From IMG/VR virus record IMGVR_UViG_3300010389_000008: DNA of 64,000 nucleotides, one strand, 5' to 3'. Below are positions 1-64,000 of this stretch, one piece after another. The notes beneath the pieces were generated by a model. That model did not search any database. It saw nothing but the letters and a program-made list of their open reading frames with translations, and was not told where the DNA came from. Both the position numbers and the translations under genes were made by a program. Origin of the DNA: a virus. How positions within the stretch are numbered: the first letter of the stretch is position 1; each line of letters opens with the position of its first letter.

Positions 1-366
1 AATGTAAGCGATCCGTACATTCTCAACATCGACATCAGGCCTCGACCAGCGTCTAGGCCTCGTTTCAGTAGCAAAGGGCAAGTCTATAGCGATCCCAGCT
101 ATAAGTCCTGGCTAACTGACTTCACTGAGATGGTCCGTAGGGATTGGGAGTACGAACCGCTCCAAACCTGCAGCCATATAGAAGTCATTTTCAACGGTCC
201 CACAAAGCGCGGAGACCTGGACAACTACCTGAAAGCCCTCTTAGACGGGCTTGTATATTCCGGAGTCATCAGAAACGACAATCTCCAGGTTGTTGACTCT
301 ATTCATACGAGCTTTATTCACACCCCTAATTCACCTCCCTGGATCATGGTGAAGATCTTCCCTTAG
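1..366 (+). CDS. rusA: RusA-like Holliday junction resolvase (5'-truncated)
   Basis: Frame 1 open from base 1 (NVSDPYILNIDIRPRPASRPRF...); motifs RPRF, GDLDNYLKALLDGL, IRND. Confidence 0.8.
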   Translation, partial: NVSDPYILNIDIRPRPASRPRFSSKGQVYSDPSYKSWLTDFTEMVRRDWEYEPLQTCSHIEVIFNGPTKRGDLDNYLKALLDGLVYSGVIRNDNLQVVDSIHTSFIHTPNSPPWIMVKIFP

Positions 367-393
367 GTATCGTGAGGATAAGCCAACAAAATA

Positions 394-900
394 GTGATGC
401 TGAAAGCACAATCGTCAGACGATTTGCTTTACAACCTTCACGAACTGCGGCCATCCGATGCGGTAAGAAGCTTCCGGCGATCAATTATTGAAGACTACCC
501 ATCAAAGGGTTGTTGTTATTGCGGGCGTTCTGCAAAGAAGTGGACGCTTGACCATATCATTCCGCGCAGCAAGAACGGCCCATCAAGAAGATGGAATCTT
601 GCTAAATGTTGTACTCGTTGCAACGGAAATAAGAGCAATTTTGACCTGCTGCCTTGGTATAGGCCGCAATTGTTTTGGTCTGAAGATAGAGAGAGCACAG
701 TATTTAGTTGGATGAGGGAGAATGCAACCATGGACGCAATGCTTGTTTTGGAAGAATCTCTCCGGGATGGCGTCATTGATAGCAATGCTCTCGCTGAAGT
801 AGTCCACGCCACTTCTATGAAGCGTGACCATCAATCTTATTGGGACAACTACTGCTTAATGGACCCAAGCGCTCCTGAGTGCCTTATTTACGACTGTTAG
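394..900 (+). CDS. HNH endonuclease
   Basis: CCYCG...TLDHIIPRSKNG...NLAKCCTRCNGNKSN. Confidence 0.85.
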   Translation: MMLKAQSSDDLLYNLHELRPSDAVRSFRRSIIEDYPSKGCCYCGRSAKKWTLDHIIPRSKNGPSRRWNLAKCCTRCNGNKSNFDLLPWYRPQLFWSEDRESTVFSWMRENATMDAMLVLEESLRDGVIDSNALAEVVHATSMKRDHQSYWDNYCLMDPSAPECLIYDC

Positions 901-904
901 GGGT

Positions 905-994
905 ATGGAAGCGGAGGTCTCGCAGCTTGCCCTACTCGGATTTACCTTGCTTTTCGGACTCTTCCTGTTTATCATGGGAGTTCTGGCTGGATAG
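905..994 (+). CDS. 29-aa membrane peptide
   Basis: Own translation MEAEVSQLALLGFTLLFGLFLFIMGVLAG; one hydrophobic stretch. Confidence 0.4.
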   Translation: MEAEVSQLALLGFTLLFGLFLFIMGVLAG

Positions 995-1248
995 CCAATC
1001 TATGTTTCTATGTATGTATATTTAATTACACAGCATATAAGTAAGCATATAGATCACATTTAGTTGTCTAATTCTTATTAACTAAGAGTTAGGTTTATGA
1101 TATTCAGCCTCGGCTTAGTTGTTATTTAGCAGTTTGTTGCTTGATATTGACAGATTGGGGGTCTCTATGGTTTTTCGCGGGCGTTGCGCGGTTCCTTTCT
1201 CCCCTATGGGGTCCGGTGGTGTGCCGGTTGAATCTCCGAACACTGTTC

Positions 1249-1264
1249 TATCTCAGACAGGACA
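1249..1264. promoter_or_regulatory. Putative operator (TGTCC-N6-GGACA family)
   Basis: TATCT-CAGACA-GGACA; reverse complement matches the 6308 site at 14/16. Confidence 0.55.
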
Positions 1265-1613
1265 GCTGCCCCCTATGTTGGTTTCAACCAAACGGAGACA
1301 GCCAACGACACAGCCGAGACCCCTACCAGGGACATACGGCACGAGCAACCCGCAAGCGGACCCCGATGGGCGCTTGACAGGTGCAAACGGTCCAGACCAG
1401 CCCTAGGCAAGTGCTGCCAGGTTTAGGTTCGCGAATGTAAGTTACGCCAATGGTGTGACCGATGAGTACCGGCGGATCTGGCGGGAACTGTTAAAGGTTG
1501 GGCTTTCAATAGATAACATTTAGGACTGCAACTTACGCGATAGGTGTGGTGTATCTCAACAACACTGAAGCGTATTTAATGTGGGCCAGGGTAACTAATC
1601 ATCCCTTCAGATT

Positions 1614-1723
1614 TAGCGCATGCTGTATCTCACAGAAAGGAGTGAATAGATAGATTTTCTCGGTGTATATCAGCAGATTAAATCTATCTTTTCACAATCA
1701 GGTTCAAATCCTGTCTTGCGCTA
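1614..1723 (+). ncRNA. Candidate tRNA-like structured RNA
   Basis: TAGCGCA/TGCGCTA closing stem, CTGT/ACAG hairpin, 16-bp central stem (1642-1657/1680-1695), T-arm CAGG-TTCAAAT-CCTG, then a terminator. Confidence 0.35.
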
Positions 1724-1724
1724 T

Positions 1725-1748
1725 TGCCACTTTTTAGTGGCACTTTTT
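1725..1748 (+). terminator. Intrinsic terminator-like hairpin
   Basis: TGCCACT-TTTT-AGTGGCA followed by CTTTTT. Confidence 0.6.
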
Positions 1749-1789
1749 CTCTCTCACCTTACAAGCTGTGCATTCAGCCTCTCACAATG
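1744..1789 (+). repeat. 46-bp leader repeat, copy 1
   Basis: 44/46 identical to 2363-2408; both end in the start codon. Confidence 0.9.
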
Positions 1790-1978
1790 ATTTCATCAAT
1801 TGCCTGCCTTGATGCTGCCTTTGTTGTGCAGCGATCTTGGGAATTCTGCGGCGAAGAGATGTGGGCCAATGATCGATTCTTTGACTCACTAGAACGTGCA
1901 GAACTCTACATCATTCAGATGAAACCTTTCTGGGATCGTCGTGAGCAAGCTCGCGTTATCTCAACCTCGGAGCTTTGA
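1787..1978 (+). CDS. Early hypothetical protein
   Basis: ATG ends the leader repeat; in frame with track ORF 1724..1978. Confidence 0.7.
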   Translation: MISSIACLDAAFVVQRSWEFCGEEMWANDRFFDSLERAELYIIQMKPFWDRREQARVISTSEL

Positions 1979-1980
1979 TC

Positions 1981-2163
1981 ATGCGCTATTTCATCAACAA
2001 AACCACTAACGGTGTGACAGAAGTGGTCTATCAAGTTGTAGACCGTCCGGACTTTGCTGAGGAGTGGTGTGATTCTCACAACAACCACTTAGCTGCCAAA
2101 GGTATTCCATCCGACGTTTGTTTCTGGCACGTTTCAGGTCCATTCGATCCCGATACTTTCTGA
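1981..2163 (+). CDS. Early hypothetical protein
   Basis: MRYFINKTTNG...; tightly packed in operon. Confidence 0.7.
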   Translation: MRYFINKTTNGVTEVVYQVVDRPDFAEEWCDSHNNHLAAKGIPSDVCFWHVSGPFDPDTF

Positions 2164-2360
2164 TGACACATTTCAAAGCTGTTTATCACGAATATGTAGA
2201 AGGCAAGCCTGTTAGGTGCTTTCTAGATATTTATGCAAAGGATCTAGATCAAGCGAAAGCTAAATGGTGTGCATTGCGTACATCTAATGAGTTCTTGATC
2301 TCTTTGTACAAAGTAGTTACACCTGACGAATTCTGGGCTTCACGTCCACAATTCGGCTGA
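2163..2360 (+). CDS. Early hypothetical protein
   Basis: TGATG stop/start overlap; MTHFKAVYHEY... Confidence 0.7.
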   Translation: MTHFKAVYHEYVEGKPVRCFLDIYAKDLDQAKAKWCALRTSNEFLISLYKVVTPDEFWASRPQFG

Positions 2361-2362
2361 TC

Positions 2363-2408
2363 TTTTTCTCTCTCACCTCACAAGCTGTGCATTCAGCATC
2401 TCACAATG
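2363..2408 (+). repeat. 46-bp leader repeat, copy 2
   Basis: 44/46 identical to 1744-1789. Confidence 0.9.
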
Positions 2409-3128
2409 TCTAAAACCAAAGGCTACATAATCGATCGCGGATTGTCTCCGATCGATAGACAACCTTTTGTCGTCATCATGACGATGGAATCTAGCAACGT
2501 AAAGACCGGCAACATGTGTCAGGTCTGGATTCTCAGGGAAGATATCCACCCGGTTGAAGCATTACAAACAGGCGCGGATTATTCTATCTGCGGCAATTGT
2601 CCACACAGAAAACAAGGAGACGGCACACGTTCCTGTTATGTCAACGTTGGACAGGCTCCGTCTGCCGTCTGGAAATCGTACAAACGCGGGATTTATGTCG
2701 ACCTTACTGATCCTGAGATCATGGCAGACACTAACCTCACAGTTTTACTCAACTCTCGCAAGATTCGCTGGGGAGCATATGGCGATCCTGCCATCATCAA
2801 TCCTGATGTAGTCAAGGAGTTCAACCTATATGCTGCAGGTCATACAGGTTACACACATCAATGGCGCGAAGATTTTGCTCAAGCCTTCAAAGGTGTTTTT
2901 CAGGCTTCCTGTGACGGAATGCGTGACTACCTAGAAGCATCTGCCCACGGTTGGAAAACATTCGCAGTTGTTCCCAAAGGTAAGAAAGCATACTCAGGCA
3001 AACAATGTCCCGCCACTGTTGACGGATCATCTGCACAGTGCCGCACATGTGCTTTATGCGACGGCGCAAAACAAGATGTGTTCGTAGTAGCGCATGGCAC
3101 TGGCGCGAGCCATTTTGTTGGCGTATAG
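2406..3128 (+). CDS. Cys-rich phage protein, possibly Fe-S or gp88-like
   Basis: ICGNCPHR-x9-SCY, RWGAYGDP, GYTHQW, CPA...CRTCALC. Confidence 0.6.
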   Translation: MSKTKGYIIDRGLSPIDRQPFVVIMTMESSNVKTGNMCQVWILREDIHPVEALQTGADYSICGNCPHRKQGDGTRSCYVNVGQAPSAVWKSYKRGIYVDLTDPEIMADTNLTVLLNSRKIRWGAYGDPAIINPDVVKEFNLYAAGHTGYTHQWREDFAQAFKGVFQASCDGMRDYLEASAHGWKTFAVVPKGKKAYSGKQCPATVDGSSAQCRTCALCDGAKQDVFVVAHGTGASHFVGV

Positions 3129-3134
3129 TATCCC

Positions 3135-3150
3135 TGTCCGGTCTAGGACA
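3135..3150. promoter_or_regulatory. Putative operator, perfect palindrome, just downstream of a TATAGT -10-like hexamer (3124-3129)
   Basis: TGTCC-GGTCTA-GGACA. Confidence 0.65.
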
Positions 3151-3170
3151 ACTCTCTCACCTCACCTCTC

Positions 3171-3413
3171 ATGTACAACATTATCGACACCCGCAACTCC
3201 ACAATTGTTGCTCAAGCTCAGGACTACGACGAAGCAAAATCCATAGCTTCCTGTTATCGCAGACAACAGTTCATCACATCCGAAAACTGGAAGCTTGTTC
3301 AGATAAAGAAGAAGAAAGAAGCGCCTATTCGCACCTTCTTTATTGATGACGGTTGTTGTGACTCACTTCGTGATCGCCGTATGGAAGCTTTCGGTATGGG
3401 GTTCCATCGATGA
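3171..3413 (+). CDS. Early hypothetical protein
   Basis: ORF preceded by CTCTCTCACC leader. Confidence 0.7.
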   Translation: MYNIIDTRNSTIVAQAQDYDEAKSIASCYRRQQFITSENWKLVQIKKKKEAPIRTFFIDDGCCDSLRDRRMEAFGMGFHR

Positions 3414-3601
3414 TTTACGTCAATCCAAGATCTTCAAAAGCTAAGAATCGTCTCGCTAATGAGATGAACAACGATCCACGAATGGAGGTTGAACAGATCA
3501 ACGACACCCACGTGTTCGCTGTCTCTGTATCTGGTAATTACAGCTGCTGGATACAGCACAATAACGATCCACATTTCGATTATCTACACTCACTTCCTTG
3601 A
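3410..3601 (+). CDS. Early hypothetical protein
   Basis: ATGA overlap; YVNPRSSKAKNRLANEM. Confidence 0.75.
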   Translation: MIYVNPRSSKAKNRLANEMNNDPRMEVEQINDTHVFAVSVSGNYSCWIQHNNDPHFDYLHSLP

Positions 3602-3604
3602 ATC

Positions 3605-3889
3605 ATGCTTGCACCAACTAAGCCAAACTGTACTCTTCCTAAGATCAATCTCAACGGTACATCTGCCGAGAATCTTTTCGCAGAATACGTAGAGGCTCAA
3701 AATGCAGTCCGAAAGGCATTGCGTACTCTTCAGGCATGCACATGTCATGGCCGGGATTTTCAATGCAATCCTGCTGAAGATTACAACCAAGCACTGTTTG
3801 AGCGTGCTGAAAATCTCGCCAAGCTCGATGATGTTTTGGATTATTGCCAGGCATGGATTGACAACGCTAATGATGCAATTGAATCATGA
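3605..3889 (+). CDS. Early hypothetical protein
   Basis: Operon-packed ORF; INLNGTS...HGRDFQ. Confidence 0.75.
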   Translation: MLAPTKPNCTLPKINLNGTSAENLFAEYVEAQNAVRKALRTLQACTCHGRDFQCNPAEDYNQALFERAENLAKLDDVLDYCQAWIDNANDAIES

Positions 3890-4233
3890 AAGTTCGCGTT
3901 TACTACAATCTCACAAAGCACATCTGGAGCGTGCAGAAACATGTTCCTGGTAAGGGTTGGAGAGTAGCAGGACATCTTCCACGTCTTGCGCTTAACAACG
4001 TTAAAACCGTAATTAACGACTACGGTCAGCAACAAACAAGGGCAGAGGGTAAGAAGTACGTTCACGCCTTTCTTGAAGGTGAGATCTGTACATCCGCCTT
4101 TTCTGTTACTCCTTCTCACAGACGCATCACCTACAACCCACAACGTGATGATGCGTTTGTGTGGAAACACAATGGCGAGATGTTCGCATCTTCTCGTCAT
4201 GTTGTCTTAACCGATAACGCATACGCTCTCTGA
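3886..4233 (+). CDS. Conserved phage hypothetical protein
   Basis: KVRVYYNL...WSV...KKYVHAF pattern recalled from many phages. Confidence 0.75.
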   Translation: MKVRVYYNLTKHIWSVQKHVPGKGWRVAGHLPRLALNNVKTVINDYGQQQTRAEGKKYVHAFLEGEICTSAFSVTPSHRRITYNPQRDDAFVWKHNGEMFASSRHVVLTDNAYAL

Positions 4234-4250
4234 TTCTTTTCTCTCTCACC

Positions 4251-4688
4251 ATGACAATCTCATCTCGTTCAAAGCGTCAAGTCGCTACCAAAAAGCGCGT
4301 TAAGTTCACCACAAAGGCAGCAAAACCCGTGGCAGAATCCTGGACTGAAGAGCAGTACGAACGCGAACTGTCGATCTACCTTGATCGCAAACAGCTTTTA
4401 TCTGACATCGAAGCTGAAGTTAAAGGTCGACAGGCCCAGCTTCTGCAGTATATGAACGCCCATGAGATTCAAGCCGCTGCACTTGATCATCTGCAGGTTG
4501 TTGTTTGCCGTCGCAAGGTCTGGAAGTACAGCGACGAACTACGCCGCGAGACCAATCGCATCAAGCATCTGCAGCGCCAGGAACAGGAAGAAGGCAAAGC
4601 CACCTTCAGTGAGTCTGTCTACCTGACTGTCAAGCCCACCAGTGACAGCGAGTCATTAGCGAGACAACTCTTAGCTTTTGAAGAGTAG
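4251..4688 (+). CDS. Early coiled-coil hypothetical protein
   Basis: ATG directly after CTCTCTCACC. Confidence 0.75.
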   Translation: MTISSRSKRQVATKKRVKFTTKAAKPVAESWTEEQYERELSIYLDRKQLLSDIEAEVKGRQAQLLQYMNAHEIQAAALDHLQVVVCRRKVWKYSDELRRETNRIKHLQRQEQEEGKATFSESVYLTVKPTSDSESLARQLLAFEE

Positions 4689-4692
4689 AAGC

Positions 4693-4848
4693 ATGACATC
4701 AGTAGAGAAATTCCTTGGACTGAGCACGCTGATTCTTTGCTCTTCCGTACTGCTTCTTACTCCCTGGCCGACTGCTGATGCAGTCTTTTCTACCCACGCT
4801 TCTCCTCCACTCAATCATGAAAACGTACAAATTCAGAACACTAATTAA
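4693..4848 (+). CDS. Small protein with hydrophobic N-terminus
   Basis: Own translation MTSVEKFLGLSTLILCSSVLLLTPW... (51 aa). Confidence 0.45.
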   Translation: MTSVEKFLGLSTLILCSSVLLLTPWPTADAVFSTHASPPLNHENVQIQNTN

Positions 4849-5074
4849 CAACGAAAACGGACGTGACATTCCGTCTTCGTGGTTCTTTGTCATTGCTGCT
4901 TCAAAGGATGAGGCACAAGATCTAGCACTTGATTATGTCCAGCGTCTCAATGAACACAATGAACGACTTCAGGCCTTTGTCAAAAAGGACACCTATTTCA
5001 CAGGAGCAACCTTTGAATACGTTCTCCCCTACGGACATCTGAACACTTCTGCAATCAACTATGAACCTGCATGA
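4817..5074 (+). CDS. Early hypothetical protein
   Basis: MKTYKFRTL...; pyrimidine-rich leader. Confidence 0.7.
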   Translation: MKTYKFRTLINNENGRDIPSSWFFVIAASKDEAQDLALDYVQRLNEHNERLQAFVKKDTYFTGATFEYVLPYGHLNTSAINYEPA

Positions 5075-5216
5075 TCTTGTCATCCGCGCTCGTGACCTTT
5101 CGGTTCTGGAAAATCGCGCTAAGTGGATATGCCTTCATCCGCAAGGTTTTCACTACATAACAAACGATCCTGACCTAAAGCGCATCGTCACAGTCGTTCG
5201 TCCATCCTGTCTCTGA
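5061..5216 (+). CDS. Small hypothetical protein
   Basis: Own translation MNLHDLVIRARDLS... (51 aa) filling the gap. Confidence 0.55.
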   Translation: MNLHDLVIRARDLSVLENRAKWICLHPQGFHYITNDPDLKRIVTVVRPSCL

Positions 5217-5218
5217 CA
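5203..5218. promoter_or_regulatory. Degenerate operator candidate
   Basis: CATCC-TGTCTC-TGACA abutting the ATG at 5218. Confidence 0.35.
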
Positions 5219-5454
5219 TGAAAGAAACAGACCCAATCACTCAAGAGGAAATGCAAGAAGCAACAGATCTGTTTTTCCCTCTTCTCAGGGTTGTACAGCA
5301 GGAAATGCCTGAAGGAGCTTCTACAGAAGACACCCTGAAGGTTATGGAACACGTCACAACCCTGGCGCACCGTCTCCGCAAACAGAAGAAGCAGGAGAAA
5401 GCTCAGGAACGCTTCGGCTTGGTTCCCAACTTCAAGGGTAGTTACGAGCCCTAA
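5218..5454 (+). CDS. Cyanophage-type hypothetical protein
   Basis: 78-aa ORF in operon. Confidence 0.75.
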   Translation: MKETDPITQEEMQEATDLFFPLLRVVQQEMPEGASTEDTLKVMEHVTTLAHRLRKQKKQEKAQERFGLVPNFKGSYEP

Positions 5455-5468
5455 TCACTGCCCAACAC

Positions 5469-5484
5469 TGGCCTGGGCTGGATG
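5469..5484. promoter_or_regulatory. Degenerate operator candidate
   Basis: TGGCC-TGGGCT-GGATG, intergenic. Confidence 0.35.
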
Positions 5485-5514
5485 CCAGATCTTTGTTCCT
5501 CTCTCACCAAAACA

Positions 5515-5787
5515 ATGACCTCGCTCGTCACCACAAACAAGTTCAGTGCCGACAAGATTGTCTGGCCTGCACAAACTCTCATCTCTAATTACGTTCTCAA
5601 GCAGTCCATCATCGAGTTCCTGGACAACAACCCTGAGGGTGTCCGCAACTGCGATGTAGGCAAAGCGATTGGATATAACGACTCCCGTCAGTGGTTCAGC
5701 TTCGGACTTCTGGAGTCACTGGTTAAGGAAGAGAAGGTCGAGAAACGCTCGATCAACGGCAAGACCCTCTACTTCTCTGTGGGCTGA
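5515..5787 (+). CDS. Putative winged-helix DNA-binding protein
   Basis: IIEFLDNNPEGVRNCDVGKAIG...LLESLVKEEKVEK pattern; start after leader motif. Confidence 0.6.
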   Translation: MTSLVTTNKFSADKIVWPAQTLISNYVLKQSIIEFLDNNPEGVRNCDVGKAIGYNDSRQWFSFGLLESLVKEEKVEKRSINGKTLYFSVG

Positions 5788-5790
5788 AGC

Positions 5791-5925
5791 ATGACTGACC
5801 CCTTACGAGCACGCTACGAGGAGTTTCTCGCGGACTTCGATCCCTCTCCTCAGAACTACGGCGACGACTACAGCACACCCCCCGACTTCGAGACCTGGGT
5901 GATCGAACAGGAGGATGATGAATGA
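5791..5925 (+). CDS. Small acidic hypothetical protein
   Basis: Own translation MTDPLRARYEEFL... (44 aa). Confidence 0.55.
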   Translation: MTDPLRARYEEFLADFDPSPQNYGDDYSTPPDFETWVIEQEDDE

Positions 5926-6164
5926 AAACCATCCAAGACAAACGAGCTGACTTCAAGCGTCTGCTCATTCCACGGCTGGAGAAAGCGATCAAAGCCATCA
6001 AGGTGATTGGCAATCTCTCAGCGAGCCAATACGCCTACACAGAAGGCGAAGCGGAGAAAGTCATCCAGGCACTCCGTCTTGCAACAGATCAGACCGAGGC
6101 GAGGTTCTTCAAGAAGGACGCACCCTTGGTGGCCCTTGAATTCGATCACACAGAGGCTGATTAG
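5922..6164 (+). CDS. Conserved hypothetical protein
   Basis: KRADFKRL...RLEKAIKAIKVIGNLS...YAYT. Confidence 0.75.
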   Translation: MKTIQDKRADFKRLLIPRLEKAIKAIKVIGNLSASQYAYTEGEAEKVIQALRLATDQTEARFFKKDAPLVALEFDHTEAD

Positions 6165-6256
6165 CCAATAAAAAACCTCGGATCTCACCCCGAGGTCGTA
6201 TCTCTCTCACCTACCAACCGCGTCGTAGCGGACGGTCGGTGAAACCACATTGTAAC

Positions 6257-6279
6257 GGCGGCCTACAGAGCCGCCTTTT
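6257..6279 (+). terminator. Intrinsic terminator
   Basis: GGCGGC-CTACAGA-GCCGCC-TTTT. Confidence 0.7.
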
Positions 6280-6323
6280 CATCCTTGACCGGATAGCAGC
6301 CTGGCTCTATCCTGTCTGAGACA
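6280..6323 (+). promoter_or_regulatory. Sigma70-like promoter overlapped by two operators
   Basis: -35 TTGACC (6285-6290), 17-bp spacer, -10 TATCCT (6308-6313); operators CATCC-TTGACC-GGATA (6280-6295) and TATCC-TGTCTG-AGACA (6308-6323). Confidence 0.65.
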
Positions 6324-6371
6324 GCTTCGCGCTGTCGCTTTTCTCTCTCTCACCTCAACCACTCAAACACC

Positions 6372-7457
6372 ATGCCCGCACAAGCAAAACACGCCAATTC
6401 CGTCTCGAACCAGTACGCCCGAGAGCAGGAGGCCATGGTCTATGGCAAGTACAAGGAGAACGGCTATCAGGTCAATCCCTTGGTTTCGCAGGCAGGCGGC
6501 ACACTCATCAATGGTCGTGTTTCCGCTGCTGAAGCTTTCCGCATTGCGAACGCAGACTTCAAGGTCTCAAAGACCCTTGTTCAATACCACACCCCGGCCA
6601 GCTGTCTTGACGAGGTCATGCGGGTATCCGAGGAGCACTGCGCCCTCGTTCGCGAGGACACGGGTGACTGTCTCGGGATCATGGGGAACAACTACACCCC
6701 TGTGCAGAACGACAAGCTGATCCTGTTGTTCGAGTACCTGCGCGAGAACGTCGAGATCGACAACATCCTGACCATCCGCAACGGTCGCAAGGTGTTCGTC
6801 TCCGCTCGATGCGACATCGAGGGCGAAGTCACCTCAGGTGACAAGGTTCGCCGGTACCTCCACGCCTTCAACAGCTTCGACGGTTCCAGCTCATTCGGTG
6901 TCTTCTTCTCTGACATCCGTCTGCAGTGTGCAAACCAGATCAGCTACCTCTGCAGCAAAGGTGCCGGTCGTGCCAAGAAGGATGGTGCTGCGCTGGTGAT
7001 GCGCCATACCCGCTGTGTTGAGCAGTTTGCAGAGAGCCTGCCCCAGCTAATCAACGTCGAGCAGCAGAAGTTCGAGACGGACCTGAACAAGCTGCGCCCT
7101 CTGACGACCCTGAAGCTGACCTCAACAGCTGCACGTCACGTTCTAGAGCACACCTATTCCGATGATCTCGCTCGTCCTATTACGGACAAGATCAGCAAAG
7201 CAAAGCGTCCGCGTCTGCTGTCTGATCTTCCCCACGTCGATGTTATCCGCTCGCATTACAGCGGTGAAACAGGCTTTGGCGTCGAGACCGGTACTGCTTG
7301 GGGACTCTTCCAAGCCATCACTCAATACGAGACCCACAACGCCGGACGCCTCAAGGACAACACCGAGCGAGCCCGTGCTCGCCTCGAATCCCTTTGGGGT
7401 GGACAAGGTGCAAAGCGCATTGACAAAGCCCGTGAAGCACTCCTCGCTCTCGTCTAA
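6372..7457 (+). CDS. DUF932 / TIGR03299-like phage-plasmid protein
   Basis: REDTGDCLGIMGNNYTPVQN, NSFDGSSS, IRLQCANQ, GTAWGLFQAITQY. Confidence 0.85.
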   Translation: MPAQAKHANSVSNQYAREQEAMVYGKYKENGYQVNPLVSQAGGTLINGRVSAAEAFRIANADFKVSKTLVQYHTPASCLDEVMRVSEEHCALVREDTGDCLGIMGNNYTPVQNDKLILLFEYLRENVEIDNILTIRNGRKVFVSARCDIEGEVTSGDKVRRYLHAFNSFDGSSSFGVFFSDIRLQCANQISYLCSKGAGRAKKDGAALVMRHTRCVEQFAESLPQLINVEQQKFETDLNKLRPLTTLKLTSTAARHVLEHTYSDDLARPITDKISKAKRPRLLSDLPHVDVIRSHYSGETGFGVETGTAWGLFQAITQYETHNAGRLKDNTERARARLESLWGGQGAKRIDKAREALLALV

Positions 7458-7645
7458 TGATCAACCTGGAACTCTCTAAGGCAGAGGCGTATGAACTTAC
7501 GCCTCTCATTCAAATCGGTATCGACGCTCTCGACGATCTTCTCGATAACGAAAGCAATAGTCACGAACCGGGTAAACGTATTGCTTACAAGAACAGCCGC
7601 ATACGTCTTCAGGTTTTGGCCGCAAAGCTCTCATCCCAGCTCTGA
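7457..7645 (+). CDS. Hypothetical protein
   Basis: TAATG overlap. Confidence 0.65.
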   Translation: MINLELSKAEAYELTPLIQIGIDALDDLLDNESNSHEPGKRIAYKNSRIRLQVLAAKLSSQL

Positions 7646-7661
7646 TTCCTTCTCTCTCACC

Positions 7662-7865
7662 ATGTCTAGTAGGTACATCCAGGACATACCTCCCGGCACA
7701 CCCATTCATTTTGGGGAACGCGGGGGTGAATACATCCTTGCAGAAGACAACCGTCGGATCTACATCTCTCGCGGTCCAAAGCCCACCAGGAAGCCTCGCC
7801 CAAAGTTCAAGCCTAAGCGTGGTGCCTTTCTTCGCTTCATCGAAAACCAAGCAACGATCTCATGA
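7662..7865 (+). CDS. Basic hypothetical protein
   Basis: ATG directly after CTCTCTCACC; in frame with track ORF 7491..7865. Confidence 0.65.
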   Translation: MSSRYIQDIPPGTPIHFGERGGEYILAEDNRRIYISRGPKPTRKPRPKFKPKRGAFLRFIENQATIS

Positions 7866-8140
7866 ACAACCTCTCAGTCTTCACAAACGAGCCTTACGGC
7901 ACTAACTACATCAGTCCCAGAACTCAAGCCCCTCAAACTCGCAGGCAACCCAAGCTCAACACCCGAGATCAGCCCCTCGATGTCAGTAAGAGTAGTGTGC
8001 TGCGCCTAAGAGCCTGGGCTAGAGAACGTGACGAGGCAGGCCGTCAATCGCGATGCAAGAATGATGCTTATCACCAGGCGGTGTATTGGGACGGCTACAT
8101 GCGAGCCATTGAGCACATCCTGGAGATGGATGAGCAATGA
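7862..8140 (+). CDS. Hypothetical protein
   Basis: ATGA overlap; ends YWDGYMRAIEHILEM. Confidence 0.75.
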   Translation: MNNLSVFTNEPYGTNYISPRTQAPQTRRQPKLNTRDQPLDVSKSSVLRLRAWARERDEAGRQSRCKNDAYHQAVYWDGYMRAIEHILEMDEQ

Positions 8141-8319
8141 AACCCGATCTCTTCCTCTTTATCTCCTTCTTCCTGGAGGCTCTGAAGCCCAATGCAACTG
8201 CGCTATTCGATTCGGCAATCGATATTGCTGATGCAGCTGTTTCAGCAAGTACTCGCGTGCAGGTTCGGGCAACCGAAAGTGCGGATTGGATAGAGACGCC
8301 TAAAGTGTCAATTAGATGA
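8137..8319 (+). CDS. Hypothetical protein
   Basis: ATGA overlap. Confidence 0.45.
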   Translation: MKPDLFLFISFFLEALKPNATALFDSAIDIADAAVSASTRVQVRATESADWIETPKVSIR

Positions 8320-8329
8320 CACTTACACA

Positions 8330-8491
8330 ATGCGTGTCTATTCAGTAGAGGACATCAATAACATTTGGAGTTGCGAGCGGATCATCGAGCTACTTGATGA
8401 AACCCGCTTTGTCGATGCCAAGGCTCTTGCCCACGAATGGGGTTACTCGATGGACGATGGGGAGGACCAGATTCCTCCCCAATGGTCTTAA
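8330..8491 (+). CDS. Small hypothetical protein
   Basis: Own translation MRVYSVEDINNIWSCERIIELL... (53 aa). Confidence 0.55.
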   Translation: MRVYSVEDINNIWSCERIIELLDETRFVDAKALAHEWGYSMDDGEDQIPPQWS

Positions 8492-8576
8492 GTATCGCCT
8501 GACGGGCGTCCCCCGGCGCAAACATAGAGTAACAGTTAAGATCTGATCCGGAAGGGCCAGGTTTTACCTGCCGAAT

Positions 8577-8608
8577 ACCGGAATGGGGTTCACCTGTTCC
8601 GGTTTTTT
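8577..8608 (+). terminator. Terminator closing the early region
   Basis: ACCGGAA...TTCCGGT followed by a T run. Confidence 0.7.
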
Positions 8609-8660
8609 CGTGTCTGTGATGGTCTATCTCTGTGTAAGACTAGATAAATGATTTGGTCTT

Positions 8661-8804
8661 ATGAAAGCGATTGAATCGACCTTTAATCGTCTTCTTCGGC
8701 ACTTCGGCTTTGTCTTAATTCGAGTCCCAAGGCAGGCAGAACGGCCCCTTAAGTGCTCGCCTTTCAAGCGCGTTGAGGTGTACGACAACGACTGGTATGA
8801 CTGA
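8661..8804 (+). CDS. Small hypothetical protein
   Basis: Own translation MKAIESTFNRLLRHFG... (47 aa). Confidence 0.45.
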   Translation: MKAIESTFNRLLRHFGFVLIRVPRQAERPLKCSPFKRVEVYDNDWYD

Positions 8805-8812
8805 ATAGTTGC

Positions 8813-9007
8813 TTAATAGTCTTCTCTATTCACCCCGGTATATTGAGGATCGCTGATGGATAATTGATGTTCGCTCCTGCACTGATGATTAAGCTCACCG
8901 AGCCCTCTGGAGAGTTGTATGAAATTAAAGCAATCAGTGATGAAGAAGTTCTTCGAGCGAACCGCAATTTCATTAAGCGGGATCAGCCCTTCCGGGTTTG
9001 CCGCCAT
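8813..9007 (-). CDS. Hypothetical protein
   Basis: Only sizeable ORF in this gap. Confidence 0.45.
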   Translation of the reverse strand: MAANPEGLIPLNEIAVRSKNFFITDCFNFIQLSRGLGELNHQCRSEHQLSISDPQYTGVNREDY

Positions 9008-9072
9008 GGTGAGTACAGCTTTTCTCAGCTCGCGGCGTAAGGCGCTTAGATAGGGCTAGTACCCCGTCCGTT

Positions 9073-9477
9073 ATGGAGTACGTCACCGATTGCGCTGTTC
9101 CCCTGTCGCTAATCCCGACTGAGTACAGGCACCCCCTGGCTCGACAGTTCGAGGAGATTAGTGATGATGGAGACCTTGTCCGTAGTTATGACGAATGGGG
9201 CCTTGCCTCTGTTCTGACATATGCTTACACCCGTAAGGTCGCGACCAAGTCTGAATACGGGCAAATAGAAGAAGTAATCGGCATATGCCTAGAGGAATCT
9301 CGGCACTCCCGAACTGAGAACAAGGAATTGTTCCGGATGATTAAACGTGGGATTAAGTCCGGCAATGAAGAGGCGGTTCTGCCTTTTGCCAAAGTCCTCA
9401 CCTCTCGGATCGGTTGCGCTCTTGCTGAACAGCACGAGGGCATGAACCCTGAAGAGGATGACGATGAGTCAGATTGA
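9073..9477 (+). CDS. Hypothetical protein
   Basis: 134-aa ORF heading the packaging operon. Confidence 0.8.
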   Translation: MEYVTDCAVPLSLIPTEYRHPLARQFEEISDDGDLVRSYDEWGLASVLTYAYTRKVATKSEYGQIEEVIGICLEESRHSRTENKELFRMIKRGIKSGNEEAVLPFAKVLTSRIGCALAEQHEGMNPEEDDDESD

Positions 9478-9676
9478 ATCCAGCGTCAATGATCAACTGC
9501 GTTTCGCAAACCTTGTTCGCGGTCTAGACAAACTCGATCACGAAGCCCTGCTTAAAATAACTATCGAACTAGCACGTTTGGCTTTTGTGACCCAGCCCGC
9601 AGCGATGCGATGGGCTGCCATGGAAGCGGCCAAGAACCTAGGGAATAGTTATGGATCGGCCCAAGGAATTAAGTGA
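9458..9676 (+). CDS. Hypothetical protein
   Basis: Overlapping operon ORF. Confidence 0.7.
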   Translation: MTMSQIESSVNDQLRFANLVRGLDKLDHEALLKITIELARLAFVTQPAAMRWAAMEAAKNLGNSYGSAQGIK

Positions 9677-10079
9677 GCGTCAGGTACTAGCAGCGCAGGC
9701 TCTTGCAGCTGGTTTCACTTGGCGGGACGCAGCTAAACGGGCTAAGTGCTCGACCGAGGGGATTAGGGCTTGGAAACAGCTCGAAGAGTTCAATAACGCG
9801 ATCTGGGATTATCAGCAGGAGATCTTTCACCGCTCCTTTGGGGTGACTTCCGAGGCTCTACCTGAAGCAATCCAAAAACTACGTGAGATTATCGATTCTC
9901 AAGACCCAGAGGTGGGTGTGAACGTTAAAGTTCAAGCAATCAAGATTTTGATCGACTCTGCTCACAAACAATACGAAGCCAGAACGATCGAGCGTCGCCT
10001 AGAGCAGCTGGAAGCTAATGCCCAACGCCAAGCTCTTAACCCGGTTGGAGAGGTTAGAGAAATTACAGAAGCAGCGTGA
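9651..10079 (+). CDS. terS: Terminase small subunit
   Basis: N-terminal HTH (LSERQVLAAQALAAG...AAKRAKCS); directly upstream of terL. Confidence 0.7.
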   Translation: MDRPKELSERQVLAAQALAAGFTWRDAAKRAKCSTEGIRAWKQLEEFNNAIWDYQQEIFHRSFGVTSEALPEAIQKLREIIDSQDPEVGVNVKVQAIKILIDSAHKQYEARTIERRLEQLEANAQRQALNPVGEVREITEAA

Positions 10080-11430
10080 ACAAGACGCCGCTGACCAACG
10101 TCTAACCAGCACTGGTGTTGGCTTCGATCCGAAGTTTCCAACGGCTAAACAGTGGAAAGACTTCGCTCCACTGACCTGGATTCGTACCTCAGGAAGCGTC
10201 AAACCCTTCCACCCGTTCGACATCCAAAAGCAACTGATCGATTCCATCTGTGAAAGCCAGTACACGATCGTTCTCAAGAGCAGACAAGTCGGAGCATCCG
10301 AAACCGTTTGCTCTTACTTGCTGTGCCGAGCCCTAACGGAGCCGGGTTTCGCAGCTGTTGTCTTCTCCAAGACAGCTACTGACTCTGGCGCTCTTGGTAA
10401 ACGCATCAGAGCCCAGGCCGCATCAATCGAGAACTCCGACATTGAGTTCACCACCGAGTCCAACAGCGAACTCTCGTTCAAAGGCCTCGGAACCATCTAC
10501 TTCCTTCCCGCTACCCCCAGAGCTGCACGTGGTATCCCTTCTGTTTCCGTGGTGGTGCTCGACGAGGCCGCTTTTCTCGACGGCGCCGAAGAGATCTACA
10601 CGGCGGCTCAGCCGACTATGGCGACGCTTGGGGATAAAGCGAAGCTGATCCTCCTGTCCACCCCTAACGGGATGGGCAACATGTTTGCCAACCTCTGGCA
10701 TGGAGAGGATGACGGGTGGAATCGGTTCCGGATCCACTATTCCGATATCCCTATCTATGCCGCTGATCCACACTGGGCTGAGAAAACAAAGGCTAAAGCC
10801 AAGCTGACGGAGCGTTCCTGGAGACAGGAATATGAGATGGACTTTGTCGCTTCTGACGCCCAGGTCTTCCCTCCCGAGCTAGTAGATCGCGCCTGCAACG
10901 GAAACCTGATCGAATCAGGCCTGATCAACCGCGACTACATCATGGCTGTCGACCCTGCTGGGGGCGGTGATGACTATTGGTGCTCCGTAGTTCTCGATAT
11001 CACCACTACTCCCTATCAGGTCGTCAATATTTTCCGTGTCAGGTACAAGTCTTCGGACTGGTGCATTCAGCAGATCATTGAGCAGGCAGAAAACTTCAGC
11101 CCTAACAAGGTGATCGTTGAGAAGAACGGTGTGGGTGCTGTGGTGTCTGAGATTCTCTCCAAAGCACTGGCCAAGTACATGGTCGAGCCCTACAACACCA
11201 ATCGTCCTAATAAGATTTCCAATACAGATCGGATCACCTATTTCCTTGAACGTGAGGAGTTGAAGCTCCCCAGGGATCCTTTCTATTCGGAAATGCTGAT
11301 GTTCCGTCAACTAACTACCGGAGATCGCTGTGCTGGAGATGGTGCTCACGATGACTCGGTGATGGCACTTGCTCTCGGACTCTCTGCAGTTGCTACAACT
11401 CCAACAACGGATTGGCTGGATCTGATTTGA
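10018..11430 (+). CDS. terL: Terminase large subunit
   Basis: Walker A KSRQVGAS, Walker B VVVLDEAAF, LLSTP, nuclease AVDPAG and HDDSVMALAL. Confidence 0.96.
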   Translation: MPNAKLLTRLERLEKLQKQREQDAADQRLTSTGVGFDPKFPTAKQWKDFAPLTWIRTSGSVKPFHPFDIQKQLIDSICESQYTIVLKSRQVGASETVCSYLLCRALTEPGFAAVVFSKTATDSGALGKRIRAQAASIENSDIEFTTESNSELSFKGLGTIYFLPATPRAARGIPSVSVVVLDEAAFLDGAEEIYTAAQPTMATLGDKAKLILLSTPNGMGNMFANLWHGEDDGWNRFRIHYSDIPIYAADPHWAEKTKAKAKLTERSWRQEYEMDFVASDAQVFPPELVDRACNGNLIESGLINRDYIMAVDPAGGGDDYWCSVVLDITTTPYQVVNIFRVRYKSSDWCIQQIIEQAENFSPNKVIVEKNGVGAVVSEILSKALAKYMVEPYNTNRPNKISNTDRITYFLEREELKLPRDPFYSEMLMFRQLTTGDRCAGDGAHDDSVMALALGLSAVATTPTTDWLDLI

Positions 11431-11456
11431 GCTTCTCAAAAACATACCGCGAGCGG

Positions 11457-11636
11457 ATGCGGATGAGTCTTGAGGATTCACTCTCTGAGTACCTCGAAGA
11501 AGAGGAGGGTGCATTCCTCTTCCGTGACCATCTCCTGGAGATCATCGAGGATTTACGGCAGTACCACCAGCAAAAGGTGGATCATTTGCAGTGGCTTTCC
11601 ATTCTTCTGACGGAGCATGGAAAAGTTCGACAGTAG
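11457..11636 (+). CDS. Hypothetical protein
   Basis: In frame with track ORF 11412..11636. Confidence 0.6.
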   Translation: MRMSLEDSLSEYLEEEEGAFLFRDHLLEIIEDLRQYHQQKVDHLQWLSILLTEHGKVRQ

Positions 11637-11739
11637 AAGGCTGCGTCTGATTTTGATCAACACCGTCTTTGACGGACTGATCTTCATTACCAATCTCTTT
11701 ATTGTTGCTGGAGTTGTTCGGCATTGGAACGACGCCTAA
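11617..11739 (+). CDS. Small membrane protein
   Basis: Own translation MEKFDSRR...TNLFIVAGVVRHWNDA; GGAG upstream. Confidence 0.55.
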   Translation: MEKFDSRRLRLILINTVFDGLIFITNLFIVAGVVRHWNDA

Positions 11740-11896
11740 CGAAGCAGCTGATTGAGGAGTGGACCCAGGAATGGCTGCGTGGCGAGTCTGAGTACGCCAA
11801 TCTCCACTCCTTTTTGCTAACCAAATCCCTTGGTTACCTACCTCTAGATGAAGATCAAGAACGGTAGATTAGAGTTAATGAGTTAAGGCCGAAAGT

Positions 11897-13693
11897 TTGT
11901 CGGAAACTCCAGAAGTCAGAATGGATTCTGAGATCCGTAATGATGGTGTTCTTGTGAATGCCATCACAGGCCTTGGCACTAAGAAGGATAAGAGTGAGTA
12001 TTACAACCTCCGTAGTCCTCGTCTCCTTTCGGAGCAGGAGTTAGAGGCTCTGTACTACGACCCTTTGTGTCGTCGCCTCGTCGACATCTACGCCGAATCG
12101 GCTGTCACTGAGCAGCCCACCATCAAACTCGGCGAAGAGACTGAGGAATATGAAGGCATTATTAAGTCCTTCGAGAACTATCTGGAGCAAATTGACTTCT
12201 ACTTCTACATCGAAGAAACGCTCAAGTTACAGCGAATCTATGGAGGAGCTGCACTCTTTCTGGTCCTCGATGATGGCCTGGAGCCTAGTGAGCCTGTACG
12301 GCCTGACCTTGTTAGGGGTATTGCTGACCTCGTCCCCCTCTCGCGGCGTGAGATTGTCCCCAACGACTACAACTACCTCAATTACAGGAACCCCGAGACT
12401 TACCGCATCTCCACTAGTAAATCCGTAAGGCGGGAAAACGATCTCAATTACCTTCTCGTACACAGCAGCCGCGTTCTCCGTTTTGACGGCCTGTTCTTGC
12501 CTTGGAGGCAAAGACTGATCAACGAAGGCTGGGGCATGTCGTACCTGCAGCCCTTCTTTGAGGTGTGGAAGCGCTACCGGGGGGCAACGGATGGCATGGC
12601 CACGATGCTCAACGAGATGGACCTTTTTGTCCACAAGATTCCTGGTTTGGCGAGCAAAGTTACTGCCGGTAAGGAGTCTGCGCTGAAGGCCCGCCTGGAG
12701 GCCAATGCACTTGCTAGATCTTTGTATGGCGGGATGGCGCTGGACACGGAGGAAGAAGTCTCCTTCGCCTCACGCTCCCTCGGCGGTGCCCAAGACATCT
12801 TCGATCGCCTCGTAGATGACCTTGTCGCGGCAGCCGACATGCCGAAGACCTTGTTATTTGGAACGTCTCCTGCTGGTGGTCTTTCAGAGTCCGGCAAATA
12901 CGAGGACAAGTCCTGGGCAGCGTCAGTGGAGCGCTACCAGACACATTCATTGCGCCGTGCCCTGAACCAGTTCTTCCAGCTGGTGCTCTCGATGCCTCAA
13001 GGCCCGACTCAGGGCACAGTGCCGGAAGAGTGGAGTGTTTATTTCCCTCCATACTTCTCTGAGTCAGACAGCGACAAGGCAGCCCTGCGGAAACAGGTCG
13101 CTGACACTGACAAGGTTTACGTCGACATGGGAGTGATTACTCCCCTGGAAGTTCGGAAGGCTCGTTTCTCCGGTACTGAATACAGCATTGAAACTGTTCT
13201 TCAGGAGGAGGAAGATGAGCGTCTCCAGCTCAAAGCTCAACTAGAGCAGGAGGCGTTAATTCAGGGTTACATCGGCCAGCAAGCTGCACTGGAGCAGTCC
13301 CAGCTGGCCCCCGAACAGCTACCTCCACAACAACCTGAAGAGCAAATCGCCCAGGACGCCGAGGACATCGTTCACATGAACGGCATTCCTCTTGCGCTAG
13401 GTAAGTCGAATGGTGCTTACCGAGTAGGCCAGATCCTTCACGTCGATGGTCAACGGAACGATGCTGAACAGGTCGTAATCGTCGGAAACCGTTTTAACGA
13501 CAGGAAGATCTATCGCAGTCATTATGTCGAAGATGGCATTATGAAGGCAGGACCATTACTGCTGGGCTTTTACTCCTCGCGCTCAGCCAATAAGGCCATC
13601 AGAGCTTTTGCTGATGGAAAGGAGATCGGTGGTATTGAACAACTTCAAGACGCCGATATTGAGCATCTGAAAACTTCTTTTGAGTACCCGTGA
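11897..13693 (+). CDS. Portal protein (DUF1073/HI1409-like) with C-terminal extension
   Basis: Follows terL; QRIYGGA, VHSSRVLRF, WGMSYLQ, AAADMPKTLLFGTSPAG. Confidence 0.9.
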   Translation: MSETPEVRMDSEIRNDGVLVNAITGLGTKKDKSEYYNLRSPRLLSEQELEALYYDPLCRRLVDIYAESAVTEQPTIKLGEETEEYEGIIKSFENYLEQIDFYFYIEETLKLQRIYGGAALFLVLDDGLEPSEPVRPDLVRGIADLVPLSRREIVPNDYNYLNYRNPETYRISTSKSVRRENDLNYLLVHSSRVLRFDGLFLPWRQRLINEGWGMSYLQPFFEVWKRYRGATDGMATMLNEMDLFVHKIPGLASKVTAGKESALKARLEANALARSLYGGMALDTEEEVSFASRSLGGAQDIFDRLVDDLVAAADMPKTLLFGTSPAGGLSESGKYEDKSWAASVERYQTHSLRRALNQFFQLVLSMPQGPTQGTVPEEWSVYFPPYFSESDSDKAALRKQVADTDKVYVDMGVITPLEVRKARFSGTEYSIETVLQEEEDERLQLKAQLEQEALIQGYIGQQAALEQSQLAPEQLPPQQPEEQIAQDAEDIVHMNGIPLALGKSNGAYRVGQILHVDGQRNDAEQVVIVGNRFNDRKIYRSHYVEDGIMKAGPLLLGFYSSRSANKAIRAFADGKEIGGIEQLQDADIEHLKTSFEYP

Positions 13694-15360
13694 CGAAGCG
13701 CACCGAAGCTAAAGAGCTGTTTCTAGCCGCTCTCCGGGGTGACGAGAAGGCCCAGCGCACTTGTACGGCAAATGGAAAGCCGTGTGGTGGCCGCTGCATT
13801 CCCAAGCATTGGAACTGCCGGATCAAAGGGGAGGGTGAAACGCCACCTACACGCGGCAACGCCGTTCAACTCTCTCCAGAACAGAAGGAGCGGGCTCTAG
13901 CTCGCCGTCGTAATCGTCGAATCCGTCGTGCTGCTGGTGTTGCGGCTGCGGTGGCCGGTGTGGGAGCTGCTATCGGTGGTGCTGCCTACTTGGGGGCCAA
14001 GAACCCAGCTAAAGCACGCCGCATGGCAAACAAGCTGGCTGGGGGTGGTGCATCTGAAGCCCTGGGTGTTGTTTCTGCTATTGGCGGTCCCGCTGCTGCC
14101 GGTGTTGCTGGTGTCGCCAACCTGGGAGTTGCAGGCTTCCAGACCGGAGCGAAGCTCGGAGCCGGTATTGCCCAACGCCGCCGCGCTGTAGGCCTCTACA
14201 AGAGCCTGATCAAACGCCGAGCTGTGTTGTCTCGCCGCGTGGCCCAACTTGAGAAGGGCACTGGTTATTACCAAGGTTTTGTGACCCGAGCCCAGGCAAA
14301 CCTGGATGCCAAGTGGAAGGTAAGAGACGCGGCAAAGTTAAGCGCTGGCCGGGCAGGACAGCTTCAGCGTGGTTACAAGCTGGGTGAAAATCCCCGCTCA
14401 ATCGCCCAGACCGATAAGATCCGCCGTCAAAACATGCGGTCTTCCAGCAGAGGCCTGAGGGAAGCCAACAAACGTCTACGCGATGCCGAGAAAAATCTGA
14501 ATGCACATTTACAGCAGCTTGAGGCAGCCAAGAAGTCACTCAACAGCGTGACGTGGAAGGCCTCGAAGCTGCGTAAAGGGTTGACCACTGCCAGCAATCC
14601 CATCCGTAACGTGGTGGAATCCAGCGTCAGTGGATCGAAAGCCGGTTTCCGTGCAGGTCGTCGCCAGGTTTCTGGCTTTATCCGCAATACGGGCCGTCGT
14701 GGTCCCAAACCTGACTCTCGCAGCTGGCAAGAGCGTTTTGGTTTGGACGAATCCGAGCGCACTGATAAGAAGTGCGGCAACTCCGGTATCCCTGATAACG
14801 CCAAATGCTCAAAGAAGGGCACCGCTCGCAAGATCGCCAAGGCTGCAGCAGGAGCTGCTCTGATTGCAGGTGGTGCGGCTGCTCTGAAAAACCGTCGCAA
14901 AGTTGCATCTCGGTTTCGTCAGCGTGGGCTGACTAGCTACCAGAAGCAAGCATTGGAGCGGATGAAGGCCAAAGGGACTGGTAAGTACGGGACGCGGGCT
15001 GGGCGCAGCTTCACTTCCAACGAGATGCCTTATTACACCGAAGCTGATCGTCCCCGTCCGCTTTACGACAAGCGGCTTTTCAAGAAAGACCTGGAATACA
15101 GGGGTGAGGAATTCGCGGGTTACAACAAGCCCAAGCGCACTCCTGATCACCCAAAAAAGTCACACGCCGTCCTGGCTAAGGAGGGCGGCACTGTCAAGCT
15201 GATCCGCTTCGGACAGCAGGGAGTGAAGGGCAGTCCAAAGAAAGAGGGCGAGTCCAAGGCCTACGCAGCAAGACGACGCGCGTTTAAGGCTCGTCATGCC
15301 AGCAACATCAAGAAGGGAAAGATGAGCGCTGCCTACTGGGCTAATCGCTCTAAATGGTGA
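13690..15360 (+). CDS. Large basic modular head-associated protein (C-terminus DUF6321-like)
   Basis: Lys/Arg-rich, two Cys-pair modules; ends YNKPKRTP...IRFGQQG...FKARH...SAAYWA. Confidence 0.8.
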   Translation: MTKRTEAKELFLAALRGDEKAQRTCTANGKPCGGRCIPKHWNCRIKGEGETPPTRGNAVQLSPEQKERALARRRNRRIRRAAGVAAAVAGVGAAIGGAAYLGAKNPAKARRMANKLAGGGASEALGVVSAIGGPAAAGVAGVANLGVAGFQTGAKLGAGIAQRRRAVGLYKSLIKRRAVLSRRVAQLEKGTGYYQGFVTRAQANLDAKWKVRDAAKLSAGRAGQLQRGYKLGENPRSIAQTDKIRRQNMRSSSRGLREANKRLRDAEKNLNAHLQQLEAAKKSLNSVTWKASKLRKGLTTASNPIRNVVESSVSGSKAGFRAGRRQVSGFIRNTGRRGPKPDSRSWQERFGLDESERTDKKCGNSGIPDNAKCSKKGTARKIAKAAAGAALIAGGAAALKNRRKVASRFRQRGLTSYQKQALERMKAKGTGKYGTRAGRSFTSNEMPYYTEADRPRPLYDKRLFKKDLEYRGEEFAGYNKPKRTPDHPKKSHAVLAKEGGTVKLIRFGQQGVKGSPKKEGESKAYAARRRAFKARHASNIKKGKMSAAYWANRSKW

Positions 15361-15509
15361 TGGACAAGTATCAAGCCAAGATCCTCAAGTGCTACCAGCA
15401 GGCCGATGCTTGCCTCACTCGTAAACAAGCTAAAAAGCTAATTAAGAAGGCCGACAAGGCCCACCGTAAACACGAACAGAGACGGGAAGACAGTGGAAGA
15501 TCTGATTGA
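15360..15509 (+). CDS. Small basic protein
   Basis: TGATG overlap; MDKYQAKILKC... (49 aa). Confidence 0.55.
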   Translation: MDKYQAKILKCYQQADACLTRKQAKKLIKKADKAHRKHEQRREDSGRSD

Positions 15510-16353
15510 GGCCTATAACGCTGCCCTAAAGACTGAAGAACAGCAGACCATCGACATAGTCAATAAGGCTCTGGATAAGGGTTTCAATCGTCTTCTTCGT
15601 CGTACCTACTCTCAGTTACGAAGCGGTCAATTTCAGACTGCAGAGAGAAATGCTCGGACTTTGGAGCTGATCCCTCCTTTGCTTCCGGATCGATCTGACG
15701 AATACTCACTTGCGTTTCGACGCCTGATATCTCGCTCAACAACTTTTGGGCTAGATCTAGCTGCACAGCTATCATCGTCTGTAACAAGCTCTCAAGTCGC
15801 TGTAACTGTCCCAATAGAAGCAGTGACAGCAGCAGCGAGGACAGCGAGAGGATACCTAGAACGACATGGACAAACATTTTCGACTACGGCTGCAGAAGTA
15901 TTAGCGCAAGGCATTGCAGAAGGACGCCCCACAGACGAGATAACGAAAGATCTGAAGCGACGCCTCAGTGTGACGAAGTCTCGGGCTGAGGTCATTGTAA
16001 GAACAGAGTCGCTCAGGGCTCATAATGAGGCCTCTCGTAATTACTACACCCAGAATGGAATTGATCTGGTGATGTATTTCGCGACTTCAGATGATCGCTC
16101 TTGTCCTTACTGCACTGCCCATGCTGGTAATGTCTTCAAAAGAAATGCAATTTCTGTACCCCGTCATCCACGCTGCCGTTGCTATCTCGCTCCTTATTCT
16201 GACTCTGTATTTGACATAGATCCCGAATACGATCAGATGAGAAAAGCTCATCGTAAAGAAGTCCTTAGCTACGCTAGATCTAAAGGCGTGGATTTAAGTT
16301 ATGGTCCTGCCTCGTTTGAATCACTAGCACCTACTCCGACGAGGGAGACATGA
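15493..16353 (+). CDS. Head morphogenesis protein (Mu gpF / SPP1 gp7 family)
   Basis: RAEVIVRTES, DDRSCPYC, PRHPRCRC. Confidence 0.9.
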   Translation: MEDLIEAYNAALKTEEQQTIDIVNKALDKGFNRLLRRTYSQLRSGQFQTAERNARTLELIPPLLPDRSDEYSLAFRRLISRSTTFGLDLAAQLSSSVTSSQVAVTVPIEAVTAAARTARGYLERHGQTFSTTAAEVLAQGIAEGRPTDEITKDLKRRLSVTKSRAEVIVRTESLRAHNEASRNYYTQNGIDLVMYFATSDDRSCPYCTAHAGNVFKRNAISVPRHPRCRCYLAPYSDSVFDIDPEYDQMRKAHRKEVLSYARSKGVDLSYGPASFESLAPTPTRET

Positions 16354-16685
16354 AAAAGAAGCCCGGCTTATACGCCAACATTAATGCCAAGCGTAAGCGT
16401 GGTGAGCCTATGCGTAAGCCCGGTGAAGAGGGCGCACCTTCCGCACAGGACTTCAAGGATGCAGCTAAGACTGCGAAGGGCAAGAAGGGTAAGAAAGACG
16501 GCTACAAGATGATGGATAAAGAAGGCTGCAAGGAATGTGGCGGCGGTAAGAAGCCTTGCCGCTGTGGCAAAGCGGACCTGGGTCGTAAAGGTCCATATGC
16601 CGATGGTTGTGGATACAACAAGGACTCTGTTGCTGAGGAGTTCAACGCCATTTTGATTAACGACGGAGATTCAGCATGCAGCTGA
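16350..16685 (+). CDS. Small basic cyanophage-type protein
   Basis: KPGLYANINAKRKR...MRKPG...GAPS; CKEC...CRC. Confidence 0.75.
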   Translation: MKKKPGLYANINAKRKRGEPMRKPGEEGAPSAQDFKDAAKTAKGKKGKKDGYKMMDKEGCKECGGGKKPCRCGKADLGRKGPYADGCGYNKDSVAEEFNAILINDGDSACS

Positions 16686-17257
16686 GCGCACCACGCAATG
16701 ACAAAAAGTGCGGTGCCTCGGGTATCCCAGACACCGCTAAATGCACTAAGGGCTCTGCTCTAGCTAAGGCGGGTAAAGCCGCACTCGGGGCTGGAGCAGT
16801 TGCCGGTGCTGCTTATGCCCTGAAGAAGGGTGGTGGACGAAAGCTTGGGAACTTCGCTCAACGCAAGATTGGTGAGGGCGGGAAGTTCAAGATGTCCGGC
16901 AAGTTCCTGAACAAGATGAAGCCGATGTCAAAGACTGAACGACTGAACGTAACCGCTAAGAAAGCCAATAAGTCTGCTGAGCAGGCGATCAAGCGAGCCA
17001 AGGAAGCAGAAATCAACCGCGCTATGGCAGTTGGTGAGGCTATGTATAAGAGCGGACAAGCCACCCGTGCATCACTGAATAGTGGAGTGCGTCGCCATCG
17101 CCTGACCGTAGAGAAAGCACGTCGTAAGTACGAGCCTGGTTATCCACGCCGTCGTCGTGATTTGGGCTCTTTCTATAAGGACGCCCAGAAGCAAACGGTC
17201 GAAGTCCGTGACCGTCTGTCCAAAATCATGGACAACTATAAGCAGCGCACTCTGTGA
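16676..17257 (+). CDS. Basic head-associated protein, paralog of the module in 13690..15360
   Basis: RNDKKCGASGIPDTAKC versus RTDKKCGNSGIPDNAKC. Confidence 0.8.
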   Translation: MQLSAPRNDKKCGASGIPDTAKCTKGSALAKAGKAALGAGAVAGAAYALKKGGGRKLGNFAQRKIGEGGKFKMSGKFLNKMKPMSKTERLNVTAKKANKSAEQAIKRAKEAEINRAMAVGEAMYKSGQATRASLNSGVRRHRLTVEKARRKYEPGYPRRRRDLGSFYKDAQKQTVEVRDRLSKIMDNYKQRTL

Positions 17258-17337
17258 TGCAACCCGTCATCGTGTTTGGTGTGACGTGGATGCTGGGTAT
17301 CCTGGCACTCACGATTTACATGACCCAAATCATGTGA
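17257..17337 (+). CDS. 26-aa membrane peptide
   Basis: TGATG overlap; MQPVIVFGVTWMLGILALTIYMTQIM. Confidence 0.45.
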   Translation: MQPVIVFGVTWMLGILALTIYMTQIM

Positions 17338-17376
17338 CTCGAATATCTGCTACATAGGTGCAACTGATTCAGTAAT

Positions 17377-17817
17377 TTGACCTGTATCAGCACACCAGCC
17401 CTTCATAGGGGCGCAAAAGGTGAGCACCTGTTTGAGGGACATTTTCTCGAGCAGGGAATCTTTATTGCTGCTCCCAAGCACGATCTGCATCGCGTCGATT
17501 ACGTCGTGGAGTGGAATGACAAGCTTGTGCGCGTCAACGTGAAGACTCTGCACTGGGTTAAATCCCAGAACTGTTATCACGCAGAGACCAGGACCAGCTG
17601 TCCTGGAGGCAACCGCACATACACATCTGACGAGATCGATTACTTCGGCATCGTCAGTTTGGAGTATGGGCACATTTGGATGGTTCCCCTGTCTGCTACC
17701 AGGGGTACCTCTATCTCTTGGCATCCGCCGCAGAAAAGGCACAGGAAACGTGTGGACTCCTTTAATTGGGATCCTTACCTCATAAAAAGAGGTACGACAT
17801 CAGTTCTTGATACTTAA
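17377..17817 (+). CDS. Free-standing PD-(D/E)XK endonuclease (I-Ssp6803I-like family)
   Basis: GAKGE...P...RVDYVV...RVNVKT...Y...IDYF. Confidence 0.75.
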   Translation: MTCISTPALHRGAKGEHLFEGHFLEQGIFIAAPKHDLHRVDYVVEWNDKLVRVNVKTLHWVKSQNCYHAETRTSCPGGNRTYTSDEIDYFGIVSLEYGHIWMVPLSATRGTSISWHPPQKRHRKRVDSFNWDPYLIKRGTTSVLDT

Positions 17818-17843
17818 GAGCTAAACTTAGTTAGTATCAGGGT

Positions 17844-19076
17844 ATGGAGACTGTCTCTCGCTACGATTACGGTCAAGTAACTAAATCCGAAGTAACGGAT
17901 GAAGGTTATTTGAAAGTCTGGTGTAAAGCCGCCCGTGTTGGCACTCAGCTTTATACAAGGGGTGATGGCGCACAAGTGCGCGAATATCGCCCTGAAGATG
18001 AAGTAGCGAAGCCCGAGTCTCTAGCTTCCTTCGGTATGAAGGCAGTCACAATGGGGCATCCCCCCGTTCTGCTGGATTCCGGGAACACCAAAGTGCATCA
18101 GGTGGGCCATGCGGGTTCGCAGGTCCGTTACAACGATGGTTTTGTTGAAGTAGCGCTCCTTATTACTGATAAGGACGCTATTCAGCGTATCCAGCGTGGT
18201 GATGCACAGGAAGTAAGCGCGGGTTACCGCGTCGACTTCGATCCTACCCCTGGTGTCACACCCCAAGGCGAAAGTTACGACGGCGTCCAGCGAAACATCC
18301 GCGTTAACCATATTGCGGTTGTTCCTCGTGGGCGTGCTGGTCGTGACGTTCGTTTAATCCTCGATTCATGTGATCGCAATGATGCGATTGCTTGGACTGA
18401 AAACCCGTCGAATTCGCCCGTTATTTCCATGGCACGAATCACCCTCGACGGCCTGGATCTTGAACTTCCCGCAGAAACTGCAGGCGCGGTCCAATCCTTC
18501 GCTAAGGAGGCTGAGCGTGCCAAGGCTGACCTCCAGAGCAAGCTGGATTCTCAGGAAGAACAGATTCAAGCCGTAGTTACCGAGAACGAAGAAACTCTTG
18601 GCCGTCTTGATGCGGCTCTGGAGCGTATCGAAGAACTAGAAAAGCAAATCGCCGAGTCTGCAGAACAGCGCGATGACGCTGCAGAAATCAACGAGGCCGT
18701 TAACACCCGTCTTGCTGCCCTCGACAAGTTCGCTCCTCTTCTCCCTGAGGACTACAAGTTCGATGGCGAAGACGAGCACGGCATCATGACCCTCGCCTAC
18801 GAAAACGTCTTTGAGAAAGCTCCTCGTGAGGATGCCTCAAATGACTATCTTCTCGGAATTCTTGACGGTGTTCTCGCCGCCATGGAAGACGTGGACGATG
18901 ACGAGGAAGAAATTAAAGCCGACGCTGACTTCCAGCCCGAGGACGATGGTTCCAACGTTGCTGAAGTTCGTGCCGCCCTCGCTGCCGTTAACGGTGCCGA
19001 GAAGATGGATAGCTCTTCCTCCTACCGCGAGCAACTGCTGAACGGTTGGAAGTCCGATCTCACTGCTCACGTTTGA
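17844..19076 (+). CDS. DUF2213 prohead protease/scaffold
   Basis: TDEGYL...ARVG, VTMGHP, EVSAGY, NHIAVVPRGRAG; C-terminal coiled coil. Confidence 0.9.
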   Translation: METVSRYDYGQVTKSEVTDEGYLKVWCKAARVGTQLYTRGDGAQVREYRPEDEVAKPESLASFGMKAVTMGHPPVLLDSGNTKVHQVGHAGSQVRYNDGFVEVALLITDKDAIQRIQRGDAQEVSAGYRVDFDPTPGVTPQGESYDGVQRNIRVNHIAVVPRGRAGRDVRLILDSCDRNDAIAWTENPSNSPVISMARITLDGLDLELPAETAGAVQSFAKEAERAKADLQSKLDSQEEQIQAVVTENEETLGRLDAALERIEELEKQIAESAEQRDDAAEINEAVNTRLAALDKFAPLLPEDYKFDGEDEHGIMTLAYENVFEKAPREDASNDYLLGILDGVLAAMEDVDDDEEEIKADADFQPEDDGSNVAEVRAALAAVNGAEKMDSSSSYREQLLNGWKSDLTAHV

Positions 19077-19091
19077 TAGGAGCGTTTAGTA

Positions 19092-19703
19092 ATGGCTATT
19101 ACCTACACCACCACCACTGTCGCCAATCCTTCCGGCGCTCAGGGTTCTTACCCCCTGGAGCTGACCAATGGTCACGAAGGTTTGATTGCTGACCTGCAGG
19201 CATACGTTTCCCGGTCCTACACCAACGAAACTTCTGCCGTCATTCCTTACGGCCACGCTGTCATCATCGATGGCGCTGCCACCTCTGGCCTGGGCGCCAA
19301 GCTGCCTGCCGGTGCTTCTGCCACCGACGTGCTTGGTATTGCTGTGGACAGCAACGTTTTCGAGAACGTTTCTGGCACCTACACCCCAGTCCCGACCAAC
19401 AAGACCACTGACGGTCGCATCGGTTATCCCGACAAGCAGATGGTCAACGTCCTGAGCAAGGGCGTCATCTGGGTCTACACCGCCGACGCCGTTGCCCTGG
19501 GCGACGCAGTGCGTCTGTTCCACACCGATTCTGCATCCGCTTCTTCCAACGGTGGCTACAAAGGCCGCTTTGGTAAGACCGCTGAAGCCGGTTACACCTT
19601 TGAGATCACTGCTGGCGCTCGCTGGCTGAGCGCTGCTTCCGCTGGAAACATTGCTCTCCTGGAGATCGACATCCCGACTCTCACTGTTTCCGCTGATACT
19701 TGA
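19092..19703 (+). CDS. Capsid decoration/cement protein
   Basis: Between DUF2213 and capsid; PYGHAV...NVLSKGVIWV. Confidence 0.75.
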   Translation: MAITYTTTTVANPSGAQGSYPLELTNGHEGLIADLQAYVSRSYTNETSAVIPYGHAVIIDGAATSGLGAKLPAGASATDVLGIAVDSNVFENVSGTYTPVPTNKTTDGRIGYPDKQMVNVLSKGVIWVYTADAVALGDAVRLFHTDSASASSNGGYKGRFGKTAEAGYTFEITAGARWLSAASAGNIALLEIDIPTLTVSADT

Positions 19704-19719
19704 TAGGAGGCACTAACCA

Positions 19720-20628
19720 ATGTCTGAAATCCGTAATGATGATGTCGGCCTGTTTCTTGCTCGCGAACTAGAGCAAGTCCTGGCCCGGACCTTTGAGGTT
19801 CAGTACGCCGACATTAAGTACAGCCAGGTTCTGCCTATCTCTACTGAGGTTGGTCCTGGTTCCGATAGTTTTACCTATCGCATTTTTGATGCACAAGGCA
19901 GCATGAAGCTGATTGCCGATAAGGCCAGCGACCTGCCCCGCGCTGACGTGCTGCGTAAGGAAGTCACTCATCAGGTCCGCAGCCTGGGTGCCTCCTTCGC
20001 TTACAGCATCCAAGAAACCCGTGCCGCCGCCATGGTGCCCGGCATGAATCTGGAGCAGCGTCGCGCTAACGCCGTGCGTCGTGCTTATGAGGAGAAAGTC
20101 CAGTCGATCGCCTTCTTCGGTGACTCTGGCGTCTCCATGGACGGCTTCTTCAACAACGCAAACGTTGATAAGACCATCCCCAGCAAGTGGTTCGATGACG
20201 CAACCATCACCACTGATGAAATGCTGGAGATCCTGAACGAGGCACCTACCCGCATCGTCCAGAACTCCAACATGAAGGAGTCCCCCAACACGATGCTCGT
20301 CCCCTACGACGTGTATCGCATCATCTCCACCACTCCTCGCAGCAGCACCTCCGACACCACGGTGATGGAGTTCTTCCTGCGTACCAATCCGTTCATCCGC
20401 TCCATCGAGCCGATCAACGAACTGGAGGCTTCCAAGTCTTCCCTGAGCAAGGACCGCATCATCTGCTACGACCGCAGCCCCGAGAAGGTTCAGCTCCACC
20501 TGCCCCGCACCCTGGAGTTCCTGCCTCCCGTGCGCCAGAACCTTGAGTTCTCCGTGGCAGCTCACGCCCGCATCGGCGGTGTCGCTCTGTACTACCCCAA
20601 GAGCGCCCTCTACGTCGAGAAGGCCTGA
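19720..20628 (+). CDS. Major capsid protein (DUF2184 family)
   Basis: FLARELEQV, SFAYSIQE, IAFFGD, GGVALYYP; strongly biased codons. Confidence 0.92.
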   Translation: MSEIRNDDVGLFLARELEQVLARTFEVQYADIKYSQVLPISTEVGPGSDSFTYRIFDAQGSMKLIADKASDLPRADVLRKEVTHQVRSLGASFAYSIQETRAAAMVPGMNLEQRRANAVRRAYEEKVQSIAFFGDSGVSMDGFFNNANVDKTIPSKWFDDATITTDEMLEILNEAPTRIVQNSNMKESPNTMLVPYDVYRIISTTPRSSTSDTTVMEFFLRTNPFIRSIEPINELEASKSSLSKDRIICYDRSPEKVQLHLPRTLEFLPPVRQNLEFSVAAHARIGGVALYYPKSALYVEKA

Positions 20629-20649
20629 TAACTCATAGGTAAACAGAAC

Positions 20650-21066
20650 ATGATCATCACCTACAGCCCTCAACTGGAAAACCCGCCTCGGGATAAGGAA
20701 GTCACTCTGGGCTTCTCCATCATCAGTGGCAAAGCAGGCGGGACTGAATACATCCAGCTCAAGTCTGGGGTCAACCGTGATGTTGACCCTGGTGACTGGG
20801 AGAAAATCAAGGAGGTGCCCCTGGTGGCAGAACTCCTCTCCCTGGGTGCTCTCAAGGTGCAGGAAGACGTAGAAGAGGTCACCACCGGTAAGGAGGAAAA
20901 GCCTGCCGGTGGCCTCACCACGATGCCTGTCAAGGAAGCTCTCGACGCGATCCACGGAACCTTCGATCTGGACCTGCTCAAAGAGTGGGACTACGCCGAA
21001 AACCGTGTTCGTATCAAGAACGCAATTGCTAAGCGCATCAAGGCTGTAACTGAAGGCGAAGGCTGA
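20650..21066 (+). CDS. Post-capsid hypothetical protein
   Basis: Position in operon; helical C-terminus. Confidence 0.75.
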   Translation: MIITYSPQLENPPRDKEVTLGFSIISGKAGGTEYIQLKSGVNRDVDPGDWEKIKEVPLVAELLSLGALKVQEDVEEVTTGKEEKPAGGLTTMPVKEALDAIHGTFDLDLLKEWDYAENRVRIKNAIAKRIKAVTEGEG

Positions 21067-21374
21067 TGGCTGTCACCTCCACCACGTTTTTGGCACGGTT
21101 CCCGGAATTCGCAAACCTGGAATCTGCTGTGGTCGAGGGCACCATCGCGGAAGCTGGTCGGCAATGCGACAGTGATGTGTGGGGTGACCAGCATGATGAC
21201 GCGGTTAATTATCTGACTGCTCATCTGCTGGCTGCCCGTACACAAGCCATTGGCCAGCAAATCGGAGCTGTTTCATCGGCAGCTAACGATTTTTCCACGT
21301 ATAAGAGCACTGCTTACGGTGCTGCTTATCACGCTCTTCAAAGCTCCCTCGCAGTCTCAGGCTTTGCTTACTAA
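21066..21374 (+). CDS. Head-tail adaptor (DUF4054-like)
   Basis: FLARFPEF, YLTAHLL, STAYG. Confidence 0.85.
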   Translation: MAVTSTTFLARFPEFANLESAVVEGTIAEAGRQCDSDVWGDQHDDAVNYLTAHLLAARTQAIGQQIGAVSSAANDFSTYKSTAYGAAYHALQSSLAVSGFAY

Positions 21375-21751
21375 TGGGAGCCTACTCACCGTTCGACAAT
21401 GCAAGTCTGTCGTTTGAGGTCTACGGCTCATTTGCTTACGACTCTCAGACAGGGAATCGCGTTCCGGTCAATACAACCGAGACTTATACAGCAAATATCC
21501 AGCTGCAATTAAATAAGTCAGACTTTAAGCCTGGCATTGATGAAAGCGAGATGACTTGCAAGGGTCGTCTCCTTTCTCCCACGACATTCAGTGCAAAGGT
21601 AAAGGTAGGAAGTATTGCCAACTGCACTGTTAACGGTGTATCAGGCACTATCCGCCTGACAGACCTCGGAACAAATACTTTGCCCTATGCCAGGAACACC
21701 TTGTTTCAGGAGTTCACTGGCGTTTTTGAGCAGACAGGCAAGGGAGGTTAA
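21374..21751 (+). CDS. Putative head-closure protein
   Basis: Synteny. Confidence 0.6.
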   Translation: MGAYSPFDNASLSFEVYGSFAYDSQTGNRVPVNTTETYTANIQLQLNKSDFKPGIDESEMTCKGRLLSPTTFSAKVKVGSIANCTVNGVSGTIRLTDLGTNTLPYARNTLFQEFTGVFEQTGKGG

Positions 21752-21753
21752 TC

Positions 21754-22125
21754 ATGGCCCAGCCACAGAAGCTAGATACATCTGCTTTTGAGAAGGCTGT
21801 TTCTAATGCCACGCAGGCCTTGGTAAATCGACTTTCCGTTGAATATACCAACGAGATCTCATCTCCCAAGTGGAAGTGGGTTGATGGTGCATACCGTGAC
21901 ATCGTCGACACGGGGAGGCTTCGCGCATCTCAAACTGTACGACGAGTTTCTAATACTGAGTTTCAATTCAGTTGGCCCGTTGAATACGCCGCTCAGGTGC
22001 ATGAGGGTACAAAGCTCAAAGGTGGGGGTGAATGGCCAGCAAGGCCGTGGACTCGTACTGCGCTGGAGAACGTAGACCCTAAAAGTTACTTTGAGACTAT
22101 ACTTAGGAGAGAGTTAAGTGGCTAG
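21754..22125 (+). CDS. HK97 gp10-like tail-completion protein
   Basis: VDTGRLRAS, YAAQVHEG, ARPW. Confidence 0.8.
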   Translation: MAQPQKLDTSAFEKAVSNATQALVNRLSVEYTNEISSPKWKWVDGAYRDIVDTGRLRASQTVRRVSNTEFQFSWPVEYAAQVHEGTKLKGGGEWPARPWTRTALENVDPKSYFETILRRELSG

Positions 22126-22519
22126 TGTATCCCAAATACGCAGTTTAATTAACTCGGCAATCGGGTCCAAACTAGGAAATTACAATCTCCCAGATGGATC
22201 CACGTCCCCCGCCCTATGGGTACGGGGTCAGCAGCAAGTTCCCAAGGATTGGACAATCAGTGGCATCGAATGTGTCATTGATGAAGTTCCTGAAATGGTG
22301 AACAGGCCCACCTTGTCCCAAGCAGTTGTTTTAGACACCCGTTGGGGTGTTTACATCACCAGCTACGACACGGCTCAAACACTAGCCGAGGTGCGCGAGC
22401 TTCTCTTTCAGTGGTTCCCGGATATCCAGGATCCTGTGCATGTTGCTCAGACCGACATCTCCTTTGAAACTCTGAAAGTATTTATCCCCGATTACTCAAT
22501 TCAACCTGAGAGAGGCTAA
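22118..22519 (+). CDS. Putative tail terminator
   Basis: Synteny. Confidence 0.6.
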   Translation: MASVSQIRSLINSAIGSKLGNYNLPDGSTSPALWVRGQQQVPKDWTISGIECVIDEVPEMVNRPTLSQAVVLDTRWGVYITSYDTAQTLAEVRELLFQWFPDIQDPVHVAQTDISFETLKVFIPDYSIQPERG

Positions 22520-23088
22520 TGGCTAATCTTCCTGGTGGTGCTTTTGCTAAGGGGCGGGACCGCATTGTGCGGGTCGCTAGCCCCGGTGGCACCCGTCAAA
22601 CCTGCACCGTGACCAACGGTGCCATCACCCTGCCCACGGGTCTGACCTACAACTTCCTGAAGGGCGCAACCCGAGCTGAATTTACTCCGGCTCCTAACTC
22701 CCAAGAATTCTTCCTGCTGGGCGACAACGGCTGGCGAGATTCCGTGGGTGTTACCCAAGCTGGTGAGTTGGCTTGCTCTGCCTTCTTCATCAACAGCCTG
22801 GACGCAAGCAACGTTCCCCAAGCTGATATTGACGCTGGTCTTCAGCTGGTGCTCAACGCAGAATCGGATCCCGACGTGGAGATCTGGGTTGAGATGTTCA
22901 CCTTCCTGGGCGAAGACGCAACCAACAACTACATCTACCACTGCCGTGCCTTCCAGGGTTCTGTGGTCAACGTGTCTGAGGCTGCTCCCTCTGACGGCCT
23001 GATCGAGTACTCCTGGACCTTCCAGTCCCGTGGCACGATCTGGGCTGGTACCTACGACGCTGGTCAGACCGCTCTGTCTGTGTACTGA
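22519..23088 (+). CDS. Major tail tube protein
   Basis: Size, synteny, codon bias like the capsid gene; IEYSWTFQSRG. Confidence 0.8.
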   Translation: MANLPGGAFAKGRDRIVRVASPGGTRQTCTVTNGAITLPTGLTYNFLKGATRAEFTPAPNSQEFFLLGDNGWRDSVGVTQAGELACSAFFINSLDASNVPQADIDAGLQLVLNAESDPDVEIWVEMFTFLGEDATNNYIYHCRAFQGSVVNVSEAAPSDGLIEYSWTFQSRGTIWAGTYDAGQTALSVY

Positions 23089-23315
23089 TGAAAGTTGATC
23101 TGCTGGTCTCTGAAGACAAGCGGTCATACTTCATCAACTGCGTTCAAAACGGCGAATTACTTGAGGTGGGGGCGGTTTATATCGCCCCTTCGTCGTGTTC
23201 GCCTATGAATCTTTTATCTGAAGATGGTGCTAAGTTGACCGTGGCGATTCCACCCGAGGCCTTAGATCCTCATTCAGAAAGGGTGGCCGTAGACACGTCA
23301 TTTTTCATAGAGTAA
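23088..23315 (+). CDS. Hypothetical protein
   Basis: TGATG overlap. Confidence 0.7.
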   Translation: MKVDLLVSEDKRSYFINCVQNGELLEVGAVYIAPSSCSPMNLLSEDGAKLTVAIPPEALDPHSERVAVDTSFFIE

Positions 23316-23812
23316 TGAGCAAGTATTCTGCGCTCTTTTTCCAGGAAAAGGAATATCACGAGATTGGTCCTTTCCGCTTTCCGATCTATGAAGATCTGGT
23401 GGCTGGCGAGGCTGAAGGTGTCGAGAACCTAGCTCGTAAGCAAGCTCAAAACACCTATACGCTCTTGAAGATCGCAAAAGCGGTCTCTAAGAAAAAGAAG
23501 ATCAGTGTCAAAGCTGCTCTGGAAATGCTGTCCGCCGATGTAGACGGTGATAACGAGGTTCTGTACGAGTACGCCGAAGAGTTGGCAGACGTGCAGCGAG
23601 ACTCCGCCACCGTGGCTGAGCAGCAGATCGAGATGGCGACCCTGTTCATCCGCTATCGGGGTGAGATCCAGGATCCTGAGGGCAAGCTGGGGTGGATCAC
23701 GCTCCCCGACTGGACCCGTGAAGACACCGCCGTTGTTCCTAACAAGATCCTCAATGAGATCTTTGAGTTCGTGAACTGGGAACGCAACGGCTGGCCTGAA
23801 GAGGGAAAGTAA
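23315..23812 (+). CDS. Tail assembly chaperone (gpG-like)
   Basis: Synteny; ends in GGGAAAG slippery site. Confidence 0.8.
   Translation: MSKYSALFFQEKEYHEIGPFRFPIYEDLVAGEAEGVENLARKQAQNTYTLLKIAKAVSKKKKISVKAALEMLSADVDGDNEVLYEYAEELADVQRDSATVAEQQIEMATLFIRYRGEIQDPEGKLGWITLPDWTREDTAVVPNKILNEIFEFVNWERNGWPEEGK
23803..23809 (+). other. Programmed -1 frameshift site (G GGA AAG)
   Basis: Same heptamer as lambda G/GT; -1 frame open through 24258. Confidence 0.88.
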
Positions 23813-24258
23813 CGCAGGAGGAGCAAGACCCAGAAGAGCTTCTGGAGTTCTATCGCAACTACCTCCTGTCACCCAGGTTCGACGCCCGTAAAACGTACAT
23901 GCAGGTCAAATGTTCCCCTGTTGGTGGGGACTACGACCGCTGCAACTTTCTGCGTACTCCCGTGAAGGAGATCATGTACGTTTTGCAGTACTGCTTTGAC
24001 GATGAAAAGCGTCGGGCGAACTTGTTCTCCATCAGTACCGCAAAGCTTGCTCAGATCGTTCTACAAACGGCCCACGCCTTTGGTGGAAGCAAAGAGCCTG
24101 TCCGAGCGAAGATCACAGACTTCCTGCCGTTTGAGCTGGATTCTGAAGCTTCTGAGCGCGAGGATCTTACCAAACAGATATTGACTAAACTTATTAAGAG
24201 TAGGCGTATTCCTACGCACGTAATTGCTGCTCTAAGTCCTCACATAACCCCTGGGTAA
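23803..24258 (+). CDS. gpT part of the G-GT frameshift product
   Basis: -1 frame has no stop from 23803 and joins track ORF 23899..24258. Confidence 0.8.
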   Translation, partial: GKVTQEEQDPEELLEFYRNYLLSPRFDARKTYMQVKCSPVGGDYDRCNFLRTPVKEIMYVLQYCFDDEKRRANLFSISTAKLAQIVLQTAHAFGGSKEPVRAKITDFLPFELDSEASEREDLTKQILTKLIKSRRIPTHVIAALSPHITPG

Positions 24259-24261
24259 ACT

Positions 24262-27200
24262 GTGGCATCTCTCGGCGACCTGACTCTATTTATTTCCGCC
24301 GAGACGGGTAGAGCCAAGCAAGATATTGACAGACTCGGCAAAGACGCTGACCGCGTAGCCAGTAAGAAGAGAGAGATCGGCTTTTCAGTAGAGAAGGCCC
24401 GTAATGATATTAAAAACTTCAAGCGGGATATCGAGACGGTCGGTACCGCGCTGAAGAAGACCTTTCAGGTCGCTAAAAACACCCCGCTTTTTGATGATGA
24501 GGTTGAAGCGGCGGAAGCTGTTGCCAAAGGGGTTGGCAAGATCGGTTCTGAGCTGAGCAAGGCCCGTAAACCTGGCCTGGTCCTGCAGCGGACCTTTCAG
24601 GGCATGGGCGGCAGCGTGGCCGCTCTTGTCAATCGTCTGGCCAAGCTTGGCTTTGCTCTCTACGGTCTCCAACAGATCACAGGTGTCCTGAACCAAGCCT
24701 TCGGAGGCTTCTTCAACGCCACCATTGGTAGGGCCATCAAGCTGGAGGAGACGATCCTCAAGACCCAGGTCGCCCTGGCATCCACTAATGACGTTCTGCG
24801 TGGTGGAACGGCCATCACGGACCCCTACGAATCGATCGTTGCCCTGACTGGGGTGATCGAGCAGCGGATTGCGAGTATCCGTGACCGCTCCCTGGAGCTG
24901 GCAGGCGTCACCAGTGACGAAGTCATCGAAGTCTTCGGGATGGTGTCCCAGCAGGTGGGGCAAATCGGAGGAAGCCTTAAGGACGCTGAAGACCTGGCCA
25001 TTTCCTTTGCAGGTGCTCTGGGAACGTTTGGAATCCCTCTCTACCAGGCTCGTCAGGAGATCGGATCGATCCTCCGAGGTGATATCACCACCGACTCCTA
25101 CCTGGCAAAGGCCCTTGGCATCACGAACGACGACGTTCAGAAGGCCAAAAACACGACTGAAGGTGTCGTTGGCTTTCTGCAACAGAAGCTATCGACAGCT
25201 GTAGCCGGTCAAAAGATCGCGGCCCAGTCATTCAGTGGTGTTCTCTCGAACATCGTCGACTTTCAGGAGCTGATTGGTCAGGCCTTCGGCTCCAACCTCG
25301 TACAGCCCCTCATTGACGGCCTCTCGGGGGTCTACAACCTGCTAGTTGCGGTCAAGGACCAAGCACTCACAGCCGCCACTGCGATCGGTACCGCAGTAGG
25401 ACGTGCAGGCCAACTTGTAGGCGGCGCTGTTACGGCTCCAGTAACAGCACTTGCTGGGGGTAATGCAGGGGCCACAAAGGGTGCAGATGCCACTCAGAGA
25501 GCAGCTATAGCCGTCTCGCAGGCTCTTGAGAAACTCGCCCTAGATACCCAGAAGACCTTCAGTCAGATCAGTGGAGAAGTCGCAAAGCTTCTGGCCAAGC
25601 TCGCTGTTGGGTTCAAGAACCTGGGATCGGCCTTTGTCGGTCTCAACGTCGAAGTCTTCAAGAGTCTGCTGGAGACTTTCAAAGCTCTTGCCCAGGCAAT
25701 TCAACCTGTTGCCACCGCATTCTCAGGACTATTGACTGTTTACGGTCAGTTCCTGGATTTGCCTGCCGTGCAGGTGCTGTCAAGCATCGCGGCACAGTTC
25801 AAAGTTCTTGAAGCGGTAGGCGTAAACGGGTTTATCAAGATCATTGCCACTGGTGGTGCTTTTATCGCCAGCCTGGGCGCTATCAAAGCCGCTATCGCCA
25901 CTGTCGCGGCTGTGATCAGCAGGGGCCTAGCAATGGCGCTCGCGACTGTCGGAACAGCCTTGCAGGCTTTCGGTGTTGCGTTGAATGCGCTCCTTGAGCG
26001 ACTGGGTATCGCGAACGCTCAATTAACCGCTCTTTCAGCCCGACTGACCGCGACTGGAGCCTCTGCGACTGCAGCCGCAGCTGGGATGAAAGGTGGTGCT
26101 GGTGCCGCAGGGATGCTCGGTGGTGCAATTAAGGGCCTAATGATCAAAATGTTGGCCTTCAACGCATTGTTGTTGGCTGCTCAGCTGTTGATTGCAGCTT
26201 TGGTCGAGGGTTATGCCCGTTGGGAACGTGCCAATAAGCAAGCGAAGGCGATTGATCGCTTCCGCAACAGCATGGACAAACTCAACACGACGTTCAAGAA
26301 CGTCAATGAGAACTCCACTGCTGCACAACAAGCGCTGAAAAGGGTAGCTGAGACTGAAGCCAAGAAGGAACTTGAGGAACTAGAGAAGGCTTATGCCGAA
26401 GCTGCAGCTGAAGCTGACAAACTTTCAATTAAGGCTGCTCGACTTAAAAAAGCTTACGAAAGCACTGGTGGAGGTATCGGAGCTGGATCATACGCAGGCA
26501 ATCCTCTGTTGGAGTTAAGGGAGACTGAAAAAGCTACTGCCGCTGCACTTCAACGCCGCAATAAACTTGAGGCGGATTTCAACGAAGCCAGCGAAAAACA
26601 TAAGGCTTATCTAGCAGCCAAGACTATTGATGAAGAGGTCACGACACGGTCTAAAAAGTTAGGAGAACTGAACGAGAAGCTCGCTAAGCAGCAGCGTGAC
26701 TTGAATCGTCAGATTGTCAGTGATCGATTTAACGCAGAACAGGAGCTGGCTTCACGCCGCTTGGATCTGGAGCGCAGCATTGTTCAAGAGCAGATTGAGC
26801 TTGTCTTTAATCGCAACCGTAGTCTGATCGAAGGAGAGGAAGGGGCATCCGCTGCAGCACTCAGGGGTCTGGTCGAATACTCCAAGCAACGGATGGAGGA
26901 TGAGGCCGACTTTGAGCGCCAGCGTAAGCAGATGGTCCTTGACCTTGCGGACCTTGAGAAGGAGCTTGAGGACTACAAGTTCAATATCGGTGAGAAGATT
27001 CTTGAGCTGAAAAAGCAAGGTGCCAAGCTCGATAAGGAGACCGCTGAGTACGTCCAGAAGGTCTATCTGAAGATTGCACGGGACCAGGGAGCCAATCTTG
27101 CCGCTCTGCTCTCTGGTAATCCAGGACTCACTGCAGGCAGTGGCGCGAGGGTGGGGAATACAGGACGGAGCACCGGTCCTCATCTAGACCTGCGCTCAAG

Positions 27201-28944
27201 TAATAAGGAACAAGTCCTCAAGGACGCCCAGGCCATTATTCAGGTCTGGCAAAAGCTCGGTGTTGAGTATATCGAGCTGAGCAATATCAACAAGAGCGTC
27301 AAAAACGTCAAGGATCCTGCAGAGCTACGCAAGCTCTTAGAGCAGGAGATGGCCAACCATGGTAGGCGTGTGGCCGCTGGAACTTTTGCCATTGACATTG
27401 CTGTTCCAGAAGGAACTATTATTCCCGGCGCTAAGGCTGTTACACCTCAGCAACAAGGTGCTGCTGGACATATGTCCCAGATGGCAAGTGGCACGCAGCT
27501 ACTGCACCTCATGGACCCGAAAGCGGGCATGGCGGACACAAGCCAGTTGCAGAACCTGATCAACAACGCAGGAAGCTTCGAGCCTGCCGATGTCAAGCCT
27601 TTTGAGGATGCAAAACGAGCTTCACTAGCAACTCTGAACCAGATCCAAGACTCTCAACAGCGTTTGAAGGCCATTGCTGCTGACCGTCAGCTTCAGGACG
27701 CTCTCAAACAGATTATCCCCCAAGCCGCTGTAGAGCAATACGAGGATCTGATCATCAGAGCCCGAGAGTACGGAAAGGCCGTTAAAGAGGGCTACAACCC
27801 CGAGCAGGCCGAGATTGTCGCTGATCTGGCAGCCCGTGAAGCGATTGCGCGACGTGAGCTGGCTCAGTTCCTGGAGAAGAACGCCGAGATCTTTAAGGAG
27901 GATGCAGAAACCCGTGAAAAGGTCGATGCTGAAGCCAAAAAGATGTTCGAGGAACGCATCAAACTTTTCGAGCAGGAAAATGAGAAGCGGCGTGAGGCTT
28001 TAAAACTTGAGCAGGAATTAGCTGTCATTAAGTCACTGCAGAACGACATACGAAATAGTGCCATCAATACCCAGAAGAGCCTTGTTACAGGTGCTGCGGG
28101 TCTTGCTGCAGGGACTGAGTACAGCGTATTTGACCAGCGTCGTATCCAGGCAGAGGGCGCCATCGAAGCTCGCCGTATTGATCTGGTGGCCCAGAACGGA
28201 GGTAACCCCCTTCAAGGAGAGGCTCTTGCCCAGTTCGAGCAATTCAGGACAGAGGCTCTGGTTAGTGCTGAAAAGATGGCCCAGTTGGATGGTCTTGCTC
28301 AGCGCTTCCAGCAATTAGGTGAGATTTCCGCTGGTGTTGGTAGCGCCATCAGCACTGCCTTCACTCAGGGCTTTGCAGACATCCTGACTGGTGCGGCCTC
28401 TGTCCAGGACGTGCTCGGCAACATGTTTAAGGGCATCGCTGATTCGTTCATGCAGATGGCTCAGAAGATCATTGCTGACATGATCAAGATGCTGGTCTAT
28501 AAGACGCTGCTTGGTCTCTTTGGTGGTCAGAACTCCCAGCTCGGTACTCTTGGCGGTCTTCCCGGCAGCACTCCACTTGGAGCTGGTGGTGGTCAAGTCG
28601 GAGGTATGGGTACCTTTGGACCAAACTTCGGTATTCCGCAGTTCGCCAAGGGAGGCATCGTCACTGGTCCTACCCCTGCCCTGATTGGTGAGGGTGGCAT
28701 GAACGAAGCAGTCGTACCTCTTCCGAATGGAAAGGCAATTCCTGTCGACTTTGGCAAGAAAGGTGGTGCTGGTGGTGATACAAACACTAATATCACTGTC
28801 AACATCGACCAGAGTGGATCTGCTCAGACTGAGATGTCTGGGGAAGATGCCTCCAAGCTCGGCAAGGCTATCGATGGCGCGGTAAAACGGGTCATCATGG
28901 AAGAAAGAAGAGCAGGCGGACTCTTATACAATGGCCGACGTTAA
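24262..28944 (+). CDS. Tape measure protein with internal M23-like domain
   Basis: 1560 aa, Ala-rich helical, follows G/GT; C-terminal FAKGG...GEGGMNEAVVPL. Confidence 0.93.
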   Translation: MASLGDLTLFISAETGRAKQDIDRLGKDADRVASKKREIGFSVEKARNDIKNFKRDIETVGTALKKTFQVAKNTPLFDDEVEAAEAVAKGVGKIGSELSKARKPGLVLQRTFQGMGGSVAALVNRLAKLGFALYGLQQITGVLNQAFGGFFNATIGRAIKLEETILKTQVALASTNDVLRGGTAITDPYESIVALTGVIEQRIASIRDRSLELAGVTSDEVIEVFGMVSQQVGQIGGSLKDAEDLAISFAGALGTFGIPLYQARQEIGSILRGDITTDSYLAKALGITNDDVQKAKNTTEGVVGFLQQKLSTAVAGQKIAAQSFSGVLSNIVDFQELIGQAFGSNLVQPLIDGLSGVYNLLVAVKDQALTAATAIGTAVGRAGQLVGGAVTAPVTALAGGNAGATKGADATQRAAIAVSQALEKLALDTQKTFSQISGEVAKLLAKLAVGFKNLGSAFVGLNVEVFKSLLETFKALAQAIQPVATAFSGLLTVYGQFLDLPAVQVLSSIAAQFKVLEAVGVNGFIKIIATGGAFIASLGAIKAAIATVAAVISRGLAMALATVGTALQAFGVALNALLERLGIANAQLTALSARLTATGASATAAAAGMKGGAGAAGMLGGAIKGLMIKMLAFNALLLAAQLLIAALVEGYARWERANKQAKAIDRFRNSMDKLNTTFKNVNENSTAAQQALKRVAETEAKKELEELEKAYAEAAAEADKLSIKAARLKKAYESTGGGIGAGSYAGNPLLELRETEKATAAALQRRNKLEADFNEASEKHKAYLAAKTIDEEVTTRSKKLGELNEKLAKQQRDLNRQIVSDRFNAEQELASRRLDLERSIVQEQIELVFNRNRSLIEGEEGASAAALRGLVEYSKQRMEDEADFERQRKQMVLDLADLEKELEDYKFNIGEKILELKKQGAKLDKETAEYVQKVYLKIARDQGANLAALLSGNPGLTAGSGARVGNTGRSTGPHLDLRSSNKEQVLKDAQAIIQVWQKLGVEYIELSNINKSVKNVKDPAELRKLLEQEMANHGRRVAAGTFAIDIAVPEGTIIPGAKAVTPQQQGAAGHMSQMASGTQLLHLMDPKAGMADTSQLQNLINNAGSFEPADVKPFEDAKRASLATLNQIQDSQQRLKAIAADRQLQDALKQIIPQAAVEQYEDLIIRAREYGKAVKEGYNPEQAEIVADLAAREAIARRELAQFLEKNAEIFKEDAETREKVDAEAKKMFEERIKLFEQENEKRREALKLEQELAVIKSLQNDIRNSAINTQKSLVTGAAGLAAGTEYSVFDQRRIQAEGAIEARRIDLVAQNGGNPLQGEALAQFEQFRTEALVSAEKMAQLDGLAQRFQQLGEISAGVGSAISTAFTQGFADILTGAASVQDVLGNMFKGIADSFMQMAQKIIADMIKMLVYKTLLGLFGGQNSQLGTLGGLPGSTPLGAGGGQVGGMGTFGPNFGIPQFAKGGIVTGPTPALIGEGGMNEAVVPLPNGKAIPVDFGKKGGAGGDTNTNITVNIDQSGSAQTEMSGEDASKLGKAIDGAVKRVIMEERRAGGLLYNGRR

Positions 28945-29290
28945 TCTCGCACTGGACTTCACTATGAATGTCCAGGAATCAACGACGCACAGAGTTCGTA
29001 AGTTCGGCTTCGGTGACGGCTACGAGCAGATTGCTGCCGATGGTATTAATACACGAAGCACCGAGTATGCGGTGACTACTAAGCCCCTGAATGCAGCTGA
29101 TGCTTCGGTGATGAAGAGCGGTTTAGATCAGGTAGCTGTAGGAGACTATTTCCTGGCTACTCTGCTCCCTTTTTCAACCGAGCAGCGTCGCTATAGACTT
29201 AAGGACAACTCTTATCAGCGTCAGATTCTCCCTAGTAATCTGACCAGTTATGAGGTCTATCAATTTACTCTTGTGGAGGCCTTTGCGTAA
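28931..29290 (+). CDS. Lambda gpM-like distal tail protein
   Basis: VRKFGFGDGYEQIAADGIN. Confidence 0.85.
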   Translation: MADVNLALDFTMNVQESTTHRVRKFGFGDGYEQIAADGINTRSTEYAVTTKPLNAADASVMKSGLDQVAVGDYFLATLLPFSTEQRRYRLKDNSYQRQILPSNLTSYEVYQFTLVEAFA

Positions 29291-30024
29291 TGGGAAGGCG
29301 CACCGTAGTTGCATTGAGCAGCCTCAATGTAATCAATCCCTATTACCTAGAAGTCAAGACCGCTATTGACGTGCTCCAAGGCGCGGAGACGGCCTTCTAT
29401 GAGGCCAGGGCGGCTGAGCTAAACACTTATCCAGGCTTGACGGGGCTAGACCGGGATGTAGTTGAAAGCGCTTACGACGCACTTCTAGGTTCGGAGCCCT
29501 GGACCTATACAGCTAGATTCAACGCGAGCGCAAACCCGAGCAGGGATCCAACGACTACATTCGGTGGTGGCGCGACTATCAATGTCACAGTCCCCGATTC
29601 TGTATATCTTCGGGTTACAGGTGAATTGCCTGGGGATTTTTCCACGAGTCAAATTGAGTATGTAGTAGGCGCGGGTGAGCCAGCAGTTGACATTCTGTAT
29701 ACGGATATCTCCTTTTTTAAGGAGGCACACTTTACTGAAGTGCCAACAGCTTACGTAATTAATACTTTTTACACCGGAAGGCAGGCACACCAATACCGCC
29801 TGATTGGTTCGTTGTACGACGCATCCGCAGTAGCTAGTGCCTATAGCTCATACCTTGGGGTGCTGAACAGTTACGAAGAGTGGGATGGGACGACTGTTGA
29901 TGACTTTTTTGGTGGAACAGGGCCTACCCCTTGGGATGGTTTTACTGGGGATGTAGATGCTGGTTATAACCGCCCCCAAAAGTTGAGCGCAAAGTTGATT
30001 CGTGAGACCCGAGGTGCAAACTAA
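29290..30024 (+). CDS. Hypothetical tail protein
   Basis: Between gpM and gpL with overlaps. Confidence 0.7.
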   Translation: MGRRTVVALSSLNVINPYYLEVKTAIDVLQGAETAFYEARAAELNTYPGLTGLDRDVVESAYDALLGSEPWTYTARFNASANPSRDPTTTFGGGATINVTVPDSVYLRVTGELPGDFSTSQIEYVVGAGEPAVDILYTDISFFKEAHFTEVPTAYVINTFYTGRQAHQYRLIGSLYDASAVASAYSSYLGVLNSYEEWDGTTVDDFFGGTGPTPWDGFTGDVDAGYNRPQKLSAKLIRETRGAN

Positions 30025-30680
30025 TGGCATTGAAAGAAGATTCACTACTCAATCTCTTCATCATCGATGTAGGTAAGTCTGGGCTCTCCTCAGGGTGGGC
30101 AGGGCGCTTGAATATCGTCTCTCCAGAGCAGACAGGTGGTGTCAAGGTTGAATATGTCAATGAAGCTGGATCTGTGGTGACATATAGCCCCACTCCTGTC
30201 GCCGCTGCGGGGTTTGAGGTTAATGGCAGTAATAAGCTGCCTACGCCCAAGATTAGGTTTGCAAACATTGATGGTGCAGCAACAGATTTGGCCAGGGATT
30301 TCGACGATCTGATTGGGTTCAAGCTCATTCGTATCAGGACGTATGCGAAATATTTAAAGAGCATTGATGGGGTAGATAACCCAACCTATGACTCACAGGC
30401 TCACTTCACGCCTGACACTTGGTGGTTTCAGAGAAAAATCGAGGAGACCAAGCTTGGTGTGACTTATGACTTGGCTTCAGTCATCGATGTAGAAGGTATG
30501 CGACTTCCTAATAGGCGTCTTTACACTAATCATTGTTCCTTTCTGTATCGAGGGCCTGAATGCGGTTATACAGGCTCGCAGTTGACATGTGGCAAGACTT
30601 TGGCTGATTGCCAAGCTCGTTTCGGAGCATTAGGTCAGGATCTGCGCTTCGGTGGATTCCCTACTACTCAGAACCGATGA
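30024..30680 (+). CDS. Lambda gpL-like minor tail protein
   Basis: PTPKIRFAN, RIRTYAKYL, C...YRGPECGY...CGKTLADC...RFGGFP. Confidence 0.9.
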   Translation: MALKEDSLLNLFIIDVGKSGLSSGWAGRLNIVSPEQTGGVKVEYVNEAGSVVTYSPTPVAAAGFEVNGSNKLPTPKIRFANIDGAATDLARDFDDLIGFKLIRIRTYAKYLKSIDGVDNPTYDSQAHFTPDTWWFQRKIEETKLGVTYDLASVIDVEGMRLPNRRLYTNHCSFLYRGPECGYTGSQLTCGKTLADCQARFGALGQDLRFGGFPTTQNR

Positions 30681-31018
30681 GTAAGCGTCTCCACAAGCAG
30701 ATTGCTCGCATTTGTCTGCAGGATGCTCCCTGTGAGGCATGTGGTGTTATCCAAGCTGGTAAAGCTATTCGACTAGATAACGCCTCCACCAAACCTGAGG
30801 AGACTTTTGTTATCAGTGCGCGTGACATCTTGAAGTGGAAGCCAGAGACAATCTTTCACTCTCACCCCAGGGGTGATGAGGGTTTTAGTGAGCACGACTT
30901 GCTTGTAGCTGCGAACATGGATCTAACGACCTATGTCTATGTCAACGAAGCTGATCGCCTTGAGAAATGGTCAGCCGAGTCGGGCCTAGAGGTTTTTGAG
31001 ACGGTACTCAAATCATGA
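30677..31018 (+). CDS. gpK-like tail protein, JAB/MPN domain only
   Basis: EACGVI, FHSHP, SEHD; no NlpC/P60 domain follows. Confidence 0.8.
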   Translation: MSKRLHKQIARICLQDAPCEACGVIQAGKAIRLDNASTKPEETFVISARDILKWKPETIFHSHPRGDEGFSEHDLLVAANMDLTTYVYVNEADRLEKWSAESGLEVFETVLKS

Positions 31019-33576
31019 TGGAGATTACGCTTGAAGGTGTCGCAGGCCGTCGTTTTGGGCGCAAGCACCGGCTTGCTGTGCGTAATCCCAATGAGGCTAT
31101 CCGGGCACTTTGTCAGTTAATTCCAGGGTTTCGTTCGTTTCTCACGTCTGCTCATGAGTACGGCATCTATTTTCAGATGCTCACTAATCACAGTGAGGAG
31201 GGTATCAGTTACGACGATCTAGGACTTGGCTGCAACTCAATGATATTGGTACCTGTCATTACAGGTGCCGCCTTCTCTTTCCAAAATATCCTGACCATTC
31301 TTGTCGGTGTGGCCTTGGTGGCCTTCTCGCTGGGTGCCTTTGGTGTGGCCTTCGGCGCTGCTGGCACCATTTCTGCAGGTTTTCAGACCGCAGCAATGAG
31401 TCTGGGTTTTGCCTTGATATTTACGGGGATTGCTGGGCTTTTTGCACCAGGCACCCCTCAAGAGGGCAAGTCAGAAGGCGCGGCGGCAAACGACGCGGTC
31501 TTTGGTGGGGCCGCAGGCACGGCTTCAGCGGGTACCCCCATCCCTCTTCTTTATGGGACGTTTCTGGCCCAATCGATGCCGGTCATTTCGTCTTATATCG
31601 ATGACAACGATGGGTATTTGATGACCATCATTTCTGAAGGAACTATCGAAGGTCTGCCTAACGGTTCGTCAAAAGATCTTTACTTTAATGGTCTTCAGAG
31701 TGCAAGCAGTTCTGTTAGCAGTGTTCAGATTACAGATGGCTCGCAAACTAATCAGCAAATCACGATTGTCAAGTCAGCAGGTTTCCATCTGCCTATTAGT
31801 ACCACGTTGAATGTTGGTTTAAAAAGTATCCCTAATGCACAGATTATTAGATCCTTTGTTCAGCAATATGCGGATGTGCTAAAGCTTCGTATCGTTCGAG
31901 GCCCTTGCTACTCAATTAGAACTAAATCTCCCAAAAGCGGAGGTGGTACGACGGTCACCTATCACAAATACACAGATACATGGGACGGAAATAAGGCGAC
32001 CAATCCCATTGAATACAATGTTCAAGTCACTGACGGTGATGGTGTTGTTTTCTATAACCAGAACTTTGAAGAGCCCTATTTAAAGGCATCCGAGATCAAA
32101 ATTATTGAGGTCAATATTGAAAATAGGCCTATACCAGTCTCGGTTTCAGTCACCCGTCTAGATCGTGGACGAGCACCAGATCCTGAATCAGAAGAAGGCG
32201 GCGCGAACATCTACAACTACCAGTGGGTGAAGGGAGACGTACAAGTCGTCTCTCTTGATGTGATGTGGGCAGAACGCCTCGTTTACCCCTCGACTGCGCT
32301 TATGGCTATGAAGTTCAGTGCGGGCGAGTTCCAACAGATGCCGACTGTTCAGGGACTCTTCAAAGGTATTAAAGTCCCGCAACTAACTTCTAGTCTTCAA
32401 GTCTTCTATGCGTGGAGTGATAACCCGGCATATGTTTTGTTGGATCTCATCACTAATCCTCGTTATGGATTAGGTGCCCGATCTTTCACGCTTTCTGGTC
32501 CTGGAGACACTCAATTTGTTCAGCCCGGTATCCGTATAGAAGATGTTGATCTAGCCTCTTTCAGGGCTGCTGCTCGTTTTTGTGAAGATAACGGCTATAA
32601 GTTCAATGCGTACATCGATCGCAACGCGGACGCTTTAGACCTCATAAGAGCTGTTGCATCAAGCTTCAATGCGATGCTTGTTTATGCCGGTGGCTATATC
32701 ACTCTGGTACTAGACAAACAATTCAATGTTGATACTGATGTAGCTGACCTGCGTCTTTTCTCTGAAGCCAACGTACTTCAAGAAGTCGACGACGGCGGTG
32801 AGGTCCAGACTCCCTGCTTCTCTTATGAAGGGACTGGTCGTCAGGCACGCTCGACTGCGGTACAAGTTTCTTATGTCAATGCCAATGAATTTTATACAGA
32901 AGACAAGATCGTCATAGAAGACACTGCAGCTATTGAGCGCTATGGCTACAACCTTGTCCGGATTAGAGCCTTGGGCTGTACTGATCGGACCCAGGCTGAA
33001 CGTGTTGGCCGTTACACCCTTGGTAGCAATCTTCATAGCACGGAGACTGTGACCTTCAAGGTGGCTTCAGAGGGTGCGATGTTACTTCCTGGCGATATCT
33101 GTCTTATTGCTGATCCACTCAAGACGCGCATTGCTTGCGGGGGACGCATAAAAACGGCCTCATCTTCTTTAATCATTGCCGACAGAGATCTATCTCAAGT
33201 CACAGGTTCTGAGCTATATCTCTATACCTATGGTCAATCTGGTCTTTGCCAACGCAACGCTATTTCCGCTATCTCTGGTAGTCAGGTTTCTATTAGTGGG
33301 ACGTTCACCTCTACACCCTCTTCTTCTCAGATGTGGGTGATTGTAGATGAGGCTAATGAGAACAAGTTCCGCCGTTACCGCGTTCAAAGTGTGAAAGAGA
33401 ATGCCAATAACACCTATGAGGTTGTAGGACTTCTCTACTCAGACAAGAAGTTTGACATTGTGAATGGTGGCACGTATGTTCCCATGTCCTCTACGACGAG
33501 TTTCTATCAGAGTCGTAATCCGGCTATTAACCCTTCAAAAATTACTTTCTCACTTCGCGATGCCACTAATCCATGA
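31015..33576 (+). CDS. Fused gpI-gpJ tail tip / central fibre protein
   Basis: gpI N-terminus (RRFG...EAIRAL...VPVITG), GTPIPLLYG, DNPAYVLLDLITNPRYG, LLPGDI. Confidence 0.88.
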   Translation: MMEITLEGVAGRRFGRKHRLAVRNPNEAIRALCQLIPGFRSFLTSAHEYGIYFQMLTNHSEEGISYDDLGLGCNSMILVPVITGAAFSFQNILTILVGVALVAFSLGAFGVAFGAAGTISAGFQTAAMSLGFALIFTGIAGLFAPGTPQEGKSEGAAANDAVFGGAAGTASAGTPIPLLYGTFLAQSMPVISSYIDDNDGYLMTIISEGTIEGLPNGSSKDLYFNGLQSASSSVSSVQITDGSQTNQQITIVKSAGFHLPISTTLNVGLKSIPNAQIIRSFVQQYADVLKLRIVRGPCYSIRTKSPKSGGGTTVTYHKYTDTWDGNKATNPIEYNVQVTDGDGVVFYNQNFEEPYLKASEIKIIEVNIENRPIPVSVSVTRLDRGRAPDPESEEGGANIYNYQWVKGDVQVVSLDVMWAERLVYPSTALMAMKFSAGEFQQMPTVQGLFKGIKVPQLTSSLQVFYAWSDNPAYVLLDLITNPRYGLGARSFTLSGPGDTQFVQPGIRIEDVDLASFRAAARFCEDNGYKFNAYIDRNADALDLIRAVASSFNAMLVYAGGYITLVLDKQFNVDTDVADLRLFSEANVLQEVDDGGEVQTPCFSYEGTGRQARSTAVQVSYVNANEFYTEDKIVIEDTAAIERYGYNLVRIRALGCTDRTQAERVGRYTLGSNLHSTETVTFKVASEGAMLLPGDICLIADPLKTRIACGGRIKTASSSLIIADRDLSQVTGSELYLYTYGQSGLCQRNAISAISGSQVSISGTFTSTPSSSQMWVIVDEANENKFRRYRVQSVKENANNTYEVVGLLYSDKKFDIVNGGTYVPMSSTTSFYQSRNPAINPSKITFSLRDATNP

Positions 33577-33935
33577 GTAGCTCTACCAATCTTCTTCGTG
33601 TCGAGTGGGAACCGCCTGTATACCCACCTTCCTTTGCACTGGACGCCGTCCTACACGGACATCTTTTTGCTGTTGATCTTGTCGATACAAATGTCGATCA
33701 TTACGAGGTGGAGCGACTTGATGAATTGGCAGACAGCTATTCTTTTGTTGGTTATACATATCAGCCGTTCATTGAGTTTCAAGCTGATACATATGAAAAC
33801 GCTAAGGTTAGAATACGGTCGATCCTGAGAGACGGCACAAAAACCCCTTGGGTTTACTCAGGTAATTTCCAGCTTTACGGCATGGTTGCCGACTTCCGGA
33901 ATCTGAACAACATTCCCCTTCTTTCATTTATCTGA
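33573..33935 (+). CDS. FN3-like tail protein
   Basis: VEWEPP...YEV...VRIRSI. Confidence 0.55.
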   Translation: MSSSTNLLRVEWEPPVYPPSFALDAVLHGHLFAVDLVDTNVDHYEVERLDELADSYSFVGYTYQPFIEFQADTYENAKVRIRSILRDGTKTPWVYSGNFQLYGMVADFRNLNNIPLLSFI

Positions 33936-34336
33936 TGGCTCTCTACGGACGTGACGCCAACGGTAACGACGCTTATATCCGTGGTACGGGTACCGGCACT
34001 GTATCTGATGGCTATCTGACAGCACACGATGTGCTCACAGACGAACTCAAGTTCTCTTCCTCAACGATTTCGGCTTCTGCTGATGTTATTACTGCAGTCG
34101 CTGGTAAAAAGCTACGTGTGATGAGCCTGGTTGTAAGCGCCAGTGCGGCCTGCACACTTAAGTTTCAAACCGATGCTACGACGGATGTATCGGGAACTTT
34201 CTATCTTCCGGCAAACGGCACTATCAGTGTCTCGAATCCACTTGGACTGTTTGAGACTGACTCGGGAGAGAAGCTCAATATTATTCAAACCGGTACAGCG
34301 GATGTGGGTGTCTCGATCAGCTACCGGGAGGTCTGA
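33935..34336 (+). CDS. Putative virion structural protein
   Basis: Beta-rich; operon overlap. Confidence 0.7.
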   Translation: MALYGRDANGNDAYIRGTGTGTVSDGYLTAHDVLTDELKFSSSTISASADVITAVAGKKLRVMSLVVSASAACTLKFQTDATTDVSGTFYLPANGTISVSNPLGLFETDSGEKLNIIQTGTADVGVSISYREV

Positions 34337-34338
34337 CT

Positions 34339-35079
34339 ATGACGCGAGTATTTGGAACACTTTTTGAAGACGGGCGTAATGGCCTACTCGCTATCAAGCC
34401 TTCTCAACCTTTCTTCGGCTGCGACCGGCACGAAAAACATTTCCCAGTGCTCGCTGGTGAGATTGATATCGAGTTGCCTCCAACACCCGCTGGGGTCTTC
34501 TTCAATGTGGGGTTTAAAGAGGAAGGTGACACACGCCGTACAGACTTCACGCTTCGGTGGCGTATCCCATCCCAACAGGAACTAGACATTACGGCTAAGC
34601 CAGAGCAGCCTCGTGCTGAGCGTTCCTCCTCAGTTATCGATCGTGTACAGGTACGCCGTTTGACCACGGAGCTGGCTGACGCTCTGGAAGCTGTCGAAAA
34701 ATTAGAGCGTGATCTTGCCCAGAGCAAAGCCCGAGAGGAATCGCTGGCGGCGTCGTTTGAGCAACATAAAGCGGCAACGGACCACGCCTTTCAGTTGCGT
34801 GATTCTGAGCTATCACGTCTTACGGAAGCCAATAAACCACGGGTACAGACAGTCGTAAAGCATGTGCCCGTACCACCAAAGCAACTAAATGATCGAATAA
34901 AGTTCTTAGAGGCGGAGAACCTTAGATTGATAGCGCTTAATGATACCTATTACGCATCTGTTTTAGAGCTACATCAGTTAAAGTTAGATAGAGCGCAGAC
35001 TGTACATCTTCCTAACCCTGTTACGGAGATGCCTGGTTCTACCCAGCAGCGCCTGATCAATAAGCTTCTGGCTAAATAG
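34339..35079 (+). CDS. Hypothetical coiled-coil protein
   Basis: 246-aa ORF. Confidence 0.7.
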   Translation: MTRVFGTLFEDGRNGLLAIKPSQPFFGCDRHEKHFPVLAGEIDIELPPTPAGVFFNVGFKEEGDTRRTDFTLRWRIPSQQELDITAKPEQPRAERSSSVIDRVQVRRLTTELADALEAVEKLERDLAQSKAREESLAASFEQHKAATDHAFQLRDSELSRLTEANKPRVQTVVKHVPVPPKQLNDRIKFLEAENLRLIALNDTYYASVLELHQLKLDRAQTVHLPNPVTEMPGSTQQRLINKLLAK

Positions 35080-35081
35080 AC

Positions 35082-35807
35082 ATGGCACTGGATAACATTG
35101 CTGTTACCGTCCGAGAAGGTGATAGCTTTGACGAGCTGTATCTAAACATTGAGAGGCCGTGGGGTACACCCTACGACTACAGCAATTCAGTGCTTGTTGC
35201 CGATATTCGTCGTTATTTCAACGACACTACTGGCACACCCGGCTCAGCTGTTGATTCATTTGGGATCGTCGAGCTGGATCCCACTGCTGGTCAGGTTCAG
35301 TTAAAACTCACCAGCCGTCAGACCGAGGGCCTTGGTCGGAATATTCCTTTGGGGTATACAGAACGAGGCATTGTTCAGTCTGGTCTTGCAAGTGGTGTAG
35401 ATCCCTCTGATGAACTCCAAGGCAAATTCCTCTGGGATCTGCGGGAGTATTTCACTGTCACACAGGCGACCATCACCGGGATTTCATCAGGCTCGACTTT
35501 TACAAGCACTGGTGGACTTACAGCTAACAAGGTACGCATCACCACTGCTGCGGCCCATAAGCTAACTGAAGAGGATCAGATCCTTATCACTGGAACTGGT
35601 CAAAGTGTCTACGATGGGGTTAATTTCTACCCCAACAAACTCTCAATCATCAGTCCAACTGTGTTTGAGATTGAGCCAACCACCTCTGGCGCCCCTTCTT
35701 TCACCGTTGGAAGTACTCAGGGCACTGTATCTGTGTACAAAGAAGATACATTAGCCATTGGTACACTTGAGGTAATTCCTCGAATTTCTAGAGATTCTGT
35801 CAGCTGA
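35082..35807 (+). CDS. Putative baseplate/fibre-attachment protein
   Basis: N-terminus resembles 49569..49907 (ITVREGDSF versus ITIHQGATF). Confidence 0.6.
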   Translation: MALDNIAVTVREGDSFDELYLNIERPWGTPYDYSNSVLVADIRRYFNDTTGTPGSAVDSFGIVELDPTAGQVQLKLTSRQTEGLGRNIPLGYTERGIVQSGLASGVDPSDELQGKFLWDLREYFTVTQATITGISSGSTFTSTGGLTANKVRITTAAAHKLTEEDQILITGTGQSVYDGVNFYPNKLSIISPTVFEIEPTTSGAPSFTVGSTQGTVSVYKEDTLAIGTLEVIPRISRDSVS

Positions 35808-35819
35808 AGGTAAGACCTA

Positions 35820-37436
35820 ATGGCATCTGTCGAAGAAGGCGTAAGTGTAATCACAGTAGGCAAAACTACGCCTATCCCGGCTGGTCAAGCCTCTGCCGCC
35901 AATTCTCTCCCCGTCGTTGTCGCATCGGATCAAAGCCCGATCCCGATTCTCGACAATCTTTCGGCACCCTCACAGGTTCGTGATGACCTGCTGGGTATCC
36001 CCCGTGTCCAGACTCCTCTGGCGATTTTCGATGACACCAACCTCATCGATATTGACCCAAACATCTGGGCCAAGAACGAGCAAGTAACAGGTAACACGCG
36101 CGTTACTCAGGTAAATCACCTGCTGCAGCAATCCGCTGCTGAAGTACTTCTTACGCCATCTGCTTCCAACGGGAACATTGCCAGCCTGATCACAAAGCAG
36201 GCGTTCCCCTACCAGACAGGCCGCATCACCTCAGCGTCGTTCGGTATCTCGATGAGCCGAGATTCCAACGCTGTGATGGAGTTCGGCATGTTCGACTCCA
36301 CCGATGGCTACTTCCTTCGGATCGTCGGCGACGAGATGTATTACGTCCGTCGTACCAGTTCGGGTGAGCGTCCTCAAGATCATCTGGATGGCTATACGGC
36401 TCAAGGCACAAACCCTGTCACTTTCACGGTTGACTCTGCAGTACTGACTGCACAACCCAACCGTACAGATCTCGGCACCATCTACAAGCTGGTCTCAACG
36501 TCTCCAACTGTCATGGAGGAGATCGTTCCACGTCGTTACTGGAACGGTGACACGATGGTGGGCGAGAACGCTGTCACCCTCGGAGCTGAGGATACTAAAT
36601 CTGTTCACGAGCTATCACTCATCAATCTGGTTATGTGCCGGATTGAATATGGCTGGTACGGCGGAACTGGCTCTCGCCTCATGTTCTATGTGCCTGTCGA
36701 CGCCAACCTTCCTACTGGTGAGACGGCAAAGAACGCCCGTTGGGTTATCGCCCACAACCTGAACTGTTCTGACCGCATCCCTTACCCCTCTCTGGGTAAT
36801 CCGACGCTGCCAATGCAGTTCCGGTGCGAGAAGAGTGGCACCCTGTCCGCTAATGCCTATTTGCGTAAGTACGGCGCACAGATCTCCATCGATGGTGGTG
36901 ATTACAGCAAGCTCGCGGTTTACAGCCAAGACGGTGCCAAGGTCACAGGTATTGGGACAACTGATTTCAAACCCCTGCTCGCCATCCGCATCAAGGAAAA
37001 CATCACCAACAACCAGGGTGAGACCAAACGCAATCTTCTGCGAGTGTTCCCTCTGCTCTTGTCAATGGTGAGTTCTTCAAGGGCTCAGTTCATCCTGATT
37101 AAGAACCCGGATACCATTGAAGACTCAGGCAGCAGCCCTGTAACGACCTTCACTAGCACGGGCACTCTCTCAGCAATCGAATACAACGCCCCAGACAGCC
37201 CGACTAACGCCATTGCGGCTTACTCGGGGGGAGAGCAGCTTGCGTCGTTCTTCACGGGTGATGCAGACGCTGATACCGTCAACTTGACAGATATCTTCTC
37301 CTTCGCTCGTCAGTACCTGACCCGTGAGGCGACTGCTGCAACCGGGACTGCAGGTGATGTGCTTCTGATTGCTGCGCGATCGATTGATAACGCTTCAAAT
37401 ACTTGTAAAGCAAGCCTTACTTGGGGTCAACGCTGA
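35820..37436 (+). CDS. Virion structural protein, paralog A
   Basis: RDDLLGIPR, FPYQTGR, IEYGWYG shared with the next gene. Confidence 0.75.
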   Translation: MASVEEGVSVITVGKTTPIPAGQASAANSLPVVVASDQSPIPILDNLSAPSQVRDDLLGIPRVQTPLAIFDDTNLIDIDPNIWAKNEQVTGNTRVTQVNHLLQQSAAEVLLTPSASNGNIASLITKQAFPYQTGRITSASFGISMSRDSNAVMEFGMFDSTDGYFLRIVGDEMYYVRRTSSGERPQDHLDGYTAQGTNPVTFTVDSAVLTAQPNRTDLGTIYKLVSTSPTVMEEIVPRRYWNGDTMVGENAVTLGAEDTKSVHELSLINLVMCRIEYGWYGGTGSRLMFYVPVDANLPTGETAKNARWVIAHNLNCSDRIPYPSLGNPTLPMQFRCEKSGTLSANAYLRKYGAQISIDGGDYSKLAVYSQDGAKVTGIGTTDFKPLLAIRIKENITNNQGETKRNLLRVFPLLLSMVSSSRAQFILIKNPDTIEDSGSSPVTTFTSTGTLSAIEYNAPDSPTNAIAAYSGGEQLASFFTGDADADTVNLTDIFSFARQYLTREATAATGTAGDVLLIAARSIDNASNTCKASLTWGQR

Positions 37437-39583
37437 TGACAACGGCCTACCAACTTCCCGAGGATATCGGGCAGAAATCTATTACTCGTAATGGGGAAGA
37501 GGTTCAGGCCGCATCAGATTTCCCCTCTGGTAAGAGTACTGCTGATAAAAGCATCCCAGTAGTCCTGCCTCGGTCTGGCTACACCTTCCCCACCATCGAT
37601 AACTACCGGTTCACTTCGGAGGTGGATCGGGACATGTTGGGCTTCCCACGAGCCACACGCCCTTACAACTTCCTGACTCGGAACGACCAGTACGAGTTAA
37701 CACGTGAAGATTGGATCTACGATGTCACAGGCCTCGATGAACGCCCGCAACTAGACGGCACGGAGTCAGCGCGTTGGACACAGTTGTCTAACGCCACAGC
37801 GACGTACTCACCCGCCCCTAATGGTGAAATCAAGTACAACGCAAGCGCCAATTCTGCTCAGCTCTTCCTAAATTCAAACGACGGGGGCTTTCAACGCGCT
37901 CGTATCGCGACCAAGAAGCGCTATAGGTATCAGCCTGGGCGGATTGTAAGGGCAAGTATTGCCACAAAACTGTCGGTTGCCGATACTCCAATCAGTGTCA
38001 CTCGCCTTTGGGGTGTAGGTGATACCAACGACGGATTTTTTGTTGAGTGCAAAGGCGACGGCGAAGGTGATCGTCTACAGATCCTCTACCGCACAAGTTC
38101 AGGCAATGGCCTGAGGTACGAGACACGGGTACCGCGTTCTTCTTGGACAGGTGATCCTCTAGACGGTTCTGGACAGTCCAAGCAGGTCTTGGATATGTCG
38201 AAGACCTTCATGACCCTTATTGAATGGGGTTGGTATGGAGCGAGCGATGTACGCATCTATTTCTATGTTGTAGACAAGGATGAGGAACTACCGACCTCTA
38301 TCACCCAAATCCCTCGCGCGAGATGGATTTTGGCTCATGAGATCATCCTTGCCGACAGGGCAAAGAGAAATGATCTAAGCGAGTTTGATGGCGGTACCGG
38401 TGTCCGTTCATTCGATACGCCTTCCCTTAAGACACCCAGCCTGCCCATTTGGGTCGAGATCAACAATAGTGGCAACCTTGCTCGTTCGGAATTTATCGAG
38501 CGCTATGGCGCTTCAATTCTTGTCGATGGGGGTACTGAGGACCGTGCCAAGATCACAACTGTAGATGGGAGCTTTGGTCGGACAGTAGAACCTATCATTG
38601 GCGGTGTTGACGGGGGGAGCGGCACGTCCCTGATGACGCTGCGAGTTAAGCAGCACATCATCAATGACGATTCAAAAGAAGTAGAGAACTTTCTGGTTAC
38701 CAACCCACTCGTCCTAGGAGCAGCATCTAGCGATCTAGTAGAGCTTGAGATCTGGAAAGATCCGGTCATGGCTACGCCAGAAGAGGTGGGTCATATCAAT
38801 GGTCGGCTTCCATACTTGCAAGGTGACTATGTCTCTCCTTTCAATGTCGTCCCGCTGGTTATCACAAGCTTTGACGGTACAGGCACGGAGTTCGCGATCA
38901 CCCAGGAGGATCCTACAAACGAGTATTTGACAGTCAATACTCCCTACCTGAGTGGTGACTTACTAACAGTTGATGTTAGTTTTAACGACTCTAGGGTTGT
39001 CAAGTCTGGAAAGCGTCTTGCCAGTTTTGTAGTTGACGCGAAGGGGGCAGCGCTACCTCTAGCGGAGATCTTTGGAGGACAGAGAGAAAGCCTTAGTGCT
39101 GAATATGATGCACCTCCTGAGTTTCCTATCAAGACTGATTCAATTACAGTCAGGAGTTTTGATCAGGCCACAGGTTTAATCACGGTTGATCAAGCATTCC
39201 CACTCAGGCTTTATGTCGGACAGAGGGTATCTCTAGGTGACACTAACTACTATGTGCTTACTCTTGATTCCTCTAGGTCTTTCAAACTCAAAGCGGCTAA
39301 AGTAGATACAGTGGCGGTTACAACTGGCCTTGAGGCTGGTGATGTTCTCGTTGCACATTACGAGCTAGATCTAACAAGTAATGTTGCATCTAGCCTGCTT
39401 CCGGTTTACCGGACTGAGTTGGTAGTTACAGCCAAGCCCTTTAACGCGGTGTACACGACGCTCGACAGCACTGTTGAGTACAACGCAGAGTGGATGAACC
39501 TTGTGAATGCCACGAGTTCCGATACTTACACCGTTCAATCAACGCCAACCGTCAATCTCTACCTCACTAATGGGGTCGTCTAA
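37436..39583 (+). CDS. Virion structural protein, paralog B
   Basis: RDMLGFPR, YRYQPGR, IEWGWYG; TGATG overlap. Confidence 0.75.
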   Translation: MTTAYQLPEDIGQKSITRNGEEVQAASDFPSGKSTADKSIPVVLPRSGYTFPTIDNYRFTSEVDRDMLGFPRATRPYNFLTRNDQYELTREDWIYDVTGLDERPQLDGTESARWTQLSNATATYSPAPNGEIKYNASANSAQLFLNSNDGGFQRARIATKKRYRYQPGRIVRASIATKLSVADTPISVTRLWGVGDTNDGFFVECKGDGEGDRLQILYRTSSGNGLRYETRVPRSSWTGDPLDGSGQSKQVLDMSKTFMTLIEWGWYGASDVRIYFYVVDKDEELPTSITQIPRARWILAHEIILADRAKRNDLSEFDGGTGVRSFDTPSLKTPSLPIWVEINNSGNLARSEFIERYGASILVDGGTEDRAKITTVDGSFGRTVEPIIGGVDGGSGTSLMTLRVKQHIINDDSKEVENFLVTNPLVLGAASSDLVELEIWKDPVMATPEEVGHINGRLPYLQGDYVSPFNVVPLVITSFDGTGTEFAITQEDPTNEYLTVNTPYLSGDLLTVDVSFNDSRVVKSGKRLASFVVDAKGAALPLAEIFGGQRESLSAEYDAPPEFPIKTDSITVRSFDQATGLITVDQAFPLRLYVGQRVSLGDTNYYVLTLDSSRSFKLKAAKVDTVAVTTGLEAGDVLVAHYELDLTSNVASSLLPVYRTELVVTAKPFNAVYTTLDSTVEYNAEWMNLVNATSSDTYTVQSTPTVNLYLTNGVV

Positions 39584-40395
39584 TGCCTGTCTCCGGTTCA
39601 AACCTAGTTAATACATCGGCGAACGGTCAGCCAACCGATGCTGAGGATCGCCCCTTTAGTTACGCCATTGGTACTCAGCTGTTCATCAACCCTAGTAGTA
39701 CGCCTACTGACGCGGTTGTGACATTCAAGGTTGCACCTGAGCTATTGACTGGATCTGTTGCTGCAACTGTGGTCAACCTTGCTGTGGGTTACGCAATTGA
39801 TTCTGAGCTGAATACTCTGTCGAACTGGACATCCGAGCATGTTCAACAAGCAAGCAGCAACCGATTTGCAGTTGGCTTTGGTCGTTCAAGCGCCACACCT
39901 GAGAAGGTTAACGTAAATGTACAAGGGCAAGTTTATACTACTCTGCCACGGAACCAAAGTCCTTCTGTAGTTGATGTCGCTAATAATTCGCTGACAATTA
40001 CTAATCACCCGTATAGCACTGGGGATCGAGTTGTCATAACTTCTACCGGAACAGTTCCTGGTGGGTTGTCTCCGACTTCCTCGTACTACGTAATCGTCGA
40101 AAACAGCAATTCGATCAAGCTAGCCGTTACTTATTTAAATGCAGTTGCGGGTAGCGATGTCGACATCCAAACTACGGGTTCCGGTACAATTACTGTAGTC
40201 TCGGATGAGATATTTACGCTCACCCGTGCCGGAAGTTCTGGCTCAGTGACCCTGCTTAAAGGCAGCGTTTTAATCGCTACATTCTCGAATACGAATGTAG
40301 ATTCGCCTCTTCGCCTTTTTTATTGGTGTCGCGAACAGTCCGCCTCAAGTACAGACCCGGTGTTGAAAGAAATTAAGGTTCGAGGTGCTATCTAA
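39583..40395 (+). CDS. Putative tail protein
   Basis: HPYSTGDRV...YYV...IKLA beta-barrel motif typical of cyanophage tail proteins. Confidence 0.65.
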   Translation: MPVSGSNLVNTSANGQPTDAEDRPFSYAIGTQLFINPSSTPTDAVVTFKVAPELLTGSVAATVVNLAVGYAIDSELNTLSNWTSEHVQQASSNRFAVGFGRSSATPEKVNVNVQGQVYTTLPRNQSPSVVDVANNSLTITNHPYSTGDRVVITSTGTVPGGLSPTSSYYVIVENSNSIKLAVTYLNAVAGSDVDIQTTGSGTITVVSDEIFTLTRAGSSGSVTLLKGSVLIATFSNTNVDSPLRLFYWCREQSASSTDPVLKEIKVRGAI

Positions 40396-42545
40396 TGGTC
40401 GCTACACGCAACATCACCGATCTGAACACGCTTGTTACTCCACAGGCGGACGACATTCTGTTGATTGTTGATCGGCTTAGCGCGACAAGCACTGAGGCAA
40501 AGCAGATCACGTGGGCGAATGTCCAAGAGGCAATCCAAGACCTTGTCGGAGCCCTAGCTACTTCAAGCTCAACTCTCACCTTTACTTACGACGACGCAAA
40601 CGGTCAGCTGACCGCTGCTGTAAATAACAATACCTCTGTTCAGAAGTCAATCTTCCATGACGGCGTTACGTCTTCAACTCGTCAAGAAGGTCGTTTCATA
40701 GATGGCGTTGGTATTAATGTCGAAGTTGCTGACAACAGCAGCGACGATCGGGCTGACATCACAGTCAAAAACACGGGTGTCGTCAACGCCAATAACAATA
40801 CTGTCGGTGGGACACTCTATGAGTTCCTATCGAATGTCACAGTTGAAGCTGACGGATCCAAGACTCTTGAGTTGCGGCCTCTTAAGTTAGGCTCTAATGC
40901 GCTTAGTGCTACTTACACAGATAGCAATCAATCGCTTACTCTTGATGTTGAACCTGGCAACATCAATATCAATGACCTTAACTCTTCTACCCCACTTGGT
41001 GTCTCAGTAGGTGGCACGGGTGCAAACAACGCAGCCACTGCTAGAAACAATCTTGGTGCCGCCAAGTCTGGGAGTAATTCCGATATTTCGGCCCTGTCAG
41101 GTCTGACTACTGCTCTTTCGATTAGTCAAGGTGGTACAGGCGACACCACGGCAAGTGGTGCTTTGGCGAATCTTTCGGGCCTTGGGTCGGCTGTTGGTGT
41201 TGGTGCATCCGGTGAACAAATCGTTTACCAGGGCTCGGTTCTTGTTTCGGGTTCATACCGTGCGGAGTTCAAGGGCCTCAAGCCAACTAGCGACAGTTAT
41301 GTAACGGTCACTACGGATGGTTCGGATATTGCGTTAGGCGCTAACCCTAATAACATCTTTGATGGCGTTAGCGGCGTTCGCAATATTAACGGAGCTAGAG
41401 TTACCAACGCTGGTAATCCGGTAAATAGTGGAGACCTTGCTACCAAGGCTTACGTCGATTCCCAGACCACCGGTCTAGAGATTAAGGCCTCCGTTAAGGT
41501 GGCTACTACCGGTAACTTGGCCGGAACATATTCAACCGGTGCGCAAACACTTACAGCTAATTCCAATGGCGCGATCAGTGTCGACGGGATTGCTTTGAAT
41601 CTCAATGACCGCTTGTTGGTCAAGGACCAGTCGAGTGCCGTTCAAAATGGCATCTACGTGGTCTCCACTATCGGTGATGCTAGTAACCCTTTCGTCATTA
41701 CCCGGAGTGCTGATTTCAATCAGACCGCCGAAGTCGGTGCAGGTTCTTTCACATACGTAGAGCTTGGAACGCTTAACGAAGGAAAATCATTCGTACAGAC
41801 TGAAAGCAATCCGATTCTCGACACCGATGATTTAGTCTTTACCGTCTTTGGTGATACTACGATCGGTGCAAACTCGATCGCCAACAGCAAGCTTCAACAA
41901 GTTAATCAAGCAACCGTAAAAGGTCGTGCTGCAGGGGCGGGATTAGGTGATGTTTCCGATCTCAGTGCCGATCAGCTGATCGGGGTTATTAACGCTGCAT
42001 CGTCCTCGACAATTAATCAGGGCCGACTCAGCATTGCGGGTTTTGCGCCTCTTGCAAGTCCAACCTTCACAGGCACCGTAACCATTCCTGCTGGTGCCAG
42101 TATCTCTGGCTTCGCCGAGATCAATAGCCCTACATTCACAGGCACAGTCACCATCCCTTCTGGTGCCAGTATCTCTGGCTTCGCCGAATTGGGTACTGCA
42201 CAAACATTTACAGCAGCTCAGCGTGGAGGCATCACCACCCTTACAGATAGTGTTAGCGGCACAGTTACTCCTGACTTCGCGAGTTCCAATAACTTCAGCC
42301 TTACTCTGACGGGTAGTTCTGGTAATACCCGCACCTTGGGCAATCCGACTAATGTTGTTGCAGGTCAATCTGGGGTGATCACTATCACTCAATCAAGCAA
42401 TGGAACTAACCTGCTAACTTTTGGAAGCTACTGGGATTTCGGCGGAACAGTTACCGCGATCTCTACAGCTGCTAACGCTGTTGACACCATCGCATATTAC
42501 TGCGTAAGTTCAACAAAAATTCGAGCCGTTATTGTCCAAGACTGA
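40395..42545 (+). CDS. Tail fibre protein
   Basis: GGTGA repeats, DLATKAYVD, DRLLVKDQ...NGIY, 69-nt internal duplication near 42066/42135. Confidence 0.85.
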   Translation: MVATRNITDLNTLVTPQADDILLIVDRLSATSTEAKQITWANVQEAIQDLVGALATSSSTLTFTYDDANGQLTAAVNNNTSVQKSIFHDGVTSSTRQEGRFIDGVGINVEVADNSSDDRADITVKNTGVVNANNNTVGGTLYEFLSNVTVEADGSKTLELRPLKLGSNALSATYTDSNQSLTLDVEPGNININDLNSSTPLGVSVGGTGANNAATARNNLGAAKSGSNSDISALSGLTTALSISQGGTGDTTASGALANLSGLGSAVGVGASGEQIVYQGSVLVSGSYRAEFKGLKPTSDSYVTVTTDGSDIALGANPNNIFDGVSGVRNINGARVTNAGNPVNSGDLATKAYVDSQTTGLEIKASVKVATTGNLAGTYSTGAQTLTANSNGAISVDGIALNLNDRLLVKDQSSAVQNGIYVVSTIGDASNPFVITRSADFNQTAEVGAGSFTYVELGTLNEGKSFVQTESNPILDTDDLVFTVFGDTTIGANSIANSKLQQVNQATVKGRAAGAGLGDVSDLSADQLIGVINAASSSTINQGRLSIAGFAPLASPTFTGTVTIPAGASISGFAEINSPTFTGTVTIPSGASISGFAELGTAQTFTAAQRGGITTLTDSVSGTVTPDFASSNNFSLTLTGSSGNTRTLGNPTNVVAGQSGVITITQSSNGTNLLTFGSYWDFGGTVTAISTAANAVDTIAYYCVSSTKIRAVIVQD

Positions 42546-45313
42546 TGAGCGTACCAGGCGGAAATTCACTCCTTCTTGCAGCAGCTAGCGTTGGTGGTGG
42601 TGTCTACGAAATTGAACGCAGCTTGCGGTTTGATGGCGATCGTACTAATTATCTGGCCCGAACGCCTTCAACGGAAGGTAATACAACTACTTGGACTTGG
42701 AGTGGATGGGTTAAGAGGTCTGAAACTTCAGTTTCTAATGCTGCAATGCTGTTTACTGCTGGAACCACCAGCAATGATACGGAGCTTTTGTATTTCGCCA
42801 GCGATGACAAACTAAGATATCTGGTTGTTGATGGTGGTGTTATTGATATTAATTTTGAGACTTATGCAGTGTTTCGTGATTGTTCAGCTTGGTACCACAT
42901 CGTAGCTACACGCAGTTCTGGAACATTTAATTACTATGTGAACGGTGTCCAGCAATCTTTTCAGACTTCAACGTCTACCGGTGATTCTTACTTCATCAAT
43001 AAACAAAATATTGAACATGTAATTGGTGCCCGCGTTGACACTAATTACTCAGCTCAAGTGGAAGGCTACCTAGCCGACGTTCACTTCATCGATGGTCAAG
43101 CGCTTGCTCCGACTAACTTCGGTGAGTTTGACGATAACGGTGTGTGGCAACCGAAGGCCTACGCTGGAACGTATGGCACTAATGGTTTTCACCTAGATTT
43201 CAGTGATAACAGTTCTGTTTCTGCGCTTGGAACGGATAGCGCAAATGGAAATAATTGGACCGCCAATAACTTTGTACCAAGTGCACCCACGATCTTATTC
43301 GGTGAAGACCAGAATGATTCGAGCTTTGACGATAGCGCAACTTCTTTAACTCTCGACACAACTGGCTATTCATACTCTGCTCTTGCAACATCCCCATTGC
43401 AGGCTCAGAGTAGTGCGGATGCTGCACGTGTCATCAGATCTTCTAACGGATCTTCTTTTACCGCAACTTTCACTACATCTGGGTCTAGAAGGTATATCTG
43501 GACTTCTTCTAATGGGATCAACTGGTCTAGTCCAGGGATAGAATACGAAACTGCTAATACCCCGGCAGTAATTACAGCTCCTTGGATTGCTTGGTCTGGT
43601 GGTGCTAATGCCCCAACCACAACTGTCGCGTTTAATACACCGGCACAGGTTGACTCCTTGCTCGACTCTCCAACCAACGGCACGCAGACTGATACAGGTG
43701 CTGGCGGTGAAGTGAGCGGTAATTATTGCACGTTCAATCCGGAGATACCTACTACTTACACGCTTGTAAATGGGGGCCTAGATGCAAGTTTTGTTAACGG
43801 TACTGGTAACCTCCTTACTGGAACGCTTGGAGTATCTTCAGGTAAGTGGTACTGGGAGATTACAGTAGAAACCAATGGTGTTGCAATGATTGGTATTGCT
43901 GACTTTGGTTTAGACCTGAATTCGCAAAGATTTAATGGAAATGGCGGTCTTTATTACTACCAGTCTGGGGGAAATCTTTACGGAGGGTTAGGTAGAACTA
44001 GCGTTGTATCTGCTCAGTCCTACGGATCTTCCTACACAACTGGTGATACTATCGGCGTTGCGTTGGACATGGACTCCAATCCAACAACCCTTGTTTTCTA
44101 TAAGAACAATACCTCTCAAGGTACTGCAACTAACGCCACAATGGCTGGCAAGATTGTTGGACCTGCTTACACTAACGGTGGTGGCGCGACTGAAGTAAGT
44201 GCCAACTTTGGTCAACGCCCCTTTAGATACAGCGCACCAAGCGGCTACAAGGCATTGTGTACTGCAAACCTGGCCGATCCCGATATTGTCGATGGTTCGA
44301 CGGGGATGGATGTCAAGTTATACACAGGCACTGAAGCTTCACTGACCGTATCAGGTTATAACTTCTCTCCTGATTTTGTTTGGCGTAAGGGTCGTCAAGC
44401 AGTATCTGGCAATATCACAGAAAGTCCACAGCATTTGATTTTTGACACAGTTAGAGGAGCTGGAAAAAGGCTTCAATCTAATACTGCTAGTAGAGAAGAT
44501 ACCGGAAGCACTACTTTAACTGCATTTACTTCTGACGGTTTTACGCTTGGTAGCAGCACCGACGGCAACGACGCTCCACAAACTTACGTCGCCTGGGCGT
44601 GGGATGCTGGTTCAACAACAGTTGATAACACTGACGGAGACGTAACTTCTTCGGTCAGAGCTAATCCAACTTATGGGTTTTCAATCGTAAAATGGAACCC
44701 AGATTCTAATGGACAGAGTGTTGGACATGGCCTAAATGCTGTCCCAGAATTTATCATGTCTAAGTCTCTAGATAATGACCATAGCTGGCGTGTTTATCAC
44801 AAAGACTTGACTGCTGGGAATAATATTCTGCTTGATACTAGCCAAGGTGAAACTACCTACAATGGTGACATTGATACTGTTAGCACAACTGTGTTTGATG
44901 GAGGCCAAGGGTTGACAGGTTCAAGTCTAAATAACAATATCGCCTATTGCTTTACCTCTATACCGGGATATTCTAAATTCGGCTTCTATGTCTCCAATAA
45001 TAATGCTAATGGTCCTTTTGTGTACCTTGGGTTCCGACCCCGCTATGTGCTAATTAAATGTATTTCAGGGTCTGAAGCTTGGGTTATTTATGATTCAGAA
45101 CGATATGACTCTAATTTCAACGGTTATTACTTAAGAGCTGATTCTGCAGCCAATGAGCCAGCATCAAATACAGAAAGTTTTTCTATTAATATGGTTAGCA
45201 ATGGATTTAAGGTAAATGGGCAGTGGGGAGGCCTTAACGATACCAATACTACTGACAAATACATCTACTGCGCATTTGCTGAGAACCCCATCAAATTCTC
45301 TCGCGCTAAGTAG
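42545..45313 (+). CDS. Receptor-binding tail protein (LamG/concanavalin-like and SPRY-like domains)
   Basis: SLRFDG, WTWSGWVKR, AWYHIV, GKWYWE, IGVALD, PDFVW, YCAFAENP. Confidence 0.8.
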   Translation: MSVPGGNSLLLAAASVGGGVYEIERSLRFDGDRTNYLARTPSTEGNTTTWTWSGWVKRSETSVSNAAMLFTAGTTSNDTELLYFASDDKLRYLVVDGGVIDINFETYAVFRDCSAWYHIVATRSSGTFNYYVNGVQQSFQTSTSTGDSYFINKQNIEHVIGARVDTNYSAQVEGYLADVHFIDGQALAPTNFGEFDDNGVWQPKAYAGTYGTNGFHLDFSDNSSVSALGTDSANGNNWTANNFVPSAPTILFGEDQNDSSFDDSATSLTLDTTGYSYSALATSPLQAQSSADAARVIRSSNGSSFTATFTTSGSRRYIWTSSNGINWSSPGIEYETANTPAVITAPWIAWSGGANAPTTTVAFNTPAQVDSLLDSPTNGTQTDTGAGGEVSGNYCTFNPEIPTTYTLVNGGLDASFVNGTGNLLTGTLGVSSGKWYWEITVETNGVAMIGIADFGLDLNSQRFNGNGGLYYYQSGGNLYGGLGRTSVVSAQSYGSSYTTGDTIGVALDMDSNPTTLVFYKNNTSQGTATNATMAGKIVGPAYTNGGGATEVSANFGQRPFRYSAPSGYKALCTANLADPDIVDGSTGMDVKLYTGTEASLTVSGYNFSPDFVWRKGRQAVSGNITESPQHLIFDTVRGAGKRLQSNTASREDTGSTTLTAFTSDGFTLGSSTDGNDAPQTYVAWAWDAGSTTVDNTDGDVTSSVRANPTYGFSIVKWNPDSNGQSVGHGLNAVPEFIMSKSLDNDHSWRVYHKDLTAGNNILLDTSQGETTYNGDIDTVSTTVFDGGQGLTGSSLNNNIAYCFTSIPGYSKFGFYVSNNNANGPFVYLGFRPRYVLIKCISGSEAWVIYDSERYDSNFNGYYLRADSAANEPASNTESFSINMVSNGFKVNGQWGGLNDTNTTDKYIYCAFAENPIKFSRAK

Positions 45314-45366
45314 CATTTTGTGCTTCACCTCACGCTGCTAAACTTTACTTATAGCCTGTTCATACC

Positions 45367-45852
45367 ATGCTCCTCTTAGACGGTAAGCCGCTTTCGTACG
45401 ACAAAGCTTTTACGCACGAAGGTATTCAGTACCCTTCAAACTGGCTTCGTCTCTCATCTCTTGAGCAGAAGGAGTCTATTGGTATTAAAGAGGTTCCTGA
45501 TCCGCCTGCTTACGATCAACGTTTTGCATGGGGCTATCTCGAAGATGGTTCCCTCAACTTTAAGGATCATCAGCAGCTTATTGAAGACTGGGTCTCGAAA
45601 GTGAAAGAGTCAGCCGGTTCTATGCTCAGTCAAACCGACTGGTACATCATCCGCCGAGCTGACACCGGATCTGAAGTTCCTCCGGAAATCCTTGACCGTC
45701 GTGCCGAGATTCGTTTATTTGCGGATATTAAAGAGCAGGCCATTCTCGCTACTGCCGACACTGCAGCTTTGAGGGACTATGTCACCAGTCCCGTGTTCTC
45801 CATTTGGAGTCAAGAGGAACAGTCGTTCTACGAGCAATCAATAGCTGAATAG
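45367..45852 (+). CDS. Tail fibre assembly-like protein
   Basis: QYPSNWL, LSQTDWYIIR; follows the fibre gene. Confidence 0.7.
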   Translation: MLLLDGKPLSYDKAFTHEGIQYPSNWLRLSSLEQKESIGIKEVPDPPAYDQRFAWGYLEDGSLNFKDHQQLIEDWVSKVKESAGSMLSQTDWYIIRRADTGSEVPPEILDRRAEIRLFADIKEQAILATADTAALRDYVTSPVFSIWSQEEQSFYEQSIAE

Positions 45853-45865
45853 GAAGACGTGTCGA

Positions 45866-46360
45866 CTACTGAAGGTCAGTAATTACTGCTGCGTGGATCG
45901 AGGTGGTTGAGGCGCAGTAGTAGCAAACCAAGTCTTTTGCACCTGCAGCCGTCGATAGCGTGGGTGCCGTTCCCCCATTGAAGTTCCAGTAAGAGCCCCA
46001 AGATAGGGTGCGGCCACCAGTACCATCCTGAATAACTTCGATCTGACCGCTTTGACCGGCAGCAATATTGCTCGGGTTAGCGATCGTCCGGTTGCCACCG
46101 AGAGTGACTTTGAAGTTATTTGCGGTTGAAAGATTCGGAGTTATCGTCGCCCCATCAGTCAGCGTACTGATATTTCCTACCTGCCCTTTAGTAAAAGTAT
46201 TACGGCTATTGGCCCCTGCTGCAGGAAACCCGCCTGCAGTACTTCCGTCGTGAACAACAATAACGTCTTTATCGGTATCTACGGTGACTTCACCAACAGC
46301 GCCTGTAAATGAACTGTGCTCGCTAGTTGTGCCACGACGAAACTGAACGCTAGTTGACAT
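45866..46360 (-). CDS. Short fibre/adaptor (Mtd-N-like N-terminus; C-terminus paralogous to 40395..42545)
   Basis: QFRRGT...FTGAVGEVTVDTD; TLGGNRTIANPSN...GQSG. Confidence 0.75.
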   Translation of the reverse strand: MSTSVQFRRGTTSEHSSFTGAVGEVTVDTDKDVIVVHDGSTAGGFPAAGANSRNTFTKGQVGNISTLTDGATITPNLSTANNFKVTLGGNRTIANPSNIAAGQSGQIEVIQDGTGGRTLSWGSYWNFNGGTAPTLSTAAGAKDLVCYYCASTTSIHAAVITDLQ

Positions 46361-47907
46361 TAAATTGCTCCGTAATCAAAGGTAGTTGCAGTTCCAGTGG
46401 TAATGAAACCGTAGTCTAACGACGTATTAGCAATTACTTGCCAAGCCGATTGCACATAAGCCTCAATACAACCCAGAGATGTGTTGTACCTGAGCATGCC
46501 GTTAGCGGCTGTCGGACGTTGTGCAGTAGTACCATTCGCGACTTTAATTGCGCCTGTACCCCCCATGACAATATTGGCGTTAAATGTCATTTGTCCTGAG
46601 GCCGTATCGTTAGTGTCAGACCTCAGGAACTGAGTGCTATCGATGCCGTCAAGGGTTGCAGCGTTACCGCCGTTAGCCGAGGTAATGTAGCCCGCACCAT
46701 TGGCGAGCTGGTTGTTATTAGTCGGGATGGTCGGTTTGTTGGTGAGATTATTGTAATTAAGATAATAAGAACCTTGTTGACCATCAAGTAAATCTGCATC
46801 TAATCCAGATCCAGCACCGTCGTTCGCATCGTTCCACAGTTTTCGCCAACTCGACCAAGATCCACTATTTACTCTTGTTCTAAAGTAAGACCCTGTTGTG
46901 CTTGTACCAAATCCAAGCTGAGTAATCCAATTGTTTGTGCCGTTGTAACTTCCACCATTACTTACAATGGCAATACCTTGTCCGTAGCTCTCCGGTCTGG
47001 TTCCACTGCTAGAAGTAGACCAGCCGAACAAGTCAGCATCATAAAAAGTATCTATATTTGAAACGATCCCACCAGAGTTTTGAACGATTCGATATCCTTC
47101 AACACTGTCAACAGTATCAGCATCTAGGCCAGACCCAGAGCCATCAACTGTTTTGATTGCAGTTAAAATTTCAGATGCAGTCTGATCTGCCGTTGCACCA
47201 GTTTCAATACCATTGAGTTTAGTTTTGTCCGCTCCGGTCATAAGACCAGAGTTGCCTGCTGCTACGACTTCAGGTAGCGTTGCGTTGGTTCCGGTAGAAG
47301 AAGCCAGAACGCGAGTCGAAGCTGTATAACTTAGGTTGGTGTCAACGTTCACCTCAGCGCCTGAGGCGATACCAGCGAGCTTAGAAATGTCGGCTGCAGT
47401 GGTGAACTTATGGGTGGTTGATGTGTCGTCGATGTCGTCAGCATCCAAGACGACAGCACCGGTTTGGGTATTGACACTATCTACAGTATTTACTTCAGCA
47501 CCACTAGCGATTCCATCTAGCTTTGAGCCGTCAACCGACAAGTCACGTCCATCAACTGTCTGTGCGCCAGAGAACGTAATGTTCCCCGTCATTTGACCGC
47601 CAGCTTTTGGCAGCTTCCCGTCTAATGCAGTCTGTAGACCGTCGACATTGCTGATTATGTGGTTATGACTGTCATCTTCTACTGTCCATGTCGCTCCACT
47701 GTTTGAGACGACAATATCACCTTTGTCCCCATCTGTTACGCCAGTACCACCCCCACCGATTTCAACGATGGAGGCAGTACCGTCATCCTTTTTCGTGTAT
47801 AGCTTGCCGTCATAGGTGTTAACAGCCAATTCTCCCAGCTCAAGCTGGGAGGTTGTTGGCGTCTTACCCTGCACAGACGATCGTTTGATCTTAACTCTGT
47901 TAGCCAT
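46360..47907 (-). CDS. Tail fibre protein
   Basis: KLDGIASGAE repeats, DADLLDG, AATLDG, GTTAQRP. Confidence 0.8.
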   Translation of the reverse strand: MANRVKIKRSSVQGKTPTTSQLELGELAVNTYDGKLYTKKDDGTASIVEIGGGGTGVTDGDKGDIVVSNSGATWTVEDDSHNHIISNVDGLQTALDGKLPKAGGQMTGNITFSGAQTVDGRDLSVDGSKLDGIASGAEVNTVDSVNTQTGAVVLDADDIDDTSTTHKFTTAADISKLAGIASGAEVNVDTNLSYTASTRVLASSTGTNATLPEVVAAGNSGLMTGADKTKLNGIETGATADQTASEILTAIKTVDGSGSGLDADTVDSVEGYRIVQNSGGIVSNIDTFYDADLFGWSTSSSGTRPESYGQGIAIVSNGGSYNGTNNWITQLGFGTSTTGSYFRTRVNSGSWSSWRKLWNDANDGAGSGLDADLLDGQQGSYYLNYNNLTNKPTIPTNNNQLANGAGYITSANGGNAATLDGIDSTQFLRSDTNDTASGQMTFNANIVMGGTGAIKVANGTTAQRPTAANGMLRYNTSLGCIEAYVQSAWQVIANTSLDYGFITTGTATTFDYGAI

Positions 47908-47917
47908 TTAGCTGTTA

Positions 47918-49282
47918 CTAGAAAGTACCGCCGTCGATGGTGACGTTATCGATGGTATTACCAGAGCCTGTGATAGCGGTATTGGACAGAACGCGGCTGC
48001 TGGAAAGTACCTCAGTTCCACCTATTTTAATCCCGCCACTAGTTACGTTCAAGGATTGGTTGAACGTCCAGGAGTCTGTCGCGTTTACCCAAGTAATTGT
48101 GTAATCGGATGCGCCCTTTAGAGTGATGCCGCCACCGTCTGCAGTTGTGTCTGTCGGGGTAGCGGTGTCACCGAGGACAATATTTTTATCCTCGACCTTA
48201 ACCTCGGTAGTAGAAAGCGAGGTAAGGGATCCATTGACTGTAAGGTCACCAGTAACGGTGAGATCACCACCAACAGAAAGATCATCCGTGATCTGAACAC
48301 TGTCGGGAAGACCGAAAGTGAATGTCGATGTGCTGTTGTTAGTAGCAACCTCAATCTCACCAGCAGTGCCCTGGAAAGTAATTGTGCCGCCTAGGCCTCC
48401 AGTAACAGTTGTCGTAGTTGTTGAGCCACCCAGCGGAGTAGCAACACCGTTGATGGTGATGCTCGAATTAGCGAGGGCGCTATTTGGGATACTTGAGAGC
48501 CCGAACGCACCAGTTGAGCTGTTATAGGTAATGCCACCTGAAGCGGATAAAGCGCTACGGGAACGTGCGTCTGTGTAGTAGAGATTAGTCGCCCCTTCAC
48601 CGATATCGTCCGTGTCCAGAGTCAGGCTTCCGCCCAGTGAGACTGAGTTGCTATTAAGCGTTATCCCACTGTTGGCAAGCTCGCTATTAGCAATATTTGC
48701 CAGAGAGAGGGCACCAGTCGTGCTGTTGTAGGTGACACCTCCTGAAGCAGAAAGTGCGGAACGTGAGCGTGCGTCGGTGTAATAGAGATTGGTTGCGCCC
48801 TCACCAATATCATCAGTATCCAGGGTCAGTGAACCACCCAGTGATACTGAATTGCTGTTGAGTGTGAGGCTGCTGTTAGCCAGCTCACTATTTGAAATAT
48901 TGGATAGCGATAGAGCACCTGTACTGCTGTTGTAAGCAATACCACCTGATGCGGAAATTGCACCACGCGACCGTGCATTGGTGAAATAGAGATTGCTCGC
49001 ACCCTCACCGATGTCATCGCTGTCTAGTGTGAGGCTTCCGCCTAAGGACAGGCTGTTGCTGTTGATGGTGACACTGCTGTTAGCGAGACCGCTATTTGGG
49101 ATTTGTTCACCACCAATCGAGATGATGCTGGTCGCATTACCAGAGCCATCATCGCCATATCCGTAATACAGGAGCTTATCGCCTGTATTTTCGTTGAACG
49201 CTAATTCACCGCTTTTGAGCGCACTAGGGGCTCCAGCGTTGCCAGTACTAGCTCGCCGTTTGATTTTAAGAGTGACGGCCAT
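47918..49282 (-). CDS. Tail fibre-like protein with 68-aa repeats
   Basis: GELAFN N-terminus; VEDKNIVLG...ADGGGITL; ends IDGGTF. Confidence 0.8.
   Translation of the reverse strand: MAVTLKIKRRASTGNAGAPSALKSGELAFNENTGDKLLYYGYGDDGSGNATSIISIGGEQIPNSGLANSSVTINSNSLSLGGSLTLDSDDIGEGASNLYFTNARSRGAISASGGIAYNSSTGALSLSNISNSELANSSLTLNSNSVSLGGSLTLDTDDIGEGATNLYYTDARSRSALSASGGVTYNSTTGALSLANIANSELANSGITLNSNSVSLGGSLTLDTDDIGEGATNLYYTDARSRSALSASGGITYNSSTGAFGLSSIPNSALANSSITINGVATPLGGSTTTTTVTGGLGGTITFQGTAGEIEVATNNSTSTFTFGLPDSVQITDDLSVGGDLTVTGDLTVNGSLTSLSTTEVKVEDKNIVLGDTATPTDTTADGGGITLKGASDYTITWVNATDSWTFNQSLNVTSGGIKIGGTEVLSSSRVLSNTAITGSGNTIDNVTIDGGTF
48470..49081 (-). repeat. Three tandem 204-nt (68-aa) repeats
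   Basis: TCACC anchor recurs at 48597, 48801, 49005; unit ...LDTDDIGEGATNLYYTDARSR... Confidence 0.92.
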
Positions 49283-49566
49283 CAGAAGGCACCTCCAGTA
49301 ATAGTGAGATCATTTTCAAGTTCATCGGTTGGGGTGAATTGTGAGCCATCCCATTCCAGAACTTTTCCTATGTCCCCTGATCCCAGGGCATCAATTGCAG
49401 TGGTATTGAACGATGAACTACCAGCAAATGAAGGGCCTTGAGGGCCTTGAGCTGTCAACGTTACAACACTTGTCTGAGGTTTTTTAACCTCAACATTCGT
49501 TTCTGTTTGTGTGACAGTTATTAAACTCGATAGCGATCGAGTTACCTGGACCTGATTAATGGCCAT
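49282..49566 (-). CDS. Small fibre-associated protein
   Basis: QGPQGP; ends ITGGAF. Confidence 0.7.
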   Translation of the reverse strand: MAINQVQVTRSLSSLITVTQTETNVEVKKPQTSVVTLTAQGPQGPSFAGSSSFNTTAIDALGSGDIGKVLEWDGSQFTPTDELENDLTITGGAF

Positions 49567-49568
49567 GG

Positions 49569-49907
49569 TTAAACTCCCGTGATTCCAGGGTCCACAAAGG
49601 CTCTCCCTTGAAGGAGGTAGTACTTGTCTCCGCCAGGCTCAGTAATCAATACGTCGTATTGTCCCTCACTTGTAAGTGAAGAGGTCTCTGACGCTGCCAG
49701 TTTTATCCTGAATTTTCCAATTGCTTGGTCAATCCAAGACGTAGTGAACGTTGCCACGTCAGCCGTGTTTAGGCGATTGGCGACTTTGCCCGCCACTGAG
49801 TAACCGGTCATATCGACCCCATTCCCTGCTGAATCTTTATATTGCAGATCCAGTGAGAAAGTTGCACCTTGATGGATGGTGATGTCGTAATTACCCGGCT
49901 CTATCAC
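49569..49907 (-). CDS. Fibre-attachment-like protein
   Basis: YDITIHQGATF...GQYDVLI...LLQG. Confidence 0.7.
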   Translation of the reverse strand: MIEPGNYDITIHQGATFSLDLQYKDSAGNGVDMTGYSVAGKVANRLNTADVATFTTSWIDQAIGKFRIKLAASETSSLTSEGQYDVLITEPGGDKYYLLQGRAFVDPGITGV

Positions 49908-49973
49908 AGTCTTGGGCCAGACTACACTTTAATTTTAGTCCAGATATGATAGAAAAAAGAGCACATATTTTCT

Positions 49974-50261
49974 GTGGAACCCGTTCTTCCACTGAGCATA
50001 GTGCTCAGTGTCATAGGTGGTGCATTTTCTGCTTTTCTCACACTCAACAAGAAGTTTGAAGGCATTGAAGATTCACAGCAAAAACACCTCCTTTCTGTAG
50101 ACAATAGGATTGACTCTATAGAGCTACGCCTTGCAAAGGAGTATGTGGATAAGGATGATTTGACAATGATCCTTAAACGCTTGGACGATCGTATTGATCG
50201 AATGGACTACAAGCTGGATCGAATTTTGATTGGGTACAATAAAAGCGCATCAGCGGAATAA
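49974..50261 (+). CDS. Membrane-anchored coiled-coil protein (lysis-associated)
   Basis: N-terminal hydrophobic helix then coiled coil; first gene of the lysis cassette. Confidence 0.7.
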   Translation: MEPVLPLSIVLSVIGGAFSAFLTLNKKFEGIEDSQQKHLLSVDNRIDSIELRLAKEYVDKDDLTMILKRLDDRIDRMDYKLDRILIGYNKSASAE

Positions 50262-50266
50262 TCATT

Positions 50267-50422
50267 ATGGGTCTTATTGAATCCCCTATTTTTTGGGTTG
50301 TCCTTGCCGCAATCTCGGAAATTCTTGCACTGATTCCGAACGAGAAGGTTCGATCTAACTCTGTTGTGCAGCTTTTCGGTCAGGCACTTCAGATGCTTAT
50401 TGCTTCTCGCGGAAAAAAGTAG
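50267..50422 (+). CDS. Holin-like membrane protein (51 aa)
   Basis: Own translation MGLIESPIFWVVLAAISEILALIP...SNSVVQL...RGKK; upstream of the endolysin. Confidence 0.65.
   Translation: MGLIESPIFWVVLAAISEILALIPNEKVRSNSVVQLFGQALQMLIASRGKK
50413..50419 (+). other. Candidate -1 frameshift site A AAA AAG
   Basis: Immediately before TAG; -1 frame open to 50670 without its own upstream start. Confidence 0.6.
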
Positions 50423-50670
50423 AAATTACTTTCTCGACTCATACCTGGCGTGATGATTTACGTCGGTATATCCAATCGAGACGTTTCTACACCACGCTTC
50501 CGCACAAGTTAGACCGCGCAGAGGAGGAATGGCATAAGAGCCAGCCTCGCAGTGGTTTAGCTATGCCTCATTTTATTGAACATCCCTCCGATGGTTCCGA
50601 AGCTCAAGAGCTTCTCGGTGGTGCCATCGAACTTAAATCCGACTTTTTACAGGATGACGACTTTTCCTGA
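50413..50670 (+). CDS. -1 frame extension of the holin-like gene
   Basis: KKVEITFSTHTWRDDLRR...LPHKLDRAEEEWHKSQP...LLGGAIELKSDF. Confidence 0.6.
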   Translation, partial: KKVEITFSTHTWRDDLRRYIQSRRFYTTLPHKLDRAEEEWHKSQPRSGLAMPHFIEHPSDGSEAQELLGGAIELKSDFLQDDDFS

Positions 50671-51826
50671 GGGGAAGTTGCACGACTTCTTCCGCTATTA
50701 CGACCCGTCTAATCCTAATCATGTCGAGGCGGTGCGGCAGCTCCAAGTCGATATCAAGGAGGCTGACGACGGTTTGCTCACGGATCTAGCGCCCTGGGTT
50801 CAACTCTTCAGGGCACCTATTGAAATTATTCAACCAGCTGAGAAGGTCGATAACAGCTGGGGAGGCATTGTGAATGCTGCGCGTAAGGCTGGCGCTAAAT
50901 TTCCAGAACTCGTCGCAGCCCAATGGGGACTTGAAAGCGGCTTCGGAAAGTATCCTGCTGCACCTAATAATTTTTGGGGTATCAAGGGCTTTGGACGTAA
51001 TCCTTCTAGTTTCTGTACTCAGAAGGAAACCAAAGAATTCATCAACGGTGAATGGATTACGACCTGTGCCTGGTTTCGCAACTTTGCCTCAATTGAAGAG
51101 GGTGTCCAATACGTAGTTAACCGTTGGTACAAAGACTACAAGAACTTTAAGGGCGTTAATCGCGCTGCCACTCGCCAAGAGGCCGCTCGTCTTCTAGTTA
51201 CAGAGGGCTATGCAACTGACCCAGATTACGCTGGGAAGCTGATCAAGCTAATGGATCAGTATGCAGGGCCGAGCGTCGCTGTTGCTCCCAAAGAGATCAA
51301 TCTCCCTGTACCTTTCTTCTCTCAGCTTGACTCAGAGACAAGCCAGGGCTCACGCATGTGTTTTTCCAGCACATGTGCCATGGCAGTCGATTTTCTGTGT
51401 CCTGGCCTGCTGAAGGGGGATCAAAAGGATGACTTTTATCTCCACAAGGTAAACGAGTACGGAGACACGACTGATCCTTACGCTCAGATCTATGCGCTAG
51501 ATACGTTCGGGCTTAATGCTGAATTTAGGCAAGATCTCGATGTATCGAATGTAGAAGCACAGCTTCTTCGGGGTTATCCCGTACCCATTGGTGTTCTTCA
51601 CCATGGTCCTGTTACCAATCCATCGGGCGGGGGACATTGGATCCTCATCGTTGGCATGGGCGAGGATTACTTCCTTGTCAACGATCCTTTCGGTGAAATG
51701 AATTTGGTGAACGGTGGGTACGTGCAACATACACACGGCGATCACCTCAAGTATTCCCATAAGAATCTTCTCCCCCGATGGACCGTTGAAGGTTCCTGTT
51801 CGGGTTGGGGAATCCTATTTGACTAA
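50654..51826 (+). CDS. Endolysin: GH73 glucosaminidase plus C39-like peptidase
   Basis: AAQWGLESG, NNFWGIKG, YATDPDY; VPFFSQLD...MCFSSTCAM...GHWILIVG; ATG in frame with the track ORF. Confidence 0.88.
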   Translation: MTTFPEGKLHDFFRYYDPSNPNHVEAVRQLQVDIKEADDGLLTDLAPWVQLFRAPIEIIQPAEKVDNSWGGIVNAARKAGAKFPELVAAQWGLESGFGKYPAAPNNFWGIKGFGRNPSSFCTQKETKEFINGEWITTCAWFRNFASIEEGVQYVVNRWYKDYKNFKGVNRAATRQEAARLLVTEGYATDPDYAGKLIKLMDQYAGPSVAVAPKEINLPVPFFSQLDSETSQGSRMCFSSTCAMAVDFLCPGLLKGDQKDDFYLHKVNEYGDTTDPYAQIYALDTFGLNAEFRQDLDVSNVEAQLLRGYPVPIGVLHHGPVTNPSGGGHWILIVGMGEDYFLVNDPFGEMNLVNGGYVQHTHGDHLKYSHKNLLPRWTVEGSCSGWGILFD

Positions 51827-51828
51827 AC

Positions 51829-51981
51829 ATGTCCAAGAAATCTCTCAGTGGTGGCACCTTTAGTGGTGGTCCGCCAAAACGCACCAGAATTGGTAATGGT
51901 CGTCGTGTGCGATCAAGATTTTTTAGTGGGAGAACTAAGCGCTCAAGCCCTCGAAAGGCTTACCGGGGCCAGGGGAAGTAG
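51829..51981 (+). CDS. Small basic cyanophage-type protein
   Basis: Own translation ending KAYRGQGK (50 aa). Confidence 0.6.
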   Translation: MSKKSLSGGTFSGGPPKRTRIGNGRRVRSRFFSGRTKRSSPRKAYRGQGK

Positions 51982-52016
51982 TAGACCGGTTATTAAAAGT
52001 AACTACTACTTCCTTT
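51974..52016. terminator. Hairpin between convergent operons
   Basis: 11-bp inverted repeat GGAAGTAGTAG/CTACTACTTCC then TTT. Confidence 0.6.
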
Positions 52017-52028
52017 AATAACTACCTG

Positions 52029-52226
52029 TTACTCAGAATCTTGATAACGCTTCCACCCAGTAGCTAGGGCATAAATCTCTGGATTGGCATCTAAGGGCGC
52101 CATTTCAGAGAACCCTCGCTTCCAGCCATGATTGCGCATTACCTCTTCTACTTCATCCTTGATTTCATTCAGGTCGTCGAGAGTACCTGTAAAACGAAAT
52201 CGAACGTACTTTACTTTTTCACCCAT
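52029..52226 (-). CDS. Hypothetical protein
   Basis: MGEKVKYVRF...; in frame with the track ORF. Confidence 0.7.
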   Translation of the reverse strand: MGEKVKYVRFRFTGTLDDLNEIKDEVEEVMRNHGWKRGFSEMAPLDANPEIYALATGWKRYQDSE

Positions 52227-52539
52227 GGCGGATAGTGCCGTCACCGTAAATTTCTTTATGCAGCTCAATAGCAGTCTCTAAGCTTTGGCGAGCTTTGATG
52301 AGATCGTGAAGCTGTTTATCTGGCTCTCCCTTGTACTTATGAGGGTAGCGCTGAATATACTTTATCGAATTGATAGTTACGAAGGTCAGCAAGCCCTCGG
52401 GGCCATACATGGTTCGCGCTACGTCATACGGTGATGGTCCCTGGTTGTAATGCTTAGGGTTGCTCACCGCTTCTTCATTAGAAAACGGGGTGATCACAAG
52501 ATGATCTTCCCCGCTTTCTGCTTTCTGAAAGCCCAACAT
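52219..52539 (-). CDS. DUF3310 (T7 gp1.7-like) protein
   Basis: VSNPKHY, NSIKYIQR...K...DLIKA. Confidence 0.8.
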   Translation of the reverse strand: MLGFQKAESGEDHLVITPFSNEEAVSNPKHYNQGPSPYDVARTMYGPEGLLTFVTINSIKYIQRYPHKYKGEPDKQLHDLIKARQSLETAIELHKEIYGDGTIRHG

Positions 52540-52602
52540 TTGATTGCCACTTTTGACAATTAAATGTACCGACTATTGGCTGAGATTTGACCGGTTGAGG
52601 TA

Positions 52603-52704
52603 TCAGCGAGGCATAACATGATCGCTTACTTCATCCGCATAATCTGCTAGATCCCTTGCTGCTTGAGCGATAACGCAGCAGAGGTGAAACAGTGCCTGGC
52701 GCAT
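52603..52704 (-). CDS. 33-aa hypothetical protein
   Basis: Own translation MRQALFHLCCVIAQAARDLADYADEVSDHVMPR. Confidence 0.35.
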   Translation of the reverse strand: MRQALFHLCCVIAQAARDLADYADEVSDHVMPR

Positions 52705-52786
52705 AACCGTGGGAATCGATTTCCCGCAGCTTAAATCCACCAATGGTGTCTAGCAGGAGCCGTTGCCACTACTGGCAGTGCCGGTG

Positions 52787-52963
52787 TCACCTTTGGTAGG
52801 CGTGGCCCCGATAGGTCAGGGTCGGATGTGTCAATTGCTCGTGGGCGATCTCCACATAGGGAACGCCCCGATAGCTCTTGAGGTGAAGCATCTGGGCGTC
52901 GTGAAGGGCTTGACGACGCTTCACGGCTTCCTGAATCAGGTGAAGGTGGTTTAGAACGTTCAT
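52787..52963 (-). CDS. DUF4278 protein, glutamine synthetase inactivating factor-like (58 aa)
   Basis: Two YRG motifs (SYRGVPY, LTYRGHAY); GGAGAG RBS at 52968-52973; riboswitch upstream. Confidence 0.85.
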   Translation of the reverse strand: MNVLNHLHLIQEAVKRRQALHDAQMLHLKSYRGVPYVEIAHEQLTHPTLTYRGHAYQR

Positions 52964-52980
52964 GGATCTCTCCATCAGCG

Positions 52981-53032
52981 CCCCGGTCCCCGTTGCATGA
53001 CCGGAGTCGACCTGCAGCACAAAGGCCCAACG
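52981..53032 (-). ncRNA. Glutamine-II riboswitch (Downstream-peptide motif)
   Basis: CGUUG...GCAG-GUCGACUCCGGUCAUG-CAACG-GGGACCGGGG; P1 CGUUG/CAACG; pseudoknot CUCCGGUC/GACCGGGG; P2 unusually short. Confidence 0.82.
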
Positions 53033-53039
53033 TGCTCTT

Positions 53040-53059
53040 AGTTTAGTAGTGATTGATAC
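53040..53059 (-). promoter_or_regulatory. NtcA box abutting a -10 element
   Basis: Minus strand GTA-TCAATCAC-TAC (53046-53059), then TAAACT (53040-53045), 7 nt before the riboswitch. Confidence 0.72.
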
Positions 53060-53167
53060 TGTTTGCCCCTATACAAAACGGGTGCATGCTCGTTTACATC
53101 GCGTATAGCCAGACGTATAGTCATTTCACTGAGTCCAGTCCAGGGCTGTGTTTTTAACTCTTGCGCT

Positions 53168-53214
53168 CCTGCATGGCATGCAGGGGGTCAGGAGTTCGAG
53201 TCTCCTTGGCTCCA
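53168..53214 (+). other. attP core: 3' half of tRNA-Ala(GGC)
   Basis: Anticodon arm CCTGC-ATGGCAT-GCAGG, T-arm AGGAG-TTCGAGT-CTCCT, acceptor 3' strand TGGCTCC-A with U70; no D-arm or 5' acceptor strand; next to the integrase. Confidence 0.88.
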
Positions 53215-53230
53215 TTTAAAAAACACAGTC

Positions 53231-53269
53231 AGGGCCTGGGATCTCAGCGATTTCAGGCCCTAATTTTTT
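53231..53269 (+). terminator. Terminator downstream of the att core
   Basis: AGGGCCTG...CAGGCCCT then AATTTTTT. Confidence 0.7.
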
Positions 53270-53277
53270 GGGTTCCT

Positions 53278-53293
53278 CGTCCTGTTTGGGACA
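53278..53293. promoter_or_regulatory. Putative operator (or integrase arm site)
   Basis: CGTCC-TGTTTG-GGACA. Confidence 0.55.
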
Positions 53294-53364
53294 GAGTACC
53301 TCTCAGATGAGGACATCTGTGCTGAACAGCGATTAGAGCAATCCAGTTGGCGCCTGGGATTTTG

Positions 53365-53380
53365 TGTCCTAGTTTGGACG
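53365..53380. promoter_or_regulatory. Putative operator upstream of int
   Basis: TGTCC-TAGTTT-GGACG, 21 nt before the int ATG. Confidence 0.55.
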
Positions 53381-53401
53381 AATTGTCCTAAAGGTAGCCA
53401 G

Positions 53402-54505
53402 ATGCGTAGAGCACCAAGCACGTCTCAGCACCAGGATCGGAACGCCGACCTAAAGAGGATGGGCATTCCTTTCAGGCTGCGAAAGACTTCTCAGACCCCT
53501 TACTACCAGATACGCGCTCTTCATCTCTTTCAGGATGGAAGAGAGATCAAAAGTACTGGTATACGAGTTGATCAGGACGGAGCAGCGGACAAGGTTTTTC
53601 AGCTGTGCCTAGCTCTAGACAGGGATCCGAGCGTTTTTCTGGACTTTGATCAGGAGTTGCGGGCCACCACTCCAGAGCTGTCTGGCTGGTCTGCTTTGGG
53701 GATGAAGCTCGAAGCCCACATCAAGGCTCGGGGATCAACGGTCTATGAGGACTACAGGCGGCACATCAAGTCCCTCAGCGGACTCAGGGGGCCAGTGACA
53801 ATGGCCAGGCTTCAGAAGTGGGTGGAGGAACCTCGCCCGGACCAGAGAGACCGGGAGCGCCGCATCGTCACGGCAGAGCGTCTGGTGGAAATGGGAATCA
53901 ACCTCGATCCGAACTGGCTGACCAAAATCAAGTCATTGACGACCTATGAGCAATCGAAGGTGGTTGATCCACGGACCCTGCCTACAGATGATCAGCTTGT
54001 TGAATTCATTGATCGGATGCCTAACCGGGCCTGGCAGGTCGGCCTGGGTTACATGGCCACCTATGGGCTTCGTCCCCATGAGATTTTCCGGATCGAGGCC
54101 CGCCCTGACCGGGAAGGTTGGATTGAGATCTCGAGAGACTCGAAAACGGGGTGGAGGGCTGTCATGCCTGCTCACCCGGAGTGGATCGATCGTTGGAATC
54201 TCTGGGCCGGTGGGGTACCCGATCACAACTCCGACATGAGCCTCAAGGATCTGGGCCGGAAGGTCACTCAGCACGTCAAACGCTATAGGCATCTAGCGAC
54301 GTGGCCTGACCCAAAGGCTTACTCCCTAAGACACGCTTACGCAGCCAGGCTGCATACCCATGAGGACTACGAGGAGCTAGAGACGCGGGATACGGCAAAG
54401 CTTATGGGGCACTCCGAGAAGGAGCACAAGAACGTCTACTTGCGCTGGGTCGACAAGGATCAACTCAAGCGTTCCATGAAACGTCGCTTACGCTCCCGCC
54501 AATGA
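53402..54505 (+). CDS. int: Tyrosine integrase
   Basis: YGLRPHE (R), YSLRHAYA (HxxR), LMGHS...H...Y. Confidence 0.92.
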   Translation: MRRAPSTSQHQDRNADLKRMGIPFRLRKTSQTPYYQIRALHLFQDGREIKSTGIRVDQDGAADKVFQLCLALDRDPSVFLDFDQELRATTPELSGWSALGMKLEAHIKARGSTVYEDYRRHIKSLSGLRGPVTMARLQKWVEEPRPDQRDRERRIVTAERLVEMGINLDPNWLTKIKSLTTYEQSKVVDPRTLPTDDQLVEFIDRMPNRAWQVGLGYMATYGLRPHEIFRIEARPDREGWIEISRDSKTGWRAVMPAHPEWIDRWNLWAGGVPDHNSDMSLKDLGRKVTQHVKRYRHLATWPDPKAYSLRHAYAARLHTHEDYEELETRDTAKLMGHSEKEHKNVYLRWVDKDQLKRSMKRRLRSRQ

Positions 54506-54530
54506 AGTAGCGCCAGGCAACAAAGAGGTG

Positions 54531-54668
54531 TCAAACAAAGCGGGGACCGGGATCACGACGACTACGGACAACCTCGCAAGCTCTCCTGTAGAACTCGCAG
54601 TTCGTTTTCCCGGACGCCTCTAAAGCCTGCTTGACCTTGACCCAATTCTGAAAGGTGTGATCGTCCAT
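54531..54668 (-). CDS. Small cyanophage-type protein (45 aa)
   Basis: Own translation MDDHTFQNWVKVKQALEASGKTNCEFYRRA... Confidence 0.7.
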   Translation of the reverse strand: MDDHTFQNWVKVKQALEASGKTNCEFYRRACEVVRSRRDPGPRFV

Positions 54669-54670
54669 CT

Positions 54671-54856
54671 CTAAGTGATGTAAGGCCATGCGATCTCAAC
54701 GTCGCCCTTCCAGACATCGGGATCGATGGGGTTAACACTTACATAGTCCCTAAATTCTCGCTTTAGTGTTTCAAGGGGCAGATTGAGTTGATCTGCCAGA
54801 ACAGCAACGTTGCTCTGCCCCCTGTAGAGAATTTGGAGTCCTTCCCTAAGTTCCAC
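54671..54856 (-). CDS. Hypothetical protein
   Basis: Operon-packed 61-aa ORF. Confidence 0.65.
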   Translation of the reverse strand: MELREGLQILYRGQSNVAVLADQLNLPLETLKREFRDYVSVNPIDPDVWKGDVEIAWPYIT

Positions 54857-54858
54857 GT

Positions 54859-57207
54859 TTAAGCGTCGTGGATAGGCGCGAACATCGCCTCTTTCGAGAA
54901 AGGCTGGGCCTCACGTTCCGGGTCGACGCCTGCAATAAGGCATTTATCGGAATCGCAGGGTGCTGGACCTGCCTCGATCAGCTCACCAGTGTCGTGCTGT
55001 TTAAGTGCGTCAAAGAAGTCTGGATTCCTTCGGCGCTGTTTTACCTCCGCCTCAAGTTGCAAGTACTCCACTTGAGAAATGGGTTCAAAGGGGAGACGAG
55101 GAAACGTCGCGTTGGCATCAAAGCGTGCCAGAAGCGCAGCTGAAATGTAGCCCTTGTCCTGATCAATGGCCTCATAGATCAGGTTCGACAGCTCTTCGAT
55201 CTCATTCTCCCGATACTCAATCGTTGCCGATGTGTTGTGAGCGGTGTAGTGAGTCTGAACTTGCATGTAGAAGTCGAATTGAGCAGCAGCGGAGATAGCA
55301 CTGATGTCGACTTCGTCACAGCCGGGAATAGATGCCCAGCTAACAGCGGTTGGGATTTCAACCAGCCACTCGGTGCAACGAGGGTCAAAGGGGTTGTCAA
55401 GCAGTCGGCCTTCTTCATCCTTGTCGGATTGGGAAGGAACGACGTTGTAGCCGTAATCGATGCAGGCCAGTGCCACCGGATCGTCCTTCCGGAAGGTGAT
55501 ACGACGGATGAATCGCTGTGACTTCGGAGGGTGCCAGCCTGAAGAGGCTCCCGTCAGCAGACTCTTGGTACCTGCGGGTTGGACAGTGGTGGTGCGGTTG
55601 GGAACGCGGAGGCCGTGACGCTTGCAGTACTCCTCAACGGTGCTTTCAACAATGAAACGCCACCTCTTCAAGTACGCCGCCTCGGTTGCCTTAAAGGCTT
55701 TACCCTCTGCTGTGTTTGGTCGTCCCGCAATAAACCACTTCAACCACTCAGCTCCGAAGGCATGGACGAAGAAGTCAAAGAGGCCGGTAAAGCTGACACC
55801 CACGATGGGGTCCATTTCACGACTTTCGCGGTAGCGATCGATCTCGAATCGATGGTGCAGTAGAGCAGCAGCTGTCAGGGCTCCAGCCTTAAAAGCTTTC
55901 TGCTGCCCTTCAGTATCAGTCGGATCGATTCGGTTGAGGTGAATCTCAGACAGGTTGCAGTGGAAGTCAGTCCCGAGGATCTCTCCGCAAGGATTAAGGC
56001 CATAACGATTTAGACGGTGACGACGTTCCTGGTCGTCCATTGGGAGACCTTCTGGGTCCAGCATGCAGAGGTAAGCAGCTGCAAGATCCCTGCCTTCATT
56101 GCAGTAGATATCGATGAACTCTTTGCGCTTTTGCTCAGTGTTCAGGATGTCAACATTAGATCGAGCAATAGCTTCTGGTGCGAATTGAATAGCACCTTCA
56201 CCGCTGTAGAACTGCTTGGTGACGGCCTCCTTGACCTCGTCTTTGCTGGGCTTGGAGTGGTAGACACGAGTGTGATTTGCCATCCGCAGCGCATCCCGCT
56301 TGGGGTCAATGCGCCAAGCTCCATCTGGATCCTGTTGCCACAGGTTGTCTTTCGCACAGGCTGCTGCTGCGTCATCCGAACCGAACTGACGCATGCCCGC
56401 ACTACGCCTGATGTTGCCCGCGACCACAACGGTTGCAGCCTCATCAATCAAGAGGCAACACTCAACGGAAGTCAACCGGCGACCAAGCGCACCATTGAGG
56501 ATGTTGAGCATCTTGGTGAATAGTTCTTCCAACTTGATTGGGTTGGAAGTACCACCAAAGCCCTTTAGCTTCTCGCCCGCTGGACGAACACAGGACAGAT
56601 CGAGATTGATGTGAACAGGGCGCATCCAATCGAACTCCAGTGACGTTGAAGCTTCGATCACCGCCATGTAGGCATCCACCCACCCATGACGACTATCACC
56701 GACCTTGAGGTTGATGGTGTTACCCCGGTAATCAACAAACGTATGCTCTTGTCTGTTGTTCGGCGCTGCGGAACCGACGCCGATCACTTGCTCAATAACT
56801 AAAGAGTTACGGATAGATGGCAGGTTTTTGATCATCCGCTCTTCGATGATCGCACCAGTACCCGACCCCATCATGGCTAGGTCCATCATCAGACCAAAAG
56901 CATCCCAATCCACCAACTCAGTGGATGTGCAGTTGTAAGCACCAGAAAAGTTCTTGGGATTTTTGATCCATTCTGTGCCACCGACCCAAAGCCAGCGACC
57001 AGAGGGAAGCATTTTCTTCGCGTCCACCATTTCACCCACCAGGGTGGTTTCTTCATCGGTGAACTGGCCCAGCTCACTCAGGCCATCAATTACACGTTTG
57101 CGGACTTCCGCGAATGACTCGCGGGTTCCATCATCCTTTCGTCGGCTATATGTCCGATAAAACACAGGATTGGCAGCCGGGGCGGAGGCCAAAAAATCTG
57201 AATTCAT
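54859..57207 (-). CDS. nrdJ: Class II (B12-dependent) ribonucleotide reductase
   Basis: VFYRTYSR, PSGRWLWVGG, AYNC, VAGNIRRSA, NPCGEI, CNLSE, TTVQPAGT. Confidence 0.95.
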   Translation of the reverse strand: MNSDFLASAPAANPVFYRTYSRRKDDGTRESFAEVRKRVIDGLSELGQFTDEETTLVGEMVDAKKMLPSGRWLWVGGTEWIKNPKNFSGAYNCTSTELVDWDAFGLMMDLAMMGSGTGAIIEERMIKNLPSIRNSLVIEQVIGVGSAAPNNRQEHTFVDYRGNTINLKVGDSRHGWVDAYMAVIEASTSLEFDWMRPVHINLDLSCVRPAGEKLKGFGGTSNPIKLEELFTKMLNILNGALGRRLTSVECCLLIDEAATVVVAGNIRRSAGMRQFGSDDAAAACAKDNLWQQDPDGAWRIDPKRDALRMANHTRVYHSKPSKDEVKEAVTKQFYSGEGAIQFAPEAIARSNVDILNTEQKRKEFIDIYCNEGRDLAAAYLCMLDPEGLPMDDQERRHRLNRYGLNPCGEILGTDFHCNLSEIHLNRIDPTDTEGQQKAFKAGALTAAALLHHRFEIDRYRESREMDPIVGVSFTGLFDFFVHAFGAEWLKWFIAGRPNTAEGKAFKATEAAYLKRWRFIVESTVEEYCKRHGLRVPNRTTTVQPAGTKSLLTGASSGWHPPKSQRFIRRITFRKDDPVALACIDYGYNVVPSQSDKDEEGRLLDNPFDPRCTEWLVEIPTAVSWASIPGCDEVDISAISAAAQFDFYMQVQTHYTAHNTSATIEYRENEIEELSNLIYEAIDQDKGYISAALLARFDANATFPRLPFEPISQVEYLQLEAEVKQRRRNPDFFDALKQHDTGELIEAGPAPCDSDKCLIAGVDPEREAQPFSKEAMFAPIHDA

Positions 57208-57311
57208 AAGTGGTCTGAGGGCGATCAACGATCAACTGCAGCCTTCTCAGGGTAACCAGAAAAGGACAGGTCACATCGGTTGTCCTGGTTACGATATGCG
57301 TAAAAAGTCCC

Positions 57312-57479
57312 ATGATCGAGCAGCTTTTTGATGCCCTCGGCACCGTGTACTACAAAGTCACTTTTCCAGACGGAAACATCGCTTATACAAGCTGCTGCTG
57401 GATGGCAGACATCTTTCTAAAGCGTTGGGAAGACGAGGTATTTTCTATTAACTACCGTGGTGCTAACTTGAGCAATTGA
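57312..57479 (+). CDS. Small hypothetical protein (55 aa)
   Basis: Own translation MIEQLFDALGTVYYKVTFPDG... Confidence 0.6.
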   Translation: MIEQLFDALGTVYYKVTFPDGNIAYTSCCWMADIFLKRWEDEVFSINYRGANLSN

Positions 57480-57609
57480 TCTTGAAGCTGTGTGATCTGA
57501 AGATGCAGCATGGCTCTCGCACCCTCGCTTAAATGAGGCTGTTGAGCCAGTTTGATCAAGAACAAAATCTGCTCAGATAAAGCCTTGTGCTCGTTGCTTT
57601 CCATAGACC

Positions 57610-57780
57610 ATGACACAAAAAACTTGGGTTCTCCCTATTGATGATGAGGGCGTGATCAGTTTTCCGGCAGATCTGATTGAAGCTGTGGAGTGGAAAGAAG
57701 GAACGGTTTTATCTTGGGCTGTTAGGGAGGATGGCTCTATTACTCTCAAGCCAGCTGCTGATCCTCACTCAACCGAGTGA
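57610..57780 (+). CDS. AbrB/SpoVT/MazE-like small DNA-binding protein (56 aa)
   Basis: WVLPIDDEGVISFPADLIEAVEWKEGTVLSW...DGSITLK. Confidence 0.7.
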   Translation: MTQKTWVLPIDDEGVISFPADLIEAVEWKEGTVLSWAVREDGSITLKPAADPHSTE

Positions 57781-57919
57781 TGTAAGACTTGGCTGCGAAG
57801 AGAGTCTTGAAATAGTGGCGATCTCCGTTGATAATACAAAAGTAAGCAGGAGCATCTCCAATGGGGAAAGCGATTTCATAGATCCGCAAACCTAGGTGAT
57901 CGTAGTAGATCCTCCCCAT
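57746..57919 (-). CDS. Hypothetical protein
   Basis: MGRIYYDHLG...; overlaps both neighbours. Confidence 0.45.
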   Translation of the reverse strand: MGRIYYDHLGLRIYEIAFPIGDAPAYFCIINGDRHYFKTLFAAKSYITRLSEDQQLA

Positions 57920-58409
57920 CGCGAGCCATTGATACCCGACTATCTCCAAAATAACGCCCACAATAGGGTTTCTGTGCGTGTTCGGTGTACTCAAAGAATG
58001 TGAGTTGACCAACACGCAGCCCTGGATAGATAGAAACATGACCGAACTGAAGGATGTTTTTCAGTTCAAGGGTCAGGCGGCCTTCGTACCCACAATCCAC
58101 AAGCCCTGCTAAAGAATGATTGAGCCCCTCTCTGGCGCGGCTGCTTACGAGGTGCAAGTGTGCCTCAACATTAGTAGGCATGCGGAAGTATTCAACTGTC
58201 TCTGCTAACACAAAGCAGCCGGGAGGCATTAAGCAGGGTTTGTCAGGTGTGTAACCTGAAAGATCGAGTGGTCTAAATCCGCCCTCCTCGGTCTCGACCA
58301 AGGCATTGTCACCTAGGTGTACGTCATAGCTACAGGGTTGAACGCACTTTTGGTGAAAAGGACGGATCATCCCTTCGAGCCCTAATTCAGTGATGCGGCG
58401 GTCAATCAA
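57876..58409 (-). CDS. dcd: dCTP deaminase
   Basis: VQPCSYDV, FVLAETVE, SSRAREG, AGLVDCGYEGRLTLE; probable TTG start at 58409 (track starts at 58502). Confidence 0.9.
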   Translation of the reverse strand: MIDRRITELGLEGMIRPFHQKCVQPCSYDVHLGDNALVETEEGGFRPLDLSGYTPDKPCLMPPGCFVLAETVEYFRMPTNVEAHLHLVSSRAREGLNHSLAGLVDCGYEGRLTLELKNILQFGHVSIYPGLRVGQLTFFEYTEHAQKPYCGRYFGDSRVSMARDGEDLLRSPRFADL

Positions 58410-58578
58410 AGCGTCCGTAGCGATGTTGTTTTTTGCCTCTCCACTGCCTCCTCGATTTTTTCTTGGAGTTGTACCAGTCGAGAAAGTACTGAGCGTCGTC
58501 AACTAAACGATGCAGTAAGCCCTGAGGGAGCTGCTCAACTATTTCGTCGAGCCTCTTCTTGTAATCCTCTCGGGACAA
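58402..58578 (-). CDS. Small hypothetical protein (58 aa, TTG start)
   Basis: Own translation MSREDYKKRLDEIVEQLPQGLLHRLVDDAQYFLDW... Confidence 0.5.
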   Translation of the reverse strand: MSREDYKKRLDEIVEQLPQGLLHRLVDDAQYFLDWYNSKKKSRRQWRGKKQHRYGRFD

Positions 58579-58608
58579 AGCACCGTTCTTGTCCGTTCAA
58601 AGATACCG

Positions 58609-60438
58609 TCATTTAGCGGACCAATCGCTTCCATAGCCTGGCTCGGCCACGATTGGCACATTGGTTAGACAGACTTCAAACGCCGCAGATTCCATGCACT
58701 CTTTGAGCACTATTTGAGCTTCATCTTTGTCCTCCTCTGGAACCTCCATCACACATTCGTCATGGACGTTGGCCACGAGACGCCATTCAGGCCTATCGGA
58801 TAGATAGTTCTCCCAAAGCAGTGTGAGAGCGGCTTTCATGCAGTCCCCACCTGTACCTTGAACTTGAGTGTTGAGCCGGGTCGTGAATTTGTCAGACCCC
58901 ATTGGTCCTTGAGTCAAGATCCGGCGGCGTCCCATCAATGTATAGACCGGGCCTTTGGAGTTGCCCTGTGTCTTTTGCCATCCGATCAACTGCGGATACG
59001 AAGACTTCCATTGGGAAAGCTTTTCTTCTGCTTCCTCCAGCGTGAAGACCACTCCGTACTGGGTAGCTGCTTGTTGTCTGATGGACTTGGCACCACTTCC
59101 ATATAGCGCACCGAAATTGATGATCTTCGCAGCGGTCCTGTCAGCCTTTTGCACACTGTCCTCAGGTACGCCGACCATTAGTGAGGCTGTGCGCTTGTGG
59201 AGGTCTGCCCCTTCGCGGTAGGCCTGAGTCATCCGCTCTTCACCGCTGCACTCAGCAGCAATTCGCAGCTCAAGCTGAGAGTAGTCAGCAATAACCAATA
59301 CATGCCCCGGTGACGCGATGAAGCCCTTGCGATACTCCGCGTCACGTTTAACTTGCTGCAGATTTGGGCCAGCACACGAAGCTCTACCGGTGTCGGTACC
59401 CAGCTGCCGGTAACCGGCGCGAATTCTGTTGTCTTCGTAGTCTTTTGCATGTCCAATAAGCTTCTCCACTTGTGAGCAAGCGGTCTTCAGTTCTTTGAAG
59501 ACCAAATAGTCACGAATCAGACTGTGGTCAGGCGCAAGAAAAGCCAGAGCGTTCTTATCTAAACTGTTTTCGATTTGTATGCCAGCGGCGCGGAAAGCAG
59601 GCTGTAACTGGGTTGTAGATCCTGGGTTGAACCCCTTGATCTTGTTCTTGCCTTTGCCATAAAACTCAGGGTGGATCATTACAGCATTCGTTATGGGGTG
59701 TCTGTACTGTTCGAGAACACCCACTTCTTCAAGCTGCCTTACGACATGGATGCAGGCAGCATCACGCTCTTTGCTTTTTTCTTCTAATAGACGCTCGTAG
59801 TGCGGGATGTCGAGCAAGAAACCGTTGTACTGCATCGAAGCGAATGCAGGCAGCGCACGGCATTCCAGTCGGAATATGTGTGTCAGTTCTTCTTGCCTTA
59901 GTTTCTTACGCAGCACTTCCCAAAGCGGGAAGCAGATTGATACGTCACGAGCTGCATACTCAAGCTGTTCTCGGCTGAAGGGTCCGCTATGTCCGATGAA
60001 CGACTTCTGTAGAGCCTCTTTCTCTTCCATCTCTAAACCGAGATGTCGTTCAACTAGCACCCCCAAGCTGTTTTTTGTCTTCAACCCGAGGTTCAACAGC
60101 TTCCCCGCGATCATTGTGTCTAAGAGAATGCCCCGTAGCGGTAGCCCGTTCTGCTCCAGGAAACCCCACTCAAACGTAAGGTTCTGCCCAAGCTTGACCG
60201 TGTGGACGCTTGCCAGAAGTGGAGCAAGCTCCTTGACATCTGACCCAATCGCTTCCACATCAAAGACGAAGACCTGTTCAGCAGTTCCAAGCTGGATCAG
60301 CAAGATCTTGTCGTGTTGAGGCGAGAGCCCGGTCGTCTCAATATCAAGTCCGAGGATGCGTTGTGAGCTAAGCAGCTGTACTGCGCTCCTCACTTCGGAT
60401 CCACGCTCGACATATACCAATGATGGACTCAAGCTCAT
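58609..60438 (-). CDS. polA: Family A DNA polymerase with 3'-5' exonuclease
   Basis: GLDIETTG, ADYSQLELR, AKIINFGALYG, NVHDE; no 5'-3' exonuclease domain. Confidence 0.96.
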   Translation of the reverse strand: MSLSPSLVYVERGSEVRSAVQLLSSQRILGLDIETTGLSPQHDKILLIQLGTAEQVFVFDVEAIGSDVKELAPLLASVHTVKLGQNLTFEWGFLEQNGLPLRGILLDTMIAGKLLNLGLKTKNSLGVLVERHLGLEMEEKEALQKSFIGHSGPFSREQLEYAARDVSICFPLWEVLRKKLRQEELTHIFRLECRALPAFASMQYNGFLLDIPHYERLLEEKSKERDAACIHVVRQLEEVGVLEQYRHPITNAVMIHPEFYGKGKNKIKGFNPGSTTQLQPAFRAAGIQIENSLDKNALAFLAPDHSLIRDYLVFKELKTACSQVEKLIGHAKDYEDNRIRAGYRQLGTDTGRASCAGPNLQQVKRDAEYRKGFIASPGHVLVIADYSQLELRIAAECSGEERMTQAYREGADLHKRTASLMVGVPEDSVQKADRTAAKIINFGALYGSGAKSIRQQAATQYGVVFTLEEAEEKLSQWKSSYPQLIGWQKTQGNSKGPVYTLMGRRRILTQGPMGSDKFTTRLNTQVQGTGGDCMKAALTLLWENYLSDRPEWRLVANVHDECVMEVPEEDKDEAQIVLKECMESAAFEVCLTNVPIVAEPGYGSDWSAK

Positions 60439-60601
60439 CGAGGTTGTCAGGGGTGAGAGAGATACACACTTCCTTTCCGTTAGTCAGGTCGACCACATTG
60501 AGGGAAAGGTCGTTGCTGCTAGAGGCGGTGATTCCAAAAGTGTTTTTGGGGTTTGAGGTGCTTTCACCAAAAAAGCTTCCGGGCTCTGTCCAGGTCCGCA
60601 T
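60368..60601 (-). CDS. Hypothetical protein
   Basis: 77-aa ORF overlapping the polA start. Confidence 0.45.
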   Translation of the reverse strand: MRTWTEPGSFFGESTSNPKNTFGITASSSNDLSLNVVDLTNGKEVCISLTPDNLDELESIIGICRAWIRSEERSTAA

Positions 60602-60800
60602 CTAATCAGGGTCAACGTGATGAGTGTATCCAAGTCAGGACGAGCGTCAAGGCCCGCAGTGTTTTGGACGGACAGAAGGTACGTTTCGGACCGCCCGCTC
60701 AAATGTTCCTCGCGATACACAATTCATCTCTTCCTCTGCACCGGTGCTTTTATGCAGGACCACGCATACACGCAGCAGAAAAAGCATATTGATGTTTGCT

Positions 60801-61175
60801 TTAACTATCAGCCTGCGACTCAGACTCGCGTTCAGCGTGCCACTCCGCTATGCGCTGAAGAGCTTCGGGCTTCAGAAGACGTTCTATATGCGGTTTTGGC
60901 TCCATCGTTCCCTCGTAAACCCCGGTTTTGCAGGCCACCTCGTGCTGGCAGCTGAAACAAGCAAAGGAGTAGCAGGGCTTTCCTAAACGCTTTTCGGTCT
61001 TGACTGATAGCTGTTCCTTGATGTGCTCTACGAAGGTGGTCCAGTTGGCGTGCCTTTGGAACTGCATATGAAACATTTCCTGCAGCACTTCGGACATCGT
61101 CTTCTCGTAGAAGGCGGAGTACTGCTTTAAGGCTTTGTGGGTGCTGTCATCTAGCTGAACTGAAATCCGTTTCAA
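60801..61175 (-). CDS. Ribbon-helix-helix protein with Cys-rich C-terminus
   Basis: MKRISVQLDDSTHKALKQYS...KTMSEVLQE; CYSFACFSCQHEVAC. Confidence 0.7.
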   Translation of the reverse strand: MKRISVQLDDSTHKALKQYSAFYEKTMSEVLQEMFHMQFQRHANWTTFVEHIKEQLSVKTEKRLGKPCYSFACFSCQHEVACKTGVYEGTMEPKPHIERLLKPEALQRIAEWHAERESESQADS

Positions 61176-61202
61176 GGGTTTTGTATCACCGTATACATAA
61201 GG

Positions 61203-63800
61203 CTACAGCAGCTCGTCCCAGCAAGGAGGTGCATCTGTCTCTGTCTTTTGCTGGACGTTTTCCCTATTCCCCTCGGAATTTGTCCCATTGGGAAGATCCG
61301 TTGGCACCACAGGGTTTTCCAATGGGACAGGCTGATTGTTGTCCCATTGGGAATGGATGCACCTATCTGTCCTCGTCCCGTCATGGACATCATGAGGCGA
61401 TTCAAATGGGACAAAAGGGGCTGTCCCATTGGCTGTCCCATTGGGTTGTCCCATTGGGAACCCCTCTCCATCACTGGGATCTGCTCCAATGGGACAAAAC
61501 TCGTCAAGACACTCTCCCCGCGCATGAGAACCTAGTTTTTTGTATAACTCGATACCATTTTTAGTGCAAGCGACAAACGACTTCTCTTTCTTCCCGTTGT
61601 CACGGCTCTGAGCCAGCGGTTCAAAGCTCTTGATCAGCTCTCTGGCCTCTAAACGCTGAAGAGATTTCCTGATTGCTGAGGTGGAAGCCTTAGCCCCGCC
61701 GTCAGCTCCCACCATGGTCTCGATTTCAGAGCGTTTAAGGGTTCGGTTCAGCTCCGTCGACTCTCTAATGACGTTGTGGACACGGTCGTAGACAGAGACT
61801 GATCCCCCCGGCCTGAAGCGTTGTACGGGCGTGAAGTCCTCCAGGTCCATGGTGAAGTCCTCATGGAGCAGGGTGATCAGCTCATCCCCCTCACGGCCTG
61901 AGCGGCTCTTACCGATGGTGATCTTGCGCCTACGGAACGTGTCATCCCCCCAGGCGTTTTCCTGCATCTCCTGATCTGTGGGCTTCGAGATCGACCACGT
62001 TTCCGAAACGGCATCACGGATCGATGAGTGGCCCCTAAAGCCGCCCTGCTTGTTGTTGTGATGGATCACTACAAACGTGCATTTCGGAAATGCAGTTCCG
62101 TTATTGGCTTCAAGCCAGTAGAGCGGGGCTGAGACGATCTGTTTGTTCCCGTCCACGGTCGGCTGGCTGGCGGCCAGCGAATCGATGATCACCAAAGCCG
62201 GTTCAAGTTGGCGGATCTTGGAGGCCAGGCGGTTGGTGTGACGCAGCCTGAAGTCGTGATAGACGTGAAACCAGGGCTCGTTGGCAATGCCTTGAGCATC
62301 TAGCTGTTCCTCCAAGGTCTCCAGCGACTGGTCAGCGTTACACCAGAGCACCGGCCCTTGCTTAACGGGCATGTCGGCTCCCCGGACCTTGAAAGGCAAA
62401 CCGCGCCCAATGTGCTTAGCCAGCACCTGACAGGCCAATGACTTTCCGCAGCCCCCATCCCCATGCAGGAGCACCGTGGAGGGGCGCTTCAGCACATCAG
62501 GGATCAACCAATCGGTACCAGTGATCAGGGCCTGACGAGCCTTGAAATCGAGGGTGTCACCCGACCGCTTGTAGTCCTCATCCTCCTGCAGGAGAAGACG
62601 GATTTGATCCGCGTCTTTACGGACCCCGTAATCCCCAGCAAGTTGAAGCAGCTCCAGATCCTGCTCTGCAGGGTTTGGGAACTCCTCGATGATCCTTCTG
62701 GCGACCTGAAGCAGAGATGGCCCCTCTACCGGGTCGTACTTCTTGACCTCCTGTGTTTTCTGAATCTCCCGGAAGTCATCGGGGTAGCGCTGACCCACCA
62801 GATCTGCGATTTCCTGGAGATATCCCTGCAGCGCAACTGGAGAAGGGTCTCCAGCGTTGATATCGCGCTCTCTAAGGGCATGCAGAAGCTTTAGAGCATC
62901 CCCGCCTACTTCTTCTTTATGGCAGTACCAGTTGAGATTTTCAGACCAGATGGTGAAGCTTTTCCCACTGTTGCTGTCGTGGAAGGGACAGCCTCCAACA
63001 AGCGTTCCTTTCTCTGTGTTCTCCAGCGTCAGGGGCTGAAACTCCCAGACTTCTGAGTTGTAGATCTGAGTAAAGCCTTCCTCGGATTTAAGGAGCTTCT
63101 CCAGCAGGCCGCCTTCCATAAAGAAGTGACGACGCATCTGCCTATAAGTGAAGTCGGTGCTGGCGTCCTGCCTTTCCAGATAGCTCTGTGGCAAGAACGG
63201 ATGTACCTCAGGGGCGTCACCGGCCTCGGACATCATGAAATCGATCAGCCAGCCAGGTGCCTGGGCTACGACTCCACCGTTGTAATCAATCCACTCGTAA
63301 GGCTTCTTGGTATCCGGATGCTTAGAGCCGGGGATCACGGAGTAGCAGCCGTTGTACCGGACGCAGACCTCTTCATCACTGCCCTTGAGTTCAGGAATGA
63401 ACTGGGCCTTCGTGAACTTGGTGAAGAGAGGCCTCACCCCATCAGGAACCCTGTAGAGCAGTTGCCGCCTTCCAGGCCTTCCACGCCAAGACATGGTTCC
63501 GGGCTTTGTGACCTCAGGCCACTTATCACTGAGAACCTCCTTGAAAAGCTCCTCAGCTCTAGGTCCATCAATATCGACTGCTACCAATCCGTTGCTGGCA
63601 TCTCCAGTCACAACGCCAAGGCCTGTCTGACGGTGGCGACGGCTATTGATCTTCCCGAGAGTCTTCTCTGTGTCTAGAGGGTCTGAAGATGTCCCCTGAC
63701 CAAAGGCGTCTTTGCCCCTCACCAGTACCCATTTCCAGTCCTTAGGCAGCAGGTTCCGACGTAGCTGCTCGTCGGCAGCCAGCTGGGGCGTGAGGTCCAT
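61203..63800 (-). CDS. Bifunctional primase-polymerase / Zn finger / RecA-type (AAA_25-like) helicase
   Basis: GVVTG...LVAVDIDG, SVIPGSKHP; CPFHD...WYCH; HGDGGCGKS, LVIIDSL, IHHNNK...RGHS. Confidence 0.92.
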   Translation of the reverse strand: MDLTPQLAADEQLRRNLLPKDWKWVLVRGKDAFGQGTSSDPLDTEKTLGKINSRRHRQTGLGVVTGDASNGLVAVDIDGPRAEELFKEVLSDKWPEVTKPGTMSWRGRPGRRQLLYRVPDGVRPLFTKFTKAQFIPELKGSDEEVCVRYNGCYSVIPGSKHPDTKKPYEWIDYNGGVVAQAPGWLIDFMMSEAGDAPEVHPFLPQSYLERQDASTDFTYRQMRRHFFMEGGLLEKLLKSEEGFTQIYNSEVWEFQPLTLENTEKGTLVGGCPFHDSNSGKSFTIWSENLNWYCHKEEVGGDALKLLHALRERDINAGDPSPVALQGYLQEIADLVGQRYPDDFREIQKTQEVKKYDPVEGPSLLQVARRIIEEFPNPAEQDLELLQLAGDYGVRKDADQIRLLLQEDEDYKRSGDTLDFKARQALITGTDWLIPDVLKRPSTVLLHGDGGCGKSLACQVLAKHIGRGLPFKVRGADMPVKQGPVLWCNADQSLETLEEQLDAQGIANEPWFHVYHDFRLRHTNRLASKIRQLEPALVIIDSLAASQPTVDGNKQIVSAPLYWLEANNGTAFPKCTFVVIHHNNKQGGFRGHSSIRDAVSETWSISKPTDQEMQENAWGDDTFRRRKITIGKSRSGREGDELITLLHEDFTMDLEDFTPVQRFRPGGSVSVYDRVHNVIRESTELNRTLKRSEIETMVGADGGAKASTSAIRKSLQRLEARELIKSFEPLAQSRDNGKKEKSFVACTKNGIELYKKLGSHARGECLDEFCPIGADPSDGEGFPMGQPNGTANGTAPFVPFESPHDVHDGTRTDRCIHSQWDNNQPVPLENPVVPTDLPNGTNSEGNRENVQQKTETDAPPCWDELL
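61281..61506. repeat. Iteron-like array TGTCCCATTGG x8, putative replication origin
   Basis: Copies at 61281+, 61319-, 61340+, 61403- (1 mismatch), 61422+, 61434+, 61447+, 61496-. Confidence 0.8.
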
Positions 63801-63812
63801 GTCGTCCTCTAT

Positions 63813-63856
63813 TGTCCTTACAGAGACACGGTAACGAGCCTGTCCAGTACGGGATG
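63813..63856. promoter_or_regulatory. Tandem operators in a divergent intergenic region
   Basis: TGTCC-TTACAG-AGACA (63813-63828) and TGTCC-AGTACG-GGATG (63841-63856), 28 bp apart. Confidence 0.6.
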
Positions 63857-63974
63857 AAATCGGGCTCTACTGTCCTGTATGCAAAATGTGCATCCTTACT
63901 TAATGCCCCTGGCTAGGCGAGGTGGACGTTTATAGCTTAGTTTTGGATTCCCTGAGCACGGAGCACTGCAGTGC

Positions 63975-64000
63975 ATGACCTACATGGTGCTATCTCCACC
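63975..64000 (+). CDS. Start of a divergent ORF running off the window
   Basis: ATGACCTACATGGTG..., open to the window end. Confidence 0.3.

Follow-up and report, generated by a model that had tools for sequence, protein, structure and literature searches.

The window analysed here is a 64,000-nt stretch of DNA from an uncultured phage of ocean picocyanobacteria. Towards its right end lies a leftward replication operon whose first gene encodes a primase-helicase (Prim-Pol + AAA_25; 61203..63800, minus strand). Divergent from it, the first 26 nt (63975..64000, plus strand) of a gene encoding a 242-aa protein (P0039) are visible, the remainder lying beyond the window. The full gene is carried by contig L136, which is 100% identical to window positions 54634-64000 and continues for another 2,930 bp. 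An iteron array consisting of eight copies of TGTCCCATTGG in both orientations (61281..61496) is the probable replication origin. A tRNA-Ala(GGC)-like attP core is located at 53142..53214 (plus strand). It scores 22.6 bits with the Rfam tRNA model, which is below threshold, and its 44-nt 3' part is identical to picocyanobacterial tRNA-Ala(GGC) in 100 genome loci; relatives of the phage carry a tRNA fragment at the equivalent place. Next to it lies the gene of a putative tyrosine integrase (int; 53402..54505, plus strand), in whose translation box I (GLRPHE), box II (LRHAYAARL) and a GHS...Y motif were read by eye. The Pfam Phage_integrase model matched this protein only with E=0.17, and it is 46-50% identical in relatives. 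As a tyrosine-recombinase-like gene adjoins 44 nt of identity to tRNA-Ala(GGC), the phage is plausibly temperate.

The palindrome YRTCC-N6-GGAYR occurs eight times in exact form in the window. Dinucleotide shuffles gave an expectation of 0.73, with 0 of 100 shuffles reaching eight copies, and a Markov simulation gave 0.95; the original prediction had put the chance expectation at about one exact match per 64 kb. When all 256 4-mers were combined with spacers of 0-12, GTCC-N6-GGAC was the most over-represented inverted dyad in the window (8 vs 0.67 expected). Five of the exact sites (3135, 6280, 53278, 53365 and 63841) had been predicted before and were found at precisely these coordinates; the additional three are at 7173 (inside the DUF932 ORF), 60627 (in the gap between polA and a ribbon-helix-helix (RHH) gene) and 61374 (within the primase-helicase ORF, at its 3' end). 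Five to six of the eight are non-coding, while the non-coding share of the sequence is 10-17% according to mechanical ORF maps. A comparison of coding and non-coding DNA, suggested together with the prediction, placed 12 of 30 sites from five genomes in non-coding DNA where 3.1 were expected (p ~2e-5). Copies with one mismatch, as a whole class, stayed at chance level (24 observed vs 18.1 +/- 4.4 expected). The five that had been listed (1249, 5203, 5469, 6308 and 63813) do exist at these positions, and 6308 and 63813 have orthologous copies in relatives, but 5203 and 5469 have none and should be dropped. The 5469 site, rejected as an operator, forms the loop of a CTGGC/GCCAG hairpin.

Five related IMG/VR phage records contain 3-8 copies of the motif each, compared with 0-1 for a reversed control. 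The sites are conserved at orthologous promoter-proximal positions, even though the proteins of these relatives are only 58-78% identical and the intergenic DNA has otherwise diverged. In the lineage comprising G002 and L125, about ten orthologous sites have changed from RTCC/GGAY (T-type) to RACC/GGTY (A-type). G002 carries nine YRACC-N6-GGTYR sites at orthologous operator positions, seven of them within one 20-kb piece (0.17 expected), and L125 carries four in 20.8 kb, compared with 0-2 in the other four genomes. Four T-type matches are retained in G002. Two are in coding DNA, a third lies within the DUF932 ORF and the fourth falls on the -10 of the DUF932 promoter.

On the left side of the window, an exact TGTCC-N6-GGACA (3135..3150) lies 21 nt upstream of the ATG at 3171 and has A-type orthologues in G002 (39981) and L125 (16572). 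The DUF932-gene promoter carries a tandem pair. The 6-bp spacer of operator O1 (6280..6295; A-type orthologues G002 36165 and L125 20351) is the -35 hexamer TTGACC, and the left half of the one-mismatch operator O2 (6308..6323) is the -10 hexamer TATCCT; the predicted promoter TTGACC-17-TATCCT at 6285-6313 was recovered independently by a promoter scan. O1 and O2 are 28 bp apart, a spacing correctly reported before and kept in L125 (20351/20379), and O2 is represented by TATCC-N6-GRACA in 5/5 genomes. A terminator (6257-6275) precedes O1. The exact match within the DUF932 ORF (7173..7188) recurs unchanged in G003 and G005 and almost unchanged in G001 and G002. It remains T-type in G002, whose other sites switched, and is probably a coincidence of coding constraint and no operator. 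In the attP-int region, a distal operator (53278..53293; orthologues G001 7933 and, A-type, G002 57508) follows just past a terminator (53231-53261). A putative proximal int operator (53365..53380) lies 22 nt before the int ATG with a -10-like TAnnnT (TAGTTT) as its spacer; the form CATCC-TAnTTT-GGACR is kept in G001, G003, G004 and G005, and the site is A-type in G002 (57454).

Between the RNR start and a plus-strand 55-aa ORF, two one-mismatch sites with a spacing of 28 bp (57253..57296) form an uncertain pair. Among the relatives only G001 shares it, and in G002 the region contains an A-type site (53626). The one-mismatch operator between the polA stop and a 58-aa gene (58590..58605) reads TATCT-TTGAAC-GGACA on the gene strand, with a -35-like spacer, and its orthologues are exact in G003 (11001) and L004 (7226). 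The operator at 60627..60642 is placed between the -35 TTGACG and the -10 TACACT of a minus-strand promoter (60650-60623) upstream of a 77-aa ORF and polA; this promoter is conserved in relatives and has an A-type site in G002 (50251). A further operator (61374..61389) sits in the middle of the iteron array, with orthologues that are exact in L005 and L006, have one mismatch in L003 and are A-type in G002 (49388). The iterons form a system separate from the palindrome: relatives keep the architecture of the array, and the iteron sequence differs between them whereas the palindrome does not. The primase-helicase promoter has the second tandem pair, again spaced by 28 bp as predicted. Here O1 (63841..63856; left half CAACC in L125) would cover about -35 to -20 and the one-mismatch O2 (63813..63828; kept as TGACC-N6-GGAYR) about -8 to +8. 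The presumed -10 hexamer TACCGT (63828..63833, minus strand) corresponds to a TACNNT that is invariant in an alignment of seven phages and falls between O1 and O2. Operators thus overlap the -35/-10 hexamers of promoters they would control at 6280, 6308, 53365, 60627 and the primase-helicase gene. Overlap with core promoter hexamers at variable registers is the geometry that would be predicted for a repressor.

We considered whether such sites might serve functions other than transcriptional control by a phage factor. Two of them lie between attP and int and several are found 13-26 nt before start codons, as would suit integrase or excisionase arm sites near attP or RNA hairpins in 5' leaders, respectively. 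Arm-type sites, however, are confined to the attP arms and are usually direct repeats, whereas six of the eight exact sites are 4-50 kb away from attP. Since the motif recurs at promoters throughout the genome, including some at 10-50 kb from attP, the arm-site reading, named beforehand as an outcome that would speak against a regulon, was rejected. The halves of the palindrome vary independently, and the common form CATCC...GGACA would put A-C and C-A mismatches into a stem, so pairing covariation is missing. We therefore give this explanation hardly any credence. Binding by a host transcription factor, with the phage promoters plugged into a host regulon, would account for a motif that stays constant over phages with 58% identical proteins, and the TGT-N10-ACA geometry recalls sites of the CRP/NtcA family. 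Yet five Synechococcus genomes showed no enrichment of the motif (14-48 sites per 2.2-3.3 Mb vs 24-51 for the control), and the half-sites switched in G002 although its attP core is the same tRNA-Ala as that of the window. A host factor is thus very improbable. The evidence instead supports the palindrome as a real, conserved operator set of one regulon that would be bound by a phage-encoded factor.

Which phage protein might this be? The gene starting at 63975 had been named among the candidates. In every relative it has the O1/O2 pair on one side and another tandem pair on the other; in L136 the tandem sites that come after it are 27 bp apart. The family comprises 52 homologous protein clusters from many metagenomes, none of which has a precomputed Pfam domain. 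The orthologue P0003 of relative L001 matched neither Pfam nor PHROG, and neither a profile search against PDB sequences (nothing relevant) nor whole-chain Foldseek against PDB (no match) was informative. An AF2 model of the regulator (pLDDT 87.5) nevertheless suggests two XRE-like HTH domains. Almost all of the top 50 entries in a VIA-wide fold list were XRE/Cro-C1 HTH proteins, for residues 19-149 as well as 157-249, at Z scores of only 5-6. P22 c2, lambda cI-NTD and TP901-1 CI were among the fold matches, and Atlas features assigned the protein to HTH_3 clusters with scores of 0.84-0.88. The HTH assignment thus rests on modest scores. Residues 27-100 are nearly invariant. Pfam detected no Peptidase_S24 domain, and in the model the C-terminal half forms a helical domain that resembles an HTH. 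Modelled as a symmetric homodimer, the regulator reached an ipSAE of 0.71 (best control 0.00), a value reached by 20/30 proteins solved as pairs and 1/23 solved as single chains. Three runs shared at least 94% of contacts with a partner pLDDT of at least 85, and the predicted interface spares helix 65-72.

The two operator types allowed us to compare sites and candidate proteins. The predicted recognition helix of the regulator (242-249 aa) reads HSSQIAGLR in eight T-type loci and HSST... in five A-type loci, and the change from HSSQ to HSST is confined to the switched lineage. At the sites just past the regulator gene, base 3 of the left half-site is T in 16/16 cases at Q-type loci and A in 9/10 at Thr-type loci. 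Repressor and operators hence appear to co-vary into two classes, T-type/HSSQ and A-type/HSST. Because the Thr-type regulators form one clade, this co-variation represents a single evolutionary event. Other genes of the Thr-type clade could carry the specificity change. The regulator is also the long protein that has diverged most in G002 (51% identity vs ~72% elsewhere).

Two other phage proteins might bind the operators instead. The first, listed as a candidate earlier, is a 90-aa protein with a clear winged-helix fold (5515..5787, plus strand), whose recognition helix is as invariant across relatives as the motif. The second is the RHH protein encoded directly behind the tandem operator pair that follows the regulator gene, which is about as divergent in G002 as the regulator. 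Both the winged-helix recognition helix and the DNA-reading beta-strand of the RHH protein (RRRTVWLTD) are, however, unchanged in G002, where about ten operators changed, and we regard either protein as an improbable binder. The 242-aa protein encoded from 63975, whose helix co-varies with the operators, is most likely the regulator of the palindrome.

We therefore propose, with moderate confidence, that a dimeric HTH regulator encoded by the phage, most likely the product of the 63975 gene, uses YRTCC-N6-GGAYR as its operator. Dimers bound there would block the -35, the -10 or the transcription start at the promoters of the primase-helicase, polA, the 58-aa/dCTP-deaminase unit, the DUF932 gene, an early 80-aa gene and int, and the copy amid the iterons would place the origin within reach of the same repressor. 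By binding at these promoters and at the origin, one protein could shut down early transcription, replication and the expression of integrase at once, which would resemble the action of an immunity repressor in a lysogen. The original prediction had read the sites as the immunity repressor regulon of a temperate cyanophage. Its first part, a single regulon under a phage factor, is supported by orthology, promoter overlap, the lack of host enrichment and the concerted switch; that the regulator binds the operators, which way it regulates and that it acts in lysogeny are what we infer beyond this.

The same operators and the same protein might also act in the lytic cycle, either shutting off early and replication genes in the manner of Cro or serving as a temporal switch. 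Such a role is conceivable because the regulator gene is read in the same direction as the early genes and its product lacks a LexA/S24-like domain for autocleavage. The gene heads the rightward early operon, pointing the way of the early and structural genes, and a search of 185,579 representative genomes yielded no integrated prophage that carries this regulator. On the other hand, sites are found at int and the origin as well, the phage has a putative int-attP module, and two specificity classes, as in heteroimmune phages, would be expected under superinfection immunity. We consider this alternative rather unlikely. Extending the immunity reading, we tentatively suggest that this Pfam-less two-HTH family might be the immunity repressor of temperate picocyanobacterial siphoviruses. 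The Gln/Thr residue would then set two heteroimmunity groups via half-site base 3 (T/A), and the repressor would gate the origin through the mid-iteron operator, so that one protein locks transcription, replication and integration.

Parts of this arrangement are familiar. Operators of the lambdoid type are 14-17-bp palindromes over -35/-10 hexamers, arranged in tandem 23-28 bp apart. Lambdoid CI/Cro systems (lambda, 434, P22 c2) share with the system described here a predicted dimeric XRE-type HTH, tandem promoter-overlapping palindromes, a regulator gene flanked by operator clusters and recognition-helix residues that set specificity classes. In contrast to them, our candidate has two HTH-like domains, no S24/LexA-type cleavage domain and no Pfam family, its gene runs in the same direction as the early genes, and about 12 operator positions are spread genome-wide rather than gathered in two clusters. 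Repressor c of the Streptomyces phage phiC31 recognizes conserved inverted repeats across the early region at individual early promoters. The many copies of one palindromic operator beside early promoters are alike, but the proteins are unrelated, and here one copy is also found inside the replication origin and others at int. The stoperators of the gp71 type in mycobacteriophages L5/Bxb1 are asymmetric 13-mers that act within transcription units in an orientation-dependent manner. Repressor sites are likewise spread over those genomes beyond the main early promoter (tens in L5/Bxb1), whereas the sites described here are symmetric, promoter-proximal and on promoter hexamers, and L5-type stoperators were ruled out on these grounds.

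Whether phages of marine Synechococcus and Prochlorococcus establish lysogeny, and by what means, is a long-standing open question, and we found no operator or repressor described for cyanosiphoviruses in the literature searched. For an abundant uncultured phage group, a 16-bp operator, about 12 positions and a candidate protein with two natural specificity variants are now defined, so that the proposed switch can be tested in vitro or with reporters, with no need for a phage in culture. In cyanobacterial genetics, the same parts might find use as orthogonal repressor-operator pairs. The cyanophage P-SS2 is an int/attP-bearing picocyanobacterial siphovirus, which, according to its genome paper (PMC2784084), 'lacks an identifiable repressor'. 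The only homologue of the regulator in an isolated phage is a very distant hypothetical protein of P-SS2 (GQ334450 92228-92869), with 22.8% identical residues across 85% of the length (E=2e-4).

The phage has a siphovirus-type genome of roughly 68-70 kb, most of which lies in the window; contig L136, which is 100% identical to window 54634-64000, extends the sequence by 2,930 bp past the right edge. The plus strand carries RusA, HNH, small early genes, a DUF932 gene, terminase and structural genes. The replication block on the minus strand encodes a Prim-Pol/AAA_25 primase-helicase, a family-A DNA polymerase (polA), dCTP deaminase and a class II RNR. The replication module had no megablast hit among 50,697 phage records, tblastn of the primase-helicase likewise yielded nothing, and no close cultured relative was found. 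A 367-aa ORF (53402-54505) encodes a putative tyrosine recombinase (int); its box motifs are visible in the translation and its Pfam match is only marginal. Just upstream lies a tRNA-like stretch (53142-53214). Over the 44 nt of its 3' part it matches tRNA-Ala(GGC) without a difference at 100 genome loci of Synechococcus, Prochlorococcus and Cyanobium. Because the recombinase-like ORF adjoins this stretch, the sequence can fairly be read as that of a temperate phage of picocyanobacteria. The sole phage-like match among the tRNA-Ala loci, L124, is no evidence of integration: this contig is short and was assigned to a 'proteobacterium' MAG.

The original prediction proposed that the palindrome YRTCC-N6-GGAYR marks the immunity repressor regulon of this phage. 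Eight exact matches occur in the window against 0.73 expected. They include all five exact sites put forward in that prediction and three more, at 7173, 60627 and 61374. GTCC-N6-GGAC is also the most over-represented inverted 4-mer dyad at spacers of 0-12; the second in the whole window is TGTA-N9-TACA (6 against 0.6 expected). The YR/YR flanks are required, as TCC-N6-GGA alone is not enriched in the window. One-mismatch copies as a class are at chance level (24 observed, 18.1 ± 4.4 expected). Those at 6308 and 63813 are nevertheless real, as 28-bp partners of 6280 and 63841, and a one-mismatch site at 58590, after the polA stop, joins the operator list. The copies suggested at 5203 and 5469 did not hold up: both lack conservation, and the second forms the loop of a hairpin. 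Whether the pair at 57253/57281 represents operators is uncertain. The proposed preference for non-coding DNA was borne out across five genomes, with 12 of 30 exact sites non-coding against 3.1 expected, as judged on mechanical ORF maps that over-extend gene starts.

Primase-helicases that share 58-78% identity with that of the window are encoded at nine IMG/VR loci. Conservation of the motif was evident in five records from these loci, two of them complete with terminal repeats, which hold 3-8 exact sites each compared with 0-1 for the reversed pattern. At the primase-helicase promoter the sites form a conserved island just upstream of the gene, in an intergenic region that is otherwise unalignable, in the order CATCC-N6-GGACA, an invariant TACNNT and TGACC-N6-GGAYR. 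Orthologous sites lie on the -10 of the DUF932 promoter, between the -35 and -10 of the polA promoter and at the centre of an iteron array. At int, one site with the spacer TAnTTT stands 21-29 nt before the ATG and a second follows the upstream terminator. The site after the polA stop has a -35-like spacer and is exact in relatives G003 and L004. Finally, a tandem pair 27 bp apart lies behind the stop of a gene for a 242-249-aa protein, hereafter the regulator, which in the window starts at 63975 and is divergent from the primase-helicase gene. The palindrome has no fixed register on the promoters: its spacer can form the -35 or the -10, a half-site can form the -10, or the palindrome lies between the hexamers or over the start site. 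This variability argues for repressor-type and not activator-type sites. The palindromes could also be read as RNA hairpins, but this is ruled out since their halves vary independently of each other.

We considered whether the sites belong to a host regulon. Five Synechococcus genomes contain 14-48 matches each, compared with 24-51 for the reversed control, and the motif density is about a tenth of that in the phage; this absent enrichment led us to reject a host regulon. A phage factor is indicated by the relative G002, which shares the tRNA-Ala attP core of the window. In G002, RTCC/GGAY (T-type) is replaced by RACC/GGTY (A-type) at orthologous operator positions, nine sites in all: the first site of the DUF932 promoter, an 80-aa gene, both sites behind the regulator gene, the origin centre, the polA promoter, the RNR region and both int sites. 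Seven of these fall within one 20-kb piece, where 0.17 are expected, and L125, a second phage of this lineage, has four A-type sites in 20.8 kb. The two A-type matches of the window are both in tail genes and correspond to chance level. That about ten sites changed in concert means that one factor reads them and that this factor evolves with the phage. The match at 7173 is probably not an operator: it lies within a conserved R-P-I-T-D codon run, shows no base difference in G003 and G005, is still T-type in G002 and probably reflects coding constraint.

Among the candidate regulators originally named, we favour the ORF from 63975, whose full gene spans L136 9342-10070, because a change in its predicted recognition helix coincides with the operator switch. 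Predicted helix 3 reads HSSQIAGLR in 8 of 8 T-type loci and HSST... in 5 of 5 A-type loci. Directly behind the regulator gene, base 3 of the left half-sites is T in 16 of 16 cases at the Q-type loci and A in 9 of 10 at the Thr-type loci. The Thr-type proteins form one clade, so the co-variation is a single evolutionary event and not a repeated one. One Thr-type orthologue is encoded at L002 5100-5828 (minus strand). Other Thr-type lineages (L127, L129-L132) show few, partly degenerate sites on contigs of only 2-6 kb. Between G001 and G002 the regulator is 51% identical, compared with about 72% for other proteins. Pfam, PHROG and a profile search against PDB sequences assigned the regulator to no family, and it has neither a sequence-recognisable HTH_3 domain nor an S24 cleavage domain. 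Its structural model (pLDDT 87.5) consists of two domains, and the neighbours of both are almost all XRE/Cro-C1 regulators, at Z scores of only 5-6. The homodimer model reached an ipSAE of 0.71, with 0.00 for the best control; among proteins of solved structure, 20 of the 30 pairs attained that mark, as did 1 of the 23 single chains. The homodimer runs showed contact agreement of at least 94% and pLDDT of at least 85, with helix 65-72 outside the interface. The gene is flanked by two tandem pairs, resembling an immunity region; its own promoter was not located in 63857-63974. Searching representative prokaryote genomes for prophages with the regulator alignment found no relative. Among isolated phages, only P-SS2 has a homologue, a hypothetical protein, and the P-SS2 paper reports that a repressor was not identifiable (PMC2784084).

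A further homologue (P0052), with a T-type site upstream, is located at the end of L134 (ENA contig k141_1518498, 42.5 kb). The rest of this contig is packed with cellular genes (isoamylase, Zip, inositol phosphatase, a transposase-like HTH protein), and the copy may be a prophage remnant or domesticated.

Other candidate readers of the operator are less likely. The winged-helix protein (5515-5787), whose fold is seen, has an identical recognition helix in the switched G002, and the DNA-reading strand of a small RHH protein behind the tandem pair is unchanged there. The RHH protein at 60801-61175 is found in some relatives only. The AbrB/MazE-like protein (57610-57780) passes Pfam; with 11 Asp/Glu against 4 Lys/Arg, however, it is acidic and thus an unlikely DNA binder. 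The small RHH ORF of about 93 aa, directly behind the tandem operators (L136 10135-10420, past the right end of the window; L001 4756-5037, minus strand), was missed by gene callers. It has the conserved sequence RRRTVWLTD...LSPSE...LERLLRQ and a variable tail that overlaps the next ORF in a different frame. At 57312-57780, plus-strand and antisense within the replication block, a 55-aa ORF accompanies the 56-aa AbrB/MazE-like protein (Pfam E=8e-7); every relative has both. The sequence at 57170-57197 resembles a sigma-70 promoter.

Eight copies of TGTCCCATTGG at 61281-61496, three of them in tandem with a period of 12-13 bp, lie where the primase-helicase ORF is of low complexity, at its 3' end, and form a probable iteron origin. 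Seven phages have this array architecture in common, with phage-specific iterons (TGTCCCACTGG, TGTCGCATTCG, TGTCTGATTTG) and a constant palindrome. Iterons and palindrome might appear to be the same motif, as both contain TGTCC in the window. This holds in the window only: the iterons of relatives read TGTCG... or TGTCT... and their palindrome is unchanged. As the iteron sequence changes among phages while the palindrome stays, the two would, on this comparison, have to be read by two different proteins.

The analysis shows the site statistics, the conservation, the promoter overlap and the co-variation; that the regulator binds the palindromes, represses and acts in lysogeny is inferred. A dimer of the two-HTH protein would sit on each 16-mer, probably binding cooperatively at pairs 27-28 bp apart. 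It would occlude RNA polymerase at the replication promoter, which points leftward, at the internal promoters of polA and dCTP deaminase, at the early promoters, which point rightward, and at Pint, and would also occupy the origin centre. The main rival to this lysogenic role is a Cro-like lytic role of the regulator. The operator set follows the same logic as lambdoid CI/Cro systems, and in number and spread it resembles the conserved inverted repeats of phiC31 and the stoperators of L5, which are many and widely spread. A literature search for the 16-bp motif found no description. The operator/regulator pair makes lysogeny control in cyanophages testable.

Several further elements were observed. 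About 45 nt (6190-6250), with a terminator on one side and the DUF932 promoter on the other, are conserved: CTCTCTCACC and then an imperfect hairpin containing CCGCGTCGTAGCGGACGG. The window, G001, G002, G003 and G005 all have this element, perhaps a small RNA or part of a leader. The pyrimidine motif CTCTCTCACC (3152, 6202, 6345, 5499 and others) occurs 0-30 nt before early-gene start codons in the window and its relatives, replacing a Shine-Dalgarno sequence. The 820 bp at 900-1720 are without a convincing ORF and start AT-rich. At their end stand GGTTCAAATCC, which resembles a tRNA T-arm, and a terminator; ARAGORN found no tRNA in them. Next to int in G003 (17600-17800) and G005 (8600-8800) is a different tRNA with the anticodon loop CUUCUAA, complete as a gene in G005, so the integration target changed within the phage group, with the operator upstream of int still kept. 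In several Synechococcus genomes the 44-nt tRNA-Ala 3' fragment occurs twice per contig, 8-32 kb apart (L043/L056, L077/L104, L076/L105, L083/L121, L111/L112), the signature of islands integrated at tRNA-Ala. On the minus strand at 52981-53035, upstream of a small minus-strand ORF beside attP, Rfam identifies a Glutamine-II riboswitch (RF01704) at 39.9 bits, above the gathering score of 33.

What the first reader, a model, noticed from the sequence alone, without database searches (positions are those of the whole stretch)
50267..50670. Probable programmed -1 frameshift in the holin-like lysis gene
Seen: the 51-aa membrane ORF ends GGA AAA AAG TAG. The -1 frame is open from 50359 to 50670, has no ATG/GTG/TTG before 50564, and reads as a plausible protein. 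Established: A_AAA_AAG is the efficient bacterial shift site of dnaX and IS3-family elements. Inference: two products (51 aa and 134 aa) with a shared membrane anchor, possibly a holin/antiholin or spanin-substitute pair set by recoding. No spanin was recognised, and no clear stimulatory hairpin or internal SD was seen.
Basis: partly seen in the sequence, partly recalled or inferred. Interest (0 to 1): 0.7.

Follow-up and report, generated by a model that had tools for sequence, protein, structure and literature searches.

The report
Conserved frameshift in cyanophage lysis gene
A tiny membrane-protein gene just upstream of the cell-wall-cutting enzyme of this cyanobacterial virus ends in a ribosome slip site that is kept in all 75 distinct related viral sequences examined, so it very probably makes both a 51-residue peptide and a 134-residue extended form, a way of making two lysis-cassette proteins that I could not find described in the literature.

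Summary
The 51-codon membrane ORF (50267-50422) ends GGA AAA AAG TAG. The -1 frame is open from 50359 to 50670 and has no ATG/GTG/TTG before 50563.

Comparative evidence strongly supports a programmed -1 ribosomal frameshift:
- All 75 distinct homologous sequences carry an in-phase X_XXA_AAG heptamer (A-type 68, G_GGA_AAG 4, C_CCA_AAG 3). They include cultured Synechococcus phages S-CBS1, S-CBS3, KBS-S-2A, S-B28, WH11-B and S-EIVl.
- The 0-frame stop lies 0 or 3 nt after the heptamer in every case.
- The 11 codons directly after the heptamer are under purifying selection in the -1 frame only (pN/pS 0.23-0.33), and they lie upstream of almost every possible start codon.
- The host strain WH7803 has a single tRNA-Lys(UUU).
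- This phage's own tail-chaperone frameshift uses the same design (G-type heptamer plus stop).

No conserved stimulatory RNA structure was found, and no protein data exist. The function is inferred from context only: a holin-like membrane peptide plus a minor long isoform that regulates lysis.

An earlier report of this scan (e1-3422211) found the same phenomenon on other DNA. I found no paper describing it.

The parts
49974..50261 (+). Gene 1 of the cassette: 95 aa, N-terminal transmembrane helix plus coiled coil (phrog_12220, unknown function)
   Evidence: A homologue lies directly upstream of the small gene in most related loci.
50267..50422 (+). Gene 2, 0-frame product: 51-aa membrane peptide with one TM helix (about residues 5-24), an amphipathic helix and a basic C-terminus (phrog_22542, unknown function)
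   Evidence: tblastn homologues in Synechococcus phages.
50413..50419 (+). Slippery heptamer A_AAA_AAG, in phase with gene 2
   Evidence: Conserved in phase in 68 of 75 distinct relatives and replaced by G_GGA_AAG or C_CCA_AAG in the other 7.
50420..50422 (+). 0-frame stop TAG directly after the heptamer
   Evidence: The stop is 0 nt (20 sequences) or 3 nt (55 sequences) after the heptamer in all 75.
50419..50670 (+). -1 frame extension: 83 codons plus TGA, with no start codon until 50563. Predicted long helix plus a small C-terminal beta/helix module.
50420..50489 (+). Predicted local RNA structure starting at the stop codon. Candidate stimulator only; not conserved across the family.
   Evidence: MFE -22.3 kcal/mol, z -3.75. 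Searches show no family-wide structure.
50654..51826 (+). Endolysin (glucosaminidase plus C39-like peptidase domains, no signal or TM). Its ATG lies 17 nt inside the end of the -1 extension.
   Evidence: The overlap is general.

Best explanation
Gene 2 of the lysis cassette is decoded in two ways. Most ribosomes read the 0 frame and stop at TAG (50420), giving a 51-aa single-pass membrane peptide. A minority slip back one base on the heptamer at 50413-50419. In that slip, tRNA-Lys(UUU) in the A site moves from AAG to AAA, and the P-site tRNA re-pairs one base back. These ribosomes continue in the -1 frame to 50670. The product is a 134-aa protein: the whole short peptide plus an 83-residue soluble, acidic, mostly helical domain.

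Shown here: the signal, its phase, its conservation, and coding selection in the -1 frame.

Inferred:
- By the positive-inside rule the peptide is N-out/C-in, so the extension would be cytoplasmic.
- The short form is a holin-like component that a signal-less endolysin needs.
- The long form is a minor isoform, perhaps 0.3-4% by analogy with E. coli measurements. It would tune lysis in an antiholin-like or accessory role.
- Because the extension ends inside the endolysin start region, frameshifted ribosomes may also feed endolysin translation.
For: 1. Anatomy in the window is as described.
2. Conservation. 88 loci gave 75 distinct sequences, forming 47/25/11 clusters at 90/70/50% identity of the extension. 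All have an in-phase X_XXA_AAG heptamer: A-type 68, G-type 4, C-type 3. PMC4066793 reports these three as the most efficient -1 motifs in E. coli.
3. The constraint is on nucleotides. The codon supplying X encodes 11 different amino acids yet always ends in A before AAA AAG. In this phage only 17% of codons end in A, and AAA is 35% of Lys codons.
4. The 0-frame stop is 0 or 3 nt after the heptamer in all 75.
5. No start codon explains the extension. The first ATG/GTG/TTG after the heptamer lies 3-84 codons in, or is absent; it is at codon 50 in the window. Only one lineage has one upstream. The codon overlapping the stop is GTA, CTA or TTA in 34 of 75.
6. pN/pS of the 11 codons right after the heptamer is 0.23-0.33 in the -1 frame in four subgroups. 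The other frames carry stops.
7. Gene callers miss or truncate the ORF.
8. Host check. Synechococcus WH7803, host of KBS-S-2A and WH11-B, has 43 tRNA genes with one tRNA-Lys(UUU) and no CUU.
9. Internal control. The ORF before the tape measure ends GAG GGA AAG TAA (heptamer 23803-23809). Its -1 frame runs open into ORF 23899..24258. This is the classic tail-chaperone frameshift with the same heptamer-plus-stop design.
10. Lysis context. The endolysin has no TM or signal. In the T7-like podoviruses the cassette sits after the tail-fibre region and just before the small terminase gene; from my knowledge of the T7 gene order, that is where T7 carries its holin, gene 17.5.
Against: - There is no protein, ribosome-profiling or reporter evidence.
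- No stimulatory RNA structure or upstream SD-like element is conserved across the family. Efficiency may therefore be low, about 0.3-4% in E. coli without stimulators (PMC4066793).
- Relatives of the extension exist as separate genes with their own starts: S-CBS2 gp048, whose GTG overlaps the stop, and about 70 AT-rich contigs. The domain therefore does not strictly need covalent fusion.
- In 41 of 75 sequences a CTG or TTG overlaps the 0-frame TGA, so some reinitiation cannot be excluded there.
- Neither gene 1 nor gene 2 matches any known holin family. The functional part is context-based only.
Confidence: 0.85

Rival explanations
1. No frameshift. The downstream ORF is a separate gene translated by independent initiation, or by termination-reinitiation at a non-canonical codon next to the 0-frame stop.
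For: S-CBS2 does exactly this with a GTG overlapping the stop. 41 of 75 sequences have CTG or TTG overlapping a TGA stop. The domain is a stand-alone ORF in AT-rich relatives.
Against: 34 of 75 sequences, including the window (GTA), have GTA, CTA or TTA at that position. No other codon is conserved as a start. This model does not explain the invariant in-phase heptamer in three interchangeable forms. It also does not explain the forced A at the third position of 11 different codons. The relatives with true own starts have lost the heptamer.
Confidence: 0.07
2. Transcriptional slippage. RNA polymerase adds an A in the A-run, producing a fraction of mRNAs with the two frames fused.
For: The A-type sites are runs of 6-9 A. 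Homopolymer slippage is known in bacteria (PMC5009743, title and scope).
Against: Seven distinct sequences use G_GGA_AAG or C_CCA_AAG, which have only three A. The run is always in the one phase a ribosomal tandem slip requires, and it always ends in G. A6 is short for efficient slippage (from my knowledge of the literature).
Confidence: 0.04
3. Artefact or decay. Either an indel error in the A-run split one 134-codon gene, or the downstream frame is a dead remnant.
For: One metagenomic contig (L100) has an A9 run that fuses the frames. One low-coverage contig (L015) has A5.
Against: The split arrangement recurs in 75 distinct sequences from isolates and many metagenomes. L100 is an error-prone polished assembly with a second frame break near the end of the same ORF. 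L015 has 1.8x coverage and an extra stop. The extension is under purifying selection.
Confidence: 0.02

Closest known systems
Tail assembly chaperone G/GT -1 frameshift of tailed phages (lambda G/GT; Xu, Hendrix & Duda 2004, as cited in PMC5009743)
   Same: A -1 slip on a heptamer near the end of a short ORF yields a major short product and a minor C-terminally extended product that shares the whole short sequence. It is conserved by position rather than by sequence. This very phage has such a site, with the same heptamer-plus-stop design, at 23803-23809.
   Different: The gene class (a membrane peptide in the lysis cassette) and the location (before the endolysin) differ. The function of the ratio is unknown here.
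E. coli dnaX tau/gamma and IS3/IS911 frameshift sites
   Same: The same A-type heptamer. The same dependence on a single tRNA-Lys(UUU) decoding AAG; that tRNA set is found in host WH7803. The G- and C-type variants are the other top motifs (PMC4066793).
   Different: dnaX and IS3/IS911 have strong stimulators (an upstream SD-like element, a downstream hairpin or pseudoknot). None is conserved here. dnaX frameshifting truncates the product, whereas this one extends it.
Lambda S105/S107 dual-start holin/antiholin (from my knowledge of the literature)
   Same: One lysis-cassette membrane gene would give two isoforms that share the transmembrane part, in a ratio fixed by translation.
   Different: Lambda does this with two start codons two residues apart at the N-terminus. 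Here it would be recoding at the C-terminus that adds 83 residues. Antagonism between the isoforms is not shown here.
MS2 lysis gene L, whose expression depends on rare frameshifting and termination in the coat gene (Kastelein et al. 1982, listed in PMC5009743)
   Same: It links frameshifting to the expression of a lysis function.
   Different: In MS2 the frameshift only delivers ribosomes to a separate start codon, and no trans-frame protein is the product. It is an ssRNA phage with no heptamer.
Earlier reports of this scan: the same cassette on another genome (e1-3422211), and frameshift-joined peptidase-lysozyme lysins of T4-like cyanophages (e.g. e1-5668847)
   Same: AI notes describe in-phase A-type heptamers in cyanophage lysis genes. 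The first describes this same membrane-peptide arrangement (45 versus 136 aa, about 75 relatives).
   Different: Those notes concern other genomes. The T4-like case joins two enzymes, not a membrane peptide and a soluble domain. I re-derived the first independently and did not test the second.

Membership tests
Programmed -1 ribosomal frameshift site (X_XXY_YYZ type) | Slippery heptamer in the correct phase of the upstream frame | tested here: met
   Window 50413-50419. All 75 distinct relatives.
Programmed -1 ribosomal frameshift site (X_XXY_YYZ type) | -1 frame open across the site, with no usable start of its own | tested here: met
   The first canonical start lies 3-84 codons after the heptamer, or is absent.
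Programmed -1 ribosomal frameshift site (X_XXY_YYZ type) | Site conserved at nucleotide level beyond what the encoded amino acids require | tested here: met
   11 different X-codons all end in A. Lys-Lys is always AAA AAG. Three alternative efficient heptamers occur.
Programmed -1 ribosomal frameshift site (X_XXY_YYZ type) | Protein-coding selection in the -1 frame starting at the site | tested here: met
   pN/pS 0.23-0.33 for the 11 codons after the heptamer. The other frames are closed.
Programmed -1 ribosomal frameshift site (X_XXY_YYZ type) | Downstream stimulatory hairpin or pseudoknot, or an upstream SD-like element | tested here: inconclusive
   The window folds well (z -3.75). No structure or SD-like motif is conserved in two subfamilies. 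An adjacent stop codon is the only invariant 3' feature.
Programmed -1 ribosomal frameshift site (X_XXY_YYZ type) | Host decodes AAG with tRNA-Lys(UUU) only | tested here: met
   Synechococcus WH7803, host of three phages that carry the site, has one tRNA-Lys(ttt) and no ctt among 43 tRNA genes. The window's own host is unknown.
Programmed -1 ribosomal frameshift site (X_XXY_YYZ type) | Trans-frame protein detected | not testable with these tools
   Needs MS, a reporter assay or ribosome profiling.
Holin | Small protein with at least one TM helix and a charged C-terminus, encoded next to an endolysin that lacks its own export signal | tested here: met
   In the podoviruses the cassette lies between the tail-fibre region and the small terminase gene; from my knowledge of T7, that is where its holin gene 17.5 sits.
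Holin | Sequence membership of a described holin family | tested here: not met
   No holin family in Pfam, NCBIfam or PHROGs. phrog_22542 and phrog_12220 are 'unknown function'.
Holin | Forms lethal membrane lesions that release endolysin | not testable with these tools
   Needs expression and lysis assays.
Holin/antiholin isoform pair | Two products sharing the TM domain, one antagonising the other | not testable with these tools
   Two products are inferred from the recoding signal. Antagonism is untested.
Spanin (i-/o- or unimolecular) | Lipoprotein signal with a lipobox Cys, or a periplasmic coiled coil anchored N-in, usually encoded after the endolysin | tested here: not met
   The extension has no Cys and no signal. 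The charge distribution of gene 2 predicts N-out/C-in. The gene lies before the endolysin.

The most novel reading that the evidence does not exclude
The frameshift is a lysis clock. It fixes a low ratio of a long, cytoplasmically extended isoform to a short holin-like peptide that share one transmembrane helix, and the long form acts as an antiholin-like timer. Only frameshifted ribosomes terminate inside the endolysin start region, so they would also couple endolysin synthesis to the slip rate. This would be a recoding-based alternative to dual-start holin genes. It is widespread in picocyanobacterial sipho- and podoviruses.
Probability: 0.25. Interest if true: 0.85.

Novelty: new variant of a known kind. 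Interest (0 to 1): 0.72.

Why it matters
- **Missing lysis components.** Lysis control in cyanophages is poorly understood. No holin, antiholin or spanin is established for marine Synechococcus phages.
- **An unannotated protein.** This adds a conserved isoform to the lysis cassette of several cultured model phages: S-CBS1, S-CBS3, KBS-S-2A, S-B28, WH11-B and S-EIVl. It is also present in hundreds of environmental contigs, so it can be tested in existing phage-host pairs.
- **A new deployment of frameshifting.** It extends programmed frameshifting in tailed phages beyond structural and assembly genes to a lysis-cassette membrane protein. It also shows a heptamer-plus-adjacent-stop design working without an obvious RNA stimulator.
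- **Annotation.** Current annotation is wrong or missing for this ORF in every record I looked at.

Tried and rejected
- **Known-family searches.** Pfam, NCBIfam and PHROGs gave nothing useful for the short peptide, the extension or gene 1.
- **Structure.** The AlphaFold model of the extension (pLDDT 79.5; helix 10-41) matched only its own homologues in BFVD.
- **Complex prediction.** The cytoplasmic part of gene 1 with the extension returned no verdict. It is no evidence either way.
- **Conserved stimulatory RNA structure.** None found. The window's stable fold is not shared.
- **Natural in-frame fusion.** The one candidate (P0061, an A9 run) sits in an indel-prone polished contig with a second frame break, so I rejected it. 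Contig L015 (A5, 1.8x coverage, extra stop) was set aside as unreliable.
- **'Own-start' calls P0008 and P0018.** These are TTG Leu codons overlapping the stop, and the heptamer is still present.
- **My first idea about S-CBS2 gp048.** I thought it had its own TM helix. The hydropathy profile withdrew that.
- **Related DNA elsewhere.** No whole genome is held for the window. There is no near-identical phage record. No prophage copy of the endolysin was found in genome contigs.
- **Literature.** Six searches found no description of this site. The large recoding review PMC5009743 does not contain the word holin in the 300,000 characters held.

Full report
**What is in the window**

The plus strand carries a compact cassette.
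- Gene 1 (49974-50261) encodes 95 aa: one N-terminal transmembrane helix followed by a coiled coil.
- Gene 2 (50267-50422) encodes 51 aa.
- A 231-nt stretch follows with no called gene.
- The endolysin follows; its ATG is at 50654 and the ORF ends at 51826. It has glucosaminidase and C39-like peptidase domains and no signal or TM segment.

Gene 2 ends GGA AAA AAG TAG. The seven bases 50413-50419 form a slippery heptamer in the phase a tandem -1 slip needs, and the stop follows directly. The -1 frame is open from 50359 to 50670. Its first ATG/GTG/TTG is at 50563. A -1 shift gives a 134-aa product.

**Relatives in cultured phages**

tblastn with the short peptide and with the start-less -1 translation hit adjacent positions in cultured Synechococcus siphoviruses.
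- S-CBS1, S-CBS3 and KBS-S-2A have the same order: gene 1, gene 2, extension, lysozyme.
- All three have the A-type heptamer in phase, one codon before the stop, with the -1 frame open into the homologue of the extension.
- The annotated starts of S-CBS1 gp23 (TTG) and S-CBS3 gp22 (ATG) lie 11 and 19 codons inside the conserved sequence. In KBS-S-2A the ORF is not annotated at all.
- The T7-like podoviruses S-B28 and WH11-B have the A-type heptamer plus an immediate stop, and a 54-63 codon extension.
- The Arctic-lake phage S-EIVl has the G-type heptamer and a 91-codon extension whose annotation is truncated.
- One uncultured podovirus has the small gene with neither heptamer nor extension.

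**Relatives in IMG/VR**

A scan found 229 stretches encoding relatives of the extension, and the best 80 were fetched.
- 70 carry the A-type heptamer in phase. The other 10 carry G_GGA_AAG or C_CCA_AAG in phase.
- Pooled with the window, one Logan metagenome contig (L013) and the isolates, this makes 88 loci and 75 distinct sequences: 68 A-type, 4 G-type, 3 C-type. They form 47, 25 and 11 clusters at 90, 70 and 50% identity of the extension.
- These three heptamers are the ones reported as most efficient for -1 frameshifting in E. coli (PMC4066793).
- The 0-frame stop is 0 nt (20 sequences) or 3 nt (55 sequences) after the heptamer, without exception.
- The codon supplying the first base of the A-type heptamer encodes 11 different amino acids but always ends in A. 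In this phage only 17% of codons end in A, and AAA is the minority Lys codon at 35%.
- The constraint therefore acts on the nucleotides and not on a Lys-Lys tail.

**Is the stretch after the heptamer translated, and from where?**

- In a codon alignment, third-position variability exceeds first- and second-position variability from the first aligned codons after the heptamer.
- Nei-Gojobori counts on the 11 codons directly after the heptamer give pN/pS of 0.24, 0.23, 0.29 and 0.33 in four sequence subgroups in the -1 frame. The 0 frame always contains the stop, and the +1 frame is mostly closed.
- The first canonical start after the heptamer lies 3 to 84 codons in, or is absent; it is at codon 50 in the window. 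Only one lineage has any start upstream in that frame.
- The codon overlapping the 0-frame stop is CTG or TTG in the 41 sequences with a TGA stop. It is GTA, CTA or TTA in the other 34, including the window. Reinitiation at that codon therefore cannot be the general mechanism.
- Protein databases agree. Only three called homologues were found by word search. Among 94 hits of a profile search of 1.84 billion representatives, most calls begin inside the domain or run upstream through the out-of-frame reading of gene 2.
- Two 'own-start' calls I checked are TTG Leu codons with the heptamer still present.
- The single apparent in-frame fusion has an A9 run in a polished, indel-prone contig with a second frame break near its end. 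I do not trust it.

**Ribosomal or transcriptional slippage?**

The G- and C-type sites have only three A. The A-runs are always in one phase and always end in G. Both facts point to the ribosome.

- The phage's class II ribonucleotide reductase is about 67% identical to that of Cyanobium and Synechococcus. This fits a picocyanobacterial host and gave access to the WH7803 genome.
- WH7803 hosts KBS-S-2A, WH11-B and 7B11-B.
- Its 43 tRNA genes include one tRNA-Lys, anticodon UUU, and none with CUU. tRNA-Gly(UCC) and tRNA-Pro(UGG) are present for the G- and C-type P-site codons.

This phage also provides an internal control. The ORF before the tape-measure gene ends GAG GGA AAG TAA (heptamer 23803-23809). 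The -1 frame runs open from there through ORF 23899..24258. By position this is the conserved tail-assembly-chaperone frameshift. It uses the same heptamer-plus-adjacent-stop design as the lysis site. Family searches did not name these two ORFs.

**Stimulators**

- The window's RNA from the stop codon onward folds well: -22.3 kcal/mol, z -3.75, with no shuffle as good.
- In its closest subgroup an outer stem is kept, mostly by invariant columns.
- Five other family members give z between -1.8 and +1.1. A 17-sequence subfamily has no consensus structure, at -5.4 kcal/mol.
- No upstream SD-like motif is shared.
- The only invariant 3' feature is the nearby stop.
- In E. coli these heptamers give about 0.3% without stimulators and up to about 3.7% with a favourable 3' context (PMC4066793). 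The long form is therefore probably a minor species, as with lambda G/GT (PMC5009743). This is inference.

**What the proteins may do**

- Gene 2 has one clear TM helix. It has an acidic N-terminus with no Lys or Arg, basic residues after the helix, and a basic tail. By the positive-inside rule it is N-out/C-in, so the extension would be cytoplasmic.
- The extension is acidic: 16 Asp/Glu against 10 Lys/Arg.
- It is predicted as a 32-residue helix followed by a small beta/helix module, at pLDDT 79.5. It has no structural or family match other than its own homologues.
- It is modular. The C-terminal module comes in three variants. The podoviral form keeps only the C-terminal module.
- In S-CBS2 it is a separate, translationally coupled gene, with its GTG overlapping the stop in the same -1 register and no heptamer.
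- In about 70 AT-rich marine contigs it is a free-standing ORF of about 72 aa.
- The domain can therefore act unlinked. Fusion by frameshift is one of two expression modes.
- The endolysin needs a membrane-permeabilising partner. In the podoviruses the cassette lies between the tail-fibre region and the small terminase gene, which from my knowledge of the T7 gene order is where T7 carries its holin, gene 17.5. Gene 1 and/or gene 2 are therefore the holin candidates, but neither belongs to a described holin family.
- In 56 of 75 sequences a long ORF starts 4-59 nt before the end of the extension. In the window this ORF is the endolysin; in the related loci its identity was not checked. Frameshifted ribosomes may reinitiate there. 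This is speculation.

**Comparison with what is known, and novelty**

Mechanistically this is a textbook -1 site, closest in logic to the tail-chaperone G/GT case. In motif and tRNA dependence it is closest to dnaX and IS3. What is new is the gene class and the context.

I found no paper describing a frameshift in a holin-like or lysis-cassette membrane gene of a tailed phage. The large recoding review mentions lysis only for MS2 and does not contain the word holin in the text held.

An earlier report of this scan (e1-3422211) reached the same conclusion for the same cassette on another genome. Other notes describe frameshift-joined lysins in T4-like cyanophages. I treated these as leads only.

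My confidence that the frameshift is real and programmed is about 0.85. My confidence in the antiholin-like role is much lower.

Noticed in passing
window 23315-24258 (heptamer 23803-23809): The ORF before the tape-measure gene ends GAG GGA AAG TAA. The -1 frame is open from the heptamer through ORF 23899..24258. By position this is the tail-assembly-chaperone frameshift, with the same heptamer-plus-stop design as the lysis site. PHROGs did not name either ORF.
   Followed up: partly
window 15153-15159, inside ORF 13690..15360: This is the only other in-phase A-type heptamer among the 16 long ORFs checked (CCA AAA AAG). The -1 frame stops after about 7 codons, so a slip would truncate the 556-aa protein by about 70 residues. 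Conservation was not examined.
   Followed up: no
window 51829-51981: A 50-aa, extremely basic ORF lies directly after the endolysin (phrog_516, unknown function, E 9e-6). It may be part of the lysis cassette.
   Followed up: no
L001 (S-CBS1), L002 (S-CBS3), L003 (KBS-S-2A), L096 (S-B28), L097 (S-EIVl): Public annotations of the extension ORF are truncated at internal TTG/ATG codons (S-CBS1 gp23, S-CBS3 gp22, S-EIVl) or absent (KBS-S-2A, S-B28). In S-B28 the small gene itself is not annotated either.
   Followed up: yes
L110-L182, e.g. L122 360-793: AT-rich marine viral contigs encode the C-terminal module of the extension (motif FGEDGWSIS) as a free-standing ORF of about 72 aa. Its ATG overlaps the stop of a different 72-aa membrane protein. 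This is an alternative, non-recoded arrangement.
   Followed up: partly
L100 1640-1660 and 1900-1930: A polished metagenome contig has an A9 run that fuses the two frames, and a second frame break near the end of the same ORF. This is probably homopolymer error, not a natural fusion.
   Followed up: partly
window 54859-57228 (minus strand): The class II ribonucleotide reductase is about 67% identical to NrdJ of Cyanobium, Synechococcus and Prochlorococcus genomes. This points to a picocyanobacterial host and probably to host-derived acquisition.
   Followed up: partly

Follow-up and report, generated by a model that had tools for sequence, protein, structure and literature searches.

The gifB gene of Synechocystis sp. 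PCC 6803, which encodes IF17, reads 2-oxoglutarate through NtcA and glutamine through an RNA element, and NtcA sites located at or near the -10 element repress both gifA and gifB (PMC6212724). A two-input layout has likewise been published for the type 2 loci represented by PMM1846 of Prochlorococcus MED4, in which an NtcA palindrome over the core promoter or transcription start site (TSS) precedes a Glutamine-II aptamer and the gene of a short peptide with a YRG motif (PMC6212724). The NtcA site of PMM1846 is perfect and overlaps the TSS (PMC6212724), the gene belongs to the NtcA iModulon (bioRxiv 10.64898/2026.04.15.718746), and the type 2 riboswitch behaved as an ON switch in GFP fusions (PMC6698751). 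Phages carry glutamine-sensing RNA as well, as described for Melnitz and the Pelagibacter phage Mosig, where it is of the glnA type (PMC9004378).

The locus analysed here lies on a 64-kb stretch of viral DNA (the window, by which we mean the whole stretch at its full length) and has the same three parts as PMM1846, namely a Glutamine-II aptamer, preceded by an NtcA-type operator that overlies the predicted core promoter and followed by the gene of a DUF4278-like peptide (Table 1). The preliminary description of this DNA had read GTA-N8-TAC, TAAACT, the aptamer, a ribosome binding site and a 58-aa ORF as one run on the minus strand, and each of them lies where it was placed; the three-part unit is real. 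The phage locus differs from the type 2 host loci in that it adjoins attP and int, in that its box abuts the -10 element and is 8 nt closer to it than in the host loci sampled, and in having no terminator. With gifB it shares both inputs as well as a product resembling the DUF4278 segment of IF17, whereas the gifB riboswitch is of type 1, a different aptamer class. Melnitz and Mosig differ from it in aptamer class, in their hosts and in the controlled genes (tmRNA), and have no NtcA operator (PMC9004378). We consider it probable that the locus is a host-derived, self-contained nitrogen-status cassette, repressed by NtcA and turned on by glutamine, on an integrase-bearing siphovirus related to Synechococcus phage S-CBS4.

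Table 1. Predicted features of the cassette and of the adjoining integration module, in positions of the window
Feature	Position	Strand	Remarks
Upstream GTA-N8-AAC element (tGTAtaggggcaAACa)	53061..53074	-	read from sequence
Perfect NtcA-type palindrome GTA-N8-TAC	53046..53059	-	directly abuts -10; centre about -19.5
-10 hexamer TAAACT	53040..53045	-	predicted TSS about 53033-53035
Glutamine-II (type 2, Downstream-peptide) riboswitch aptamer	52981..53035	-	Rfam RF01704, 39.9 bits
Pseudoknot 5' strand CGUUG	53032-53028	-	
P1	about 53027-53016	-	
Linker GCAG	53015-53012	-	
P2	53006-52999 with 52988-52981	-	
Pseudoknot 3' strand CAACG	52995-52991	-	in P2 loop
Shine-Dalgarno GGAG	52970..52973	-	6 nt 5' of ATG at 52963
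58-aa peptide gene	52787..52963	-	phrog_545, DUF4278-like
Putative attP core	53168..53217	+	match to 3' part of tRNA-Ala(GGC)
13-bp hairpin	53231..53261	.	T-runs on both strands; between att core and int
Divergent lambda-Int-like tyrosine recombinase	53402..54505	+	

The aptamer and its switch

The Downstream-peptide motif recognised in the preliminary description is matched by the covariance model RF01704 over the full model (positions 1-60) at 39.9 bits, above the gathering score of 33 (E 2.9e-6), and this is the sole Rfam match within the window. What had been called an 8-bp pseudoknot (CUCCGGUC with GACCGGGG) turned out to be the nested hairpin P2, the true pseudoknot being CGUUG/CAACG. 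The latter is a compensatory flip, at the C5:G36 pair, of the consensus CGUUC/GAACG, and C5:G36 is among the few non-conserved pseudoknot pairs according to the paper on the crystal structure (PMC6698751). When 13 copies from phages and hosts are aligned, 10 of the 16 pairs of P1 and P2 show compensatory double changes, and the blocks CGUU, GCAG and AACGGGG, which map onto the contacts of the glutamine pocket (PMC6698751), are invariant throughout these copies.

Among relatives of the locus, the aptamer scores 46.6 bits in the metagenomic contigs L001 and L002 (peptide identity 98%), 40.9 bits in the metagenomic contigs L003-L005 (88%), 44.9 bits in L015 and 36.6 bits in L128. L015 and L128 are phage contigs mis-binned into non-cyanobacterial MAGs. 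P1 of the window is slightly weakened by a U at 53019, where L001 has G (39.9 versus 46.6 bits). We regard the predicted Glutamine-II aptamer as real, with the window and four diverged relatives all scoring above the gathering threshold.

Host loci with this aptamer were sorted into two groups. Those of group A carry a CGUUC/GGAACG pseudoknot, MTLTYRG-type peptides and a box over the TSS, and those of group B a CGUUG/GCAACG pseudoknot and MNVL-type peptides, with 8 nt between box and -10 and 6 nt between -10 and aptamer. By its sequence the phage cassette belongs to group B.

As to how the switch may work, the preliminary description had a strand of P2 re-pairing with the Shine-Dalgarno (SD) sequence. 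This is contradicted by in-line probing, in which P1 and P2 are preformed, P2 forming without ligand, and only the pseudoknot depends on the ligand (PMC6698751); the proposed P2-SD helix lies at most 1.5 kcal/mol from the minimum free energy (MFE). In MFE folds of five phage relatives, codons 2-3 contribute AACGU, which pairs with ACGUU of the 5' pseudoknot strand, and UCCAU at the start codon pairs with the SD, GGAG being able to join it in an AUGGA/UCCAU hairpin. These models suggest a candidate OFF state made of the ACGUU-AACGU helix and the hairpin of SD and start codon. Host orthologs starting with MNTL or MNIL do not have AACGU, so such an OFF state would not be general in hosts. Folding energies do not separate ON from OFF, SD accessibility being unchanged when the pseudoknot strands are withheld.

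The peptide and glutamine synthetase

The 58-aa peptide starts with MNVL, continues with a basic helix and contains SYRGVPY and TYRGHAY, both of the form YRGxxY. Its full-length match in PHROG is phrog_545 (E 4.1e-17), with residues 4-57 aligned to profile positions 1-54 of 55. PHROG lists this family as being of unknown function. The claim that the ORF encodes a DUF4278 protein stood only in part: the match to Pfam DUF4278 (PF14105), 17.6 bits with E 0.005, covers profile positions 26-57, the YRG half, and misses the cut-off of 25.3, whereas the Cyanobium ortholog (L134), 46% identical to the phage peptide (E 1e-14), passes it at 29.4 bits. Judged by these scores, the phage peptide is a divergent relative of DUF4278 and not a Pfam-level member.

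Homologs with 42-47% identity occur in 252 cyanomyovirus records, and a profile search of 1.84 billion representatives returned 244 clusters, the best 150 of which are nearly all 35-130 aa long. Compared to L003, 17 of the 27 substitutions fall at third codon positions, a bias indicating that the gene is under coding selection. An AlphaFold (AF2) model has a confident helix at residues 3-31 and a weak C-terminal hairpin. The model is too small for a meaningful fold search. A search of PDB sequences with the peptide gave no match, and thus no related solved structure, and a search of viral contigs for related loci with a single peptide gave none.

The preliminary description took the peptide for an inactivating factor (IF) like IF7 or IF17, by which the phage would throttle glutamine synthetase (GS) when nitrogen is replete. 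The regulatory layout does match that of gifB, with NtcA repression and a glutamine riboswitch (PMC6212724), the YRG region of the peptide is DUF4278-like, the peptide is rich in arginine and lysine, as are the IFs, and reviews allow that picocyanobacterial GS may have co-evolved with short proteins of this kind (PMC6316151). However, the segment of IF17 that corresponds to DUF4278 is N-terminal and is not required for inactivating GS, and the IF17-like proteins of picocyanobacteria do not have the IF7-like C-terminus that binds GS (PMC6316151, PMC6212724). Unlike IF17, which has 149 aa and carries that C-terminus, the phage peptide has 58 aa and no such C-terminus, and inactivation of GS is proven for IF17 and IF7 only. 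The sub-threshold DUF4278 score argues in the same direction, and so do the lengths in the best 150 of the 244 clusters, which leave no room for a C-terminal domain of the size found in IF17; moreover, the cited literature reports no IF-type regulation of GS in marine picocyanobacteria. A predicted complex of Cyanobium GS (L145) with the phage peptide scored 0.00, which is uninformative either way. The throttling of GS is thus unsupported and we consider it unlikely; most likely the peptide acts on some component of host nitrogen assimilation, not necessarily GS.

Operator and promoter

GTA-N8-TAC is common by chance, and the preliminary description had rightly named its position as the evidence. 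The window contains 12 copies against 6.4 expected, hence the box per se is unremarkable. In five host genomes (WH7803, RCC307, WH8017, MIT S1220 and Cyanobium ATX 6A2), however, a perfect box stands at most 35 nt 5' of 10 of the 14 Glutamine-II aptamers (binomial p ~3e-16 for the 70-nt stretch scanned), and most of these boxes read GTAGCAACCGCTAC or near it, a sequence close to the phage boxes. Viral cassettes were collected from IMG/VR with a DNA pattern of the group B aptamer, which gave 118 matches; 23 of these are genuine cassettes, and 93 non-cassette matches served as a control. The perfect box was detected in 12 of the 23 cassettes as compared to 3 of the 93 control matches (Fisher p 7e-8).

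A -10 hexamer of the type TA[ACG]A[ACT]T lies 6 nt 5' of ACGUUG in 25 of 25 distinct phage and host regions, in keeping with the TSS that had been predicted at about 53033. The box abuts this hexamer in the window, L128, L165, L184, L015 and L223 and is found 8 nt farther upstream in hosts and in L243, L183, L211, L227 and L003. L128 and L015 keep the box perfect but differ in N8, and L003 has GTT-N8-TAC instead. Either position falls inside the predicted core promoter, which is the geometry of a repressor and not the -41.5 geometry of an activator; repressor geometry is known for gifA and gifB and for PMM1846 (PMC6212724). Farther upstream, GTA-N8-AAC is possibly either the -35 region or an additional NtcA-type site of low strength. 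The distance from its end to the -10 is 15 nt in the window, L128, L165, L184, L254, L256, L201 and L220, and the element is retained even in relatives devoid of the proximal box (box 1).

Box 1 is absent from L254, L256, L201, L220, L261 and S-CBS4, indicating that the operator is dispensable in some lineages. One could argue from this that the riboswitch alone matters, that GTA-N8-TAC is a relic or a part of the promoter, and that the phage copy is not regulated by NtcA, as several relatives and S-CBS4 keep aptamer and peptide without the box, three inner positions of the box in the window have diverged from the host consensus, and its place 8 nt nearer to the -10 than in hosts implies that the geometry is not conserved. 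Yet the half-sites GTA and TAC are perfect in four diverged lineages although N8 changes, the enrichment of the box in genuine viral cassettes speaks against a relic, and both geometries still overlap the core promoter. We find loss of NtcA control in the phage copy quite improbable.

Returning to the nitrogen-status cassette, we propose the following sequence of events, in which NtcA repression and the ON switch are inferred from published work on host loci. Transcription would start at about 53033-53035 from a -10-only promoter whose spacer and -35 region are filled by the GTA-N8-TAC operator. At high 2-oxoglutarate, that is when nitrogen is poor, active host NtcA would block RNA polymerase at the operator, and glutamine would stabilise the CGUUG/CAACG pseudoknot of the transcript, freeing the region of translation initiation. 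Synthesis of the 58-aa peptide would then require low 2-oxoglutarate together with high glutamine, an AND-gate logic that the preliminary description had put forward and that would follow from the geometry together with the published host loci.

Integration module, origin and role of the cassette

The window is a genome of the siphovirus type, with terminase, major head protein, ribonucleotide reductase and endolysin as well as a 1560-aa ORF whose size would suit a tape measure protein. Among deposited phages, megablast of the locus returned no close DNA relative; Synechococcus phage S-CBS4, which infects the estuarine strain CB0101, is the nearest isolate and has a major head protein 58% identical to that of the window. 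The phage described here probably infects picocyanobacteria of the Cyanobium type and of the Synechococcus type found in estuaries or freshwater. Sequencing runs with DNA of the window are aquatic viral, freshwater and estuary metagenomes, with zero RNA runs.

A tRNA-like element lies on the opposite strand some 110 nt upstream of the cassette; it scores 22.6 bits with the Rfam tRNA model, which is sub-threshold, and is rejected by ARAGORN, its 5' third (53142-53167) being degenerate. Within the att core, 47 nt agree without mismatch with the 3' portion of tRNA-Ala(GGC) from Synechococcus, Prochlorococcus and Cyanobium, and the agreement runs on for 2-3 nt past it. A 28-nt core is found exactly in 117 genome stretches, nearly all of Synechococcus, Prochlorococcus or Cyanobium, and the identity extends from it by 19 nt on the left side and by 2-3 nt on the right. 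A scan for attB with a 49-nt core gave no match, the first two bases being phage-specific.

The 367-aa ORF next to the core has no match in Pfam, PHROG, NCBIfam or PDB sequences. Its AF2 model (pLDDT 79.8), however, was matched by Foldseek to tyrosine recombinases only, lambda Int being first (E 1.5e-4, probability 1.0), and R224, K248, R310, H337 and Y346 are invariant in 5 integrase homologs. Fold, catalytic R-K-R-H-Y residues and tRNA-identical core, as read from model and sequence, make this an attP-int module, and the earlier placing of the cassette on an integrase-bearing phage holds. From this module we infer lysogeny. The search for an integrated copy of the phage found none. A prophage would have the cassette at its attR end, transcribed inward, and the 13-bp hairpin would insulate the cassette from transcription on the int side. 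We found no intrinsic terminator 3' of the 58-aa ORF, and hence the cassette may fall short of being self-contained on its 3' side.

The unit is derived from the host. Host loci that share the CGUUG/CAACG pseudoknot encode orthologs of the form MNVL...YRGVPY, from which the whole of the cassette, operator and aptamer included, appears to descend. The order ribonucleotide reductase, int, att, cassette, DUF3310 and lysin is kept in at least 16 of the 23 viral cassettes, which lie on uncultivated S-CBS4-like siphovirus contigs of IMG/VR, and five of the syntenic contigs share the same tRNA-Ala core. As the integrases of these contigs, at least 16 in number, are only 35-49% identical to that of the window and synteny persists nonetheless, the cassette has long been fixed beside the integration module in the S-CBS4-like clade.

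Cultured phages carry relatives of the unit. The phrog_545 family, with its MN.L...YRGV.Y pattern, occurs in S-CBS4 (gp007), S-RIM8 (gp198), S-CAM22, Syn19, S-H9-2 and S-H38. S-CBS4 has a Glutamine-II aptamer (44.9 bits) directly before the 39-aa homolog gp007, elsewhere in its genome, and unlike the window it has no box there and a strong terminator after the peptide gene. Among six cultured cyanomyoviruses sampled, four have a perfect GTA-N8-TAC 5' of the peptide locus and three a Glutamine-II-like match of 23-27 bits, below the gathering score, followed by another small ORF. That ORF, interposed between the Glutamine-II-like element and the peptide gene, sets the cyanomyoviruses apart from the window, and neither they nor S-CBS4 have an integrase at the locus. 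The preliminary description knew of no such two-input circuit on a temperate phage; its novelty is undercut both by PMM1846, whose layout has been published (PMC6212724) and is the norm in host loci, and by the cultured cyanomyoviruses and many IMG/VR contigs that carry the cassette. Our literature search found no paper describing the phage cassette. Its kind is not new: host loci of this architecture have been published, and deposited cyanophage genomes contain it without its having been remarked on.

That the cassette feeds nitrogen status into lysis-lysogeny or early genes of the phage, either through a peptide acting on phage regulators or through translation of the ORF controlling read-through into the DUF3310 operon, would suit its constant place beside int and attP in the S-CBS4-like clade, the same-strand genes that follow the ORF without a terminator and the insulating hairpin upstream, yet it is very improbable, as host chromosomes also contain the peptide family, as do lytic T4-like cyanomyoviruses and the integrase-less S-CBS4, where a strong terminator follows, all of which argues for a host-directed, stand-alone function.

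For the host-directed cassette a further thought is offered tentatively and with more doubt than confidence, namely that it is a riboswitch-gated lysogenic-conversion gene at the attR edge, whose effector, made only when nitrogen is replete, re-tunes host nitrogen assimilation through a target new for DUF4278-like peptides, be it GS or another. It is still described as unclear how GS is regulated in marine and estuarine picocyanobacteria (PMC6316151), and the same holds for what the many YRG peptides under riboswitch control do. Such peptides are found in phages of three morphotype groups, some of which retain the host operator and aptamer. This carriage, together with the fixation of the unit beside attP in one integrase-bearing clade, points to a strong and transferable effect of the peptide on host physiology, and makes the peptide a good handle for finding the target. 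The locus offers a clean natural case of a phage gene under two metabolite inputs of the host, 2-oxoglutarate through NtcA and glutamine through RNA. If the cassette is indeed a conversion gene, its retention beside int and attP across deeply diverged cyanosiphoviruses would imply that nitrogen status is a key variable in the lysogeny of picocyanobacteria.

Sequences flanking the cassette

Downstream of the peptide gene no terminator-like site was found (window 52603-52786), and between it and the DUF3310 gene, which has the same orientation, lies a poorly coding gap of ~245 nt, the sole ORF of which has 46 aa and a TTG start. On the other side of the cassette lies a strong sigma-70-like promoter oriented divergently from it (see the table), followed downstream by the degenerate tRNA-like element and then by a hairpin. 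If the phage resides as a prophage, transcription from this promoter would run outward across attR.

In the cyanomyoviruses that we compared (S-H9-2, S-CAM22, Syn2, S-RIM8, Syn19 and S-H38; L007-L012), a sub-threshold Glutamine-II match precedes the first of two small ORFs, the second of which is the peptide homolog, and a second GAACGG is found directly 5' of this homolog.

Several host Glutamine-II loci with the CGUUC/GGAACG pseudoknot carry a conserved second element upstream, GTAKC-N5-TGAAC (GTA-N8-AAC type), which in L130, L131, L132 and L143 is positioned ~49 nt upstream of a perfect NtcA box; sequences resembling it are also present in L140 and L135.

Features of the window and of a related phage locus
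Feature	Location	Strand	Details
Sigma-70-like promoter	window 53093-53121	+	TTTACA-17-TATAGT, 10/12 matches
Hairpin	window 53231-53261
Integrase ORF	window 53402-54505	+
Complete tRNA	L003 3846-3919		66 bits; Arg by anticodon (read as UCU)

The integrase and mis-binned relatives

The integrase had no match in Pfam, PHROG, NCBIfam or PDB sequence searches and is a tyrosine recombinase by its fold and catalytic residues, differing from lambda Int in that a Tyr occupies the place equivalent to His308. It is a member of a divergent integrase family that is common in the clade of this phage. Homologs are encoded by two contigs binned with bacteria, CAJXNF010000050.1 (L128) in an 'uncultured proteobacterium' MAG and JAPOKD010000246.1 (L015) in a 'Planctomycetota' MAG. 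Both contigs come in fact from relatives of this cyanophage. They also have the attP core, RNR and DUF3310 in common with it, and so seem to be viral DNA placed in the wrong bins.

Exchange of the integration module and tRNA-Ala(GGC)

In the closest diverged lineage (L003-L005; peptide identity 88%), a complete tRNA and a different integrase occupy the place of the tRNA-Ala attP, a swap of the integration module that directly borders the cassette promoter. A distant tyrosine recombinase is located within 1-2 kb of tRNA-Ala(GGC) in several Synechococcus/Cyanobium genomes (neighbourhoods L124, L106, L091, L047, L054, L115, L060, L094 and L082), and a second, partial tRNA copy is sometimes present as well (L116, L128, L094); contig QCUI01000033, for instance, carries copies ~15 kb apart. 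The tRNA-Ala(GGC) gene looks like an integration hotspot.
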